Of a DNA stretch of 64,000 nt, positions 1-64,000 are shown piece by piece. The DNA is from Mobula hypostoma (taxonomy: Eukaryota). Where the stretch lies: assembly GCF_963921235.1 (NCBI RefSeq), contig NC_086116.1:29016001-29080000 (forward strand). The letters run 5' to 3'. The notes beneath the pieces were generated by a model, which searched no databases, had not been told where the DNA came from, and worked only from the letters and a program-made list of their open reading frames with translations. Position 1 is the stretch's first letter. Each line of letters opens with the position of its first letter. The position numbers and the translations under genes were made by a program.

Positions 1-1894
1 TGAAGCTCTACAAGCAAGTTCAGTAACCTTTTATAGTTATTGCTGGTCTGAATTTTAGTAGAAATTATTTTAAATTACTTTCAACTGCAAGTTTAAAAAT
101 TGATTAGAGGTTAATTGAAGGTATTTGAAATTTACTACCTTCACAATTGGATATGACTCACTTGACCTTCAAATTGACTCATGAATGCGATACTTGCAAA
201 TTACAATCATGGAATGTCATAGAGGAGCTGTTAACTGTTGATGGCACAGCATAAGAAATAGGAGCAGGAATATTTTTGCAACAAGCAACTTACTGACGGC
301 TTGGAGGAAATTCAAATGGGTGCTACCTCAATGGAGAAACACACTCCATATTCAAGAGGCATTGACTGTGAAGAAAATACACAAGATAATATAGTCTGAA
401 AAGGGTTGCTGAAGTGAAAACACAACACAATAGAGGGCAAAAATAATAATACACAAGAATGTCAAAAGCCACTGAGCAAGTATCTCTCACAATCACTCAT
501 GATGATTGCAAAACTACTCAATCCAAGGCATCGAGACAGCTGTCATCAATCTGCTGATACATTTCATTAGGTAATAAACTATATTTGCTCTTCCTTGTAA
601 ATAGGCCACCAAGTGCTCTTCTGTTGTTCAGTTATCTTATTGTACATACAACATTTCATCTGTATTTTTAAATTACTAAATCAAATAATAAACATTTTCA
701 CTCTCGCAGAGGATTCCAGTCACCTCACTCTTTTGTGATTCTATTGTTCTGCCTTACAGTTGAAATGTCCCAAGACTCGAAATGTTCAATTATTCAGTTA
801 GTGTTACATTATTAATTAATCCTTCTTGATCACTTCGTTTACAAGGTGTAGCAGCAAAAAAAAAGACCCAAAATCAAAGCAAAACAATTGCCTCCAGGCT
901 GAAACCCCAGGCAGACTTGTTATACTTGAATGATGTTATACTCAGCTCCAAAGAAATGACTGTTCTAAAGAATTGAATGCTTTACTAGCAATTAGCAGAC
1001 ATACAATCTTGAAGTGACATTGAATGACATTGAGTGGTCAACAAAGGTATGACCTCCGTGGTCCTAAACTACAAACTGCCACAAAATAAACATGAATACG
1101 AAACTTATTCCTTTCACTTTTACCGCACCCCCAACATGACTAGTTACCATCATAAAGCGAATAAACACACATCACAGAAATCAAGGCTCCTACACAAGGA
1201 AAACTAAAACACTTCTGTAAGTCATCTTTGTCTTTCAAAAAATGCTTCAAATTTTCGATATGTATTTATAACTTCAGCACCCTTGAATTGCGAAGTATAA
1301 TATTACATTCAATATGGGTAGAGATGAGAAGAAATTTTCTGACCAACACACCATTCAAGCCTGGCCAGAGGTCACGGGGATGGATTTACTCTGTAATATA
1401 TACTGACTATTAGTGCTCTAAGCACTTTTACCTATACTGTATGGGTTATAAAATTTTTATGTCTTCTTTCTTTACTTGTGTCTGTTGCTTCCTATACTGT
1501 GTTAGCACAACATTGTGGACCAAAAAGCCTGTACTGTACTGCACTGTACTGTTCTGTGTTCTATGCTATCATAGTTAGTAATTATCAAGATGATAGGCGT
1601 CAACAGTGGAAGGAGTTAACAATGTTCTGGACCTCTACAGGCTTTCGACCGAGAAAAGCGCCTGAAGGAAAGGTAATGACATCATAATTTTGCACATTTT
1701 TGGCCCACTGCCTTTATTTGTAGCATGTGTGGCAGGAACTGTCAAACTAGAGTAGTCATCTTGAGCCACAGCAGAAAATGCTCACCCAACACTCAGATGA
1801 AAATAATGGTCCCATTGAATGAAAGGCTGCCATTACATAATAAAATAATTATCAAATGTTACCACTTCAATCTTTCACAGGGGAAGTCTCTCCT

Positions 1895-2488
1895 TGCGAC
1901 CCTTCGTTGGCTGAGGCCAACCATGGATGTTGCATGTCAGCTGTCTACATGATATGCAGACAGTACACAAACAAGCCAGGGCAGTACCATTTGGATAATA
2001 AGCTGTTGCCCATGCAGCAGGCTCTCCCTCTCCATGCAGCTGAAGAATCTAAAGGAATGACAGAGACTGATACAGTACGGCACCAGCGGTGTTACAGGAG
2101 CTGCGAGTCATTGTCGAACTCAATGTAAAACTTACGTAGGGACTCCAGCTCTGTACTTTTCCTTGGGGTTTACACCCAAAGCCTTCTTCACAAGTAGGTA
2201 TAGTAGCAGAGATCAGAGTTTTCCTTCTCTTTGATGAGCTGCCAACCATGGCGGACGAGACCCATCTACCCGAAACGACTGGTTTTAATGCGTCAGTAGC
2301 CTGCCGTTGCCCCTTGTCCTGTCAGTAGAAACAGTTCCACTGGGCTTATTAACTAAGCCACACATGAAGACCAGGAGTTGGACTTGGTTGTCAGAGGTTA
2401 TTTGCGGTGCATGCCATTGGGAGCATTTACTAGATAGTGGGAGTTTATCGCCACTACCTCCCATGGCTATGACAAGCTTAAGGAACCA
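1895..2488 (-). mobile_element. Non-autonomous retroelement, family A (probably RTE-derived: 5'UTR-like body plus RTE-type 3' end)
   Basis: Alignable by eye to copies at 31724-32097 and 45050-45600 (shared AAGCTGTTGCCCATGCAGC, GAATGGCAGAGACCGATACAGTTTGGCA, GATCAGAGTTTTCCTTCTC blocks). Non-coding. RTE origin is from recalled similarity only. Confidence 0.6.
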
Positions 2489-2659
2489 TAGGGAAAGTAA
2501 GGCTTGTTTAAGATGTTAAAATAGAGATTTGCTATATTGTTTATTTCATGACTCAAGGGAGCAACTACAGTATATGGAACTTTTATTTTGCAAGTAGAAG
2601 GCACAATTGCATAATTAAGAATCTTAGTAAATAAAAGTTAATAAGATCCTGTTGTGTCA

Positions 2660-3028
2660 TAGTTGGCTGAGAGGGTGGAGATACATCTCTACCAAAGGAA
2701 ATTCCTTCCCTCCTCTAGCCTGCAGGTCACCCTTGGCCAAGGTGTAGCACCTACTTAACCTCCACCAATCAGGGTCATGTGAAACCATAGGAGCAGGTGA
2801 TTGGTGGTCGTATGAGCAGCTAGTGTGTGTGTCACATGTCCTGGTTATGATACCAGGCAGGCAACTTCTGAAGAGCATTGATAGTGGCTGGGGTCACCCA
2901 TCTTGTAACGACATTACCCAGAAGAAGGCGGTGGCAAACCACTTCTGTAGAAAAATTAGCCAAGAGTAATCATGGTCATGAGACCATGATCACCCAGTTC
3001 ATATGACACGGCACATAATGATGATGAT
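2660..3028 (+). mobile_element. SINE-like element with RTE-type 3' end (family B)
   Basis: Ends GGCAAACCACTTCTGTAG...CATGGTCATGAGACCATG...(ATG)n tail, resembling RTE/BovB-associated SINE ends. Single copy in the window. Confidence 0.5.
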
Positions 3029-3122
3029 AGTATGCATTAGGAATTGTGACAACTCATAAAAAAATACACTCCTGCCTGTCTTCACTGCTTTATCTTGTAA
3101 ATTTCCACAAGAATACCCAAGT

Positions 3123-3194
3123 CATGATTACATAACTAACCAAAATAACATTTTTAGTAGAGTGAATGTTATTTTGGTTAGTTATGTAATCATG
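3123..3194. repeat. Perfect 30-bp inverted repeat with 12-nt loop
   Basis: CATGATTACATAACTAACCAAAATAACATT (3123-3152) is the exact reverse complement of 3165-3194. Confidence 0.95.
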
Positions 3195-3309
3195 CTAATA
3201 TACAGAGAGAAATTATGGAAATGGCAACAGAAGGTGCATCTTTGAAGATCATTTAGCTACTTACATTTCATGCCAGCTACTACTGCAAAAGGCAAAAACA
3301 AAACGCATT

Positions 3310-3510
3310 GCTCCTCTCTGCACCTTGTGGTTAATCAGCTGGCAACCTTGTCATTTCTTTAGCATTCTGTCCTTTTTTTATGAGGCCAAGTTGCTAGCTC
3401 GATGCTCAACTTAGCATGGATGGAAAGCATACAAGGAGCCAGCCAGATTCGAACCAGGGACCACTCACCTCAAAGTCCAGTACAAATGCCACTAGAGCAC
3501 TGGCCAGCAA
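3310..3510 (-). mobile_element. tRNA-derived SINE (decayed)
   Basis: Minus strand has an A-box-like TAGTGG and a B-box GGTTCGAATC near the 3510 end. Confidence 0.5.
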
Positions 3511-3906
3511 AAAGCAAAATGTCTATTTTAGCTACAAAAGCTGGGAAATTCATTCCCTACTATCAAAGTTTTATTTCCCTTTCTTATCACAGTTGTCTAT
3601 TTTTTATTTGTCTCCTTAAGGTCACTTTACATGCTTGTTTTTGATTGGAACACTATTCCTAATCATGTTCCCTTCTTCCTGTACTGTTTATTATGGATTT
3701 TTTCTATCATTAAGCAGTGCTTCATTATTTGGTTTTTCACTTGGAACTCTTTATTGGCTCCTTAAATTTCACCCTGCTGACTACATTTAGACCACCATAT
3801 ATTGACCTTCCCTAATAGCACTGTGAAAAGTGTTGATAAAATGTCTTCTCCAATCAATACGGTTCTGCTGTGGAAGAAGTGCACTGTATGCCTAACTACT
3901 GACTTA

Positions 3907-5452
3907 CAATACTCTGCAACAGCCTTAGACAATATATACGACCATAAGATATAGGAGGAGAATTAGGCCATTTGACCCATTTCATCGTGACTGATCCAAT
4001 TTTCCTCTCCGCCCCAATCTCCTGCCTTCCCTACCCACACCTCCCATATCCCTTCATGCCCTGACCAATCAATAATATATCAACCTCTGCCTTAAATATA
4101 AATGAAGACTTGGCCCCACAGCTGCCTCGCGGCAATGAATTCCACAGACTCACTACTCTCCAGCTAAAGAAATTCCTCCTCATCTCTGTTTGAAAAGGAC
4201 GGTCCCCTATTCTGAGGCTGTGATCTCTGGTCTTAGACACCCACGCCATAGGAAACGTCTCCTCCACATCCACTCTAGCAAGGCTTTTCACGATTCAATA
4301 GGTTCCAATGAGGTCATCCTTCACTCTTCTGAATTCCAGTGAATGCTGACCCAGAACTATCAAACACTCTTCGTATGACAAGCCATTTTATCGTGGGATT
4401 GTTTTTGTAAACCTCATTTGAACCCTCTCCAGTTTCAGCACATTCTTTCTAAGATAGGGGCCCAAACCTGCTTACGATACTCCAAGTGAGGCCTTACCAG
4501 TGCTTTATTAATCTCAGCATTACATGTTTACTGTTATATTCTAGTCCTCTTGGAATGAATGTTAACATCACATTTACCTTCCTCACCACAGACTCAACCT
4601 GCAAGTTAGCCTTGGGGGAACCCTGCACAAGGTCCTCCAAATACCTTTGCACCTCATTGTTTTGTATTTTCTGTCCATTTGGAAAGTAGTCTATCTTTTT
4701 ATTTTTTCTACCAAAGTGCATGACCATACCCTTACCAGCACTATATTCCATCTGTCATTTCTTTATTAATTTTCCTACTCTGTCTAAGTCCTTTTGTAGC
4801 CTCTCTGCTTCCTTAAAACTGCCTGTCCCTCCATCTATCTTTGTATCATCTGCAAACTTTACAACAAGGCCATCAATTCCACCATCCAAATCATTGACAT
4901 ATAACATAAAAAGAATCAGTCATAACACTGGTCCCTGTGAAACACCACTAGTCACCGGCAACCAATCGGCAAATGTCTCCTTTATTCCCATTCTTAGCTT
5001 CCTTCAATTAGCCACTATATATATAGTTAGTCTGCCTAAGACTTTTGCACAGTACCGTATTAGAGTGGAGAATGAGTGTGAAAATCTGGAGGTCAAAGGA
5101 TATTGGAAATGGTGTGGAGCAGACACACTCAGCCCTGAGACACCAGGCGAGATCATTTTATTTCAAACAATTGGTTTATTGATCATAACAGAATGTCTCT
5201 CTGGTGCTTCCTGCTCCCTCTACTCTCTCTTCCCCTCTTCCCAAACATGATTCCCCTCTCCCTGCCCCCTTCCCATTCTCAGTCCACAATAGAGACTCAT
5301 ATCAGAATCAGGTTTATCATCACTCAAATATGTCATGATTTATTTTTCTTGTGGCATCAGTACATTGCAATACATAAAATTACTACAATACTATGCAAAA
5401 GTCTTGGGCATCCAAGCTATATATATGTGCCTAGGACTTCTGCACAGTACTG
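3907..5452. mobile_element. Composite Tc1-like non-autonomous element (copy 1), left palindromic end split by a CR1 insertion
   Basis: TA-CAATACTCTGCAACAGCCTTAGACA (decayed TIR) at 3907; the other half of the left palindrome resumes at ~5016; right palindrome ends GCACAGTACTG at 5452. Interior matches the copies at 25779, 44205 and 56129. Confidence 0.75.
3939..5015 (-). mobile_element. CR1-clade LINE 3' fragment (decayed RT C-terminus plus 3'UTR)
   Basis: Minus ORFs with VMHFGRKNK, RGLEYNSK, MRRNFFSWRVVSLWNSLP; terminal CTTATGGT-type tail; inserted in a TATATA spacer. Confidence 0.9.
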
Positions 5453-6089
5453 CACTTATCCCATCAGTCATCTCCTTCCCCATCCGTAAAATACCCTTCG
5501 GCTTCCAAATTCACCTTATTAGCCACCTTAGAGCCCACAAAACTGACTGGAAACAAGTTATTCATGGTAGGAGACCAAAGAAGAAGACTAAATTCCTTCA
5601 TGTAAAGCTACTCCTTCAGTTAAGTTATTAACCACATGAAAAAGAAAAAAATATATACCAAAACAAATCCATTTTATAACCAACCATTCACAAGTGTGTC
5701 CGCTTGACACTGTTCAATTTGAAAATCATCCTTTGAATTATGACTCACCATATTAATTTGACAGCCATCTTCCTGCTCCCACAATTCTATGTTTGTATTT
5801 TCCCATTTGATACCACATTCTGAATTTCTATTTTAAATGATAAAAGTCATTGATGAAGCTTAGTTTGGTATGTGGAAAGCACATGATTATTTGAAATTAT
5901 GATGAGATTTACAGTGCTCTGATTCTTCTTCGGTATTTCTTCAGGATTGAGCAGGACATGCTTCATTCTATTTTTGAAAAGTGGATGATTCTAAAATTGC
6001 ATTGTATATTTTGCCATGACTGGCTGATGTGTATTTTAATCTCCAAATTAATGGCATGAATATTGATTTTGCCTTCCAATAAAAAAAAT

Positions 6090-6467
6090 CCTCCCCCTCC
6101 CTCTTCTTATATTCCCCATTCTGTCCTCTCACCTTTTCTCCTCACCTGCCCATCACCTTTCCCTGCTGCCCCTCCTTCTTCCCTTTCTCCTATGGTCTAT
6201 TTTCCTCTCCTATCAGATTCCTTCCTCACCAGCCCTTTACCTTTCCCTCACACCTAGCTTCGCTTATTAACTTCTAACTAGATCTCCTTCACCACCCCCT
6301 CACATTTTTATTCTGGGATCTCCCCCCTTCCTTTCCAATGCTGAAGAAGGGTTTTGGTCTGAAACATTGGCTCTTTTCATTTCCATAGATGCTGTCTGAC
6401 CTGCTGAGTTCCTCCAGCATTTTGTGAGTGTTGCTCTGGATTTCCAGCATCTGCAAAATCTCTTGTT
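6090..6467 (+). mobile_element. Penelope-like pseudo-LTR remnant with decayed hammerhead motif
   Basis: Pyrimidine-rich tract, then CTGAAGAAGGG...GAAACATTG and GATGCTGTCTGACCTGCTGAGTTCCTCCAGC...TTCCAGCATCTGCA, homologous to the termini of the elements at 50993 and 58135. Confidence 0.7.
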
Positions 6468-6669
6468 AATCTCCTTAGCCTGTTCACTTGCACTTTTGTA
6501 AGTCACATCCATAATTATCTGTATTCATTTTCTCCTTTGTGCCATTGTGCTCTATGTGGTTAACTCAAATATTAAACATTAAAATCATTTTCTTCTGTTT
6601 TTTGTTTTTCAGGTATTAAGCATTTCAGGATCTGTTCTCAGACCTAACTGTTTATCTCAGCTGCAATTA

Positions 6670-7060
6670 AGTTCAAAGTACGTTTGTTAATTGTATATTG
6701 TCACTCTGAGATGCATTTTCTTGTCGGCATGCTCAGTTATAGAAACAATGTAAGACTGCTCCAACTTGGACATTCAACCAGTGTGCAAAAGACAACAAAC
6801 TGCTCAAATACAAAATGGGAGTAATAATAATAATAAATAAGCAATAAGTATCAAGATCAAAAGATAAAGAGTCCTTGAAAGTGAGTCCTTAGGTTGTGGG
6901 AACATTTCAGTGATGGGGCAAGTGATGTTGAGTGAAGTTATCTCCTTTGGTTCAAAGGCCTGATGACTGAGGAGTAATAAGTGTTCTTGAACCTCGCCAT
7001 GTGAGTCCTGAGGCTCCTGAGGCTTTTTCCTGATGGCAGCCGCAAGAAGAGAGCATGACC
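6670..7060 (-). mobile_element. Rex1/Babar LINE 3' fragment
   Basis: Matches the 3' ends of the larger copies at 36030 and 61540. Confidence 0.7.
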
Positions 7061-7184
7061 TGTAAATCTCTTCGGCAGTCTCTCTAAGCTCTACAACGGG
7101 ATGACAAGATCTCAATGCAATACTTCAGATCCAACCTAAGTGATTTATAAAGTTGCAAGTAAGCTCAGTTTCTTAACTAAAAAA

Positions 7185-8700
7185 GGCATATATGTCACCA
7201 TACACAACCCTGAGATTCATTTTCTTGTGGGCATACTCAACAAATCTATAGAGTAATAACTGTGGCAGAATTAATTAAAGACTCCCCGACTAGGTCATTC
7301 TGCTAGGGTTCAGAAGACAACAAACTGTGTAAGCACGAAAACAAAGAAATAAGAAGAAGAAATAAATAAGTAATGAATATGAGAAGAAGAATCCTTTAAA
7401 GCAAGTCCATAGGTTGTGGGAACAGTTCAGTGATGGGGCAAGTGAAGCCGAATCAAGTTATCCCCTCTGGTTCAAGAACCTGATGGTTGTGGGGTTATTA
7501 CTGTTTTTGAACCTGGTGGTGTGAAGACTTCTGTGCCTTCTTCCTGATGGCAGCAACCAGCAGAAAGCATGATCTGGAGGTAGTCGGGGTCGCTGATGAT
7601 GTATGCTGCTTTCCTGCAACAATGCTTCGTGTAGATATGCTCAAAAGTGGGTAAGACATTACCCATGATGGACTATGCCATATCCACTGCTTATTGTAAG
7701 ATTTTCCATGAGACCATAAGACATAGGAGCAGAAGTAGGCCATTCAGCCCATCCAGCCTGCTCTGTCCTTCAATCATGAGCTGATCCAATTCTTCCAGTC
7801 ATCACCACTCCCCTGCCTTCTCCCCATACTCTTTGATGCCCTGACCAATTAAGAACCTGTCAGTCTCTGGCTTAAATACACCCAATGACTTGGACGCCAC
7901 AGCCGCTCATGGCAACAAATTCCACAGATTTACCACCCTCTGACTAAAGTAATTTCTCCACATCTCTGTTCTAAATAGATGTCCTTCAATCCTGAAGTCA
8001 TGCCCTCTTGCCTGAAGCTCATCTACCAAGGGAAATAACTTTGCCATATCTAATCTGTTCAGGCCTTTTAACATTCAGAATGTTTCTATGAGATCCACCC
8101 CCCCCCCTCCCTGCCCCATTCTCTTGAACTCCAGGGAATACAGGGAATACAGCCCAGGAGCTGCCAGATGTTCTTCATCTGGTAGATCATTCATTCCTGG
8201 AATCATTCTTGTGAATCTTCTCTGAACCCTCTCCAATGTCAATATATCCTTTCTAAAATAAGGAGCCCAAAACTGCACCCAATACTCCGTATAGTCTCAT
8301 GAGTGCCTTATAGAGCCTCAACAGCACACCCCTGCTCTTATAATCAATTCCTCTGGAAATGAATGGCAACATTGCATTCGACTTCTTCACCACCGGCTCA
8401 ACTTGGAGGTTAACCTTCAGGGTATCCTGCACAAGGACTCCCAAGTTTACATTTTGAATTCTCTCCCCATCTAAATAAGAGTCTGCCCATTTATTGCTTC
8501 CACCAAAGTGCATGACCATACACTTTCCAACGTTGTATTTCATTCAAAGGTATTGGTGTTTCCATACCAGGCTGTGATGCAGCTGCTCGTCAGCACACAC
8601 CTATAGAAGTTTGTCAAAGTTTTAGGTATCATGACGAATCTTTTTAAAATTGCTGACCCTCTCCACCTCTGATCCTTCTGGTTTCCTCCTCCTAAAGTCA
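7185..8700 (-). mobile_element. Rex1/Babar LINE fragment, split by CR1 at ~7706-8540
   Basis: KTLTNFYRCV...CITAWYGN peptide at 8540-8640; the sequence continues across the CR1 insert (TTTCCAT / TTTCATTCAAAGG). Confidence 0.75.
7706..8540 (-). mobile_element. CR1-clade LINE 3' fragment
   Basis: KYNVGKCMVMHFG and QFWAPYFRKDILTLERVQRRFTRMIPG peptides; CTTATGGT tail. Confidence 0.9.
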
Positions 8701-8823
8701 ACATATATTGTGTTACGTACCCCGTAACTGGGTTGCCAAACCAGCAGAAAGGGATCACTCAGTTGGAGTCTGGAGTACTAGAACTAAGAAAGTTTTATTA
8801 AAGAAGCAAGCAACACAGTAATC

Positions 8824-8990
8824 GCCTTAGATACATAGTGCTCTACAATAGCTCTGTGTATCTCCTCTCTCCTCATTGTCGACTTCACCTTAGCAAGATT
8901 CAACTGTTTGGCCACAGCTATCAATTCCGATTTCCTGGCATCCTCTAATGCCTCCAAGGTCGGCGCCTTTATAAATTCCTCAGCCTCCAT
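8824..8990 (-). pseudogene. Truncated gag N-terminus of the LTR element
   Basis: MEAEEFIKAPTLEALEDARKSELIAVAKQLNL... starts ~75 nt downstream of the primer site and is cut by the deletion into the 3' LTR. Resembles fish Gypsy gag N-termini (recalled). Confidence 0.65.
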
Positions 8991-9066
8991 TCCTGCTGTT
9001 TGTCTTTTCTTTCTTTCGGGAATTTTAACCCAATCAATTTACTCCGTCCCAAATTTAGCGTTCAAA

Positions 9067-9085
9067 ATCCCGGACGAGAACCCCA
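9067..9085 (-). promoter_or_regulatory. Primer-binding site complementary to the tRNA-Pro 3' end
   Basis: Minus strand TGGGGTTCTCGTCCGGGAT versus canonical PBS-Pro TGGGGGCTCGTCCGGGAT; 4 nt from the LTR end. Confidence 0.85.
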
Positions 9086-10496
9086 CTTATGTTACGTACC
9101 CCGTAACTGGGTTGCCAAACCAGCAGAAAGGGATCACTCAGTTGGAGTCTGGAGTACTAGAACTAAGAAAGTTTTATTAAAGAAGCAAGCAACACAGTAA
9201 TTGAAAGGATAATAAATGCAACAGTTCAGCGATGATAAACACACATGTGCACAGAATTAAGATAACAGCATCAATCAAGCTCTATCGTTGTCTAGGGGTA
9301 AATGACCAAATTTCAAAGTGACTCAAAGTTCAGTCCAGTTTAGTAGTTCAGTTCGCAGTAATCGTTGCCATGGCGATGGACAACATCAGGGGAGAGAGAG
9401 ACAGGGAACAGGAACAACTGATCATTCAGACACGGCTTCACTCACAGACCGGCGATATGGCTCACAAGCAGCTTTTGGGCGGGTCCTTGGTGATGTCACC
9501 TGACGTCACCGACTGTGACCCCTCCTCCAGATGCAGTCGATCCTCTGCAGTGAACCCGGCACCCAGGCAAGGGCGGACACACACCGGGTTCCCGCTGATC
9601 GTACCTTTCCACCCTGGCCGTCGTCTGGTACTTCCCACCGACTCGTGAGAAGCGTACCGCTTCCAGGGTCTCGTTACCTCGGGTGGCGTGTGTCACCTGC
9701 CTTAGCGAACCTGTCCCTTTTTATACCCCCGCTGGGGCATCGCCTGTCCACCACTTCAAACAGTTCAGGGTTCAAAGGGGGGAGCCGCTCCAGACAGCTC
9801 TCTCTCCCCCGTCCCTTCATTACACATCTCCAGACGCTGCTCTATTGTTCCTTATCTCTCCTTCCCCTGAGGGCAGGTGGCAGACCACTTGCTGATGTCA
9901 CTGATGCTAACCCAGGCCAGCAAACATCTTAATTTTATGTGTATTCTCGTCACAATTGTCCATTGTGCCTCCATCACTAAATGGTAAAGCAGAGAAGCAG
10001 GCAATTTGGCTCAGTCTGTACCAACTTCCAGCACTCTGACTTTAGCCCTCAACGTCTAACCCAGCATTTCTCAGCTGGGGTTCCGCGAGAGATCGTGTTT
10101 TAAAAAAATAAACATCGTCGTTTGAACTTCACGCAATGCACAATTCTAGCACTCACAGTAGTAGGCAGTGACCAAGCAGACACTTTAGCAATCTCGCTGG
10201 AGGTCTCTCAGCCCAATAGGGCAGTAGGGCCGTGTTTATTTGTTTGAGCCCATTCTCAGTTTTTGACGCAAGGTAGGAGAGATTGTTGATAATTGGTGAT
10301 CACTGTTTTGCACGGGGGGTGGGAGGGGGGAGTATGGAAAGCTGATGAGGAGTGTGAAGTGAGTTTTCCAAGCATTAAATAGACTCTCCCATTTTTGTAT
10401 TTTGTTTTCCCCTGTGTTGTACAGACATGTCTGATGGGCCAATGTGATGATTGTTGAATTACAATCTTCTGAGTTATTTCACTTCACTAGTGCAGC

Positions 10497-13280
10497 AATG
10501 GACAGAAAAAGTCTGCCTTTACAATGAAAGCTACTTATCAATGGATTTTACATGGTCTAGTGATCCAAGTTGTCCCATTCCATTGTGCCTAGTCTGTGGC
10601 AAACAACTTACAAATGCTGCAGTGGCTCCAGCAAAATTGAAAAGACACTTAACTACAAGTCACAGCTGTATGACACATAAAAGTGCTGATTATTTTAAAT
10701 GGCTTTTGGAATCTTAAAACAGAGTAAAGCTTTTGTTAATAAAGTCACAGTCAGTAAAGGGACAGAGAAAGCAAGTTATTTAGTAGCAGAACTTACTACC
10801 TAGAAAAGGAAAAGTCACACAGTTGGTGAGAACCTAATAATGCCAGAATGTAAAATTATAGTGGGTAAAATGCTAGGATAAGATGCTGAATGAGAAATTG
10901 AAATGATTTCATGCTCATTGTTGATTACGGCTGGTTCTTCACTTGCAAAGATCAGGAGAGAAGAAGAGTCCACAGGAGCGACGGCACAATCGTTGGTGAC
11001 TGTAGAGGCCAGTTCTGGATCTGCAGCCCCTGGAGCAGTAGGGACACAGGAACGGCTGGGATGAGGCACTTCCTGCATCTCTTCTTCCCTTGGGCAGAAG
11101 CTCTTCTGGATTCCTCAAAATTCTTGCCTGCTTCATGGATTAGTGTTCTCCAGAGGTCTCCATCACAAGCCAGCTGCTGCCACTCATTGACCTTGATATT
11201 TGCCTGAGAGAACTGCAGTTTAAGTTGACTTTGTACCTCCTGCAGGAATGAGGTGGGTGGGGATCCACGATCACTCTTGCCCTGGGAGAATTCTCCATAG
11301 ACTACTGCTTTCAGTAACCTGGAGTTGTCTATGCAAAACATATGGCCTGGCCAATAAGCTGCCGGAGCAGCAAAGTGGTTTCAATGCTTGGAAGTTGAGC
11401 CTTTTTCAGGACCTCATTGTTGGAGACACGATCCTGCTAGCTGATACCCTTGATAGAGTGGAGGCAGCACAGATGGAAGCACTCGAGCAACTGGATTCGC
11501 TTGCAGTACAAGATCCAGGCTTTGGAGCCTCATAGAAGTGATGATGGCAGCCCTGTACACCTGGATTTTTGTGGACAGATGCAGCTGGTAGTTCTTCCAC
11601 ACACATTTCTGGAGATGCCTGAAGGCATTACTGACTCTGATGAGTAGATTGTCAACATCCCTTACTATTGCTGCCCAAGTAAGTGAACTGCTCAATTGTG
11701 GCAAGAGGGTGGTTGTCCATGGTGATCAGAGATCGGTTATAAACACCATGAGGGGCTTAAAATAGAGGATCATTGTTTTCTTCAGACTGACTGTTAACCC
11801 AAAAGCCCTTGCAGCCTTGTCGAACTGAGTGACTACAGTCTGTAGCACATCCTCTGCGTACATGAGAAGAGCATAGTCGTCTGCATATAGTAGCTCAAGA
11901 ATGGGATCTAATGTTTTTTTTTCGGGCAAGAAGGCGGCCACTCCCAAACAGTATGTTAAGTTGACGTATTGATGACATGTCACATGATGCTGAAGAGGTT
12001 TTGTGTAATAAACTGAAAAACAGCAGCTTCTCTATCTAGGTCGTTGAGTTAATAAATTTCACCAATTAAAGCCATGTTGTAGCATTTGTAAGATTTGTAA
12101 ATGATGGTGAAATTCAAGAAAACTTTTTCTGTTACGAAGAACTGCCCGAAACAAACAAGGGTCAAGATAGGTTTAATATTTTGTCTTCATATCTGGAAAC
12201 AAAATCTCTGTCTTGGAGGAACTGTTTCAGCATCTGTACTGATGGTGCCCCATCAATGATTGGCTTCCTTAAAGGTTTTGTTTCTTTTGTAATAAAGAAA
12301 ATCCTGATGTAATCACAACACACTGCCTTTTTCACAAAGAGGTGCTGATGTCAAAAACTCTTGGAGATGACATGAAAGAGGTTCTGGATGATGCTACAAA
12401 CTGGTTAACTTTATTAAACAAAGACCAGTTCACTCGAGAATGTTTTTAAAACTGTGTGAAAACCTGGACAAAGAACACACCAGTCCGCTGCTACATACAG
12501 ACATCCAGTGGCTTAGCAGAGGAAGAGTTCTCATCAGAGTGTTTGAGATAAAAGTTGAATTGCAGGAGTACTTTCAAGAAAATAGTAGGCCAGATTTTGC
12601 TGACTGTATTGAAGATGAAGAATGGCTGCAGAAATTAGCCTACTTAGCAGACATTTGTCATAATATAAACCAGTTGAACAATTCTCTGCAAGGCCCTGGA
12701 GAAAATGTTTTGACTTCAAGTGACAAAATTCTTGGATTTAAAAGGAAACTGAATCTTTGAAAAAATCATGTTGCAAAAAGAAATCTTTAAATGCTCCCAC
12801 TGCTGCTTGGGTTTAAGAGTGAGGAAGGATCAGAAAGTCTCCACTCTTATTGAAGAACACCAGAACAAAATTGAACAGTATTTTTCCTCCCTTTCAACAC
12901 AACTGTATGATTGGGCAAGGGAACCTTTCTCTGGATCTTCTGCTCAGCCTGAGAACTTGATTTTGAGAGAAGAGGAAGAATTTTGTGAGCTGCAGTCTGA
13001 TTGTTCACTCAAGATGAGATTTACTGACCTGTCTCTGAACAAGATCTGGATTTCTGTGAAAGAAGAGTATCCTGCCATTCATAGGAAAGCAATGAACATG
13101 TTGTTGCAGTTTTCAACTTCTTACATGTGTAAGCAAGCTTTTTCTTGTTTAACAAGTATCAAGGGCAAGGATAGAGATCGTCTCATTTCAGTTGAAGGTG
13201 AAATCTGTGTGTGCTTATCTCAAGTTCAACCCAGAATTAAGTATTTGTGTAGCAAAAAACAAGCAAAGGCTCACATGCTA
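10497..13280 (+). pseudogene. Buster-type hAT transposase pseudogene (ZBED5/ZBED8-like), with stops, frameshifts and an RTE insertion
   Basis: BED finger (PLCLVCGKQL...KLKRHLTTSH), CTDGAPSM, THCLFH, WLSRG, LAYLADI, and FSTSYMCKQAFS dimerisation motif. Confidence 0.9.
10912..11930 (-). mobile_element. RTE-clade LINE, 5'-truncated, nested in the hAT transposase
   Basis: LLYADD RT motif, AFGLTVSLKKT, TKIQVYRA, and C-terminal CPYCSRGCRSRTGLYSHQRLC; the transposase frame resumes at ~11938. Confidence 0.9.
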
Positions 13281-13750
13281 GGCCTATATTTGAGCTTGAT
13301 CATGTCACTCAGAAAGAAAATGTTTTTTCAAAGTCTTGTATAAAATTGTATCTTAAGCTGTATTTTTATTCATATTGCTTTGGCTTATAGCTTTTATTAA
13401 TTTTACTATTCAACATTGTCAATAAATTTTCATGTTGTAAATAGTATTAATTAAAATCAACTTGCAGTTATTTAAATTAAATATACTGAGCCTAGTTTTA
13501 GAAAAATGAAATCCCATTTTGGCTTAAGCCAGTTATTTAACAGAAATTTATTATGTTTGACTTAAGAGTTTTTAAAATTTATGGAAGGGAAAGAAAGAGA
13601 TTAATTTCAAGCATAACTACCTATTCTTTTCAAGAAAGGTTGGCTAAGAATTCATTATCTACTCAAAACAGCATTGACCATTATTTTGGATTATTACATC
13701 TACAATTTATTGATCATGCTAATGTATCATGATGTGTAATTTTTGTTAAT

Positions 13751-13833
13751 TTATTAATTTTTACACAGGTGTTCCCTGAGACGAGAAACTTATTAATTTT
13801 TACACAGGTGTTCCCTGAGACGAGAAACTTATT
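13751..13833. repeat. Perfect 39-bp tandem duplication in the hAT subterminal region
   Basis: TTATTAATTTTTACACAGGTGTTCCCTGAGACGAGAAAC twice, followed by TTATT. Confidence 0.95.
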
Positions 13834-14119
13834 TCAAAGATTTCTCCAGGGCAAAAAGGTTGAGAAAGGCTGGGATAAGCAATTCAACTGTACATTTAGG
13901 CACATCTTAAATGCTGTCAGCACTCAGCTTCAACAGGACCTGTCCTTCTTCCAATTCAAACACGAGTTTTTGAAGCTGGTTTACCCCAGTCTAACTGCCT
14001 GACATTTCAGTAGACTTAAAGGTGAGAACGTTGGTGAGGGTCAATGCAATAATTCAAAAAAGGGAACGGTACTTGTAAATGAGCAGAATTTGGCTTTTAC
14101 TCTGGCTTTAAAGCAGAGT

Positions 14120-15138
14120 ATCAGAATTAGGTTTATTATCACTGGCAGGTGTTGTGAAATTTGTTAACCAGAAACAGCAGTTCAATGCAATATATGATAA
14201 TATAGAAAGAAAAAAACATAATAAAATAAAATCAATAAGTAAATCAATTACAGTAAGTATATACATGTGTATATTGAATATATTTAAAATAGTGCAAAAA
14301 CAGAAATAATATATGTTACAAAAAAAGTGAATTAGTGTTCATGGGTTCAATGGCCATTTAGGAATCGGATGGTAGAGGGGAAGAAGCTGTTCCTGAATTA
14401 GTGAGTGTGTGCTTTCAGGTTTCTGCACCTCTTTCCTGATGGTAACAATGAGAAGAGAACATGCCTTGGGTGATGGGAGTCCTTAATAATGGACGTTGCC
14501 TTGCTGAGACACTACTCCTTAAAGATGTCCTGGGTATTTTGTAGGCTAGTACCCAAGATGGCGCTGGCTAAATTTACAACCTTCTACGGCATCTTTCAGT
14601 CCTGTGCTGTAGACTCCCCACCCCCCCACCCATACCAGACAGTGATGCAGCCTGTCAGAATGCTCTCCACAGTACATCGAGAGAAGTTTTTGAGTGTTTT
14701 AGTTGACAAATCAAGTCTCTTCAAACTACTAATGAAATATAGCTGCTGTCTTGCCTTCTTAATAGCTGCATCGATATGTTGGGACCAGGTTAGATCCTCA
14801 GAGATCTTGACAACTGGGAACTTGAAATTGCTCACTCTCTCCACTTCTAATCCCTCTATGAGTATTGGTTCGTGTTCCACCATCTTACCCTTCCTGAAGT
14901 CCGCAATCAGCTCTTTCACCTTACCGACATTGAGTGCCAGGTTGTTGCTGCGACATCACTCAACTAGTTGGTATATCTTGCTCCTGTACACCCTCTCATC
15001 TTTATCTGAGATTCTACTAATAATAATTGTATCATCAGCAAATTTATAGATGGTATTTGAGCTATACCTAGCCACACAGTCATAGGTATGGAGCGAGTAG
15101 AGCAGTGGGCTAAGCACACACCCTTGAGGTGTTTCCAG
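14120..15138 (-). mobile_element. Rex1/Babar LINE fragment (RT core to 3' tail)
   Basis: PQGCVLSPLLYSL, YKFADD, KELIADFRK, KKARQQLYF, ESILTGCITVWYG. Confidence 0.9.
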
Positions 15139-15199
15139 CAGAAACACTGTGGAAAAAGAAAATTCAAAGGAAAAACTGATAAAATTTGTTGGAAAAAAA

Positions 15200-15560
15200 T
15201 GGTAAAAGGGGTTGCTTAATATTGTCAGATGTGCAGAGATTGAGCAGATTAAGACTATATTTTCTATAATTTAGAAGAACGAGAAGTGATCACATTGAAA
15301 CACAGAAAACTCTGAAGTATTCAACAGAGGTGGTGTAGACTTGATGCTTATCTAGATTTAGCCATTCAGAACAGAGGTTAGGAGCAATTCCTTTACTGGA
15401 GGCTTGTGATATGTAATATCTACATAAGAGGCTATGCAGAACAGTCATTGAGTAAATTCAAATCACAGATCATTAGATGTTTAGATATTAAGGAAATTTG
15501 AAGACTATTGTGTTAATGTAGGTAAATGGCACTGAGATAAAGCACCCAATCAGCAGTAGG
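15200..15560 (+). mobile_element. Old CR1 3' fragment
   Basis: Degenerate match to the CR1 C-terminal region (TTTAGAAGAACGAGAAGTGATCACATTGAAAC). Confidence 0.5.
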
Positions 15561-15611
15561 AAACCTGCTTTTTCCTGTGCTATTAGTTTGTTACTGCATA
15601 CCACTCTTGTC

Positions 15612-15862
15612 CATAAGACTATTAGCTATAGGAGCAGAATTAGGCTATTTGGCCCCCATCGTGTCCGCTCCACCATTTCATCATGACTGATCCATTTTTC
15701 ATCTTAGCTCCAATCTCTTTCCTTCTCCCCATATCCCTTCATGCCCTGACTAATCAAGAATCAACCACTGCCTGAAGTATATCTAATGACTTGGCCTCCA
15801 CAGGCACCTGTGGCAATGAATTCCATAGATTCACCATTCTCTGGCTAAAGAAATTCCTCCAG
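15612..15862 (-). mobile_element. CR1 3' end
   Basis: RNFFSQRMVNLWNSLP plus a 3'UTR matching the copy at 3939. Confidence 0.85.
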
Positions 15863-16169
15863 AGATACAAGTTTACTTTTTTAAATTGCCTATTGAATGG
15901 GAATATCCTGTGGAAAGTAAACCAGGAATAATATTGAGCAATATTCAGCAACATTTTTGAGGGAATTAAAACTTCCCTGACGATTCTTGTGCCCTGCAAA
16001 CTGTGACATCTTCACTCAATTATCTATTGATATTTTAAAATTAATAATTTCCATTTCACATATGGGGTATGCATGTGATTGTATGCAGATAAAGCTCTGC
16101 TCACAATCTTGGTACCAAGAGATCAGGGGTTATCCATTGAAAATTGTTTGCACAATTTGTTCTTTTTTG

Positions 16170-16302
16170 CGCATTGGGTGTTTGATGTTTTCCTGAATGG
16201 GTTTCATGGTGTTTCTTTGTTTTGTGGCTGCTTGCAGGAGAGCAAATCTCAGATGTATTCTGTATACATACTTTGATAATAAATGTACTTTGAATCTTTG
16301 AA
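16170..16302 (+). mobile_element. Rex1-type LINE 3' tail
   Basis: AATCTCAG...ACTTTGATAATAAATGTACTTTGAATCTTTGAA, the same tail as at 22360 and 50900. Confidence 0.6.
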
Positions 16303-17511
16303 GAGGGACAGTTGCTTGGTGAACATCTATAGAGTCCTAACACCTGTGCTTTCTACTCCTATATCCTGAGCAGAACTGAAAAAATAATGAACAAAACATT
16401 TAATTCGTCTGAGAACAAGAAATTCAGAAGTGCTGGGGTATAGAATTACAACACAGGGAGGATTGTGAATAGGTCGTTCCATCAAGACCTAATGAGCTGC
16501 AAGGCCTGCTATTATAGCGCAATTTGCATAAATTAAAGTACCTTTATTAAAGAAATGCAATTTATGTGTGTTTTATTTATATGTTATTCAAAATGATTCA
16601 TTAAAATAATTTTGAAATCAAAGCTGGAGAACAACCAACAGAACAAATACGACACGAAACACAAATTACTTTCTAACCTTAGGGGGTTCTTTATCAAGGA
16701 AAAAAATATGTAGAAGGTTGCTTTGGTAAAGAGAGTTCTTTCTTGATGTAAGCTTACAAGGTTTAATTTAAATGGAAAATGCCTCAGGCTATTTGAGAAA
16801 GACATTTATTAGTTCTTTGAGCTGCACAAATATGAAATCTATCATGCTGAAATATTGTAGACATAAATCCATATTTCAAAAGTAATTTTTCCAGCTGGTA
16901 TGAGAAAGTAGTCAATGAAAGTCTACACATATTAGGGTTACAATTTAGAATTCTTTGTAAAAACAAACTCTGCAATGCTCATCACGTTTTTCCAAGTTAG
17001 CTTGTATTTTATGAGTTGTTGCAGGAGATTACAAAATGACTTCATGTTGGCCTGTGTTACAATATACTTATCAAAACTAGTCACACATCTGGAAAGCATG
17101 ATTCTATTTCTAATACTGTAAGGCAAATTTCTCTCACAGTGAGCAAGACTGTTTTCTTTTAATTTAGACCCACTAAGCCCTGACACCAATCATCACCCTC
17201 ACTCCAAGAAAACGAATATGCCAAGGAAAGGAATAGCAACTCTTTGGAAGTTCTGTCAGTCTATTCATCTGTCTTCTCTACTATTTCTGTATATCTCTTC
17301 TCTTTCTATTTAGGAGGTGCTGTCTAACTCCTTTTTCCCCTTCATTTTTCTTTTCCTGTCATCTCTCATCTACAATGCTGAAAAAGAAATCAAGTTAAGA
17401 ATTTCTTTTCATAAGTCTCCCTCTGTCCACCCTTATGGGACAAGAACACCATTAGCAATGCCAGCCTGCGCTGTGTAAAGCTAATTGCTCTCGAGTAGGT
17501 GACGGTGAGCT

Positions 17512-18535
17512 AGAACATAGAATATAGGCCAGTACTGCATAGGGACAGGCCCTTCAGTCCACAATTTTGTGCCAAACGGGAAGAGAAGATGGCCACGCGA
17601 TGCAGCTCGCAGCGGCCAATCCGGTGAATGATATCTGTTATCTGTCAAGTAGGGTGCCGTGCACAATCCTGATTTGATGGAGATGGACGTGAGAGCACGG
17701 AGGAACATCTGATGAAACTTCTGAAATACCTGTTTTGCTGCCGCTGCTACAGTGTGATCCAGAATCTCTGGAGGGGAAGGCCCTGAGTCCTCAGCTTTGC
17801 TTGTTGCTTGGCGGCCGGGGCAGGGTCAAAGCACTCGGCAGAGATGGTGCTCGGTGCTCGGTGTCAGAGGGCTGGTCGGAGGCTCAAAGTTTTCGGACGG
17901 ACTCAGAGTCGGATGCGGTCAGGTGCTTCCAATGCATCAGCAAGTTTGCGGTACTTGGAGGTTCATGGCAGGGAGAGTTTCTCCCTTCTACCATCTGCGT
18001 GAGATGATGGGCTATCGGGACTTGAGACTTTTTTTTACCGTGCCCATGGTCTGCTCTTTATCAAATTACGCTATTGCTTTGCACTGTTGTAACTAGATGT
18101 TATAATTATGTGGTTTTGTCAGTTTTAGTCTTGGTTTGTCCTGTGTTTCTGTGATATCTTTCTGGAGGAACATTGTATCATTTTTTAATGCATGCATTTC
18201 TAAATGACAATAAACGAGGACTGAGTGTCCTCATAATCTAATCTAATCTAATCTAATCTAACCAGCTAAAAAGCAAATCAAAAACATCTAAACAATAATC
18301 CTTCCTATCTGCACAATGTCCATATCCCTTCAACTTTGTGACATCCATGTGCCTATCTGAACGTCTCTTAAAAGCCTCCAATGTATTTGCCTGTACCACC
18401 ATACCAGGCAGTGCACTCCAGGCATGCATCATTCTTTGAGTAAACACTTACCCCTCATATCTCCTTTGAATCTACCCCCTCTCACTTTCAATTCATGCCG
18501 TCTGGTATTCGACACTTTAACCCTGGCAAACAGAT
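17512..18535 (-). mobile_element. CR1 3' fragment split by a younger insertion at 17578-18261
   Basis: FTQRMMHAWSALP peptide; the 3'UTR is continuous across the insert. Confidence 0.75.
17578..18261 (+). mobile_element. Non-autonomous retroelement, family E, with 3' stem-loop and (TAATC)n tail
   Basis: CpG-rich; starts near AAGATGGC; AATAAA at 18209; stem-loop GAGGAC-TGAGT-GTCCTC at 18216-18232; TAATC repeats; second copy at 41990-42612. Confidence 0.75.
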
Positions 18536-18549
18536 ACGCTTTGTCTTCA

Positions 18550-19450
18550 TAAACTAGTGCAATCGTTCTGGTGAGGATACTACCACTGTATTTTGTATAG
18601 CGATAATCAGAACTTCAACTCAATGGCATGTGAGGAATGATGCTACCTCCCCAAGTTAGAATGGTGCAAGTACGTTTCAACCCATGACATGGAAGGAATG
18701 GTAATATATTCCCAAGTTAGAATGGGACCCTGCAGGTGATGGTATATCTGTTGCCATTATCCATTCTGGTAGTACAAATCACAGGTTTGGCAGATGATGT
18801 CAGAGCAGCTGACATTGGTAGTTTGTTCACAGTATAGATATGAATTACCAATGGCGAGTGAAGTTGTTATAGTGAAAAATAAAGCTTGCTGTCTCAGTCA
18901 AGCCTCAATTGATAATGGTGATTCACACATTTGGGCGAGTGGTGGGGTGGGGGTGGTGTTCTATTGCGCTATTGTAGCTTGGGGATGGTGGAAAGAATTA
19001 GGGTGCTCAGGTCATTTGATACACAATACACAGCATCTTACCTCTTGGTTCAACATATCTCTGCCATGTTTCTGGTCACTTATAACACCCATGATTTTTA
19101 TAGTTGAAGAAGGAGATGGCAAGGGTAATTAAGGAGTTCAGGCATCTCTTATCAGAAATGGATACTGCCTGGCACTTTAGTGGGAGATTGCTGTGTCATT
19201 CATCAGCCAATGCCTCAGTAATGTCTAGGCTTGTTTTTTTTTTAAGCATATAGTAGGTATGGACAATTGCATGGTCTGTGGAATTGTGAATGGAATTTAA
19301 CTTTGTGAAGTAATCAGCAAACTTTGCCACTTATAAAAAGAAGTTTATTGAAGCAGCTAAAAATGATTGGGGCTCTGATCTCCTGAAATGCGGTCCCATG
19401 GCTGGAATGATGTATCCATGATAGCTGCGACTCATTTCTCATTCAATCTT
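18550..19450 (-). mobile_element. Possible ancient CR1/L2-type LINE fragment
   Basis: Only degenerate recalled similarity; no intact motif. Confidence 0.3.
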
Positions 19451-21585
19451 CACAACCATAAAATCTTTATTGAGTGTATGGACTGCAATTGGAATGATTG
19501 GATCCTCTCCATAAAAGCATGAATTGGATAGATAGAGACAGTTCATATTTATCCACAAATCCAGGGCAGCAATTCTTCCTATTTATTACCTTAATCTATC
19601 AAATCATGTCAGCAGAGATTTTGTGTGATTGTGTGAATGTTTTTAAGTATTCATTCAAGATTCAAGACGTTATTAAATAATTTATTGTCAGAGAAGATCT
19701 GAATTGGTGTCATTTGAGATTTGTGTTCACACAAAAAATGTGTAAAATAATCAACTAAATTTTCATCAGCAACAAAAATTACTTATTACAATCAAACCAC
19801 CTACAATTTTCCAGCCATGTTTTAAACTCAGAATTGCCCTGATCATTACAGACTATACATTGTCAGAGAATATTATCAAAAGCAAAATAGCAATGCTCCC
19901 CTATGACGTGTTCAGAGCTGATGCTTCTTTAACGCCTGTCACACCCTTTGTGATCACTGTGACCCCTTGCTACCCATCTGGACTTAAACTGTTCATGGCT
20001 CAGTGCACCTTCCACGGCAGATATTCAGTGATACTGGGGTGGGATGGGATGCTGCTGGCCTTGAAAGTGAGCAGAGAGGTTTACGACCAGCACTTCCCTG
20101 TTGCAAATAATCTAAGTACATTTAACAGAGACAGACTCAGAGAAAGAAAATCTGAACAATTGTGACCATAGGGAGACCAATTAAAGAAAGAGCTTGACTT
20201 CAGATCTTACCTTTCACATGCTGCAAATGTTTTGTGCAGAATTTATAACCTTTCAAGAAGTATCAGTGCTGTGTTGATGTATCATTTCTTGTCAGAGTCG
20301 ACTTCTGTTCAGATACTCCTGCAATTTGACAAGTGACAAGTGAGGTTTATTGACATTTAACTGCATATATGTATATAATGTATATGGAAATGAGACAACG
20401 TTTCTTGCTTACTTTATGTGCATACAATCAGTCACTCGCTAATATCAAAAGAGGTGAGTAGGGGGTTGCACCATCAGTCTGGATAAACAAATTCAAATCC
20501 CATTATGGAAGGTGAAGGATTTAAATCCAGTTAATTAAACAATCTGAAATTAAATTTATTAATAATTATTATGTAACTACCTAATTGCCAATCTGGTTCA
20601 AATGCATCCCTCAAGGAAGAAATCTAAATCTGGAGAATGCTCAAGAACACTGCTTAAGCTAGATTCACAAGATCTTCTTTCTGTCTGCTCTTCTCCATCA
20701 CCATTTTAGCTACATCCTAATCTACCAGCAGGACAGACGCATCAGAAATTGTAGCAGACAATCTTTGATTTCAGAACTAGTCCTGAAGTATCAAGTTATG
20801 CATTTGCCTGGGCTCCTCTCTTCTTTGATAGTTTTCATTCTTCTTCAGTTGATGAAGCTGTGCTCCTCCATATTGACCAAGACTGAGAAGACACATGGAA
20901 GCTTGCAAGGCTACAGAATGGGAGATTTAAGCATCTGCCTCTGAGGGATGATGGTTAAATCAGTTCTAGTACCACTGACTAAGCTAGCCAAGTCTCGAAC
21001 AACATAGTTGTTAGATGAGGTCTGCATCATGTGGTCCTAGTGAGAACATACAAATTCCACACAGACAGGATTATACCTGGTGTTATGTTTGTTCTTGATA
21101 AAAGACACATTTTGTGTGGGTTTAACGCTAACACATTTACTAACAGGAGACATTCATACTTCCTAGCTCCGCACTTTAGCACACAATCACAGTTCACCAA
21201 GCCACCTCCAGTTCGGCGTGAACTCCCACATTGCACACTGGGAAGTGAAGTTCTTTGTTAAGTACACACATAATAACACACCTGGGTTCAGGATTAAACT
21301 TTGTTCTCATGCACTGTGAAGCAATAGATCTACAACAGGTCCACTGTGCAATTGGATATACCTTGTCCATGTAAAGCAGGATACGTCCAAATGAGCTATT
21401 TATCCCAAAATCAGGCACTCTCTGCCATTATTAGATACCAGGAGAATACAAGAAAAGAAGAAAGAGTAGTCCAAATGGCCACACCCCTCCCACCAAGCTG
21501 ATCATACCTTCAACCCCACATTACTACAAGGATCTGTCACCCTTGATTCACATTTAGACCAATAATCTGTCACAGCCTGGAATAC

Positions 21586-21977
21586 AGCTTGAGGGGGGAT
21601 CTCATTGAAACCTATTGAATGTTGAAAGGCCTCGATAGAATGGGTGTGGAGAGGATGTTTCCTATGCTGGGTGAGTCTAGGACCAGAGGATGCAGCCTCA
21701 GAGTAGAGGGATGTCCACTTGGAATGGAAATGAGCTGGGATTGCTTTAACCAGGGAGTGGTGAATCTGTGGAATTCTTTGCCACAAATGGCTGTGAAGGC
21801 CAAGTCCTTGGGTAAATTTAAGGAAAAGATTGATAAATTCTTGATTTGTCAGGACATGAAGAGATACAGGGAGAAGACAGGAGATTGGGACTGAAAGGGA
21901 AGTGGAGCAGCCATGAAGAAATGGCGGAAAAGACTCGATGGGCCACATGGCCTAATTCTGCTCCTATATCTTATGTA
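21586..21977 (+). mobile_element. CR1 3' fragment
   Basis: MLKGLDRMGVERMFP...VVNLWNSLP plus 3'UTR CCTAATTCTGCTCCTATATCTTATG. Confidence 0.9.
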
Positions 21978-22359
21978 TTTGATGATTCAACATCCTCAGT
22001 TTTCTACAGAAGATTTTTTAAAGAGTAGATCAGGACCCTCCGAGAAAGCTGGCAGCTTTTTCCCATTTCTGCTTTAAAGTCATCATCTAATCTGTTTGAT
22101 TTTTCCTCAAGTGATAACCATTTCCTCCTCTGAACTCACTCTGCTTAAATAAGAAGACTGAAAGAGCAGCCAACATGAGGTGTGCTCTCATCAATGTTCT
22201 GTACTCTTGCAACCAAGATTTCCCTACATTTGCTTTCCATATTGCACTGCAGTTAAGAAAATGCCAGAAATACAATAGTATCTTCAAAGAATGAAACACT
22301 TATATAAAAAATAGAATTAAAAAAAGAGAATATTGTGAGAATAAAATACCATTAACATT

Positions 22360-22436
22360 TACAAGAAAACAAATCTCAGGGTGGTATATAGCGACATATA
22401 TGTACTTTGATAATAAATTTATTTTGAACTTTGAAA
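22360..22436 (+). mobile_element. Rex1-type LINE extreme 3' tail
   Basis: AATCTCAGGGTGGTATATAGCGACATATATGTACTTTGATAATAAA...GAACTTTGAA. Confidence 0.65.
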
Positions 22437-23499
22437 ATAGGTTGCATTTCTACAAATCTTTATATCTGAAGAAATGTTTATGAACTGAAATGATTATATG
22501 TGTACTAGATGATTTAAAGTTATTTTAACAGTTTTTTGATGTTTATTTCTAATATTTTTTTAAAGTTTTTTGGATTTCAGTGTTTTGCAGTTGCGTCTTG
22601 ATGCAGTCAACCCATATAAGGCCATTGCTTTGGTCAAGGGCCAGCTGGATCTGAAAGACTTTCATTCAAGTAGTCCTTTACTGAGACAGATCAGGCAAGT
22701 TCATCAGGGACAGGACAATCACTGGTGAGTTTGACTGGCGAATTATGTTCATTAATTCTAAACAATTAAAAATCAGTTTTTATAAGAGAGTATTTTATTG
22801 CCTGTTACGCATTGATGCATTTTTGATATGCTTTTGGAACTTTGAAGTTCAGACTTTCTATTTCAGTTTGGTAACACGATGCAACCATGCTACCTGCTTT
22901 CTGCCAAATGCTTGCTTAGAGATTAGATCATTCTAGTAGTTGATTTTCCTCAAAGTGCAATGACTGCCAAACTGGACCAAGGAGGAGAAAGAAAACAGAT
23001 GTGGATATTCCATTGACTGTACAAATAGAACTTCCAGTTCTAAATTTAAGAAGACTGTGCAAAACTAGTTAGGAACTAGACTGTACATGGACCTCAATGA
23101 ACTTGTGTGGATTTTTAATGTTTCATAACAGGAGTACACTGCACAAATACAATTGTCCACTTGCCCCAGACACCTCCCGTAACGCTTCACCCTTGCCATT
23201 CCCAGCATCCAATCCTCTCACCAGCTGTCTCATTTACCTCCCTGAGGGTTTTTTTTAATGAATCTAGCCAAGCTTCTAATTGTACCATTAAGCAAACACT
23301 ATTGAAATGGCTTCTTTTATATATCTAGTCTTTGGGAGCACTATCAATTGTCAGCACAATCACCACCAACCCACTCTCCTATTTTGTGTGATTCACTGAG
23401 CGAGCATCTGCACCAATGCCCAAGTATGATTCAACATGTTTCCTTAAGTAGTGTCTCAATAATAAATCTGGATTTGCTTCAATTTGAGAACTTGCTAGG

Positions 23500-24197
23500 A
23501 TGCCATGATAGTGCAATGGTGAACATGACGCTACTACAGCTCGACCTCCAAGAGGACTACAATCTTCTTGTGGTTTGGAAGCTTGTGTGTCTCAAGAACC
23601 CAGAGAGTTATGTTGGCTGGAGGCAGGACTTTAAGCTTTGGCTCTTGGTAGGGTCACCTATGCCAAACAGGTTAAAGAGTAGAGGTCAGACTAAGAGTGA
23701 TCCACCGATCCTCCAGGTTCAGAGGTTCAGCTCAGGACTAACAAATATGACTGGTTAAACTACAATGAAAAATCCTTCTACATCTGAGTGTGATGGTATT
23801 CTTGAGGCTCCACCCGGGACTTGCCGACTGACAGCAGTGAAATCCGAGAGGAAGCTACTGGAATGATGAAGGAAGTCATAAGCACTGCCAGAGATGGTGG
23901 ACCTTCGTTGTTGTCCTAAATGCCAGTGGTGAAACGGGCAAAAGAAAGAATTACAGCTTGAATTTCATTCAGAGTTTATTCCTTGCGTACTCTGTAAGGG
24001 GTCGGTACATCCTTCCCGTGGAATATGTGGGTTTTCTCATGGTCATCTGGTTTCCTCCCACACTCCAATGACATACTGGGTAGGTTAGTTAGTCATTGTA
24101 ACTTGTCCTGTGATTAGGTTAGGGTTAAATCAAGGTTGACATGTTGTTTGGTGGAGTGTGGCACGAAGGGCCAGATGGGCTTACTCTGCACTGTATA
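23500..24197 (+). mobile_element. HE1-like V-SINE, split by a family C element
   Basis: tRNA-like head at 23500-23541; V-domain-like GGGTTTTCTC...GGTTTCCTCCCACACTCCAA after the insert. Confidence 0.65.
23542..23951 (+). mobile_element. Non-autonomous element, family C (Expander/Rex3-like RTE 5'UTR plus 3' end)
   Basis: TSD TACAGCT at 23535-23541 and 23952-23958; TGGTAGGGTCACCTATGCCAAACAGG...CAGACTAAGAG resembles fish RTE 5'UTRs; partial second copy at ~29810-30232. Confidence 0.6.
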
Positions 24198-24199
24198 GT

Positions 24200-24503
24200 A
24201 CTGAGCTAGGGTGCCTAAGACATTTGCACAGTACTGTACTAATTTTGTGAATAGCACTGTACAGCTGCCACAAAAAAGAAAACAAATTTTGGTGACGTGT
24301 GAGTGTTGATAAACCTGATTCTGATTTGGGTCTCTATTCTGGACTGAGATTAGGCGGGAAGAGGGGAATCATGCTTCGGAAAAGGGGAAGGGATAAGGAA
24401 GGAAGCGGGAAGCACCAGAAAGACATTCTGTAATGATCAATAAACCAATCATCTGAAATCAAATGACCTTGCTTTGTGGCTCAGGACTGGGTGTGTCTGC
24501 ACC
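24200..24503. mobile_element. Composite Tc1-like element, partial copy
   Basis: GCTAGGGTGCCTAAGACATTTGCACAGTACTG followed by the shared interior. Confidence 0.75.
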
Positions 24504-24577
24504 ACAAGAGCAACAAATTTCACAACATATACCGGTGATATTAAACCTGATTCTGAAGCTGATAAAGGATTTTGTAA

Positions 24578-24860
24578 AATTCCTTGAGATGCAGCAAGGA
24601 GTAGGCCTTTTTGGCCCTTCGAGCCGCACTGGCCAGCAACCCCGATTTAATCCTAGCCTAATCAAGGGACAATATACAATGACCATTTAACCTACCAACC
24701 AGTACATCTTTGGACTGTGGGAGGAAACCAGAGAACCCAGAGGAAACCTACACAGTCAGGGGAAGAACGTACAAACTCCTGACTGGCAGTGGCCGGAACT
24801 GAACCCGGATCACTGGTACTGTGAAGTACCGTGCTAACCACTATGCTACCGTTCCGCCCC
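24578..24860 (-). mobile_element. HE1-like V-SINE
   Basis: Reverse complement of the SINE at 27181; A/B boxes at the right end. Confidence 0.8.
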
Positions 24861-25778
24861 TTTCCTTCTGATTACTGCCTATCGTCGTTGTCGAATTGAT
24901 GGATCAATGCTACACCAGGTAGACTTGGATGGCTACTATAGGTCACCAACTAATGAACAGCAAGTTCGTTGCACTTTCCAACTTAAATACTTGTCCTTGT
25001 AAACCCAAGAAAGAATGTAGAGAAAATATATGAGGTTAGGGGAAAAAGAGAATAGCTCTTAATTTCTTTTTCAGTGTCCCCTATCAATCAGTAATTGTTT
25101 CTGAAAAGTAAATTTCTGGTTTAACATATTTTAATATGATGGAGGTGACAGCGATCGTTAACTTTATTCAGCTATGCATGTATTGCAGCTAAAGTAACCA
25201 AAATAAAATATAAATGTCAAATGAACATATTCAGAATATCCAATTATGCAAGATTACTGAAGGACTTGATTGTGAGTGATGTACACGCTCACTACTAAAA
25301 TGAGGATTGATGATATCAGAAGTAATTTGCTGAACATTTTGCCTTCTTTCTGAGTATAGATGACATACACCTGCCTATGTACTGTCCTCTATAATCAGTT
25401 CATTCTTATTTTTATGCAGCCAAACTTCACAATGTGTTCAATTATTTATTTGTTGATGACCTTCAACGGGCATTCAGTAACATGAAGGCTAGGAAGCCCA
25501 TTAAATCATTTCAATACATAAGTGTGAAAATTGAAAGGGTCCCCTCCCAAGCTTGTATATCACGTCACATGGCTATAAATGCTTCTGTACAAATACAAGT
25601 GTTTGTTGCACCAATAGCTTTCAAATAAGTTAGTAAGTTTTAATTTTCAGTTAGTATTGGTATCATTTCACAGGACACTGCTGAATGCTAAATGAAATAT
25701 TTGGCCATTGCATAATTGAATACCCTGTGGTTCACTGAGTTAAGGAGCACAAAAGCAAAAAGAATACACTGTCATCTA

Positions 25779-26303
25779 CAATGCTGTACAAAAATATGTA
25801 CCATATACATATAGCTATATCTCTAAGGTGACTAAGACCTTTGCACAGTGCTGTAGTAACTTTATGCATTGCACTATACTGCTGCCACACATATTATAAA
25901 CCTGATTCTCATGTGGAACTCTATGGTGGACTGAAAGTGGGAAGGAAGCAGGGACAGGGGACTCGTGGTTGGAAAAGGGGGGAAAGAAAGGGGACGGAGC
26001 AGGAAGCACCAGAAAGACATTCTGTAATGATCAATAAAGCAATTGTTTGGAATCGAATGACCTTACCTGGTGTCTCAGGGCTGGGTGTGTCTGTACCCAT
26101 GCCACTCTCTGCACCTGGCACACTTTCTCTGCCACCTGTCCCACACCCCTCCCAGGGCATACCACCCTCTCCATTCCCAACATCCTTTGCTCCCGCCAAA
26201 TTTACAAACTCACTCTACGCTCCATGTTGACAAATACAGTACTGTGCCAAAGTCTTACACAACCCAGCTAAGTATATGTGCCTAAGTCTTCTGCACAGTT
26301 CTG
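25779..26303. mobile_element. Composite Tc1-like element (copy 3)
   Basis: TA flanks; palindromic double-TIR units at both ends. Confidence 0.8.
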
Positions 26304-27180
26304 TATGATTACTAAGTAGGAATTAAGCTTGCAGCATTATGAAGTACAGAGTATTCTAATTAGTTCCAGTTAAAATCATAGAAGATTCCATTCATTCGTG
26401 CTTCTATAAATTCTGAGCTTCATTTGAAATGGTCATTTTAAACCACTGAAGTCCTGGTGGTGAAAGTGCATATTGGGATTCTTGTTGCAATGCGTAGGGA
26501 TGGACAGGGCTAATTGCATACCAGGTTGCCGTATGTAGAGCTGAGGTGGAGTGATCTCCTGACCTAGATGTGTGTAGTGTCCACTCAGGTTCTTTCACAT
26601 TTCATAAGGAAAGAACAGACAGAGCGTACAATCTGCAGAAATCAGCACACCCTGAACAAGCAAGTTGAATATAATGTTTATACTCAAAACTATAAAATAC
26701 GTTCCCCATTTGACATATGGAGCAGGTCATTGACTATGGTAGGGTTGAGTAGCAGCCCTTCGTGAATCTATTTGCATCTCTTCACAACTAGCTTAGGTAG
26801 AAACGACACAGTGCTGAAAATGTAATATGTGACTAATTGCCTCTTAAGACTGATGGCAGTCACACTGAATTTTTCATTCACTAATTTCCATGTTGTAGCC
26901 TGTTATTTTTTTCAGACTATTAAACATGCCTTTCTGAAGCTTTCTTCTTCTGTTGCAAATGATAGTGACTGAAGAAGTAATTCTAAAATTTAAACTGTTT
27001 TATATTAAGCAAATTACAATTATATTATATTCACATTAAATTCCTCTGTGTGCTATTTCAACAGGCTCATTACTGGCTTAAAGTAAGAGAGATTTTATAT
27101 GTTGAGCATTTGTATGATAATATTCCACAGAATAATTTCCTGCCTATAAAAACTGATAAAAACCCTTCCAAGAATAAAGC

Positions 27181-27465
27181 AGGGTGGCACAGTAGTATAG
27201 TGGTTAGCACAACGCTTTACAATAACCGCAACCCGGGTTCAATTCCCACCACTGCCTGTAAGGAGTTGGTATGTTCCCCACGTGACCGTGTGGGTTTCCT
27301 CTGGGTGCTCCAGTTTCCTCCCATATTCCAAAGACATACTGGTTGGTAGGTAACTTGGTTAGTGTAAATTGTCTCACGATTAGACTAGGGTTAAATCAGG
27401 GGTTGTTGGGTACCGCGGCTCAAAGGGACAGAAAGGCTTGTTCCATGCTATATCACAATAAATAG
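27181..27465 (+). mobile_element. HE1-like V-SINE
   Basis: A-box TAGTATAGTGG, B-box GGTTCAATTCC, V-domain GGGTTTCCTCTGGGTGCTCCAGTTTCCTCCCA, AATAAATA tail. Confidence 0.85.
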
Positions 27466-27749
27466 GTAAAAATGAGTTGTACACATTCATGCACAAATGC
27501 GCATATACAGTACATGCATATTTAAACAGTTAAAAGTAGTGGCCAAAACAGAAGATTGTGGAATAGATTAAAGTGACCAGAAATAATTAGTATTGTGATT
27601 TAAAAAATTGTAAGAGGGTTGGAATTGAAGGTAGAGAAAAAAAAAGTATTTGTAATTATTACTTAAGTGCCAGATCATCATTGACTTACACATCCTGGAG
27701 ACACTAGAACTATCAGAGCTTTACTCTCCGTTAACAAACACCAGCATAA

Positions 27750-28542
27750 TGGATAAGGCAGCATCTATTATTAAGGACCCCCTTCACCCAGAACATGCCC
27801 ACTTCTCAGGAATGAGGAACAGAAGCATGAAGGCACACACACAATGATTCAGGAACAGCTTCTTCCCCTCTGCCATCTAATCTCTGAATGGACATTGAAC
27901 CCATTAGTAGAGCTACTAGGACTTAATGTTTCAATCCCTATGGTAAGTTGGCAGTCTCGATGTTGGCAGTGGGCTTGGAATGGTGACAAGGAGGGAGGGT
28001 AGGTACGTCATCGGGGTCATCGGGTGGGCACCCTCCTTCTTTGACGTTTCGTTGATAAGCCCACGACGTCTCCAGAGGGCTCAACGGTGCTACCTGGCAT
28101 CCCAGATACACCCCCCTCAGTTCTATACCCTCCTGTCTTCATCTTGCAGCCCAGTTGTTGTCTTTCCTTTTAATCCAAATCCAGTTGCTGCTTTCTTCTG
28201 CTGCGTTTGACAAGGACTTGATTGCTTGTTGGAGGGAGTGACCCCTCACCCCCATCTTCTTCAATAGACCGGTCATAGATGTAGCAACGAATCCCCTGCG
28301 TCCCACTTCTACAGGGAAAATCTTGGTCTTCCAGCCATGAGCATTACATCATACTTATTTTTTACTTATTTTTCTCTTTTTTGAACTACTTATTTAATTT
28401 AACTTAATTTATATATATATATATATATATATACACTTCTGTAATTTACAGTTTTTATTATTATGTATTGCTATGTACTGCTGATGCATAACAACAAATT
28501 TCATGACATACGCCAGTAATATTAAACCTGATTCTCATTCTG
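27750..28542 (+). mobile_element. Rex1/Babar 3' fragment split by a HERO insertion; contains (AT)n at ~28410-28433
   Basis: TTCAGGAACAGCTTCTTCCCCTC, GGACATTGAACCCAT|...|CCATGAGCA, and tail AAACCTGATTCT. Confidence 0.75.
27905..28334 (-). mobile_element. HERO-clade (RLE-type) non-LTR retrotransposon 3' fragment
   Basis: Manual translation of 28333-28139: WKTKIFPVEVGRRGFVATSMTGLLKKMGVRGHSLQQAIKSLSNAAEESSNWIWIKRKDNNWAAR*, matching the recalled HERO C-terminus (PVEVGxRGF...SxWxWxKR). CCAT lies on both sides. Confidence 0.8.
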
Positions 28543-28792
28543 AAGTACCTGCTTAAAGCAATGGGATCCACATTCCTTTCGGATTTCAGGTTTCAGTCAT
28601 ATGATCAAGGCATGATTACTCTAATTGTGATGTTAACTAGATAGGTTGAGCGGAAATCTAGGAGAAAACAATAGAGAAGAAACAAAGGGACTCTGATAGT
28701 CATATGTAGGACAGATTTGTTCTCAGTTCCCTTATGTACATGGATCTACAGGGTTGACTTTCACTGGATCCCATAAGCAAAGTTTCCTGAGG

Positions 28793-30213
28793 ACACCACC
28801 TATGTTCCCCCAATGCTACTGGTGCCTGAAACCATTTCACAGTTCCTGAAATTGTCCTACAGTAACATAACGCTTCTCAGTCCTATCATGAACCTAGTGA
28901 CCCTCAATAGTCATGAGGTTTAACTGCTTACTTTCAGTCAAAGGCAGCTGAAATCTAGGCCAGGAAACATATGTAGCCAATGTTTCTGCATGTCCACATG
29001 AGATGGGAACATAACTGCCCGGATCACTTAAGTAGTTAGAAACATAGAAACGTAGAAAACCTACAGCACAATACAGGCCCTGCGGCCTACAGTACTGTTA
29101 AAATCCAATTTAATAATCAATTATAATTAGGGTTGATTTTGATTTTTGAGTGAATGAAATTCAGGGCAGGTTTATGAAGACGCTGTCACAGGACGCGCTC
29201 TCAGGACTGGACCTAAGTGCAGAGGAACGGCAGACTCTGTGGTCACTGGCACTGACTCAACCCAGGTGCTCAGATGGCAGCCTCGGTCACAGTGAGCTCT
29301 AGCAACGACTCAATCCAGGAGCAGAGGAACAGCAGACTCTGTCACAGTGAGCTCTGGCAATGAATCAACTGGGAGTGAAGGACAGCAAACTTCCCAGGAA
29401 GAGAGGGAAACAAGAAGTTAGATGTAGGAATGCCAGCAGAGCATCGGAGGCACGACCGAGTGATGCCTTGACACTAAACATTCTCCACAAACACTCAGTC
29501 GGACTCTGTTTATAGAGCTCAATGAGAGTTCCTTTTCAATAATCATAGAATGTGAGAAAGACACAATCAAGTTGACAAGACCACACAGAAAACACTTGGG
29601 CTCCAACAGCTCTAATAGGTGCTCAAGAAGCCCAAAGCTCTACAGCAAGCCGTTCAAGCCCACAACGCTCATAACAGACTCAGGAGAGAATTACAACTTT
29701 GGCGTCACCAAAGTGGGAAGGAATATTAGGTCGTATTAGTGATGGGGATTCAATAGATGGGAAAATAGTTAGGCATTCCTTTATTTGTGGACACAACTCC
29801 AGAATGGTACATTTCCTCCACCGGTCCTGTAGGTTTGAGCTTTTAGTTCAGGCTAACAACTCTGACTGGTAAAACAAAAGCAATGAAGACCCCGTCTACA
29901 TCTGTGTGCAACAATATTCCAGAGTTCCAGTAGTGAAAACCCAGAGAGGAAGCTATTGACATGATGAACAGCACCAGTGATGGGGGACCTTTATTGATGC
30001 TCATCTCATGTGGACATGCAGAAACATTGGCTACATATGTTTCCTGGCCTAGATTTCAGCTGCCTTTGACTGAAAGTATCAGTTAAACCTCATGACTATT
30101 GAGGGCCACTAGGTTCATGATAGGATTGAGAAGCGTTATGTTACTGTAGGACAATTTCAGGAACTGTGAAATGGTTTCAGGCACCAGTAGCATTGGGGGA
30201 ACATAGGTGGTGT
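28793..30213. repeat. 213-bp inverted repeat (arms 28793-29005 and 30002-30213)
   Basis: About 3 substitutions and 1 indel between the arms by eye; ~1 kb spacer. Confidence 0.95.
29184..29676. mobile_element. Probable solo LTR with internal tandem repeats
   Basis: TGTCAC...ATAACA termini; 5-bp flanks GACGC/GACTC; repeated GAGGAACRGCAGACTCTGT and GTCACAGTGAGCTCT blocks. Confidence 0.6.
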
Positions 30214-31261
30214 AATGGGAGGTAAGTTAGATAGACTAAAGAAAGCACTAGCTGATGAATGCATGATCCAATGGGCTTTCAAAAGGGAATAAGGAAGATA
30301 TATGGTAGAGAATATTTTTAAGGCTTTGAAGAAGGAGCTGTGGGTAAGGAGCTAGAGATTTGCTCTGATAGTGAGATGGAGTAGACAAAATTGATTCTTT
30401 GTCCTGTAACTATTCCATGATTCTATGAAGTGATGTCTATTTTTGACTACTTTTTGTTCAGAAAAATGTGAGTTTAAATTGATCGAGAAAGTAAATGATC
30501 TTTTCGAGTAGATGATCAAGGACAACCTGTACCCTCATACAAACATAAAGAAACACAAATTGTTCGGCATTTTTCCTATAAAACCGCACTTCTTTAACCA
30601 TCTCTTCCCTATTGTGACTGTTTCAGCAAAGTCAGTGATGCTGCACCAATATTTGCAATTAAGTCTTGAACGATGGAACACAAGAACACAAATGTCAGAA
30701 TGAAGTAAAAGAATGAATGAAGAATTATATTGAGTGAGATGAAAAAAATCAGCATTTCTGCCAAATCCATTCCTTTCCGGAAGAGCAGGTTTGCTTAAAA
30801 TTAACTCATAACCTGAAGAATTAGTTTCAGTTCTTTTTTTTCCAATAGCTCCATCATATATTTCTGTGCTTTTTCAACTCTTTAGATTTTCATCATGATA
30901 TTAAAAGTCAATCTGATATGAGGACCAAACTCACGGGCAGTGATTAGCGGATCTGAATGATTAAACATGAGTAATTAAATGTCATTTGCCTCCAGTTCAC
31001 TTACTGCTGAATTTTTGCTTTAAAATGTCAGAAATATTCCATTCAACCACATCTAAGGCATTATTACTAAGAGAAGGGGTTTAAAAGGAAATTCTAATTT
31101 GGATCATACAAAAATAATTGCAATTTTACATACTGTCTAAAATACTTTGTAATAATAATATGTAATTTTAAAAACAATTTAATATTTTTTTTAATTCTAC
31201 ACCTACTGGGCATTTTATGCATTGTAAAGCATATTTCTTTTAATGAAACCAGTTTTTTATA

Positions 31262-31338
31262 CAGTACTGTACAAAGGTTTAGGCACATATACGGTATCAA
31301 ACAATATGTACAGTAGTTAAGACTTTTGCATAGTTCTG
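31262..31338. mobile_element. Solo 77-bp palindromic Tc1 MITE (MADE-like), same TIR as the composite element
   Basis: TA-CAGTACTGTACAAAGGTTTAGGCAC...TAAGACTTTTGCATAGTTCTG-TA. Confidence 0.8.
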
Positions 31339-31723
31339 TATCCTTAAGAATGTTTAATGATTTCAACCCTGTCATGGTTCATCAATCGTCAAGGGCATGT
31401 ATAATAGAGTCTTTCATCCACTTGTTGTGAAACTCAAATTAAACCTGAGTGATGGAGCTCCTCAGGTGTTAAACCTTCTTTTTGTATTGCAGCACACCTA
31501 TGGTATAGATATCTACTAATCCTCTTTCAGCATTCATATGGAAATAACTTTCTTTGTTCTTTCTCTGAACAGTCAGGTGGGCAATACAAAATTACATGCT
31601 TGGTGTGATTTTTTCTTCATTGGGAGTATAAAACAGAAATGAATGTGTGCTGCTCGGAAGGACCCATAAGGTTTCCATGCATTTCTTTAATTTCTTTTAG
31701 GCATCATTCTTGTGCCAAGGTGC

Positions 31724-32097
31724 AGAGGCCTCTGTTAGTCATGGTCAGCCATGGATGTTGCATTCTGTCTGTCTAGATAAGCAAGCCTGCTCTGTACAAT
31801 ACGGAGAGCAAGCTGTTGCCCACGCAGCCAGCTCCCCTTGCCACGCATCTGATGAATCCAAAGAAATGGCAGAGACCGATAAAGTTTGGCACCAGCAGCA
31901 TCACAGGAGTTGCCAGTCAGTGTTGAACTCTTCATAGGATTCCAGCTCCAGATTTTCCCTCTGGGATTGCTTCCCCATGAGCGGGTATAGCCACAAGTCA
32001 ATGGAGGATTGGGATCAGAGTTTTCCTTCTCCTAGATGAGTTGCCAGCTACGGCTGACAAACCCCATCTGCCCAAAGCCACTGGTTGTAAAGCATCA
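31724..32097 (-). mobile_element. Family A element, 5'-truncated copy
   Basis: Homologous to 1895-2290. Confidence 0.7.
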
Positions 32098-32264
32098 ATA
32101 TTCTTGTACTAGGCTGTAAATGTGAGAGAAAATGCGGATGAAAAGTTAAGTAGTTTTTAACCTTGGGAAGCCCCTACTGATGAACACTGAGCAGTGGATT
32201 CTCTTTGCACTGTGAGATTGTAAAGATTTGACAAGATGGGGAACAGATTGTAAAGCTACTACAG

Positions 32265-32686
32265 TGTCATATTGTGTACTGGCAGTACTGAATTGAGGTG
32301 TGGGGGAACGGCAGACTCTATCATGGTGAGCGCAGGCAGGACTGAACCCAGTTGCGGAGGAGTGACAGAACCCCCGTGAAGAGACTGAAAACAAGAGGTT
32401 ATACAAAGGAATATCAGCAAAGCGTCGGTGGTACGACCGAGCGACACCAAGAGACAAATCATTCTACACACAAGGACTCCCCTGTCAGCGCTAATCTGGG
32501 GTCCAAACAAAATAATCAGAGAAAGCAGAAAACCCGTGCTGTCACAAATAACTTGACAAGATTAAATAGAAAGCACCAAAGCTTAGTGACTACCGTAAGG
32601 GCAACAATTCGGAAACACAGATGCTCAAGAAACCCAGAAGCCCAATGCTCTATGGCAACCCCCAGAGGCCCACCGGGTTCATGACA
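32265..32686. mobile_element. Probable solo LTR related to 29184-29676
   Basis: TGTCAT...ATGACA termini; TACAG on both sides (offset by one T on the right); shares GGAACGGCAGACTCT and GCTCAAGAA..CCCA.AAGC. Confidence 0.6.
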
Positions 32687-32819
32687 TTACAGTGCCAGTA
32701 ACTCAAAAAAAAATCAAAGTGCTATCTTTAACATTTGAAACATTACACATTGACTGTTATTTAGATATGTTGAAACAGCTATAAATCTTGAGTCTTAAAT
32801 GTCTCTATGAAATTGGAAC

Positions 32820-33230
32820 GTCCTTCCTTGTGCCCTTAACTCCTGTCGGGGCGCCGTCATGACAAGCTTTGTACCAGTCCGTTCCATCTGTCGTGGTTGC
32901 TCATCACGCAGCGTGTCTTGGGCATCTGAAACCTGGTGGAGCCCATCCCTCTCCAGGTTTGACCACAGCCGATTTCCTCCAACCAGGTGGCTCACCTTGG
33001 TCGTGAACACGTGGCCGTTATAGTTCATCTGAGAACCTTTCCGTCCCAGCCGGTGACTTCATCATGGAAGTCATTCGCTCAGAGGTGCCGTGTTAACACC
33101 ACCCCCTCACGTGGTTTAGCCCACCAGCTGAAGCGGTTTACCGGCGTATGGTGCTTGGAGCCAACACGTGAGAGATTTAGGAGATGGATGAGGACCAGTG
33201 ATGCCCGTCCACCCTGTCTACTAGGGGGCA
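32820..33230 (-). mobile_element. CpG-rich non-autonomous element, family D, with RTE-like 3' end
   Basis: GC/CpG-rich island in AT-rich DNA; minus strand ends GCCCCGACAGGAGTTAAGGGCACAAGGAAGGA. Single copy. Confidence 0.4.
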
Positions 33231-33532
33231 GCTTGTCAGTCATCAAAGGTACTACCTCTGTACAGAGCTCCCTACACCCCAATTGGCACATATGATAGAA
33301 TAAGTATATCTTTCAGGTTTGAAGCTTCCAACATTTTTGCACAAATCAACAATTTGGAAAAATAAAATGAGTATCTAAGAAAACCAAACCACTTATGTCA
33401 AAATGAAAATGGTTAATATTTGTTTCCTCAAGGCTACTTGCTCATCAGGTGTGCTGCCTTTTACCCGAGGTGGACAGAGGCAGTGAAAGTCGCGGCAAGG
33501 AGAGCAAGCCGGTAGCAAGAGTGTTTGAAACA

Positions 33533-33810
33533 TGGGGGTGGCATGATAGCATTGGTGGTTAGTGCAATGCTTTATAGTACCAGCAACTCAGGTTCAATTC
33601 CCGTCACTTCCTGTAAGCAGTTTGCACATTCTTCCCGTGACCACGTGGGTTTCCTCCAGGTGCTCCAGTTTCCTCCCACATCCCAAAGGCATACCGATTG
33701 GGAGACTAATTGGTCATTCAGGATTAAATTGAGGGATTTCTGGGAGGCATGGCTCAAAGGGCCAGAAGGGCCTATTCAGCGCTATATCTCAATAATTAAT
33801 AAATAAATAC
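33533..33810 (+). mobile_element. HE1-like V-SINE
   Basis: A/B boxes, V-domain, (AAAT)n tail. Confidence 0.85.
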
Positions 33811-34696
33811 TAAACACAGTGGATTTGGTTTTCTAAGCAAAAAAAAAGGTGCATTTTACTCAGAGAGAAATTAACAGCAAGGCACGTACATCAGCAAATT
33901 CCATTCTTATTAATAATGTTCTTATGCAAGGTCAATAGCCCAAGCCTGTCTGGTAGAAATACCACTAAGACAATTAATTTTTGTGGATGTTCATGCATTT
34001 AAAGGGATTCAGCAAAATTGTGCTCTATTATTTCAAAAAAAAAGACAGAATTTGGAACAATAAAACTGCTGGCATAATTTACAAGCAGGCTATACATGGT
34101 TGCTGAATAATAGTTGATAAACTATCCTATGTTTTAACTTTGTTTAAAATAGTGTGCTCTATGTCACTGGGGAAAGTGTTCATCCAGAATAAAGTGAAAT
34201 GTATGCATGACTGCTATACTGCCGAGAATTATCAGATCAGGATTAAGAAAAATAACTATACAGAACGAGGCCAACTTCTCTGGTGGGGAGAATATATGGG
34301 ACCATTGGCAATTGTAAATGTTAGTGCAATTTTGTAAATCAAATCCAGGAGGAGATGGTCTTATAAGCATACTGAGACATCTGTATGGCAGCAACAATTC
34401 ATTTAAAAATCAGTGTATGCACAGACAAAGAACAGCGAAGCAATTGATTTAAAGAGATATTGTATCCTCATCGGCCTTCCAGTGACTTCACATACTCAGC
34501 TTTCTCGATTCCTTCCAGACAAATGATATGGTTTTCCATTGTAAAATTAGTTCAAGTAAAATCTATCAGTGGCCTTTTCTGTACATGACCCTGTGAACAT
34601 TCTTTCTTGTTCTACATCTTTATACCACTGGCAATCATAACTCTTGGCTTCTATCTTCACAATCTCAAAAATCCCTTTCTCAACTTCTACATATTG

Positions 34697-35150
34697 AGTC
34701 AAGTCATGTCAAGTTTATTGTCATTGAACTATATACATGTATACTGCCAAATGAGACAATGTTCTTCTGGACCAGGGTGTAAAGCACAGTGGTACACATA
34801 ACTCACATATAACACGCAATAACTTAGAAAAGTAAGAATTAAATCTACAAATGAAATATGCATAGATAAACAAAGTAAAGTGCATAAATTAAATATTGTA
34901 AGGTACAGTACAAATTATCCGATGACACTCCGAATGTGATGCGGCAGAGTGTTCAGAAGCCTAATGGCCTGAGAGAAGCAGTTATTTTCCATCCTGACCA
35001 TTCTTATCCTTATGCATCGGAGTCTTATGTCTGATGGTAGAATGTCAAAGAGGATGCTGGATGGATGGGTGAAATCCTCAACAATACTAGGAGCCCTGCA
35101 TACGCAGCCCTGCATCCCCAATGGATGGTAGGGAAACCCCTATGATCCTC
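34697..35150 (-). mobile_element. Rex1-type LINE 3' fragment (variant tail)
   Basis: THPSSILFDILPS...FSQAIRLLN peptide; (CTTGA)n-like tail. Confidence 0.7.
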
Positions 35151-36029
35151 TCCATTTCCCTCTATTCCTTTAAGATCTCAAGATATTCAGCCTTGGTAGA
35201 CAGTACAAATTGCATCACATAATTGCCTTTGATTTTGAGCAAAACATAATTCTACAAGCGGAGTACAACACAATGAGCAAACATTTTTAGCATTATCGAC
35301 CAGAGCTTGATTCTTTGGCAACAATTTCCTTGACTCTTATTTGTCTTTCCTAAGTTCACAATTACCCCTCATAGTGTTGTTTTCAGTTTTAATTTTGTTT
35401 AATCACATCCTTGTTAAGAATTTTCAGTTGATTTTCTAATGCTGAAGCATTCATAGAAATAGATTTGTTGGAACTGATACTGTTAAGTAAGTCTGTTTTT
35501 CTCAAGCCATTTTTATCTCAACATGTCACCCACCATATGCAGTTATTTCCAATAAACATTTAGCAAATGATTATCCAGATTAATCTCATTAATTGCAAAC
35601 TTACACATCTGGTTTACATAAGTAACAAATAAGGTCAAATCTGCTAGTGTCTATAGTACGATGATCAATGCAAAAGTATTGAACTTGATTTGAAAATATA
35701 TAATGTGGCTTGTTAAATTTTGTTGATTCTTGTACTGCTAAGGGATTACAGATGAAGAGAAGATGTTTAATTTACGAAACACTTTATCATCATGTATATA
35801 TCACCCATAAAATTGTAAAATTTCTCAAAGTTCTTTACAAATCAAAAATGTAATTAATCAAAAGTTGACACAAAACTTCATGAGGACAGCTACACAAAAT
35901 CTTACCAAAGGTAGAGGCATTAAAGTTTCCTCGAAGAACAAAAAAGTATTCAAAGTAAAGACACTTAGGAAGGGAGCAGCTGATCTTAAGCAGCTGAAGG
36001 GGTGACAGCCAATAGCCAGATGCAAACCC

Positions 36030-36787
36030 AGGATGAAAAGTCCTTGAAAGTGAGTCAATAGGTTGTGGGAACAGCTCAGTGATGGGAGAAAGTGAAGTTG
36101 AGTGAAGTTATTCCCCTATTATTCAAGAGTCTAATGGTTGAGGGGTAGTAACTGTTTTTGAGCCTGGTGAATGAGTCCTGAGGCTGTGGTACCTTCTTCC
36201 TCATGGCAGCAGTGAGAAGAGAGCAGGACCTGGATGGTGATGGGATGGGGGGGAGGTACTTGATGATGGAAGCTGCTTTCCTGCGACAGTGCTCCACATA
36301 GATGTGCTCGAAGGTTGGAGAAGGCTTTACCCGTGATGGAATGGGCCACATCCACCATTTTTTTGCAGGATTTTCCGTTCAATGGCATTGGCATTTCCAT
36401 ATCTGCCTGTGATGCAAACAGTCAATCTACTGTCCACCACACATCTATAGAAGTTTGCCAATATTTTAGATGTCATTCCAAATCTTTGCCAACTTCTAAG
36501 GAAGTAGAGGTGTTGCCATGCTTTTTTCATAATGGTATTTACATACTGAACCCAGGACAGATCCTCTAAAATGATGTCACAGCGGAACTTAAAGTTGTTG
36601 ACCCTCTCCACCTCTGATTCCCCAATGAGGACTGGCTCATGGATCCCTGATTTCTTCCTCAAGTTAATAATCGCTCTTTGGCCTTGCTGACAATGAGTGA
36701 GAGGTTGTTATTATGGCACCATTCAGCCAGATTCTCAATCTCTCTCCTATATGCTGATTCATCACCACCTTTAATTCGGCCAACACC
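36030..36787 (-). mobile_element. Rex1/Babar LINE fragment
   Basis: HEPVLIGESEVERVNNFKF, ILANFYRCVV, RLKNSYYPSTIRLLN. Confidence 0.9.
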
Positions 36788-38584
36788 AGAATGATTTTGA
36801 ACTCAGAATGCAAAGGATATGTGTGCACATGAAGACCACCAAGTGTGCACAATGACATCAAATGCCATCTAAAGCACAATTTGATGTCAGTTGCAAAAAA
36901 TACCTTATAATAAAGAAAGCCCATGAGCAGTGTAGAAGCCATGCATTTGTTTTCTATCTGCATTATATTCTGTAATGTGCCTTTATTAAGTTTATTACAG
37001 TAGTTAGTCACATGGGTGGGGGCGTGGTAAAAGCGAAGGGAATAAATTGCATATTCATGCTTTATTCTGGGCAGTTTAAGAGTTGGGGATTGATGGATGT
37101 CATATCTTTTGATGATCACTTAATTATATTTAACTTCACTTAATTAAATTTGAAATTGCTTCACTTTAATCAAGTCTGCTTAAGTAGGTTTAATATTGTT
37201 AGTTTTGGTTTCATAAGTTGCATCGTTTCAAGATTGTATGTTTTGCTCGTTTCTAATAAAGGACGGAATGCATTTTGTCAACTTTGTGGAATATTATTAT
37301 TGGATTGATTGAAGGACACATCATTCAAGGATAACAATCCACGGGGTCGCCAGCAGTGGCATTGATTGGTTCAAGTTGCCGCAATTAGCAGTATAGGATT
37401 TGTATGCTGCAGCAGTCCTTAATCAGACAGTTAAAATACACTCCAGTTTAGTGAAGTGTCTTGACATTAACTAGTCAGCAGTTAAGGATTATGAAGTAGC
37501 CATGTTGGATCATAAGAGGGAAGGAGAGGGATTAGGGCCAAATGCAGGCAAACGGGAAGAACTTGGTGCGTACCAATGTCATTGTAGAAGGGTATGAAGG
37601 GCTTGTTTTCATGCAGTATTACCTTGTGACAAATACATTCCAACTCTCAACAAGGTTGTAATCACCTCAGGCATCCTGATCAGATATTCACCTCTATGCC
37701 ATGCCCTAATCACCTCTTCCACCAATCCCAAACACTTCTCACCTAACCACATCCCAATATCCTTTCTCAGTTACCACCAACACATCTCCTTATGTCTCTT
37801 GAATGGTAGAATTTCCCTGCCAACAGAAAACAAGCATGAACCTTTTTAAACGAATGAACGTGATAAGCACTATGTTTCTGACTGAAGAATACTGGATTTG
37901 CTTAAGGAGAAGTATGAAATGTTTAAAACAATGTTTTCACAGGCTCTGTGGAAAAAGGCAGGCAGAACCAATTATGTAAAATTACCAACTTCATAAATGC
38001 TGTCTGTTAACACGTGAAGCAGCCAGACACCAGGATATAGCCCATGGGTTTAATTTGCATTTTGTGTTAAGGAACACATTGCAGGATAAGGCATATCCCT
38101 GATTATTAAACAAGTCAGACATGGTTTACATAATTGAATCAATATGCTGGAAGAAAGCAGCTTTTAGAAATCTCCTCCTCAGGACGTCTCTAGGAGCTTG
38201 TAGAATTGAAGTACTAAAGATAACATAATGACAAGGAGACTGAGGTAGGACAGAACCAAACAGACAGATGCAACATATTAGAAAACAAATGATGGCTACT
38301 CAATGTATCCAGCAAAGCAGGTGACAGGGATAATTTGCTAACTGTGCACAAGATAAGAAAGGCCTTAGGACCAATGAAAAAGTGTGGTAATTGGGAATGA
38401 CAGTCCTGTCCTTGGTGCCATCTCTTTGGTAATTATGGTCCTATCTGATCCAAGGGATGCCTGAGATATGTTGTCAGCACAGTTGGGGCCTGTAAGATAT
38501 GAGATGAACATGCAGAAAGTTTGATGTCAAGCAAGACCGATCACATGACTTCCCGCCTTGTGCTTGTCAAAAGTGATAGTTGAA

Positions 38585-39117
38585 TTGGACACTCGCAAAT
38601 TTCTGCAGGTGTACAGTGGAGAGCATTCTAACCGGCTGAATCACTGTCTGCTATGGGGGGGGGGGTTGCTCTGCACAGGATTGAGATAAGCTGCTGAGAG
38701 TTGTAAAGTTAGTCAGCTCCATCATTGACACTAGCCTCTGTAGTATCCAGGAAATTTTCAAGGAGTGATGCCTCAAAAAGGCACATACATTGTTAGGGAC
38801 GTCCATCACACGGGTCATGCCTTGTTCTCATTTCCACCATTAGGAAGGAGGTACAGAAGCCTGAAGGCACACACTCAATGACTCAGGAACAGCTTCAGCC
38901 CCTCTACCATCATTGTCTGAATGGATATTGAACCCATGAACATTAAATCTATTTTTTTGATTTCTATTTTTGCACTAATTATTTAATTTAATTATTCAAT
39001 GTATATACTTAGTTTAATTCACATTTTTCCAATTGTCATGTATTGCATTGTACTACTCCTGCAAAGTCAACAAATTTCACAACATATGCTGGTGATTTTA
39101 AAACTGATTCTGATTCT
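38585..39117 (+). mobile_element. Rex1/Babar LINE 3' fragment
   Basis: ACACTCGCAAATTTCTGCAGGTGTACAGTGGAGAGCATTCT (TLANFCRCTVESIL); tail CTGATTCTGATTCTG. Confidence 0.85.
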
Positions 39118-39239
39118 GTTCATTTGTGAAGATGCTTTACCGAGCTCAAAAAGTGTTCGAAAAATGTAGTGTTTTGTACAGTAGGAGAATGTGTCTACTG
39201 CACTGATAAAGTAAACACTTCTCCATTTCAGTTTAGAAA

Positions 39240-40320
39240 GGTTAATCCATAGCACATGTCATTAATGTAAGGAATCACTCTGACTTCTACTCCCTTTCTG
39301 ACATCTTTGTCCTTGGCCTCCTACATAATTCCAATGAAACTCAATGTAAACATCTAGGATCAAACCTTGTCTTCTGCCTAAGCATATTACAACTTTCATA
39401 ACTCAACACTGAATTCAAAAAATCCAATTAACAAACCATTCCAGTCTTGTATCTCACACTTCCAGCATTCACTTATGTCTTCATCTCTCTCTTCATTTTC
39501 TGATATTTCATATTTAATTCATCTCCTCCTCTTTATAATACTTCCAGTCTGACCTTTTTCATTGCATTTCACCAGCATTTGCCCCTTTCAGTGTCTCCTG
39601 GTCTCTAATCCATAACAGATATCACCTTTAGTCTGCTTGTCATCCCTTTCTGATACTTCACCTTAAACTTAATCCTCGCCTTATTCCTACTTTTTTCTAG
39701 CTCTGATGTTCAAAGTAAACTTATTACCAAAGTACACATATGTCACCATATACATACCCGAGATTCACTTTCTTGTGGGCATACTTATCAAGTCATCAGA
39801 CCTACAGAATGATAACCATAACAGAATCAGTGAAAGACTGTCCGACAAGGCATTCGAGCAAATTGCAGAAGATGACAAACTGTGCAAATTCAAAAAGAAA
39901 CAAGAATGTAAATAAATCAGCTATAAATATTGAGAACATGAGATGAAGTCATTGAAAGGAAGTCCATTGGCTGTGGGAACATTTCAATGATGGGATGAGT
40001 GAAGTTATCCCCTCTTGTTCAAGAGCCTGATGGTTGAGGGATAGAAACTGTTCCTGGCCTGGTGGTGCGAACCCTGAGGCTGTTGTACCTTCTTATTGAT
40101 GGCAGCCATGAGAAGAGTGCATGTCCTCTGTGGTGAGGTCCCGGATGATGGATGCTGCTTTTCTGCAACAGCATTCATTGTACATGTGCTTAATGTTTGG
40201 GAGGGTTTAACCCATGGTGGACTGAGCCATATCCACTACTCTTTGTACCGACATATATTGTTATCTCTAATTCTCTCCACAGATGCTACCTAACGTTTTG
40301 CGTATCACCAGCATTTTCCA
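39240..40320 (+). mobile_element. Old Penelope-like remnant interrupted by a minus-strand Rex1 3' fragment (39706-40245)
   Basis: Decayed GIY-YIG tail (CCTTGGCCTCCTACAT...) and terminal CACAGATGCTACCTAAC...CCAGCATTTTC flank a Rex1 tail. Confidence 0.5.
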
Positions 40321-40789
40321 CTCTCCTATTTCCATTTTATTTGCTATCTTTACAGCACTTAGCATTCTAAGCCTCCAGGGAGAAAAAAACTCTTCATACA
40401 TCACTTCTAGTGCGCTTATTGAAAGCTAACTCACAACAGCCCAGATGGATCTGGTCACTTGCTTTTTTGTTTCATTCCACTAATAAATCAAAACGAGACA
40501 ACATTTTTGCAGTTGTTAATTCAAGTTGTCGGGAAACAAAGGAATGCTTTGGAGAACGACATTACATTGCAGTAAAGTATTCTCCTGCTTCCATCTATGC
40601 TTAATGATGTAAACTACTTTGTCTATGGAAGTAAATGGAGCTTTTATATTCTAGCTGACTTAAGGGGAGAAAGATCTCAAAATAATTCACATATGATATC
40701 ATCTAAGTTCAACACAAAGTAGTTAAGAGATCAAAGTAATATGAGGAGGAAATATCTGCAAATATCTAGTTAAATATAAATATGATATA

Positions 40790-41422
40790 CCGTCAGTGGC
40801 TACTTTATTATGTACTGGAGGTACTTAATGGAATGGTCACTGATTGTATTCTCATCATCTTCTGGCACAGTTGCCTCTCCACTTTGATGTGTTGTACATT
40901 CAGAAATGCTCTTCAGCCCACCACTGTTGTTATGCATGGTTATTTGAGTTACCGTCACCTTCCTGTCAGCTTGAACCAGTCTGGCCATTCTCCACCGGCC
41001 TCTCTCATTAACAAGGCATTTTTGCCCACAGATCTACCACTTACTGGATTTTTTTTAATATATTGCACCATTCTCAGTAAACTTGAGATCAGTGGTTCCC
41101 AACCTGGGACCCAAGGACGTCTCTCAGTTACTGTAGGGGTCCATGGCATTAAAAAGTTTGGAAACTCCTGCACACTACTGTTGTGCATGAAAATTCCAAG
41201 CAATCAGCAGTTTCTGAGAAACTCAGAACACCCCATCTGGCACCAACCATCATTCCACAGTCTAAGTTACTTAGATCACATCTCTTCCCCTTCTGATGTT
41301 TGATCTGAACAACAACTGAACCTACTGAACATTTCTGCATGCTCTTAAGCATTGAGTGGCTGATTTGATATTTGCATTAATGAGCAGTTTACAGGTATTG
41401 TTAATTAAGTGGCCACTGAGTG
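40790..41422 (-). mobile_element. Non-autonomous Tc1 element with transposase N-terminal remnants
   Basis: TA flanks; TIR related to CACTCAGTGGCCACTTTATTAGGTAC; KRCDLSNLDCGMMVGAR and MARLVQADRKVTVTQIT peptides. Confidence 0.85.
41090..41170. mobile_element. 81-bp hAT-type MITE nested in Tc1
   Basis: CAGTGGTTCCCAACCT...AGTTTGGAAACTCCTG; absent from the copy at 54710. Confidence 0.7.
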
Positions 41423-41584
41423 TACAGGATATTGCAGGAGTTAAATTCCAGTGGTCTTTTATTTTTTATGATATACATTTTTCAAATCATTTTACTAATT
41501 ATGATCAGTGCTGTAGCTGAGGTGATACCAATCATTTATTTACCAATATTTTAGGTGATTATTTAGTATAATCATATAAAATTC

Positions 41585-41875
41585 AATGGTTCAAAGGCTC
41601 AATGGTTCAATTTAATATCAGGGAATGTATACAGTATACAACCTGAAATTCTTACTCTTCATAGACATCCACAAAACAAACAAAAAAATTCCCAGAGAAT
41701 CACTGATGGAATCACTAGCGAGGGAGAGAGAGATACTGCTTGTGCAACAGTGAGAGGGAAGACCAATAGCTCACCGTTTCTGCTGTCCAAGTTCACCAAC
41801 TCGAGGAGCAACAGGTTCTCACTCATCATCATCGAGGGAGAGAGGGAGAGAGAGAGAGAGAAAGAGAGAGCGAAT
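41585..41875 (-). mobile_element. LINE-tail element fragment with (GA)n
   Basis: AATGGTTCAATTTAAT...GAATGTATACAGTA.ACAACCTGA shared with 54355-54650. Confidence 0.55.
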
Positions 41876-41989
41876 GCAGGGGTCTTCTTTTAACAGCAGT
41901 GTATACTGCAGAATTCAATTAAATTCTTCATTGAGAAGAAGTTCTAAACTGCTACAAAATCTTTTTGAAAGTTGCAATTAACATATTTT

Positions 41990-42612
41990 TTAGATTATGA
42001 AGACACACAGTCCTCTTTTATTGTCATTTAGTAATGCATGCATTCAGAAATGATACAATATTTCCTCCAGTGTGATATCACAAAACACAGGACAGACCAA
42101 GACTGAAAAAAACTGACAAAACCACATAATTATAATATATAGTTACAACAGTGCAAAAATACCATAACTTGATGAAGAAGTCCATGAGCACAGTAAAAGT
42201 TCGAAGTCTCTCAAATGTCCCACATCTCACGCAGACGGGAGAAGGAAGAAAAACTCTCCCTGCCATGCCGACCACAGTCCGACTCTGAGTCATCCGAAAA
42301 CTTCGAGGTCTGATCAGCTCTCCGACACCGAGTACTGAGCACCATCTCTGTCCAAATGATTGGACCTCAGTCTCGGTCGCCAACAGCAGGCAAAGCCGGG
42401 GATTTTGAGGCCTACCCTCCGAAAGATTCCCGACCACGCAGTAACGACAGCAGCAAACGAGCGTTCCAGAAATTTCTCCAGATGTTCCTCTGTGCTTTCA
42501 CGTCCCTCTCCACCAAATCAGAATTGTCTACGGCCCCTCTTTAATGGATACGATATCATTTTTCACCGGAGAGCTGCGCACGCGCAGGTACGCTGCTCTC
42601 TCTCCTCCCGCC
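41990..42612 (-). mobile_element. Family E element, copy 2
   Basis: Reverse complement aligns with 17578-18240, including the AATAAA-GAGGAC...GTCTTC-ATAATCTAA end. Confidence 0.8.
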
Positions 42613-42798
42613 GAATTCTTTCTTTTCTCCATAAACTTCCGGCTAAGGACAAAGAGTATGTATATGTAGTGGACCAATGACTCTCTTCCTGCACTAGGAC
42701 AAGTAAGCCATGACAAAGAAAATAGAGCAGGCATAATGGCACAAAGATTCTCAATATTTTGCACATTTGAATTATTGAATAGAAAATTAGAAGATAGT

Positions 42799-42993
42799 TG
42801 TTATGTTTTGTAACCTAAAGACTTTAAACTAGTTCAAAAGAAGTTCATGGGAGTCATGTGGTAGTGTGATGACATATGCAAATTCACTTATTCATACATG
42901 TAACTCGTAATGAATCATTTAAACAAACAAGAATGCTAAACAAAGTACATATTTACAAGATTACTCAAATATTACTGAAGTATTAAATGCACA
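42799..42993. mobile_element. Possible short solo LTR
   Basis: TG...CA with 5-bp flanks ATAGT/AGAGT. Confidence 0.35.
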
Positions 42994-43574
42994 AGAGTAT
43001 CAGTAATGTTGAACCTAGGAAATTTCTTCATCCAAACACAAAAAAGGGAGACCTACTCCATGACTTACGTTTTGCAGGTTAGAACAGGTAGATATTATGT
43101 GCAATTAAGATAAATATTAAGTGCAGCAAACTTGAGGGATTATATTTATCAATTCCTAGTGTGGTTTCTTTGCTGAGGGCACTGTACCACATTATTTCTA
43201 CCTTGGATGTTGTTCTGTGCCCCTAACTTGATATCAGAGAGCTGACATCCGACCAGGTGTTAGTACAGGGAAGACATGAAAATGTTACAAGTTATTCAAA
43301 GTGATTCACCTCAAAGTTGTGGAGATTCAGTGCATCTCACCTCTACATATTAGTACTGAATACTTTGTAACTTTGTTCTCTAGATTTATCACCATAAATT
43401 ATGCTGAAGAAAAATCAATTCATATCAACGATGCCATCCAGAGAAAGATTTTGATTCTTTCATTTGCCCTGGATTCAAGTGCAGGGCACATCATTGACAT
43501 TACGTTCATTAATGTTTTTTGTAATATTCTATTTAGTGCTGCTTTTGCTGTGTAATTGTCAGCTTAAAGAAATA

Positions 43575-44197
43575 CGAGGGATGATTGATAAGTTTATGGC
43601 CTAAGGTAGAAGGCGTCAATCTTAGAAAACCTAGCACATTTATTTTTCAACGTAGTCCCCCCCTACAGGTACACACTTAGTCCAGCGATCATGGAGCATA
43701 CGGATCCCTTCTTAGTAGAAGTGGTCCACAGCAGGGGTGATTGATAAGTTTGTGGCCTAGGGTAGAAGGAAATGAGTTATTAACTTCAAATTTTCTGCAT
43801 TATCACTCAAAGAGTTGAACTGCACGTGCATGTAACAAAAGCGTCTTAGACCTCCAGGTGGTCCACAGCAGGGGTGATTGATATGTTCGTGGCCTTAGGT
43901 AGAAGGAGATGAGTTATACGGCTCTCATTACATGCACATGCAGTTCAACTCTTTAAGTCAAAATGCAGAAAGTTTGAAGTTAATAACTCATTTCCTTCTA
44001 CCTTAGGCCACAAACTTATCAATCACCCCTGCTGTGGACCACTTCTGGAGGTCCAAGACGCCGACTTCTACAAAGGAGGGATCCGTATTCTCCACGACTG
44101 CTGGACTAAGTGTGTAAATGTAGGAAAATTAAATGTACTAGGTTTTCTAAAATTGACTCCTTCTACCTTAGGCCACAAACTTATCAACCACCCCTCG
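43575..44197. mobile_element. Mariner-derived foldback MITE (623 bp)
   Basis: TA-CGAGGG...CCCCTCG-TA; both arms encode a mariner C-terminus (GIRMLHDRWTKCVPVGGDYVEK* on minus, DFYKGGIRILHDCWTKCVNVG on plus); five TIR copies. Confidence 0.9.
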
Positions 44198-44204
44198 TAC
44201 ATAA

Positions 44205-44661
44205 GAGTACTGTGCAAAAATCCTGGGCACATATATATAGCTAGGGTGTCTCAGACGTTAGCACAGTAGTGCATTTGTCAATATGGAGTAGAGACCGAGC
44301 TTGTAATCTGGCAGGAGCAAAGGATGTTGGGAATGACAGTGGTGGAGCGCCGCAGGAGGGGTGTGGGGCAGGTGGCAGAAAAGGTGTGCCAGGGGTGGGG
44401 GAGGCATGGCTGCAGAGACACCTTGCTCTCTGAGACATCAGACAAAATCACTTGATTCCAGACAATTGGTTTATTGATCATTACAGAATGCCTCTCTGGT
44501 GCTTCCTGCTCCCTTCATATTTTCCCGCCCAATTGCTCCCATCCCACTCTAGTCCACAGCAGAGACCCTTATCAGTATCAGGTTTGTCATCACTCACATA
44601 TGTCATGGAATTTGTTTTTTTTTTGGGAGTAGTACTGTGCAAATGCCTTAGGTATCATAGC

Positions 44662-44719
<58 letters not shown>

Positions 44720-44739
44720 AAGACTTTTGCACAGTACTG
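44205..44739. mobile_element. Composite Tc1-like element (copy 4); right spacer expanded to (AT)n(GT)n
   Basis: Palindromic double-TIR ends; (GT)n at ~44678-44717. Confidence 0.85.
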
Positions 44740-45049
44740 TATGTGGATCCTGAATAATATACAACAACCAGTAATCTTTGTGGTGATTATGTCATAAAAG
44801 TGACCTTCCATCAAACTTCAAATGAAAAAAAGAATTGAAAATGTTGAAGCCAATTTTAAGAGGCAGACCAGCATTTTGTGTACGTTGCTCAAGATTTCCA
44901 ACATCTGCTGTTTAAAATTAAAATTACAGTGTTCACACTTCAGAAGGCACTTGACATTATTTTATTGCTATCTTCCCAGGCCTCAAATTTTTCTGAGGCC
45001 CTTTTTTGGTCGGATCGATCATGGAAAGGTATCCTGGCTCTAATCCTGA

Positions 45050-45600
45050 TATGCAGGTCAGGGCGGTATGATATGGAGAGCAAACTGTTGGCCAAGCAGC
45101 AAGATACCCCTCTGCATGCAGCCGATGAATCCAAAAGAATGGCAGAGACCGATACAGTTTGGCATCGGGGCATCGCAGGAGTTGCCAGTCAGCATTGAAT
45201 TCAACATATTTCTGTCTTAGGGACTCCACCTCTGGATTTTTCTTTGGTGTTTATTCCCAAAGCCTTCCTCATGCATGGGTATAGCTGCAAGGCAGCAGAT
45301 ATTTGAGATCAAGTTTTTTCCTTTTTTCCCTTTTCCTAGGTGATCTGCTAACCAGAGCTGACAAATCCCATCTGCCCAAAACGACTGGTTTTAAGAGGTT
45401 TTAAAAGTGGTTTTAAAAGGCAATAACCTGCCTTTGTCTCTTCTCCTATTAGTAGAAATGGTTCTGCCGGGTTTCGTAGCTAAGCCACGCATGAAATCTA
45501 GGAGTTGGACTTGGTTGTCAGAGGCTCGTCTGAGGCGCACACAATTGAGAGCATTTAGTACATAGTGGGAGTTTATCTCCCCCCTGCTATGACAACCTAC
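45050..45600 (-). mobile_element. Family A element, copy 3
   Basis: Homologous to 1970-2480. Confidence 0.7.
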
Positions 45601-45914
45601 CTCAAATATTTTCCTTAAAATTCCATATTTCACTTATTGCATTTGCTAATTGGGAACCCTTTGAGTTCAGAATACTGAAGGAACTATTACCATAATAAAT
45701 TGTATTCCACAACTCAGATTGAACAATTTAACTTCCAACTAGAGAAGAAGACAAACAAGCCAAACAAATTAAAATTAATCTTGTACATGAGAATAACAAC
45801 CGAAGAGAGTCAGTTGTGATATTGTTTACAATTATTGAACTGCGGTGAGGATAATAATTTAAATTAATAATGAACAGAATAAACGTATTTTGTAATCTCA
45901 AATATTTAAGAAGA

Positions 45915-46230
45915 TTACGGTAGCATAGTGGTTAGTGCGATTCTATTACTGCTCGGGGAGTTGGGGCTCGGAGTTCAATTCCAGTGTCCTCTGTGTGCAA
46001 GGTTGTACATCCATCCCGTGAGCGTGTGAGCTTCCTCCGGGTGCTCCGGTTTCCTCCCACAGTCCAAAGGCGTACCAGCTGGCAGGTCAATTGGTCAGTG
46101 TAAATTGTCCCATGATAAGGCGAGGGTTAAGTTGGTGGATTGCTGGGTGGAGCAGTTTAAAGGGGCGGTAGGGCCTATTCAGCACTGCATCTCTAAACAA
46201 ATAAATAAACAAACAAACAAATAAATAATT
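45915..46230 (+). mobile_element. HE1-like V-SINE
   Basis: TAGCATAGTGGTTAG, GAGTTCAATTCC, TCCTCCGGGTGCTCCGGTTTCCTCCCACAGTCCAAAG, (AAAT/AAAC)n tail. Confidence 0.85.
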
Positions 46231-46891
46231 ATCAATTCAAAGGTAAGGAATCTGTGCTAAGAGATAACTCAGTTCCTGAAATTGTACTGGAAACACTCAG
46301 CATGCAAGCGGAGAGAAACCAGTCAAGAACCTTTCAAAGAAATTGGAAGGAGAGAAAAACAAGTTTGTTTCAAGTTGCAGAGAGGAAGGGGAAAGGATGA
46401 ATGGGGATAAAAGGAATATTTCAGTAAAGGTGAAACTGTTGTAGATTTCGTCATCTGGTTGGTAGGTTAATGAAAAAGACAGAGAAAGAAAATACAAACA
46501 AAGGAATATAAAATCTGTGAAATGCAGAGCAGTAGGAAATGTTCAGTGGGTCAGACAGTGCCAATGAAGAGAGAACTAAAGAACAACCCATATTACAGAT
46601 GAAAGATGTACCATGGCATTAACCACTTCTGATACCAGCAGAGGAAGAGTTTTCTGAATTTATAAAATTTGATATTGACCCCAAATGATTGTGTCATTGT
46701 TTCTTTATTCATGTTTTTTGTAAATGGACTCTTTGTATAGGTTTCCAGCCCTCTCAATGATTTGAAGTTGTGAATTTTAATCAATTTCATCAAATTCCAG
46801 ACACTTGAATTAATTTCCATTTACAGTTTGTAACTAAACAGTAACTGCAATAACCAAGATATTATTTAATTTTATTTACTTTTTCTTTAGC

Positions 46892-47240
46892 CCATAAGAC
46901 CATAAGACAAAGGAGCAGAATTAGATCATTTGACCCATCAGGTCTGCTCTGCCATTTCATCATGGCTGATCTATTTCCCTCTCAGCCCCAGTCTCCAGCC
47001 TTCTCCCCTGAGCCCTTCATACCCTGAATAATCAAGAATCTATCAATTTCTGCCTTAAATATATCCAATAACCTGGCCTCTACAGCCGTCTGTGGCAACA
47101 AATTCCATAGATTCGCCAGTCTCTGGCTAAGGAAATTCTTCCTAAACTCTGCTCTAAATGGACATCCTTCTATTCTGAGGCTGTGTCCTCTGGTCTTAGA
47201 CTCCCCCACCATAGGAAACATCCTCTCCACATCCACTCTA
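46892..47240 (-). mobile_element. CR1 3' fragment, followed by a decayed minus-strand V-SINE to ~47480
   Basis: RVDVERMFPMVGESKTRGHSLRI...NLWNLLP. Confidence 0.85.
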
Positions 47241-47888
47241 TCATCAGTGACACAGTGTGGAGTACAGCCTTCAAGTCTTGCTGCCCTAGGAACCCCACAA
47301 CCCTGATTAACACTCACAATCTCAGGACACTTTATAATGACCGATTAATCCACCTGGTACCTCAGTTGACTGTGAAAGGAATCTGGAGGACCCAGAGAAA
47401 GGCCACACATTCCAGAGGAGGATGTACAGAGACTCCTTACAGAGTGGTGCCAGAAATGAACTCGCACTAACTGCTAGGCTACCGAAACCTCTTTTCACTT
47501 TTCCTCATGTATCATTTACTGTGTTCCCAGTTATTAGATTATTTTTGCATACTTCCCAGTTTTTCTGGACTCCATTGACCACTCTAATCCCTGCTCAAAT
47601 CTCTACAGTTCAATGCTTGCTTGCTTTTGAGATCTTTCCTTCAGTCATTGTTATTGGAGACTATTTTCCTCTCCTTCAAAGCTGAACTTCGATTTAAGAA
47701 CTTTTCATTTCTAACGTATTCAATTCATAAAGACAAGGCAACATACTACCTAGCCTCATAATTAGCAATCAATCCTACCATTATCAGTTCATAATCTCTA
47801 CTATCTGATTTTGCTAACAGTTGGTTATGTTATCATAATAGATTATTTTGTTTGAGCAGGTGACCTCAGATTGAATTAGTTAATGCTA

Positions 47889-50800
47889 TCATCATAGGAA
47901 AGCAGCATCCATCAACAGATAACAACACCACCCAGGTCATGGTCTTTCTCATTGCTGCCATCAGTAGAAGGTACAGGTGCCTCAGGACCCACACCACAAG
48001 GTTCAAGAACAGCTACCACACCACAACCATTAGGCTCTTGAATAAAAGGGAACAACTACACTCACTTGCCCCATCATAGAAAATTTCCTACAACCAATAA
48101 TTTCACTTTAGAAACATAAAAACATAGAAGACCTACAGCACAATACAGGCCCTTCAGCCCATCATGCTGTGCCGAACATGTACTTATTTTAGAAATTACC
48201 TAGGGTTACCCAGAGCCCTCTATTTTTCTAAGCTCTATGTACCTATCCAGGAACTCTTGAAACACCCTATTGTATCTGCCTCCATCACTGTTGCCGGCAG
48301 CCCATTCCACACACTCACCAGCCTCTGCGTAAACAACTTGCCTCTGACATCTCCTCTGTACCTACTTCCAAGCACCTTAAAACTGTGCCATCTCGTGTTA
48401 GCCATTTCAGCCCTAGGAAAAAGCCTCTGACTATCCACACAATCAATGCCTCTCAACATCTTATACACCTCTGTCAGGTCACAACTCATCCTCCGTTGCT
48501 CCAAGGAGAAACGGCCAAGTTTACTCAATCTATTCTCATAGGGCATGCTCCCCAATCCAGGCAACATCCTTGAAAATCTTCTCTGCACCCTTACTATAAT
48601 TTCCACGTTCTTCCTGTAGTGAGGTGACCAGAACTGAGCACAGTACTCCAAGTTGGGTCTGACCAGAGTCCTATAAAACTGTAACATTACCTATCAGCTC
48701 TTAAACTCAATCCCATGGTTGATGAAGGCCAATACACCGTATGCTTTCTTAACCACAGAGTCAACCTACGCAGCAGCTTTGAGTGTCCTATGGACTCGGA
48801 CCCCAAGATCCCTCTGATCCTCCACACCGCCAAGAATCTTACCACGAATACTATATTCTGTCATCACATTCGACCTACCAAAGTGAACCAGCTCACGCTT
48901 ATCTGGGTTGAACTCCATCTGCCACTTCTCAGCCAAGTTTTACATCCTATCGATGTCCTGCTGTAACCTCTGACAGCCTCCCACACTATCCAGAACACCC
49001 CCAACCTTTGTGTCATCAGCAAACTTACTAACCCATCCAGATCATTGATAAAACTCACGAAGAGTAAGGGTCCCAGAACAGATCCCTGAGGCAACACCAC
49101 TTGTCACTGACCTCCATGCAGAATATGACCCATCTACAATCACTTTTTGTCTTCTGTGGGCAGGCCAGTTCTGGATCCACAAAACAACGTCCCTTGGATC
49201 CCATGCCTTCCTATTTCTCATAAGCCTTGCGTGGGGCACCTCATCAAATGTCTTGCTGAAATCCGTATACACTACATGTACTGCTCTACCTTCATCAATG
49301 TGTTTAGTCACATCCTCAAAAAATTCAATCAGGCTCGTAAGGCACGACCTGCCTTTGACAAAGCCACACTGACTATTCCTAATCATACTATGCCTCTCCA
49401 AATGTTCATAAATCCTGCCTCTCAGGATCTTCTCCATCAACTTACCAATCACTGAAGTAAGACTTACCGGCCTATAATTTCCTGGGCTATCCCTACTCCC
49501 TTTCTTGAGTAAGAGAACAACATCTGCAACCCTTCAGTCCTCTGGAACCTCTCCTGTCCCCATTGATGATGCAAAGATCATTGCCAGAGGCTCAGCAAAC
49601 TGCTCCTTCACTTTCCACAGTAGCCTGGGGTACATCCCATCCTGTCCTGGTGACTTATCCAACTTGATGCTTTCCAAAAGCTCCAGCACATCCTCTTTCT
49701 TAATGTCTATATGCTCAAGCTTTTCAGTCTGCTGTAAGTCATCCCTACAATTGCCAAGGTCCTTTTCTGTAGTGAATACTGAAGCAAAGTATTCATTAAG
49801 TACCTCCACTATCTCCTTCGGTTCCATACACACTTTTCCACTGTCACACTTGATTGGTCCTCTTCTCTCACATCTTATCCTTCTATTTTTCACATACTTG
49901 AATGCCTTGGGGTTTTCCTTAATCCTGCTCGCCAAGGCCCCTTCTGGCTCTGCTTATTTCACTCTTAAGCTCCTTCCTGCTTATTTCACTCTCAAGCTCC
50001 TTCCTGCTAGTCTTATAATTTTCTAGATATCTATCATTACCTAGTTTTCTGAAGCTTTCTTACGCTGCTCTTTTCTTCTTGACTAGATTTTCAACCGCTT
50101 TTGTACACCATGATTCCTGTACCCTACCATCCTTACCGTCTCATTGGAACGTGCCTATGCAGAACGCCACACAAGTATTCCCTGAACATTTGCCACGCTT
50201 CTGCCATACATTTCCCTCAGAACATCTGATCCAAGTTCCAAGTTCCTGCCTGATAGCTTCATATTTCCCCTTACTCCAATTAAACGTTTTCCTAACTTGT
50301 CTGTTACTATCCCTCTCCAATGCAATGGTAAAGGAGATAGAATTGTGATCACTGTTTCCAAAACGCTCTCCTACTCAGAGACCTGATACTTGATCAGGTT
50401 AATTTCCCAATACCAGATGAAGTACAGCCACTCCTCCTGTAGGCTTATCTACATATTGTGTCAGGAAACCTTCCTGAATACACCTAACAAACTCCACCCC
50501 ATCTAAACCCCTTGCTCCAGGAAGATGCCAATCAATATTTGGGAAATTAAAATCTCCCACCACGATGAGCCTGTTATTATTACCCTTTCCAGTATCTATC
50601 TCCTTATCTGCTCCTCGATGTCCCTGTAACTGTTGGGAGGTCTACAAAAAACACCCAGCAGATTGACCCCTTGCTGTTCCTAACCACCACACACAGAGAC
50701 TCAATAAACAATCCCTCCGTGACTTCCTGCTTTTCTGCAGCCATGACACTATCTCTGATCTCATTATCTCATGTTCTCATTATTTATTGTGATTTATTTA

Positions 50801-50966
50801 TATTCGTATTTGCACAGTATATTGTCTTCTGCAATATCTTTCATTGATCCTGTTATAATTACTATTCTATAGATTTGTTGAGTATGCCCACAAGAAAATG
50901 AATCTCAGGGTTGTATCTGCTGACATATCTGGTGACTTTGATAATAACACGTACTTTCAACTTTAA
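47889..50966 (+). mobile_element. Rex1 3' fragment (47889-48108 and 50761-50966) split by a long CR1
   Basis: The 3'UTR is continuous across the CR1 (CACTTT | ATCTCATGTTCTC). Confidence 0.7.
48109..50760 (-). mobile_element. CR1-clade LINE, 2.65 kb decayed ORF2 (endonuclease end, RT) plus 3'UTR
   Basis: IKENPKAF, KSPGQDGMYPRLL, GFVKGRSCLTSLIEFF, DFSKTFD, PQGSVLGPLLF, LVRPNLEYCAQFWSP; frameshifted; 27-bp tandem duplication at 49950-50008. Confidence 0.95.
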
Positions 50967-50992
50967 ACTGTAAAAAAGAGATTTCTACTCAA

Positions 50993-53456
50993 ATAAACAC
51001 GAGGAATTCTTCAGATACTGGAATTTCAAGCAACACACATCAAAGTTGCTGGTGAACGCAGCAGGTCAGGCAGCGTCTCTAGGAACAGGTACAGTCGACG
51101 TTTCAGGCCGAGAACCTTCGTCAGGACTAACTGAAGAAAGAGCTAGTAAGAGATTTAAAAGTGGGAGGGGGAGGGGGAGATCCAAAATGATAGGAGAAAA
51201 CAGGAGGGGGAGGGATGGAGCCAAGAGCTGGACAGGTGATTGGCAAAAGGGATATGAGAGGATCATGGGACAGGAAGTCCAGGGAGAAGGAAAAGGGGGA
51301 GGGGGGAAAAACCCAGAGGATGGGCAAGGGGAATAGTGAAGGGGACAGATGGAGAGAAAGGAGAGTGAGAGAAAGAATGTGTTTATTAAATAACGGATGG
51401 GGTACGAGAGGGAGGTGGGGCATTAGCGGAAGTTAGAGAAGTCAATGTTCATGCCATCAGGTTGGAGGCTACCCAGACGAATATAAGGTGTTGTACCTCC
51501 AACCTGAGTGTGGCTTCATCTTTACAGTAGAGGAGGCCGTGGATGGACATGTCAGAATGGGAATGGGATGTGGAATTAAAATGTGTAGCCACTGGGAGAT
51601 CCTGCTTTCTCTGGCGGACAGAGCGTAGGTGTTCAGCAAAATGATCTCCCAGTCTGCGTCGGGTCTCGCCAATATATAGAAGGCCACATCGGGAGAACCG
51701 GACGCAGTATATCACCCCAGCCGACTCACAGGTGAAGTGTCGCCTCACCTGGAAGGGCTGTCTGGGGCCCTGAATGGTGGTAAGGGAGGAAATGTAAGGG
51801 CAGGTATAGCACTTGTTCTGCTTACAAGGATAAGTGCCAGGAAGAAGATCAGTGGGGAGGGATGGGGGGGACGAATGAACAAGGGAATCGCGTAGGAAGC
51901 GATCCTTGCGGAAAGCGGGGGGGGGAGGGAAAGATGTGTTGTTTTGAAAGATGTTTTGTTGGCTTTGTGGAACAATCTATGTTCTGTACCTATTCTGGTA
52001 TCTGTCCCCCACTTTTCCTTCGCTACATCGACGACTGCATTGGCGCTGCTTCCTGCACACATGCTGAGCTCGTTGAATTTATTAACTTTACCTCCAACTT
52101 TAACCCTGCTCTCAAGTTTACCTGGTCCATTTCCGACACCTCCCTCCCCTTTCTAGATCTTTCTGTCTCTGTCTCTGGAGACAGCTTATCTACTGATGTC
52201 TACTATAAGCCTACTGACTCTCACAGCTATCTGGACTATTCCTCTTCTCACCCTGTCTCTTGCAAAAATGCCATCCCCTTCTCGCAATTCCTCCGTCTCT
52301 GCCGCATCTGCTCTCAGGATGAGGTTTTTCATTCCAGGACGAGGGACATGTCCTCCTTTTTTAAAGAAAGGGGCTTCCCTTCCTCCACCATCAACTCTGC
52401 TCTCAAACACATCTTCCCCATTTCACCACATCTGCTCTCACTCCATCCTCCCACCACCCCACTAGGAATAGGGTTCCCCTGGTCCTCACCTACCACCCCA
52501 CCAGCCTCCGGTTCCAACATATAATTCTCCGTAACTTCCGCCACCTCCAACGGGATCCCACCACTAAGCACATATTTCCCTCCCCTCCTTTCTCTGCTTT
52601 CCGCAAGGATCGCTCCCTACGCGACTCCCCTGTCCATTCGTCCCCCCCATCCCTCCCCACTGATCTCCCTCCTGGCACTTATCCTTGTAAGCGGAACAAG
52701 TGCTACACATGCCCTTACACTTCCTCCCCTACCACCATTCAGGGCCCCAGACAGTCCTTCCAGGTGAGGCGACACTTCACCTGTGAGTCGGCTGGGGTGA
52801 TATACTGCATCCGGTTCTCCCGATGTGGCCTTCTATATATTGGCGAGACCCAACGCAGAGTGGGAGATCATTTTGCTGAACACCTACGCTCTGTCCGCCA
52901 GAGAAAGCAGGATCTCCCAGTGGCCACACATTTTAATTCCACATCCCATTCCCATTCTGACATGTCTATCTACAGCCTCCCCTACTGTAAAGATGAAGCC
53001 ACACTCAGGTTGGAGGAACAACACCTTATATTCCGTCTGGGTAGCCTCCAACTTGATGGCATGGACATTGACTTCTCTAACTTCCACTAATGCCGCACCA
53101 CCCCCTCGTACCCCATCTGTTACTTATTTTTATACACACATTCTTTCTCTCACTCTCCATTTTTTCCCTCTGTCCCTCTGACTATACCCTTTGCCCATCC
53201 TCTGGGTTCCCCCCCCCCACTTTCCTTCTCGCTGGGCCTCCTGTCCCATGATCTTCTCATACCTATTTTGCAAATCACCTGTCCAACTCTTGGCTCCATC
53301 CCTCCCCCTCCTGTCTTCTCCTATCATTTTGGATCTCCCCCTCCCCCTCCCACTTTTAAATCTCTTACTAGGTCTTTCTTCAGTTAGTCCTGACGAAGGG
53401 TCCCGGCCTAGAGATGCTGCCTGATCTGTCGCGTTCACCAGCAACTTTGATGTGTG
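50993..53456. mobile_element. Penelope-like element, inverted pair (minus copy 50993-~51938, plus copy ~51953-53456)
   Basis: RYIDD RT motif, LPFLDL, DVYYKPT; GIY-YIG GVIYC...LYIGET in both arms; 11-bp TSD TTTCTACTCAA at 50982-50992 and 53457-53467. Confidence 0.95.
51092..51133 (-). ncRNA. Minimal type I hammerhead ribozyme motif, core intact
   Basis: AGUC-CUGACGA-AGGUUCUCGGCCU-GAAAC-GUC-GACU. Confidence 0.75.
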
Positions 53457-54354
53457 TTTCTACTCAAGTTCATCACAAGTGCCTCAGTATTTAGCAGCCA
53501 AAAAAGGGTATTTCGTTTCTCAAAGTACTTTGTGACTGGTTTCTTGCACCATTTTTGCAGGTTAGATTAACCTCTGTCTCAGTAAGCAATTCCTAATCAG
53601 ATAACAAAGAAGTTCCCTACCTTCACCTTCTATTTCCCTATCCTCTGTGATACTTGTCTGTGTATTAATTAACTTGACCTTGTACATTTCCTGGAAATGT
53701 AAACTGAAAGCTGTAAATGAGAGTGTAGCTCTTTTGGTCTCAAAGGAGAATACAAATAGAACAAATAATAAAGTGAATCAAAGGCAAAAGTCTGGTGCAG
53801 AAAGAAAAAATTGCAAATATTTGAAGCTTGAAATATAACTGGCAAGCCAATAACTATGTGTGCCTCTTGATTCCAATATATGGAAAGAATACTAAACCAT
53901 GTTGTATTTCTATGGCTGTCTCTGATGATCTGTTTAAGGGCTACTTACTGAACAGTGCATCAGATTAATTTTGATGTATGTACCAGTGCTGCCAGCAAAG
54001 CAGAGTCTTACTGAGAAAGTCATGAAGAGATGATAGGTGTGTTACTTCCACATGCAATCAAATTAATTATTGTTTCAGGAGTGTGTCCAATGCACCTGGT
54101 TCTTTTGGCTATGTGCTGGCTATGGCACTTCTAGCTTAAAATGAGCATGAGCTTCTTCTCTCCTACTCTGGAGTTTTAGGTATTCATCAACACTGTTCAA
54201 ATGAGCAAAAAGCCTTCAAGTGTTCAGCCAATTTTCACACCAGGCTTTGGTTTTGTGTTTTTTTTTGTTGTAGCAACATTTGTAATCTAAATGGAGAGAT
54301 ACTGAAGGTGCTACTTTCCTGTTAGTACAATCCAAGAATTTCTAGGTTACCAAT

Positions 54355-54650
54355 TTCAATGGTTCAATTTAATCAGTGAATGTATACAGTACACAACCTG
54401 ACATCCACGAAAACAGGAAAAAAAAACCCTAAGAATGAATGACAGAAAACGTTAGAACTCCAAAACCTCCCTCCCCCACACAAAAGCATCAACCACCCCG
54501 TATTTGTTCCAGCAAAAGCACCCCCCCCCAACACCCACCAGGCAAGCAATAGCAAAGCCCCCAAAGAGACCGTGATCTAGAGTCCATCAATAACTGCTGT
54601 CCATCCCAACACTTCAACATCTCTATCAGGCTGTATCTCTCACTAGTGAG
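54355..54650 (-). mobile_element. LINE-tail element fragment
   Basis: Same tail as at 41585. Confidence 0.55.
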
Positions 54651-54709
54651 CACATAGGATCTGAACAATCATAAATTTAGCTTCTGTTGGGATATTGTGA
54701 TGAAACCTA

Positions 54710-55262
54710 CTGTACCTAATAAAGTGACCACTGAGTGTATGTTAGTGGTCTTCTGCTGATGTAGCCCAGCCACTCCAAAGTTTGACATTTTGTGCATTCT
54801 TGATGCTCTTCTGCACACCACTGTTGTAACATATGATTATTTGACTTACTGTCACCTTCCTCTCAGCTTAAACCAGTGTGGCTAAAATCAGCTTAAAACA
54901 GTCTCCTCTGATGTCTCTCAATAACAAGGTGTTTTCGCCCACACAACTGCTAGTCACTTGATGAGTTTTTTTTTGTTTGTTTTTCACATTATTCTCTGCA
55001 AACTCTAGAAACTGCTTTGTGTGAAAATCCCAATTTTTGAGATACCCAAACCACCCCATCTGGTACCAAAAATCATTCCACAGTCAGAGTTACTTAGATC
55101 ACATTTCTTCCCAATTCTTACGTTTGATCTAAACAACAACAAACCTCTTGACCATGTCTGCATGCTTTTATGCATTGAGTTGCCTCTACATGATTGGCTA
55201 AATAGATATTCACGTTAATTAGCAGGTGTACAGGTGTATTTAATAAAGTAGCTACTAAGTGT
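54710..55262 (-). mobile_element. Non-autonomous Tc1 element, same family as 40790-41422
   Basis: Collinear interior; two same-direction AATAAAGTGRCYACTRAGTG TIR copies at ~54718 and ~55241. Confidence 0.8.
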
Positions 55263-55469
55263 GCCAAATAATTAAATTATCATCTCTGTTTTTATGCTGG
55301 ACTGCCTAGTGTGGTTAAGTATGAGAAATTAGTAAAGAAAACTTTTGACTTGGAAAATTAAAATTAATGCCAATGAAGGAGTAACCACAAAGGGGAGCAG
55401 AGTGTGTGGGGTACAGTTTGAATCATAACAAATAAATTTTAACTTTAAAATTTAATTCCTGTAAGAAAT

Positions 55470-55672
55470 TTTCCCCATTGGAATGTGTGAGTTTTCCCCA
55501 AGTCCTGTGGTTTCCTCCCACAATACAAAGACCAAAGTTAATTGGTCACTTTTAATTGTCCCTTGATTTGGTTTAGGTTACTCGGTGATACGTCAGGGGT
55601 CGCTGGGGTAGCGGAGACTGAAGGACGGGAAGGCCCTACTCTGCACTGCATCACTAAATAAATAAATAAATA
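55470..55672 (+). mobile_element. V-SINE, 5'-truncated
   Basis: GGTTTCCTCCCACA V-domain and (AAAT)n tail. Confidence 0.7.
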
Positions 55673-56128
55673 ACTCGGGAGTAATATTCTATCATATGTT
55701 TAAAGCTTTGGGGAAGAAAAGGTTTTGCAATACTGTTCATTTGGCTGGGTTTTCATATACAGCACAAAATCATGCCACTTAGCTTGACTGGTGTTCATGA
55801 TCCATGTGAAAGAAAAAAACATATTAATGACAAAAACTCCTATGTTAAATAAGAGAGAAGAATGAGGAGTCAAAAAGGAGGTTAAAAGGAAATGTAAGTT
55901 AGGCCATGACTTCTCAGTTATTAATTTTGCTCGACTATTTTTGTTCGCTCTTACACCAGTTTCTCTATAATGAGCCAATTAACCTGGAGTCATTGACATG
56001 GAGTCATTCAGCACTGAAGTAGGCCCCCTGATCTACCAGCTTACGACACGTGTTATAATTCCCACATTCTTATCACCCCTCACCCCTCAGATACCATCGC
56101 TCAACCCCTAGATACCTCCACTCACCTA

Positions 56129-56675
56129 CAGTACCGTGTAAAATTCTTAGGCGCATATATATATACTGTAGCTAGGGTCCCTAAAATTTTTGCACAATAC
56201 TGTAGCAGTTTTAATGTACTGCACTGTACTGCTGCAAAAAAAAACATATTATAATATATGTGAGTAATGATAAACCTGATTCTGATATGGATCTTTATTG
56301 TGAACTGAGAGTGGGAAGGGGTCAGGGAAAAGGGAATCATGGTTGGGAAAAGGGGAAGGGAGAGGGGTGAGAGCAGGAAGGACCAGAGACAAATTCTGTA
56401 ATGATCAATAACCTAATTGTTTGGAATAAAATGAGCTTACCTGGTGTCTCAGGGCTGGGAGAGTCTGCACCTGCAGCACCCCTTGCCTCTGACGTTCCTT
56501 CTCTACCACCTATCACACCCCCTCTCACTTGCTCTACTCTTGCCATTCCCAACATCCTTTGCTCCTGCCAAGATTACAAACTCATTCTCCTTTCCACGTC
56601 AACAAGTACAGTACTATGCAAATGTCTTAGGCATCCTAGCTATATATATGTGCCTAAGACTTTTGCGTAGTATTG
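56129..56675. mobile_element. Composite Tc1-like element (copy 5), inserted in a minus-strand V-SINE (~55995-56870)
   Basis: Clean TA duplication at 56127-56128 and 56676-56677; the SINE continues across it. Confidence 0.9.
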
Positions 56676-57884
56676 TACACACAGGGGTAATTTACAGTGT
56701 CCAATTAAACTATCAACCCACAGATCTTGCGGGTGTAGGAGGCAACTGAAGACCCAGAGAAAACCTACACAATCACAAGGGGAATCTGAAAACTCCACGC
56801 AGACAGCACGTAAGGCCAGGGGTCGGGATTGAAAGCAGATTGCTGGCTACTAGCTATGCCATTGTACCTCCCTCAAAATTCTTTCATTAATTAGCATTTT
56901 TCTTATTGTCACATGTTCCAACCTCGGTACATCATGCTAAATTTCTTAGTGCAAATATCTGCATCGTGAAAACAGATGGAATAACCACAGTAATTCCATT
57001 CATTGGATTTTAGTGTGTATATTGTAAATGAAAGCGAGCACACTGCTCTCTACATAATTGTTGATTCTACTTTCTTGTCGGGTAAAGGCTACTGTCGCGA
57101 GCCCTTCGGGCCTCTGTGGATTGCCGTAGGATGTTGTGATTCTCGAGCACTGGTATGTACTAATTGTTGTAGCTGTTAAGCCCAGGTGCTTTCTTTTAGT
57201 TCTTGCCAAGTTAATTGTGACTGACACATATTTCCCGCTATTCTATGATTATTTAAAGGCAACTGTCTTTGTGTTCTCTGTTGGAAACCACTGATTTTTT
57301 AAAATAATACTTTTCATAGCATTTGCACTTTTTAACAAATTCATGTATTTTTCACAGTATGTAGTGGTCCATCCCCACTCACTGGCAGAAAGCGGTATAG
57401 CAGCTAAACTAACGGTTTATCACATTTCTCATTTTTCATTGGTTGAGTATTAGCATATTACCCACATGATATAATTGTTTTAGTTTTGTAGCCTATTAAC
57501 TGGATTATTCCTATCTAAGGAAATTTTCTTACCTTATCTATAAAAATGATGGATTTTTCAAAGGCACCATCTTTAGTCTTTTTGACTTTGCATTCATTGC
57601 CATTCACTTACCTCTCAGCATTGTTTCTCAGCACTTTATTTAGCTTGTTTAGTATTTCTATGTTTGTTTGTACTCTTAAATAAACAATCATTAGAATTAA
57701 GACTGCTCGTCATTCCTGTTTCTTGGAAGAACCCAAGGATCAGAAAATAAGCAGAGTTCCATTGTCTTTTAGCAGAGTCCTACTGTGTGTTGGAGAATGA
57801 TTTGTCTCACAGTGTGACTTGGTCACGTGTCAGATGCTTTATTGCTATTCCTATGTCTAATCTCCTGCTTCTGTCTCTTCACAG

Positions 57885-57911
57885 GGAGTCTGCTGTTCCT
57901 CCACTTCTACG
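57885..57911 (+). CDS. Candidate 27-nt frame-preserving microexon of an unidentified host gene
   Basis: Branch point CTAAT (57857-57861), pyrimidine tract ending CACAG, exon GGAGTCTGCTGTTCCTCCACTTCTACG, donor GTGAGT; open in all three phases (GVCCSSTST / xSLLFLHFYx / xESAVPPLLR). Confidence 0.6.
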
Positions 57912-58199
57912 GTGAGTCAGTGCCAGCGGTTATTGTGTCAGAGGGAACCTTCCGTTCCTTCACACTTGGGTCCAATTTTGCAGTGATCATCATGACAGTC
58001 TGCCATCCTCTGCACCTGGGTTGAGTCATTGCCAGAACAGAGCCTGACAATGTGCCATCCCTCCACTCTTGGGTCCAGTCCTGTGGGTGCATGTCATGAG
58101 AGGCGACATCCAGAAATACCACCACATAAAATTTAAAGCAACACACATCAAAGTTGCTGGTGAACGCAGCAGGCCAGGCAGCATCTCTAGGAAGAGGTA

Positions 58200-58241
58200 C
58201 AGTCGACGTTTCGGGCCGAGACCCTTCGTCAAGTCTAACTG
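58200..58241 (-). ncRNA. Hammerhead motif with mutated core (UUGACGA)
   Basis: AGAC-UUGACGA-AGGGUCUCGGCCC-GAAAC-GUC-GACU. Confidence 0.6.
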
Positions 58242-59732
58242 AAAGAAGAGCTAGTAAGAGATTTGAAAGTGGGAGGGGGAGGGGGAGATCCAAAATGATA
58301 AGAGAAGATAGGAGGGGGAGGGATGGAGCCAAGAGCTGGACAGGTGATTGGCAAAAGGAATCTGAGAGGATCATGGGACAGGAGGCCTAGGGAGAAAGAA
58401 AGTGGGAGGGGGGAAGCCCAGAGGATGGGCAAGGAGTATAGTGAGAGGGACAGAGGGAGAAAAAGGAGAGAGAGAGAAAAAATATATATATATAAAAAGG
58501 CAGGCATAGCTGGGACCCATACGGATGCCCATGGCTACACCTTTAGTTTGGAGGAAGTGGGAGGAGCCACTATGCCTGCCTTTTTTTTGTGGGCTTTGTG
58601 GAACAATCCATGTTCCAAACCTATACTGGTGTCTGTCCCCCATTTTTCCTTCACTACATCGACAACTGCATTGGCGCTGTTTCCTGCACGAATGCTGAAC
58701 TCGTTGACTTCATTAATTTTGCCTCCAACTTTCACCCTGCCCTCAAGTTTACCTGGTCCATTTCTAACACCTCCCTCCACTTTCTAGATCTTTCTGTCTC
58801 TATCTCTGGAGACAGCTTATCTACTGATGTCTACTATAAGCCTACGGAATCTCACAGCTATCTGGACTGTTCGTCTTCTCACCCTGTCTCTTGCAAAAAT
58901 ACTATCCCCTTCCTGCAATTCCTCCGTCTTCGCCGCATCAGTTCTCAGGATGAGGCTTTTCATTCCAGGACGAAGCAGATGTCCTCCTTTTTTAAAGAAA
59001 GGGGCTTCCCTTCCTCCACCATCAACTCTGCTCTCAAGTGCATCTCTCCCATTTCATGCACATCTGCTCTCACCCCATCCTCCCGCCACCTCACTAGGAA
59101 TAGGGTTCCCCTGGTCCTCACCTACCACCCCACCAGCCTCCGGGTCCAACATATTATTCTCCGTAACTTCCGCCACCTCCAACGGGATCCCACCACTAAG
59201 CACATCTTTCCCTCCCTCCTCTGCTTTCCGCAGGGATCGCTCCCTACGCGGTTCCCTTGTCCATTCATCCCCCTCATCCCTCCCCACCGATCTCCCTCTC
59301 AGCACTTATCCTTGTAGGCGGAACAAGTGCTACACATGCCCTTACACTTCCTCCCTCACTACCATGCAGGGCCCCAGACAGTCCTTCCAGCTGAGGCGAC
59401 ACTTCACCTGTGAGTCGGCTGGGGTGATATACTGCGTCCGGTGCTCCCAATGCAGCCTTCTAAATATTGGCGAGACCCGACGCAGACTGGGAGACCGTTT
59501 CGCTGAACACCTACGCTCTGTCTGCCAGAGAAATCAGGATCTCCCAGTGGCCACACATTCCACGTCCCATTCCCATTCTGATATATCTATCCACGGCCTC
59601 CTCTACTGTCAAGATGAAGTCACACTCAGTTTGGAGGAACAACACCTTATATTCCATCTGGGTAGCCTCCAACCTGATGGCATGAACATTGACTTCTCTA
59701 ACTTCTGCTAATGCCCCACCTCCCCCTCGTAC

Positions 59733-59872
59733 NNNNNNNNNNNNNNNNNNNNNNNNNNNNNNNNNNNNNNNNNNNNNNNNNNNNNNNNNNNNNNNNNNNN
59801 NNNNNNNNNNNNNNNNNNNNNNNNNNNNNNNNNNNNNNNNNNNNNNNNNNNNNNNNNNNNNNNNNNNNNNNN
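59733..59872. other. Assembly gap (140 N)
   Basis: Run of N inside the Penelope pseudo-LTR. Confidence 1.
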
Positions 59873-60054
59873 ATCCTCTGGGTCCCCCCTGCCCTTTCTT
59901 TCTCCCTCAGCCTCCCGTCCCATGATCCTCTCATATCCCTTTTGCCAATCAACTTTCCAGCTCTTGGCTCCATCCCTCCCCCTCCTGTCTTCTCCGATCA
60001 TTTTGGATCTCCCCCTCCCCCTCCCACTTTCAAATCTCTTACTCACTCTTCCTT

Positions 60055-60096
60055 CAGTTAGTCCTGACGAAGGGTCTCGGCCTGAAACGTCGACTG
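60055..60096 (+). ncRNA. Minimal type I hammerhead ribozyme motif, core intact; predicted cut after C60091
   Basis: AGUC-CUGACGA-AGGGUCUCGGCCU-GAAAC-GUC-GACU. Confidence 0.8.
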
Positions 60097-61539
60097 TACC
60101 TCTTCCTAGAGATGCTGCCTGGCCTGCTGCATTCACCAGCAATTTTTATGTGTGTTGCTTGAAATTCCAGCATCTGCAGATTTCCTCATGACCACATAAA
60201 TTTCACTTTGCTTTGACAAATATATCTGTTGTTGTCATCTTCTCTCATTCGTTTGGCATTCTCTCTTATTTTCTCCTTGCATTCATTAAAATTCAAAATA
60301 TCAATGTTTAAGAAACTTGTCATTACCTCTAATAATTCTGCTATAATCGCAGTTGCCATGATTATTGGGTGAGATTTTATCACATTTATGTTATATTCCT
60401 TTCTTCAGTACTTTCCTCCTTTAATAAATTAGCTATTTCCTCCCAAAATACAAGATCAAAGTAATGCAAACTCATCCAGCTGATCTTCCAACAGCAATTT
60501 CCTGTGTCCATGTTCATTTTCTCACTGTTATGTGTGTCGTTTGTACAGTTGCCTGTTTATGTGCTGTCATGATCAGTTTCTCTGACTCAATTACCATTTG
60601 GGCACATGGGATTGGGACTACAGCTCATGTGAAGAAATATTAACATGGAGTGGCTGGACTCAACAACAGCTTCTGTTGTCAACTCCTACTTCTTCAAACT
60701 TCCAGATCAAACGTGCACTTCAACAAATTCTACTCACTTAAGTTTGCTACAGCACCAGAACTTTTACATCATAGTTTTATTTATTTTCCCTGTACGTCTT
60801 CGTTTTAAAGAGGTAGATGTCCTTTCAGTCATTCTATAAATCTGTAAGAAGACTGAAATATTTCCCATCCTTCCAAGCAGGACCACAAAGATTGCAGAAT
60901 AAAGAAGGGTGTGTTTTATTTCCTTGGCTCAAAGTAGTCATGATTTCTGTTTATTGGTTTTCTTCTGGACAATAACTGTACCAAAAGCTTGGTGTAAATA
61001 GCCCATCTCCTGCATCTATAAATATCACCGTTCTCCTGACTCTGACCTTATGTTATTTCAGAGACTATATTTCCTGTTTAAAGCTGAAAAGGTTAAACAA
61101 TGTCCTGATAGATCTAATAACCTAAACACTAAGATGTCATCATTATCTTGATCTTTTGTCAATATGCTGTCATTCTCTATGTAATGGGGCCTTCTCTGTT
61201 TACCCTACCGGGAAATTTTGTTCGCTGTTTGATCTAATGACCTTGTATTTGCTTAAAGTGCACTTGGCCCTTCTCTACACCAATAATATTCATGTTAGGG
61301 CTGCATGACCTGCTGACCTGTCGAAATTACCTCAGTTCTAACACTCTCACCTCTGAAATGTCTAGGGCTTCACCTGATCTCCTCGACGATGTAAAAGCTT
61401 CCTTGGCAATATTTGAGCAAGACCCTTGCAATTTTACAAGCATGCTGACCAACATTTATCCATCAAACAAAAACCATTAAACCAGAATATCTAATCATTT
61501 TTCTCACCTGAAGTCATTACTAAATATGAAACAACTGGT

Positions 61540-62355
61540 GTTCAAAGTTCAAAGTAAATTCATTATTGAAGTACATATATTTCACCATATACAGCCCTGA
61601 GATTTATTTTCTTGCAGGCAAACTCAAAAAATCCAGAGAATAATAACCATAAAAGAATCAGTAAAAGTCTCCATAACTTGGGCATTCAACCAAAGTGCAG
61701 AAGACAACAAACAGTGTAAATACAAAAATAGAGAGATAATAATAAATAAATAAGCAATAAATGTTCAGAACATAGGAAGAAGAGTTCTTGAAAGTGGGAA
61801 TATTTCAGTGATGGGCTATTGAAGTTGAGTGAGATGATCCCCTTTGGTTCAAGGACCTGATTTGTGGGTTAGTAACTGTTCCCAAACCTGGTGGTGTGAG
61901 TTCTAAGGCTCCTGTATCTTCTTCCTGATGACAGCAGTGGGAAGACAGCATAACCTAGGGGTCCCTGATGATAGATGCTATGACCATGCTTAATGGTGGG
62001 GAGGGCTTTACCCGTGATGGACCGGGCAGTATCCATTACTTTTTGGAGGATTTACACTTCAAGAACATTAGAGTTTCCACTCCAGGCTGTGGTGCAGCCA
62101 GTCAATAGCTTCTCCACTACACATCTATAGAAGTTTGTTGAAGTTGTAGATGTCATGCTGAATTTCTGCAAAGGAAGGAGAGGTACAGCTGTACTTTTTT
62201 CGTAATGGCACTTAGGTGCTAGGCCCAGGACGAGTCCTCTGAAATAATAACACTGAGGGATTTAAAGTTGCTGATCCTCTCCACCTCTGATCTTCTGATG
62301 AGGATTGCCTCATGGACCTCCGGCTTCCTTCTCCTGAAGTCAATAATCAGCTCCT
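61540..62355 (-). mobile_element. Rex1/Babar LINE fragment
   Basis: Collinear with 36030-36690; (CTTTGAA)n tail. Confidence 0.85.
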
Positions 62356-62482
62356 ATGCTTCAAAGGTGATCATATTTCCAACAGCTATTGAATTTGGAA
62401 ACTTCTTGGAGCGTTCTGAGAAATTGAGAAGTTTTATCTGAAGTGTGGATGATTTATTTCCAAAATTCCCCATTACTCAAAG

Positions 62483-62565
62483 CTCCCAAATCCCTTTTAA
62501 CTCCCAAATCCCTTTCCGCTCTCAAATCCCTTTCAGCTCCCAAATCTCTTTCTGCTTCCAAATCC
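62483..62565. repeat. 18-bp minisatellite, about 4.6 units
   Basis: CTCCCAAATCCCTTTNNN repeated. Confidence 0.85.
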
Positions 62566-62842
62566 TGGCCAGGGCAACATTTCCAAACTGGAGTGTAAAG
62601 GCAATAAGTTCAATTAATCATGTTGAGTGTTAGGTATAAATGACATGATCATCTGTATCACTGCTTAATCTTTAACCATTTAGTAAAAGTCTCAATGGAA
62701 TTTAATTATGTCTTATTGCACTATGGTTTACAGCGTATTTCTGCTATTTTTTAACATCACTTTTCACGAATAATTAATTCTCTGAAAACTGGAAAGTACC
62801 TCTAATAGTCTGATACTTGGATAGGCATTAGGTTACATTAAA

Positions 62843-63106
62843 AACGCAAACACGAGGAAATCTGCAGATGCTGGAATTTCAAGCAACACATATAAAAGAG
62901 AATTGTAACTGTCCAGCTCTTGGCTCCATCCCTCCCCCTCCTGTCTTCTCCTATCATTTCGGATCTCACCCTCCCCCTCCCACTTACAAATCTCTTACTA
63001 GCTCTTCCTTCAGTTAGTCCTGACGAAGGGTCTCGGCCCGAAACATTGACTGTACCTCTTCCTAGAGATGCTGCCTGGCCTGCTGCGTTCACCAGCAACT
63101 TTTATG
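62843..63106. mobile_element. Miniature inverted Penelope-like insertion with decayed hammerhead (63011-63052)
   Basis: 14-bp TSD TAGGTTACATTAAA at 62829-62842 and 63107-63120; ~55-nt minus arm plus ~200-nt plus arm. Confidence 0.9.
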
Positions 63107-64000
63107 TAGGTTACATTAAACGTTGAATAGACCTTGTCACATTTCGCTAAATCCATTCACAGTGAGAAAGGGTACAGATACAGCAGCAGATAAAAATAAT
63201 CAATACATATAAGTGAGTTATTGAAATGTTAGGATGTGAAAGAGAAGACTGGTGGCTTCCAACTTTATTTTGAAGACACATGAGGCTTTAGATTCTGGGA
63301 TTCAAAGTTCAAAGTACATTTATTATCAAAGTATGTATGCTATTTAAAACCTTGAGAATCATCTCCTTACAGGCAGCTACTAAACAAAGAAACCCAAAAG
63401 AACCCATAAGAAAGAGAAGAATTCTGTAGCAACACAGTAAAAACCTGGAGGAACAGCAGATCAGACAGCATCTACAGAGGGAAATGGACAGTCAATTTCA
63501 TCAGGACTGATATGTTCTAGGTGTATTATCTACATCCAAGTTATATGTCCAATTCCATTATGTATTGACAGTCCTCTCCCTCCAGTATCCAATTTCACTG
63601 CATAATACATTTATTGATTTAAAAATTGGAAACAAAATACTATGAATGCCAAATATATGAATTAAAAACTGCTCCTCAAAAGTAAAATAAGGATTTATGT
63701 GCAAATACAATTCTGTTAGCATTAGCAATTCTCTTATAAAGTACCTTGGAGAACCCCGTTAATATGCACACCCAGTACGTGATCAGCAAGCTGACAGTTC
63801 AATCCGAAAGCAAACCTTCATCTTATAAAATATCATTGATTGGGAACATTCTCTGTTTTCATCTCTCCATAAAAGCTCTTCTTGAGTTTTCTAGTAATTT
63901 CTGGCTTTAACAGATAGAGGGGGAGAATTTGCAGGATGAAAAGCTAGGAAGAAAAATGCCATTTAATTATCACAGTTTAGCAGAAACAAAATGCAATAGT

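What the first reader, a model, noticed from the sequence alone, without database searches (positions are those of the whole stretch)
3907..56675. Composite Tc1 element whose ends are palindromic mini-transposons and whose cargo includes a LINE tail
Seen: five copies (3907-5452, 24200-24503 partial, 25779-26303, 44205-44739, 56129-56675). Each end is a ~67-bp unit, CAGTACTGTGCAAAAGTCTTAGGCAC-(AT)nAGCTAGGG-TGCCTAAGACTTTTGCACAGTACTG, so a full copy has four TIRs, and the two units are inverted relative to each other. A similar unit occurs alone at 31262-31338 with TA flanks. The ~400-bp interior contains GTACTGCTGC...TGATAAACCTGATTCTGAT, matching the Rex1 3' tails at ~28470-28542 and ~39045-39117. 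The 56129 copy has a clean TA duplication inside a SINE, so the whole unit moved together. Known: MADE1-type palindromic MITEs and bacterial composite transposons. Inference: MITE-like ends captured genomic DNA and amplified it as a eukaryotic composite (Pack-like) transposon.
Basis: partly seen in the sequence, partly recalled or inferred. Interest (0 to 1): 0.7.

Follow-up and report, generated by a model that had tools for sequence, protein, structure and literature searches.

The report
Ray Tc1 element with hairpin ends
This is an old, very abundant, roughly 540-base dead "jumping gene" of rays whose two ends are each a complete 67-base miniature Tc1 transposon, with about 400 bases of non-coding host DNA (including the tail of a LINE) between them; it is a real structural curiosity, not a new kind of system.

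Summary
Four full copies, one truncated copy and one related solo unit are at the stated places. The 26-base arm occurs 17 times (up to 7 mismatches) against 0 in shuffles.

- **Ends:** each end is a 67-bp arm-loop-arm palindrome. The two units are reverse complements (65/67) and each has TA on both its outer and inner side. The inverted symmetry stops exactly at unit plus TA.
- **LINE tail:** the match is significant. Consensus positions 71-153 hit four independent LINE 3' tails in the window (E down to 3e-11), and the homology starts at the inner TA of the left unit.
- **Autonomous relative (new here):** a 1588-bp Tc1 recovered from metagenome contigs has an intact transposase. It shares 25 of the arm's 26 terminal bases, has plain ~207-bp inverted repeats with no hairpin end, and shares nothing else with the ray element.
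- **Abundance and age:** about 24,000 contig pieces per run match it in two species. One insertion is shared at the same locus by both species.

The composite origin, two mini-MITEs bracketing host DNA, is the simplest reading but is not proven. No exact solo unit lies in this window, and the ray's own autonomous parent could not be fetched. "Pack-like" gene capture is not supported. The scan had already followed up this family on other DNA of the same genome (s1-143292).

The parts
56129..56675 (+). Full copy (547 bp). Left unit 56129-56202 (loop 7 bp longer), inner TA 56203-56204, LINE-tail-like segment about 56206-56286, remaining interior to 56606, inner TA 56607-56608, right unit 56609-56675. 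TA/TA outside.
   Evidence: 86% identical to the family consensus. Both junctions are present in organism B contigs (records 17 and 24).
25779..26303 (+). Full copy (525 bp), TA/TA outside. The left outer arm is badly decayed (16/26) and part of the LINE-tail segment is deleted.
24200..24503 (+). Truncated copy. Only the first 8 nt of the left outer arm remain, joined to the loop. The element breaks off at 24503, where an unrelated LINE tail fragment (24502-24556) begins.
44205..44739 (-). Full copy in reverse orientation. The loop of the unit at 44630-44739 has expanded into an (AT)n(GT)n microsatellite.
3907..5452 (-). Full copy in reverse orientation, of the short subtype lacking about 80 bp. 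It is split by about 1.07 kb of foreign repeat DNA (about 3936-5007) inserted in the AT loop of one unit.
31262..31338 (.). Solo 77-bp palindromic Tc1-type mini-element with TA/TA flanks. Its arms are related (about 5 mismatches each), but the loop is different and longer.
39031..39120 (+). LINE 3' tail ending in (GATTCT)n, homologous to consensus positions 72-152 of the element.
   Evidence: 76% over 84 bp, E 3e-11
28463..28545 (+). LINE 3' tail, homologous to the same segment of the element.
14119..14202 (-). LINE 3' tail on the minus strand, homologous to consensus positions 71-153.
   Evidence: 71% over 85 bp, E 2.5e-7. The ORF on its upstream side (14599-14955, minus strand) has the ALKBH8_N-type match seen in a second ORF here; I read that match as LINE-derived.
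24502..24556 (+). Short LINE tail fragment abutting the truncated copy.
   Evidence: 76% over 55 bp, E 1.3e-5

Best explanation
This is an ancient, very high-copy, non-autonomous Tc1/mariner element of rays. Consensus length is about 537 bp, with a shorter subtype lacking about 80 bp.

Structure: each terminus is a 67-bp palindromic mini-element. It consists of two 26-bp Tc1 ends facing each other across a 15-bp loop, (AT)nAGCTAGGG.

Movement (inferred): the whole element moved by cut-and-paste into TA sites using the two outermost ends. The enzyme was probably a Tc1 transposase of the family represented by the autonomous element in L003/L006, whose terminal bases match 25 of the 26 in the arm.

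Origin (inferred, most likely): two copies of one mini-MITE, possibly a local hop of a single copy, came to lie about 400 bp apart in opposite orientation. One landed at a TA inside the 3' untranslated tail of a LINE, about 82 bp from its end. The other landed about 315 bp downstream in the LINE's flanking DNA. That four-ended unit then became the master copy that amplified.

Shown: the anatomy, the TA flanks, the LINE-tail homology, the abundance, the shared orthologous insertion, and the plain-ended autonomous relative. Inferred: the order of events and which transposase acted.
For: - The family is real and old. Five copies are 71-80% identical pairwise.
- The arm is far above chance.
- The units are exact inverted copies of each other including the loop (65/67). 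Each has TA on both sides, and the symmetry drops to 23% (random) immediately beyond unit plus TA. This is what two complete insertions, each with its own TA duplication, would leave.
- LINE homology (four tails, E 3e-11 to 1e-5) begins at consensus positions 71-72, two to three bases inside the inner TA (68-69) of the left unit. It ends at the LINE's GATTCTGAT terminus and is followed by unrelated DNA. This is the layout of a LINE end plus its downstream flank.
- The autonomous relative L003 is 1588 bp with about 207-bp near-perfect inverted repeats and an intact 341-aa transposase carrying HTH_Tnp_Tc3_2 and DDE_3. It has one copy of the 26-mer per end and matches the window only over TA plus the arm.
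- Interior ORFs have no Pfam match.
- About 24,000 contig pieces per run lie on the element in two species. Hundreds of loose ends run from ...CAGTACTG+TA into non-consensus AT-rich DNA. The 56129 insertion is present at the same locus in organism B.
Against: - No solo copy of the exact 67-bp unit lies in this 64-kb window. The one solo (31262-31338) has another loop. Independent mobility of the unit, and its existence before the composite, are therefore not shown.
- TA next to the inner arms is weak evidence on its own: about 1/16 by chance for one side, and the other side could follow from a duplication.
- The autonomous relative is from metagenome contigs of unknown host. The ray's own parent might have different ends.
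- The displayed loose-end counts at the right unit (about 1000 on the outer side, about 420 on the inner side) fit most units sitting inside elements. That makes two independent hits by a rare mini-MITE less likely unless local hopping is invoked.
Confidence: 0.6

Rival explanations
1. This is an ordinary MITE with a complex 67-69-bp terminal inverted repeat, not formed by two mini-MITE insertions. One end acquired a snap-back (foldback) duplication of TA plus arm during repair or replication. The whole unit was then copied in inverted form to the other end. Solo units are secondary products, made when the transposase uses the outer and inner arms of one end.
For: - All units in the window except the odd solo sit inside elements.
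- The two units are identical in consensus, loop included, as an end-to-end copy would be.
- The loose-end ratio is compatible with few solos.
Against: - It needs two special rearrangements, where the composite model needs two ordinary insertions of a known kind of element (MADE1-like palindromic MITE).
- The inner TA and the exact stop of symmetry at unit plus TA come for free under the insertion model.
- A TA-flanked solo palindromic relative does exist.
Confidence: 0.22
2. This is an internal-deletion derivative of a ray autonomous Tc1. The parent already has hairpin double ends, and the 400-bp interior, including the LINE-like stretch, is leftover parent sequence.
For:
- Most MITEs arise by internal deletion (established knowledge).
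Against: - The only autonomous relative with this terminus has plain ends and shares nothing with the interior.
- tblastn of its transposase finds nothing in the window.
- The interior has no protein-family match.
- The LINE homology runs to the LINE's own terminus and then stops, as for a retroposon insertion in host DNA.
Confidence: 0.08
3. The double ends are functionally selected. Two transposase-binding sites per end (four per element) mimic the four-site IR/DR layout of Sleeping Beauty-type Tc1 elements. Under this view the four-ended unit, not the two-site solo, was the form that amplified. This is compatible with either origin.
For: - The autonomous relative has about 207-bp inverted repeats, the size class of IR/DR Tc1 elements.
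- The composite form predominates in the window.
- The arms are about as well kept as the interior.
Against: - No significant inner repeat of the terminal 26-mer was found in L003's inverted repeat: local score 16, reached by 142 of 500 shuffles.
- The inner arm is inverted relative to the outer arm, not direct as in IR/DR.
- There are no functional data.
Confidence: 0.1

Closest known systems
MADE1 (human Hsmar1-derived palindromic MITE; see PMC1784062)
   Same: The 67-bp terminal unit has the same layout. Two transposase-binding terminal repeats of a Tc1/mariner element face each other across a very short loop, flanked by TA, with no coding capacity.
   Different: MADE1 occurs as solo units. 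Here the units are found mainly as an inverted pair bracketing about 400 bp that travels with them. The arm belongs to a Tc1 family, not a mariner family.
Tc7 of Caenorhabditis elegans (from my own knowledge: a non-autonomous element whose terminal about 38 bp equal Tc1 ends and whose remainder is unrelated, mobilised by Tc1 transposase)
   Same: Only the extreme termini match the autonomous element. The rest is unrelated DNA, and mobilisation is in trans.
   Different: As I recall it, Tc7 has long simple inverted repeats, not a self-contained palindromic mini-element at each end.
Bacterial composite transposons (Tn5, Tn10) and Drosophila foldback-flanked giant transposons (from my own knowledge)
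   Same: Two complete mobile units in inverted orientation bracket cargo, and the outermost ends are used to move the whole.
   Different: The units here encode nothing and depend on a transposase in trans. The cargo is short non-coding DNA. Only one cargo was verified by me.
Autonomous Tc1 in loci L003/L006 (metagenome contigs SXGU01492673.1 and SXGS01206486.1)
   Same: Terminal TA plus 25 of 26 bases are identical to the ray arm. It is Tc1-type, with CAGT ends and TA targets.
   Different: It is 1588 bp with about 207-bp plain inverted repeats and an intact transposase, no hairpin end, and no similarity to the ray interior. Its host is unknown.
Pack-type (transduplicating) DNA transposons such as Pack-MULE and Pack-CACTA
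   Same: A non-autonomous DNA transposon carries host-derived DNA between its ends.
   Different: No gene or exon fragment is detectable in the cargo. The capture here is by bracketing, not by the gap-repair acquisition proposed for Pack elements.

Membership tests
Tc1/mariner non-autonomous element (MITE) | TA target-site duplication at the outer ends | tested here: met
   TA/TA at three insertions, one side mutated (TA/CA) at a fourth, and the left junction blurred at the fifth. Genome-wide loose ends read ...CAGTACTG+TA and then non-consensus DNA.
Tc1/mariner non-autonomous element (MITE) | Terminal inverted repeats matching those of an autonomous Tc1 with a DDE transposase | tested here: met
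   The arm matches the terminus of L003/L006 at 25 of 26 bases. The L003 protein has HTH_Tnp_Tc3_2 (7e-17) and DDE_3 (5e-15). The host of L003 is unknown and is not shown to be a ray.
Tc1/mariner non-autonomous element (MITE) | Small size, no coding capacity, high copy number | tested here: met
   525-547 bp. No Pfam hit in interior ORFs. Five copies in 64 kb. About 24,000 matching contig pieces per run.
Composite transposon (two complete mobile units bracketing cargo) | Each terminal unit has both of its own ends and its own target duplication | tested here: met
   Arm-loop-arm with TA on both sides of both units. Symmetry ends at unit plus TA.
Composite transposon (two complete mobile units bracketing cargo) | The same unit also exists and moves on its own | tested here: inconclusive
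   Only a related 77-bp solo with a different loop is in the window. No exact solo was found. A genome-wide census was not possible.
Composite transposon (two complete mobile units bracketing cargo) | The same units bracket different cargo at other places | not tested
   Other first-reader notes of this scan claim composites of 1.1 to 5.4 kb (s1-143436, s1-143626). I could not read those windows.
Pack-type transduplicating transposon | Cargo contains fragments of host genes | tested here: not met
   No Pfam family in nine ORFs from the interiors of four copies. The only identifiable cargo is a LINE 3' tail.
IR/DR-type Tc1 (Sleeping Beauty-like) | Two direct copies of the transposase-binding site within each long inverted repeat | tested here: not met
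   In the ray element the two sites per end are inverted, not direct. In L003 no significant inner repeat was found.

The most novel reading that the evidence does not exclude
The 67-bp palindromic mini-MITE is a general 'handle' in ray genomes. Pairs of it repeatedly bracket and mobilise different host segments, making a true eukaryotic composite-transposon system. The 540-bp family won the amplification race because two binding sites per end favour synapsis by its Tc1 transposase.
Probability: 0.2. Interest if true: 0.65.

Novelty: new variant of a known kind. Interest (0 to 1): 0.4.

Why it matters
If the composite origin holds, this is a clear, high-copy eukaryotic case of host DNA mobilised by bracketing between two miniature transposons. 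That route of sequence capture is textbook in bacteria and, to my knowledge, rarely documented for Tc1/mariner in vertebrates.

It also offers a natural substrate for asking how a Tc1 transposase chooses among four available ends. For annotation, recognising the family, probably tens of thousands of copies, explains many short hairpins and (AT)n/(GT)n microsatellite seeds in ray genomes.

It does not reveal a new mechanism, and no host function is indicated.

Tried and rejected
- **Ray autonomous parent:** The parent's ends in the ray therefore remain unseen.
- **Viral-contig scans:** scans for the arm, the loop plus arm, and a conserved interior stretch found nothing.
- **Literature:** no paper holds 16-mers of the arm. 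Searches for elasmobranch Tc1 MITEs and for eukaryotic composite or foldback Tc1 elements gave nothing specific.
- **Rfam:** no family reached gathering score in the window.
- **Empty-site paralogues:** no repeat copy in the window spans any of the five insertion sites.
- **Tc1-like ORFs at 40.8-41.4 kb (minus strand):** they look by eye like a Tc1 transposase remnant but have no Pfam hit. No arm lies nearby, and tblastn with the L003 transposase finds nothing there. I rejected them as the parent.
- **Inner direct repeat in L003:** not significant.
- **Depth as copy number:** the tool warns against this. The decayed left unit of the 56129 copy attracts about 100 times less depth than the right unit, which shows how strongly depth depends on divergence. 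I therefore rejected the idea that the interior is a more abundant family of its own. Interior matches in the window occur only inside the five copies, and no well-supported loose end shows another context.
- **Large protein searches:** not run, because they return no organism and so could not locate a ray copy.
Full report
**Observation**

Reading the six stated places and aligning them confirms one repeat family.
- Full copies lie at 56129-56675 (+), 25779-26303 (+), 44205-44739 (-) and 3907-5452 (-). A truncated copy lies at 24200-24503 (+).
- The 26-base arm CAGTACTGTGCAAAAGTCTTAGGCAC has 7 hits at up to 3 mismatches, with none expected. It has 17 hits at up to 7 mismatches, against 0 in 20 shuffles.
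- The copies are 71-80% identical to one another and 81-93% identical to a five-copy consensus of 537 bp. The family is therefore old.

**Anatomy**

- Each end of the consensus is a 67-bp unit: arm, a 15-bp loop (AT)nAGCTAGGG, then the reverse-complement arm.
- The left unit equals the reverse complement of the right unit at 65 of 67 positions. At one of the two differing positions (56634), the majority letter of matching contigs is the symmetric one (table 3).
- Directly inside each unit lies TA, as it does outside. Beyond unit plus TA the two sides are only 23% alike, which is random.
- The better-kept units fold as DNA hairpins (for example 56609-56675, -17.8 kcal/mol, z -7.4). Decayed units do not. 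I saw no compensating changes between the arms, so they decayed independently.
- Outer flanks are TA/TA for three insertions, with one side mutated (TA/CA) at 3907-5452 and the left junction of 44205-44739 blurred.
- The 3907-5452 copy is long only because about 1.07 kb of another repeat sits in the AT loop of one unit.
- In the 44205-44739 copy one loop has grown into an (AT)n(GT)n microsatellite.
- Copies fall into a long subtype and a short subtype that differ by about 80 bp of C-rich sequence. Contig joints that skip 56459 to 56539-56544 show the same split genome-wide.

**The LINE tail**

The family consensus matches four independent LINE 3' tails in the window over consensus positions 71-153:

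| Window position | Match | E-value |
|---|---|---|
| 39031-39114 | 76% over 84 bp | 3e-11 |
| 28413-28538 | partly the AT loop | 9e-14 |
| 14119-14202 (-) | 71% over 85 bp | 2.5e-7 |
| 24502-24556 | 76% over 55 bp | 1.3e-5 |

- The consensus matches better than single copies did, as expected for true homology.
- The homology begins two to three bases inside the inner TA of the left unit. It runs to the LINE's own terminus (AAACCTGATTCTGAT; in the LINE copies this continues as GATTCT repeats) and then stops.
- The next roughly 315 bp match nothing else in the window and no protein family.
- The cargo therefore looks like the last 82 bp of a LINE, or of a SINE with that tail, plus the DNA that lay downstream of it.
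- I did not test whether the LINE is Rex1.

**The transposase family**

- A scan of metagenome contigs for the arm returned six loci, all from one Tc1 family.
- L003 and L006 hold complete 1588-bp elements with near-perfect inverted repeats of about 207 bp.
- They encode an intact 341-residue protein with the HTH_Tnp_Tc3_2 and DDE_3 domains.
- The terminal bases match the ray arm at 25 of 26 positions.
- Each end carries a single copy of the 26-mer, so there is no hairpin end.
- Against the window, only TA plus the arm match. The transposase finds nothing by tblastn.
The LINE-tail one did not occur. On the parent, nothing here shows double ends or a parent-derived interior.

**Abundance and age**

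- Contigs of four public runs from two organisms were laid on 55980-56830 at 80% likeness.
- Between 13,000 and 24,000 contig pieces per run matched the element, while the flanks were single-copy.
- Hundreds of contigs end the match at ...CAGTACTG+TA and continue into AT-rich, non-consensus DNA. This confirms the outer boundary and the TA target genome-wide.
- Contigs of organism B span both junctions of the 56129 insertion with 2-5 differences (records 17 and 24). That insertion therefore predates the split of the two species.
- The tool warns that summed depth is not copy number, so I make no quantitative claim from depth. The displayed loose ends (about 1000 on the outer side and about 420 on the inner side of the right unit) fit most units lying inside elements, but that list is incomplete.

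**Interpretation**

- **Secure:** this is a high-copy, ancient, non-autonomous Tc1 element that transposed as a whole.
- **Likely, not proven:** two copies of a MADE1-like palindromic mini-MITE bracketed about 400 bp of host DNA, and the four-ended unit became the amplifying master.
- **For this reading:** the inner TAs, the exact end of the symmetry, the LINE-end-plus-flank layout of the cargo, and the plain-ended autonomous relative.
- **Against it:** no exact solo unit is in the window. The one solo (31262-31338) is 77 bp with a different loop.
- **Main rival:** a rearrangement origin of a complex terminal repeat, with solos as by-products.
- **'Pack-like' gene capture:** not supported.

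**Relation to earlier work of this scan**

The same family was already followed up on another piece of this genome (s1-143292), with the verdict of a real but modest curiosity of unproven origin. My results agree with that. They add the autonomous relative, the statistics and boundary of the LINE tail, and the shared orthologous insertion. Several other first-reader notes (s1-143436, s1-143626, s1-144819, s1-145004) describe similar units, some with larger cargo. I could not check them.

**Limits**

The 140 N in the window were left untouched.

Noticed in passing
window 3936-5007: About 1.07 kb of another interspersed repeat is inserted in the AT loop of one terminal unit. Its minus-strand ORFs (4034-4294, 4497-4754) read by eye like the C-terminal part of a LINE reverse transcriptase, but Pfam gave no hit.
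   Followed up: partly
window 44656-44713: The (AT)n loop of a terminal unit has expanded into a compound (AT)n(GT)n microsatellite. The unit loops may seed microsatellites genome-wide.
   Followed up: no
window 40800-41380 (minus strand): Three short ORFs read by eye like pieces of a Tc1 transposase N-terminus of another subfamily. They have no Pfam hit, no arm nearby, and no match to the L003 transposase.
   Followed up: partly
window 12070-13340 (plus strand): Three consecutive ORFs (80, 122 and 196 aa) read by eye like a decayed hAT-type transposase or a domesticated relative. Pfam found nothing.
   Followed up: partly
L003 92-1679 and L006 90-1677: These are apparently active Tc1 copies: an intact 341-aa transposase and about 207-bp near-perfect inverted repeats. 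The right repeat overlaps the end of the coding sequence. The contigs are filed as metagenomes and the host is unknown. L001, L002 and L005 hold decayed or partial copies of the same family.
   Followed up: partly
window 56129-56675 versus family majority (table 1): Where this copy differs from the majority of matching contigs, the window mostly has A where others have G (19 places) and T where others have C (21 places). That is G>A and C>T decay of this copy, the usual deamination pattern.
   Followed up: no
window 24590-24860 and 56676-56860: Two copies of a tRNA-derived SINE-like repeat in reverse orientation. The 56129 element sits at a TA of one of them.
   Followed up: partly
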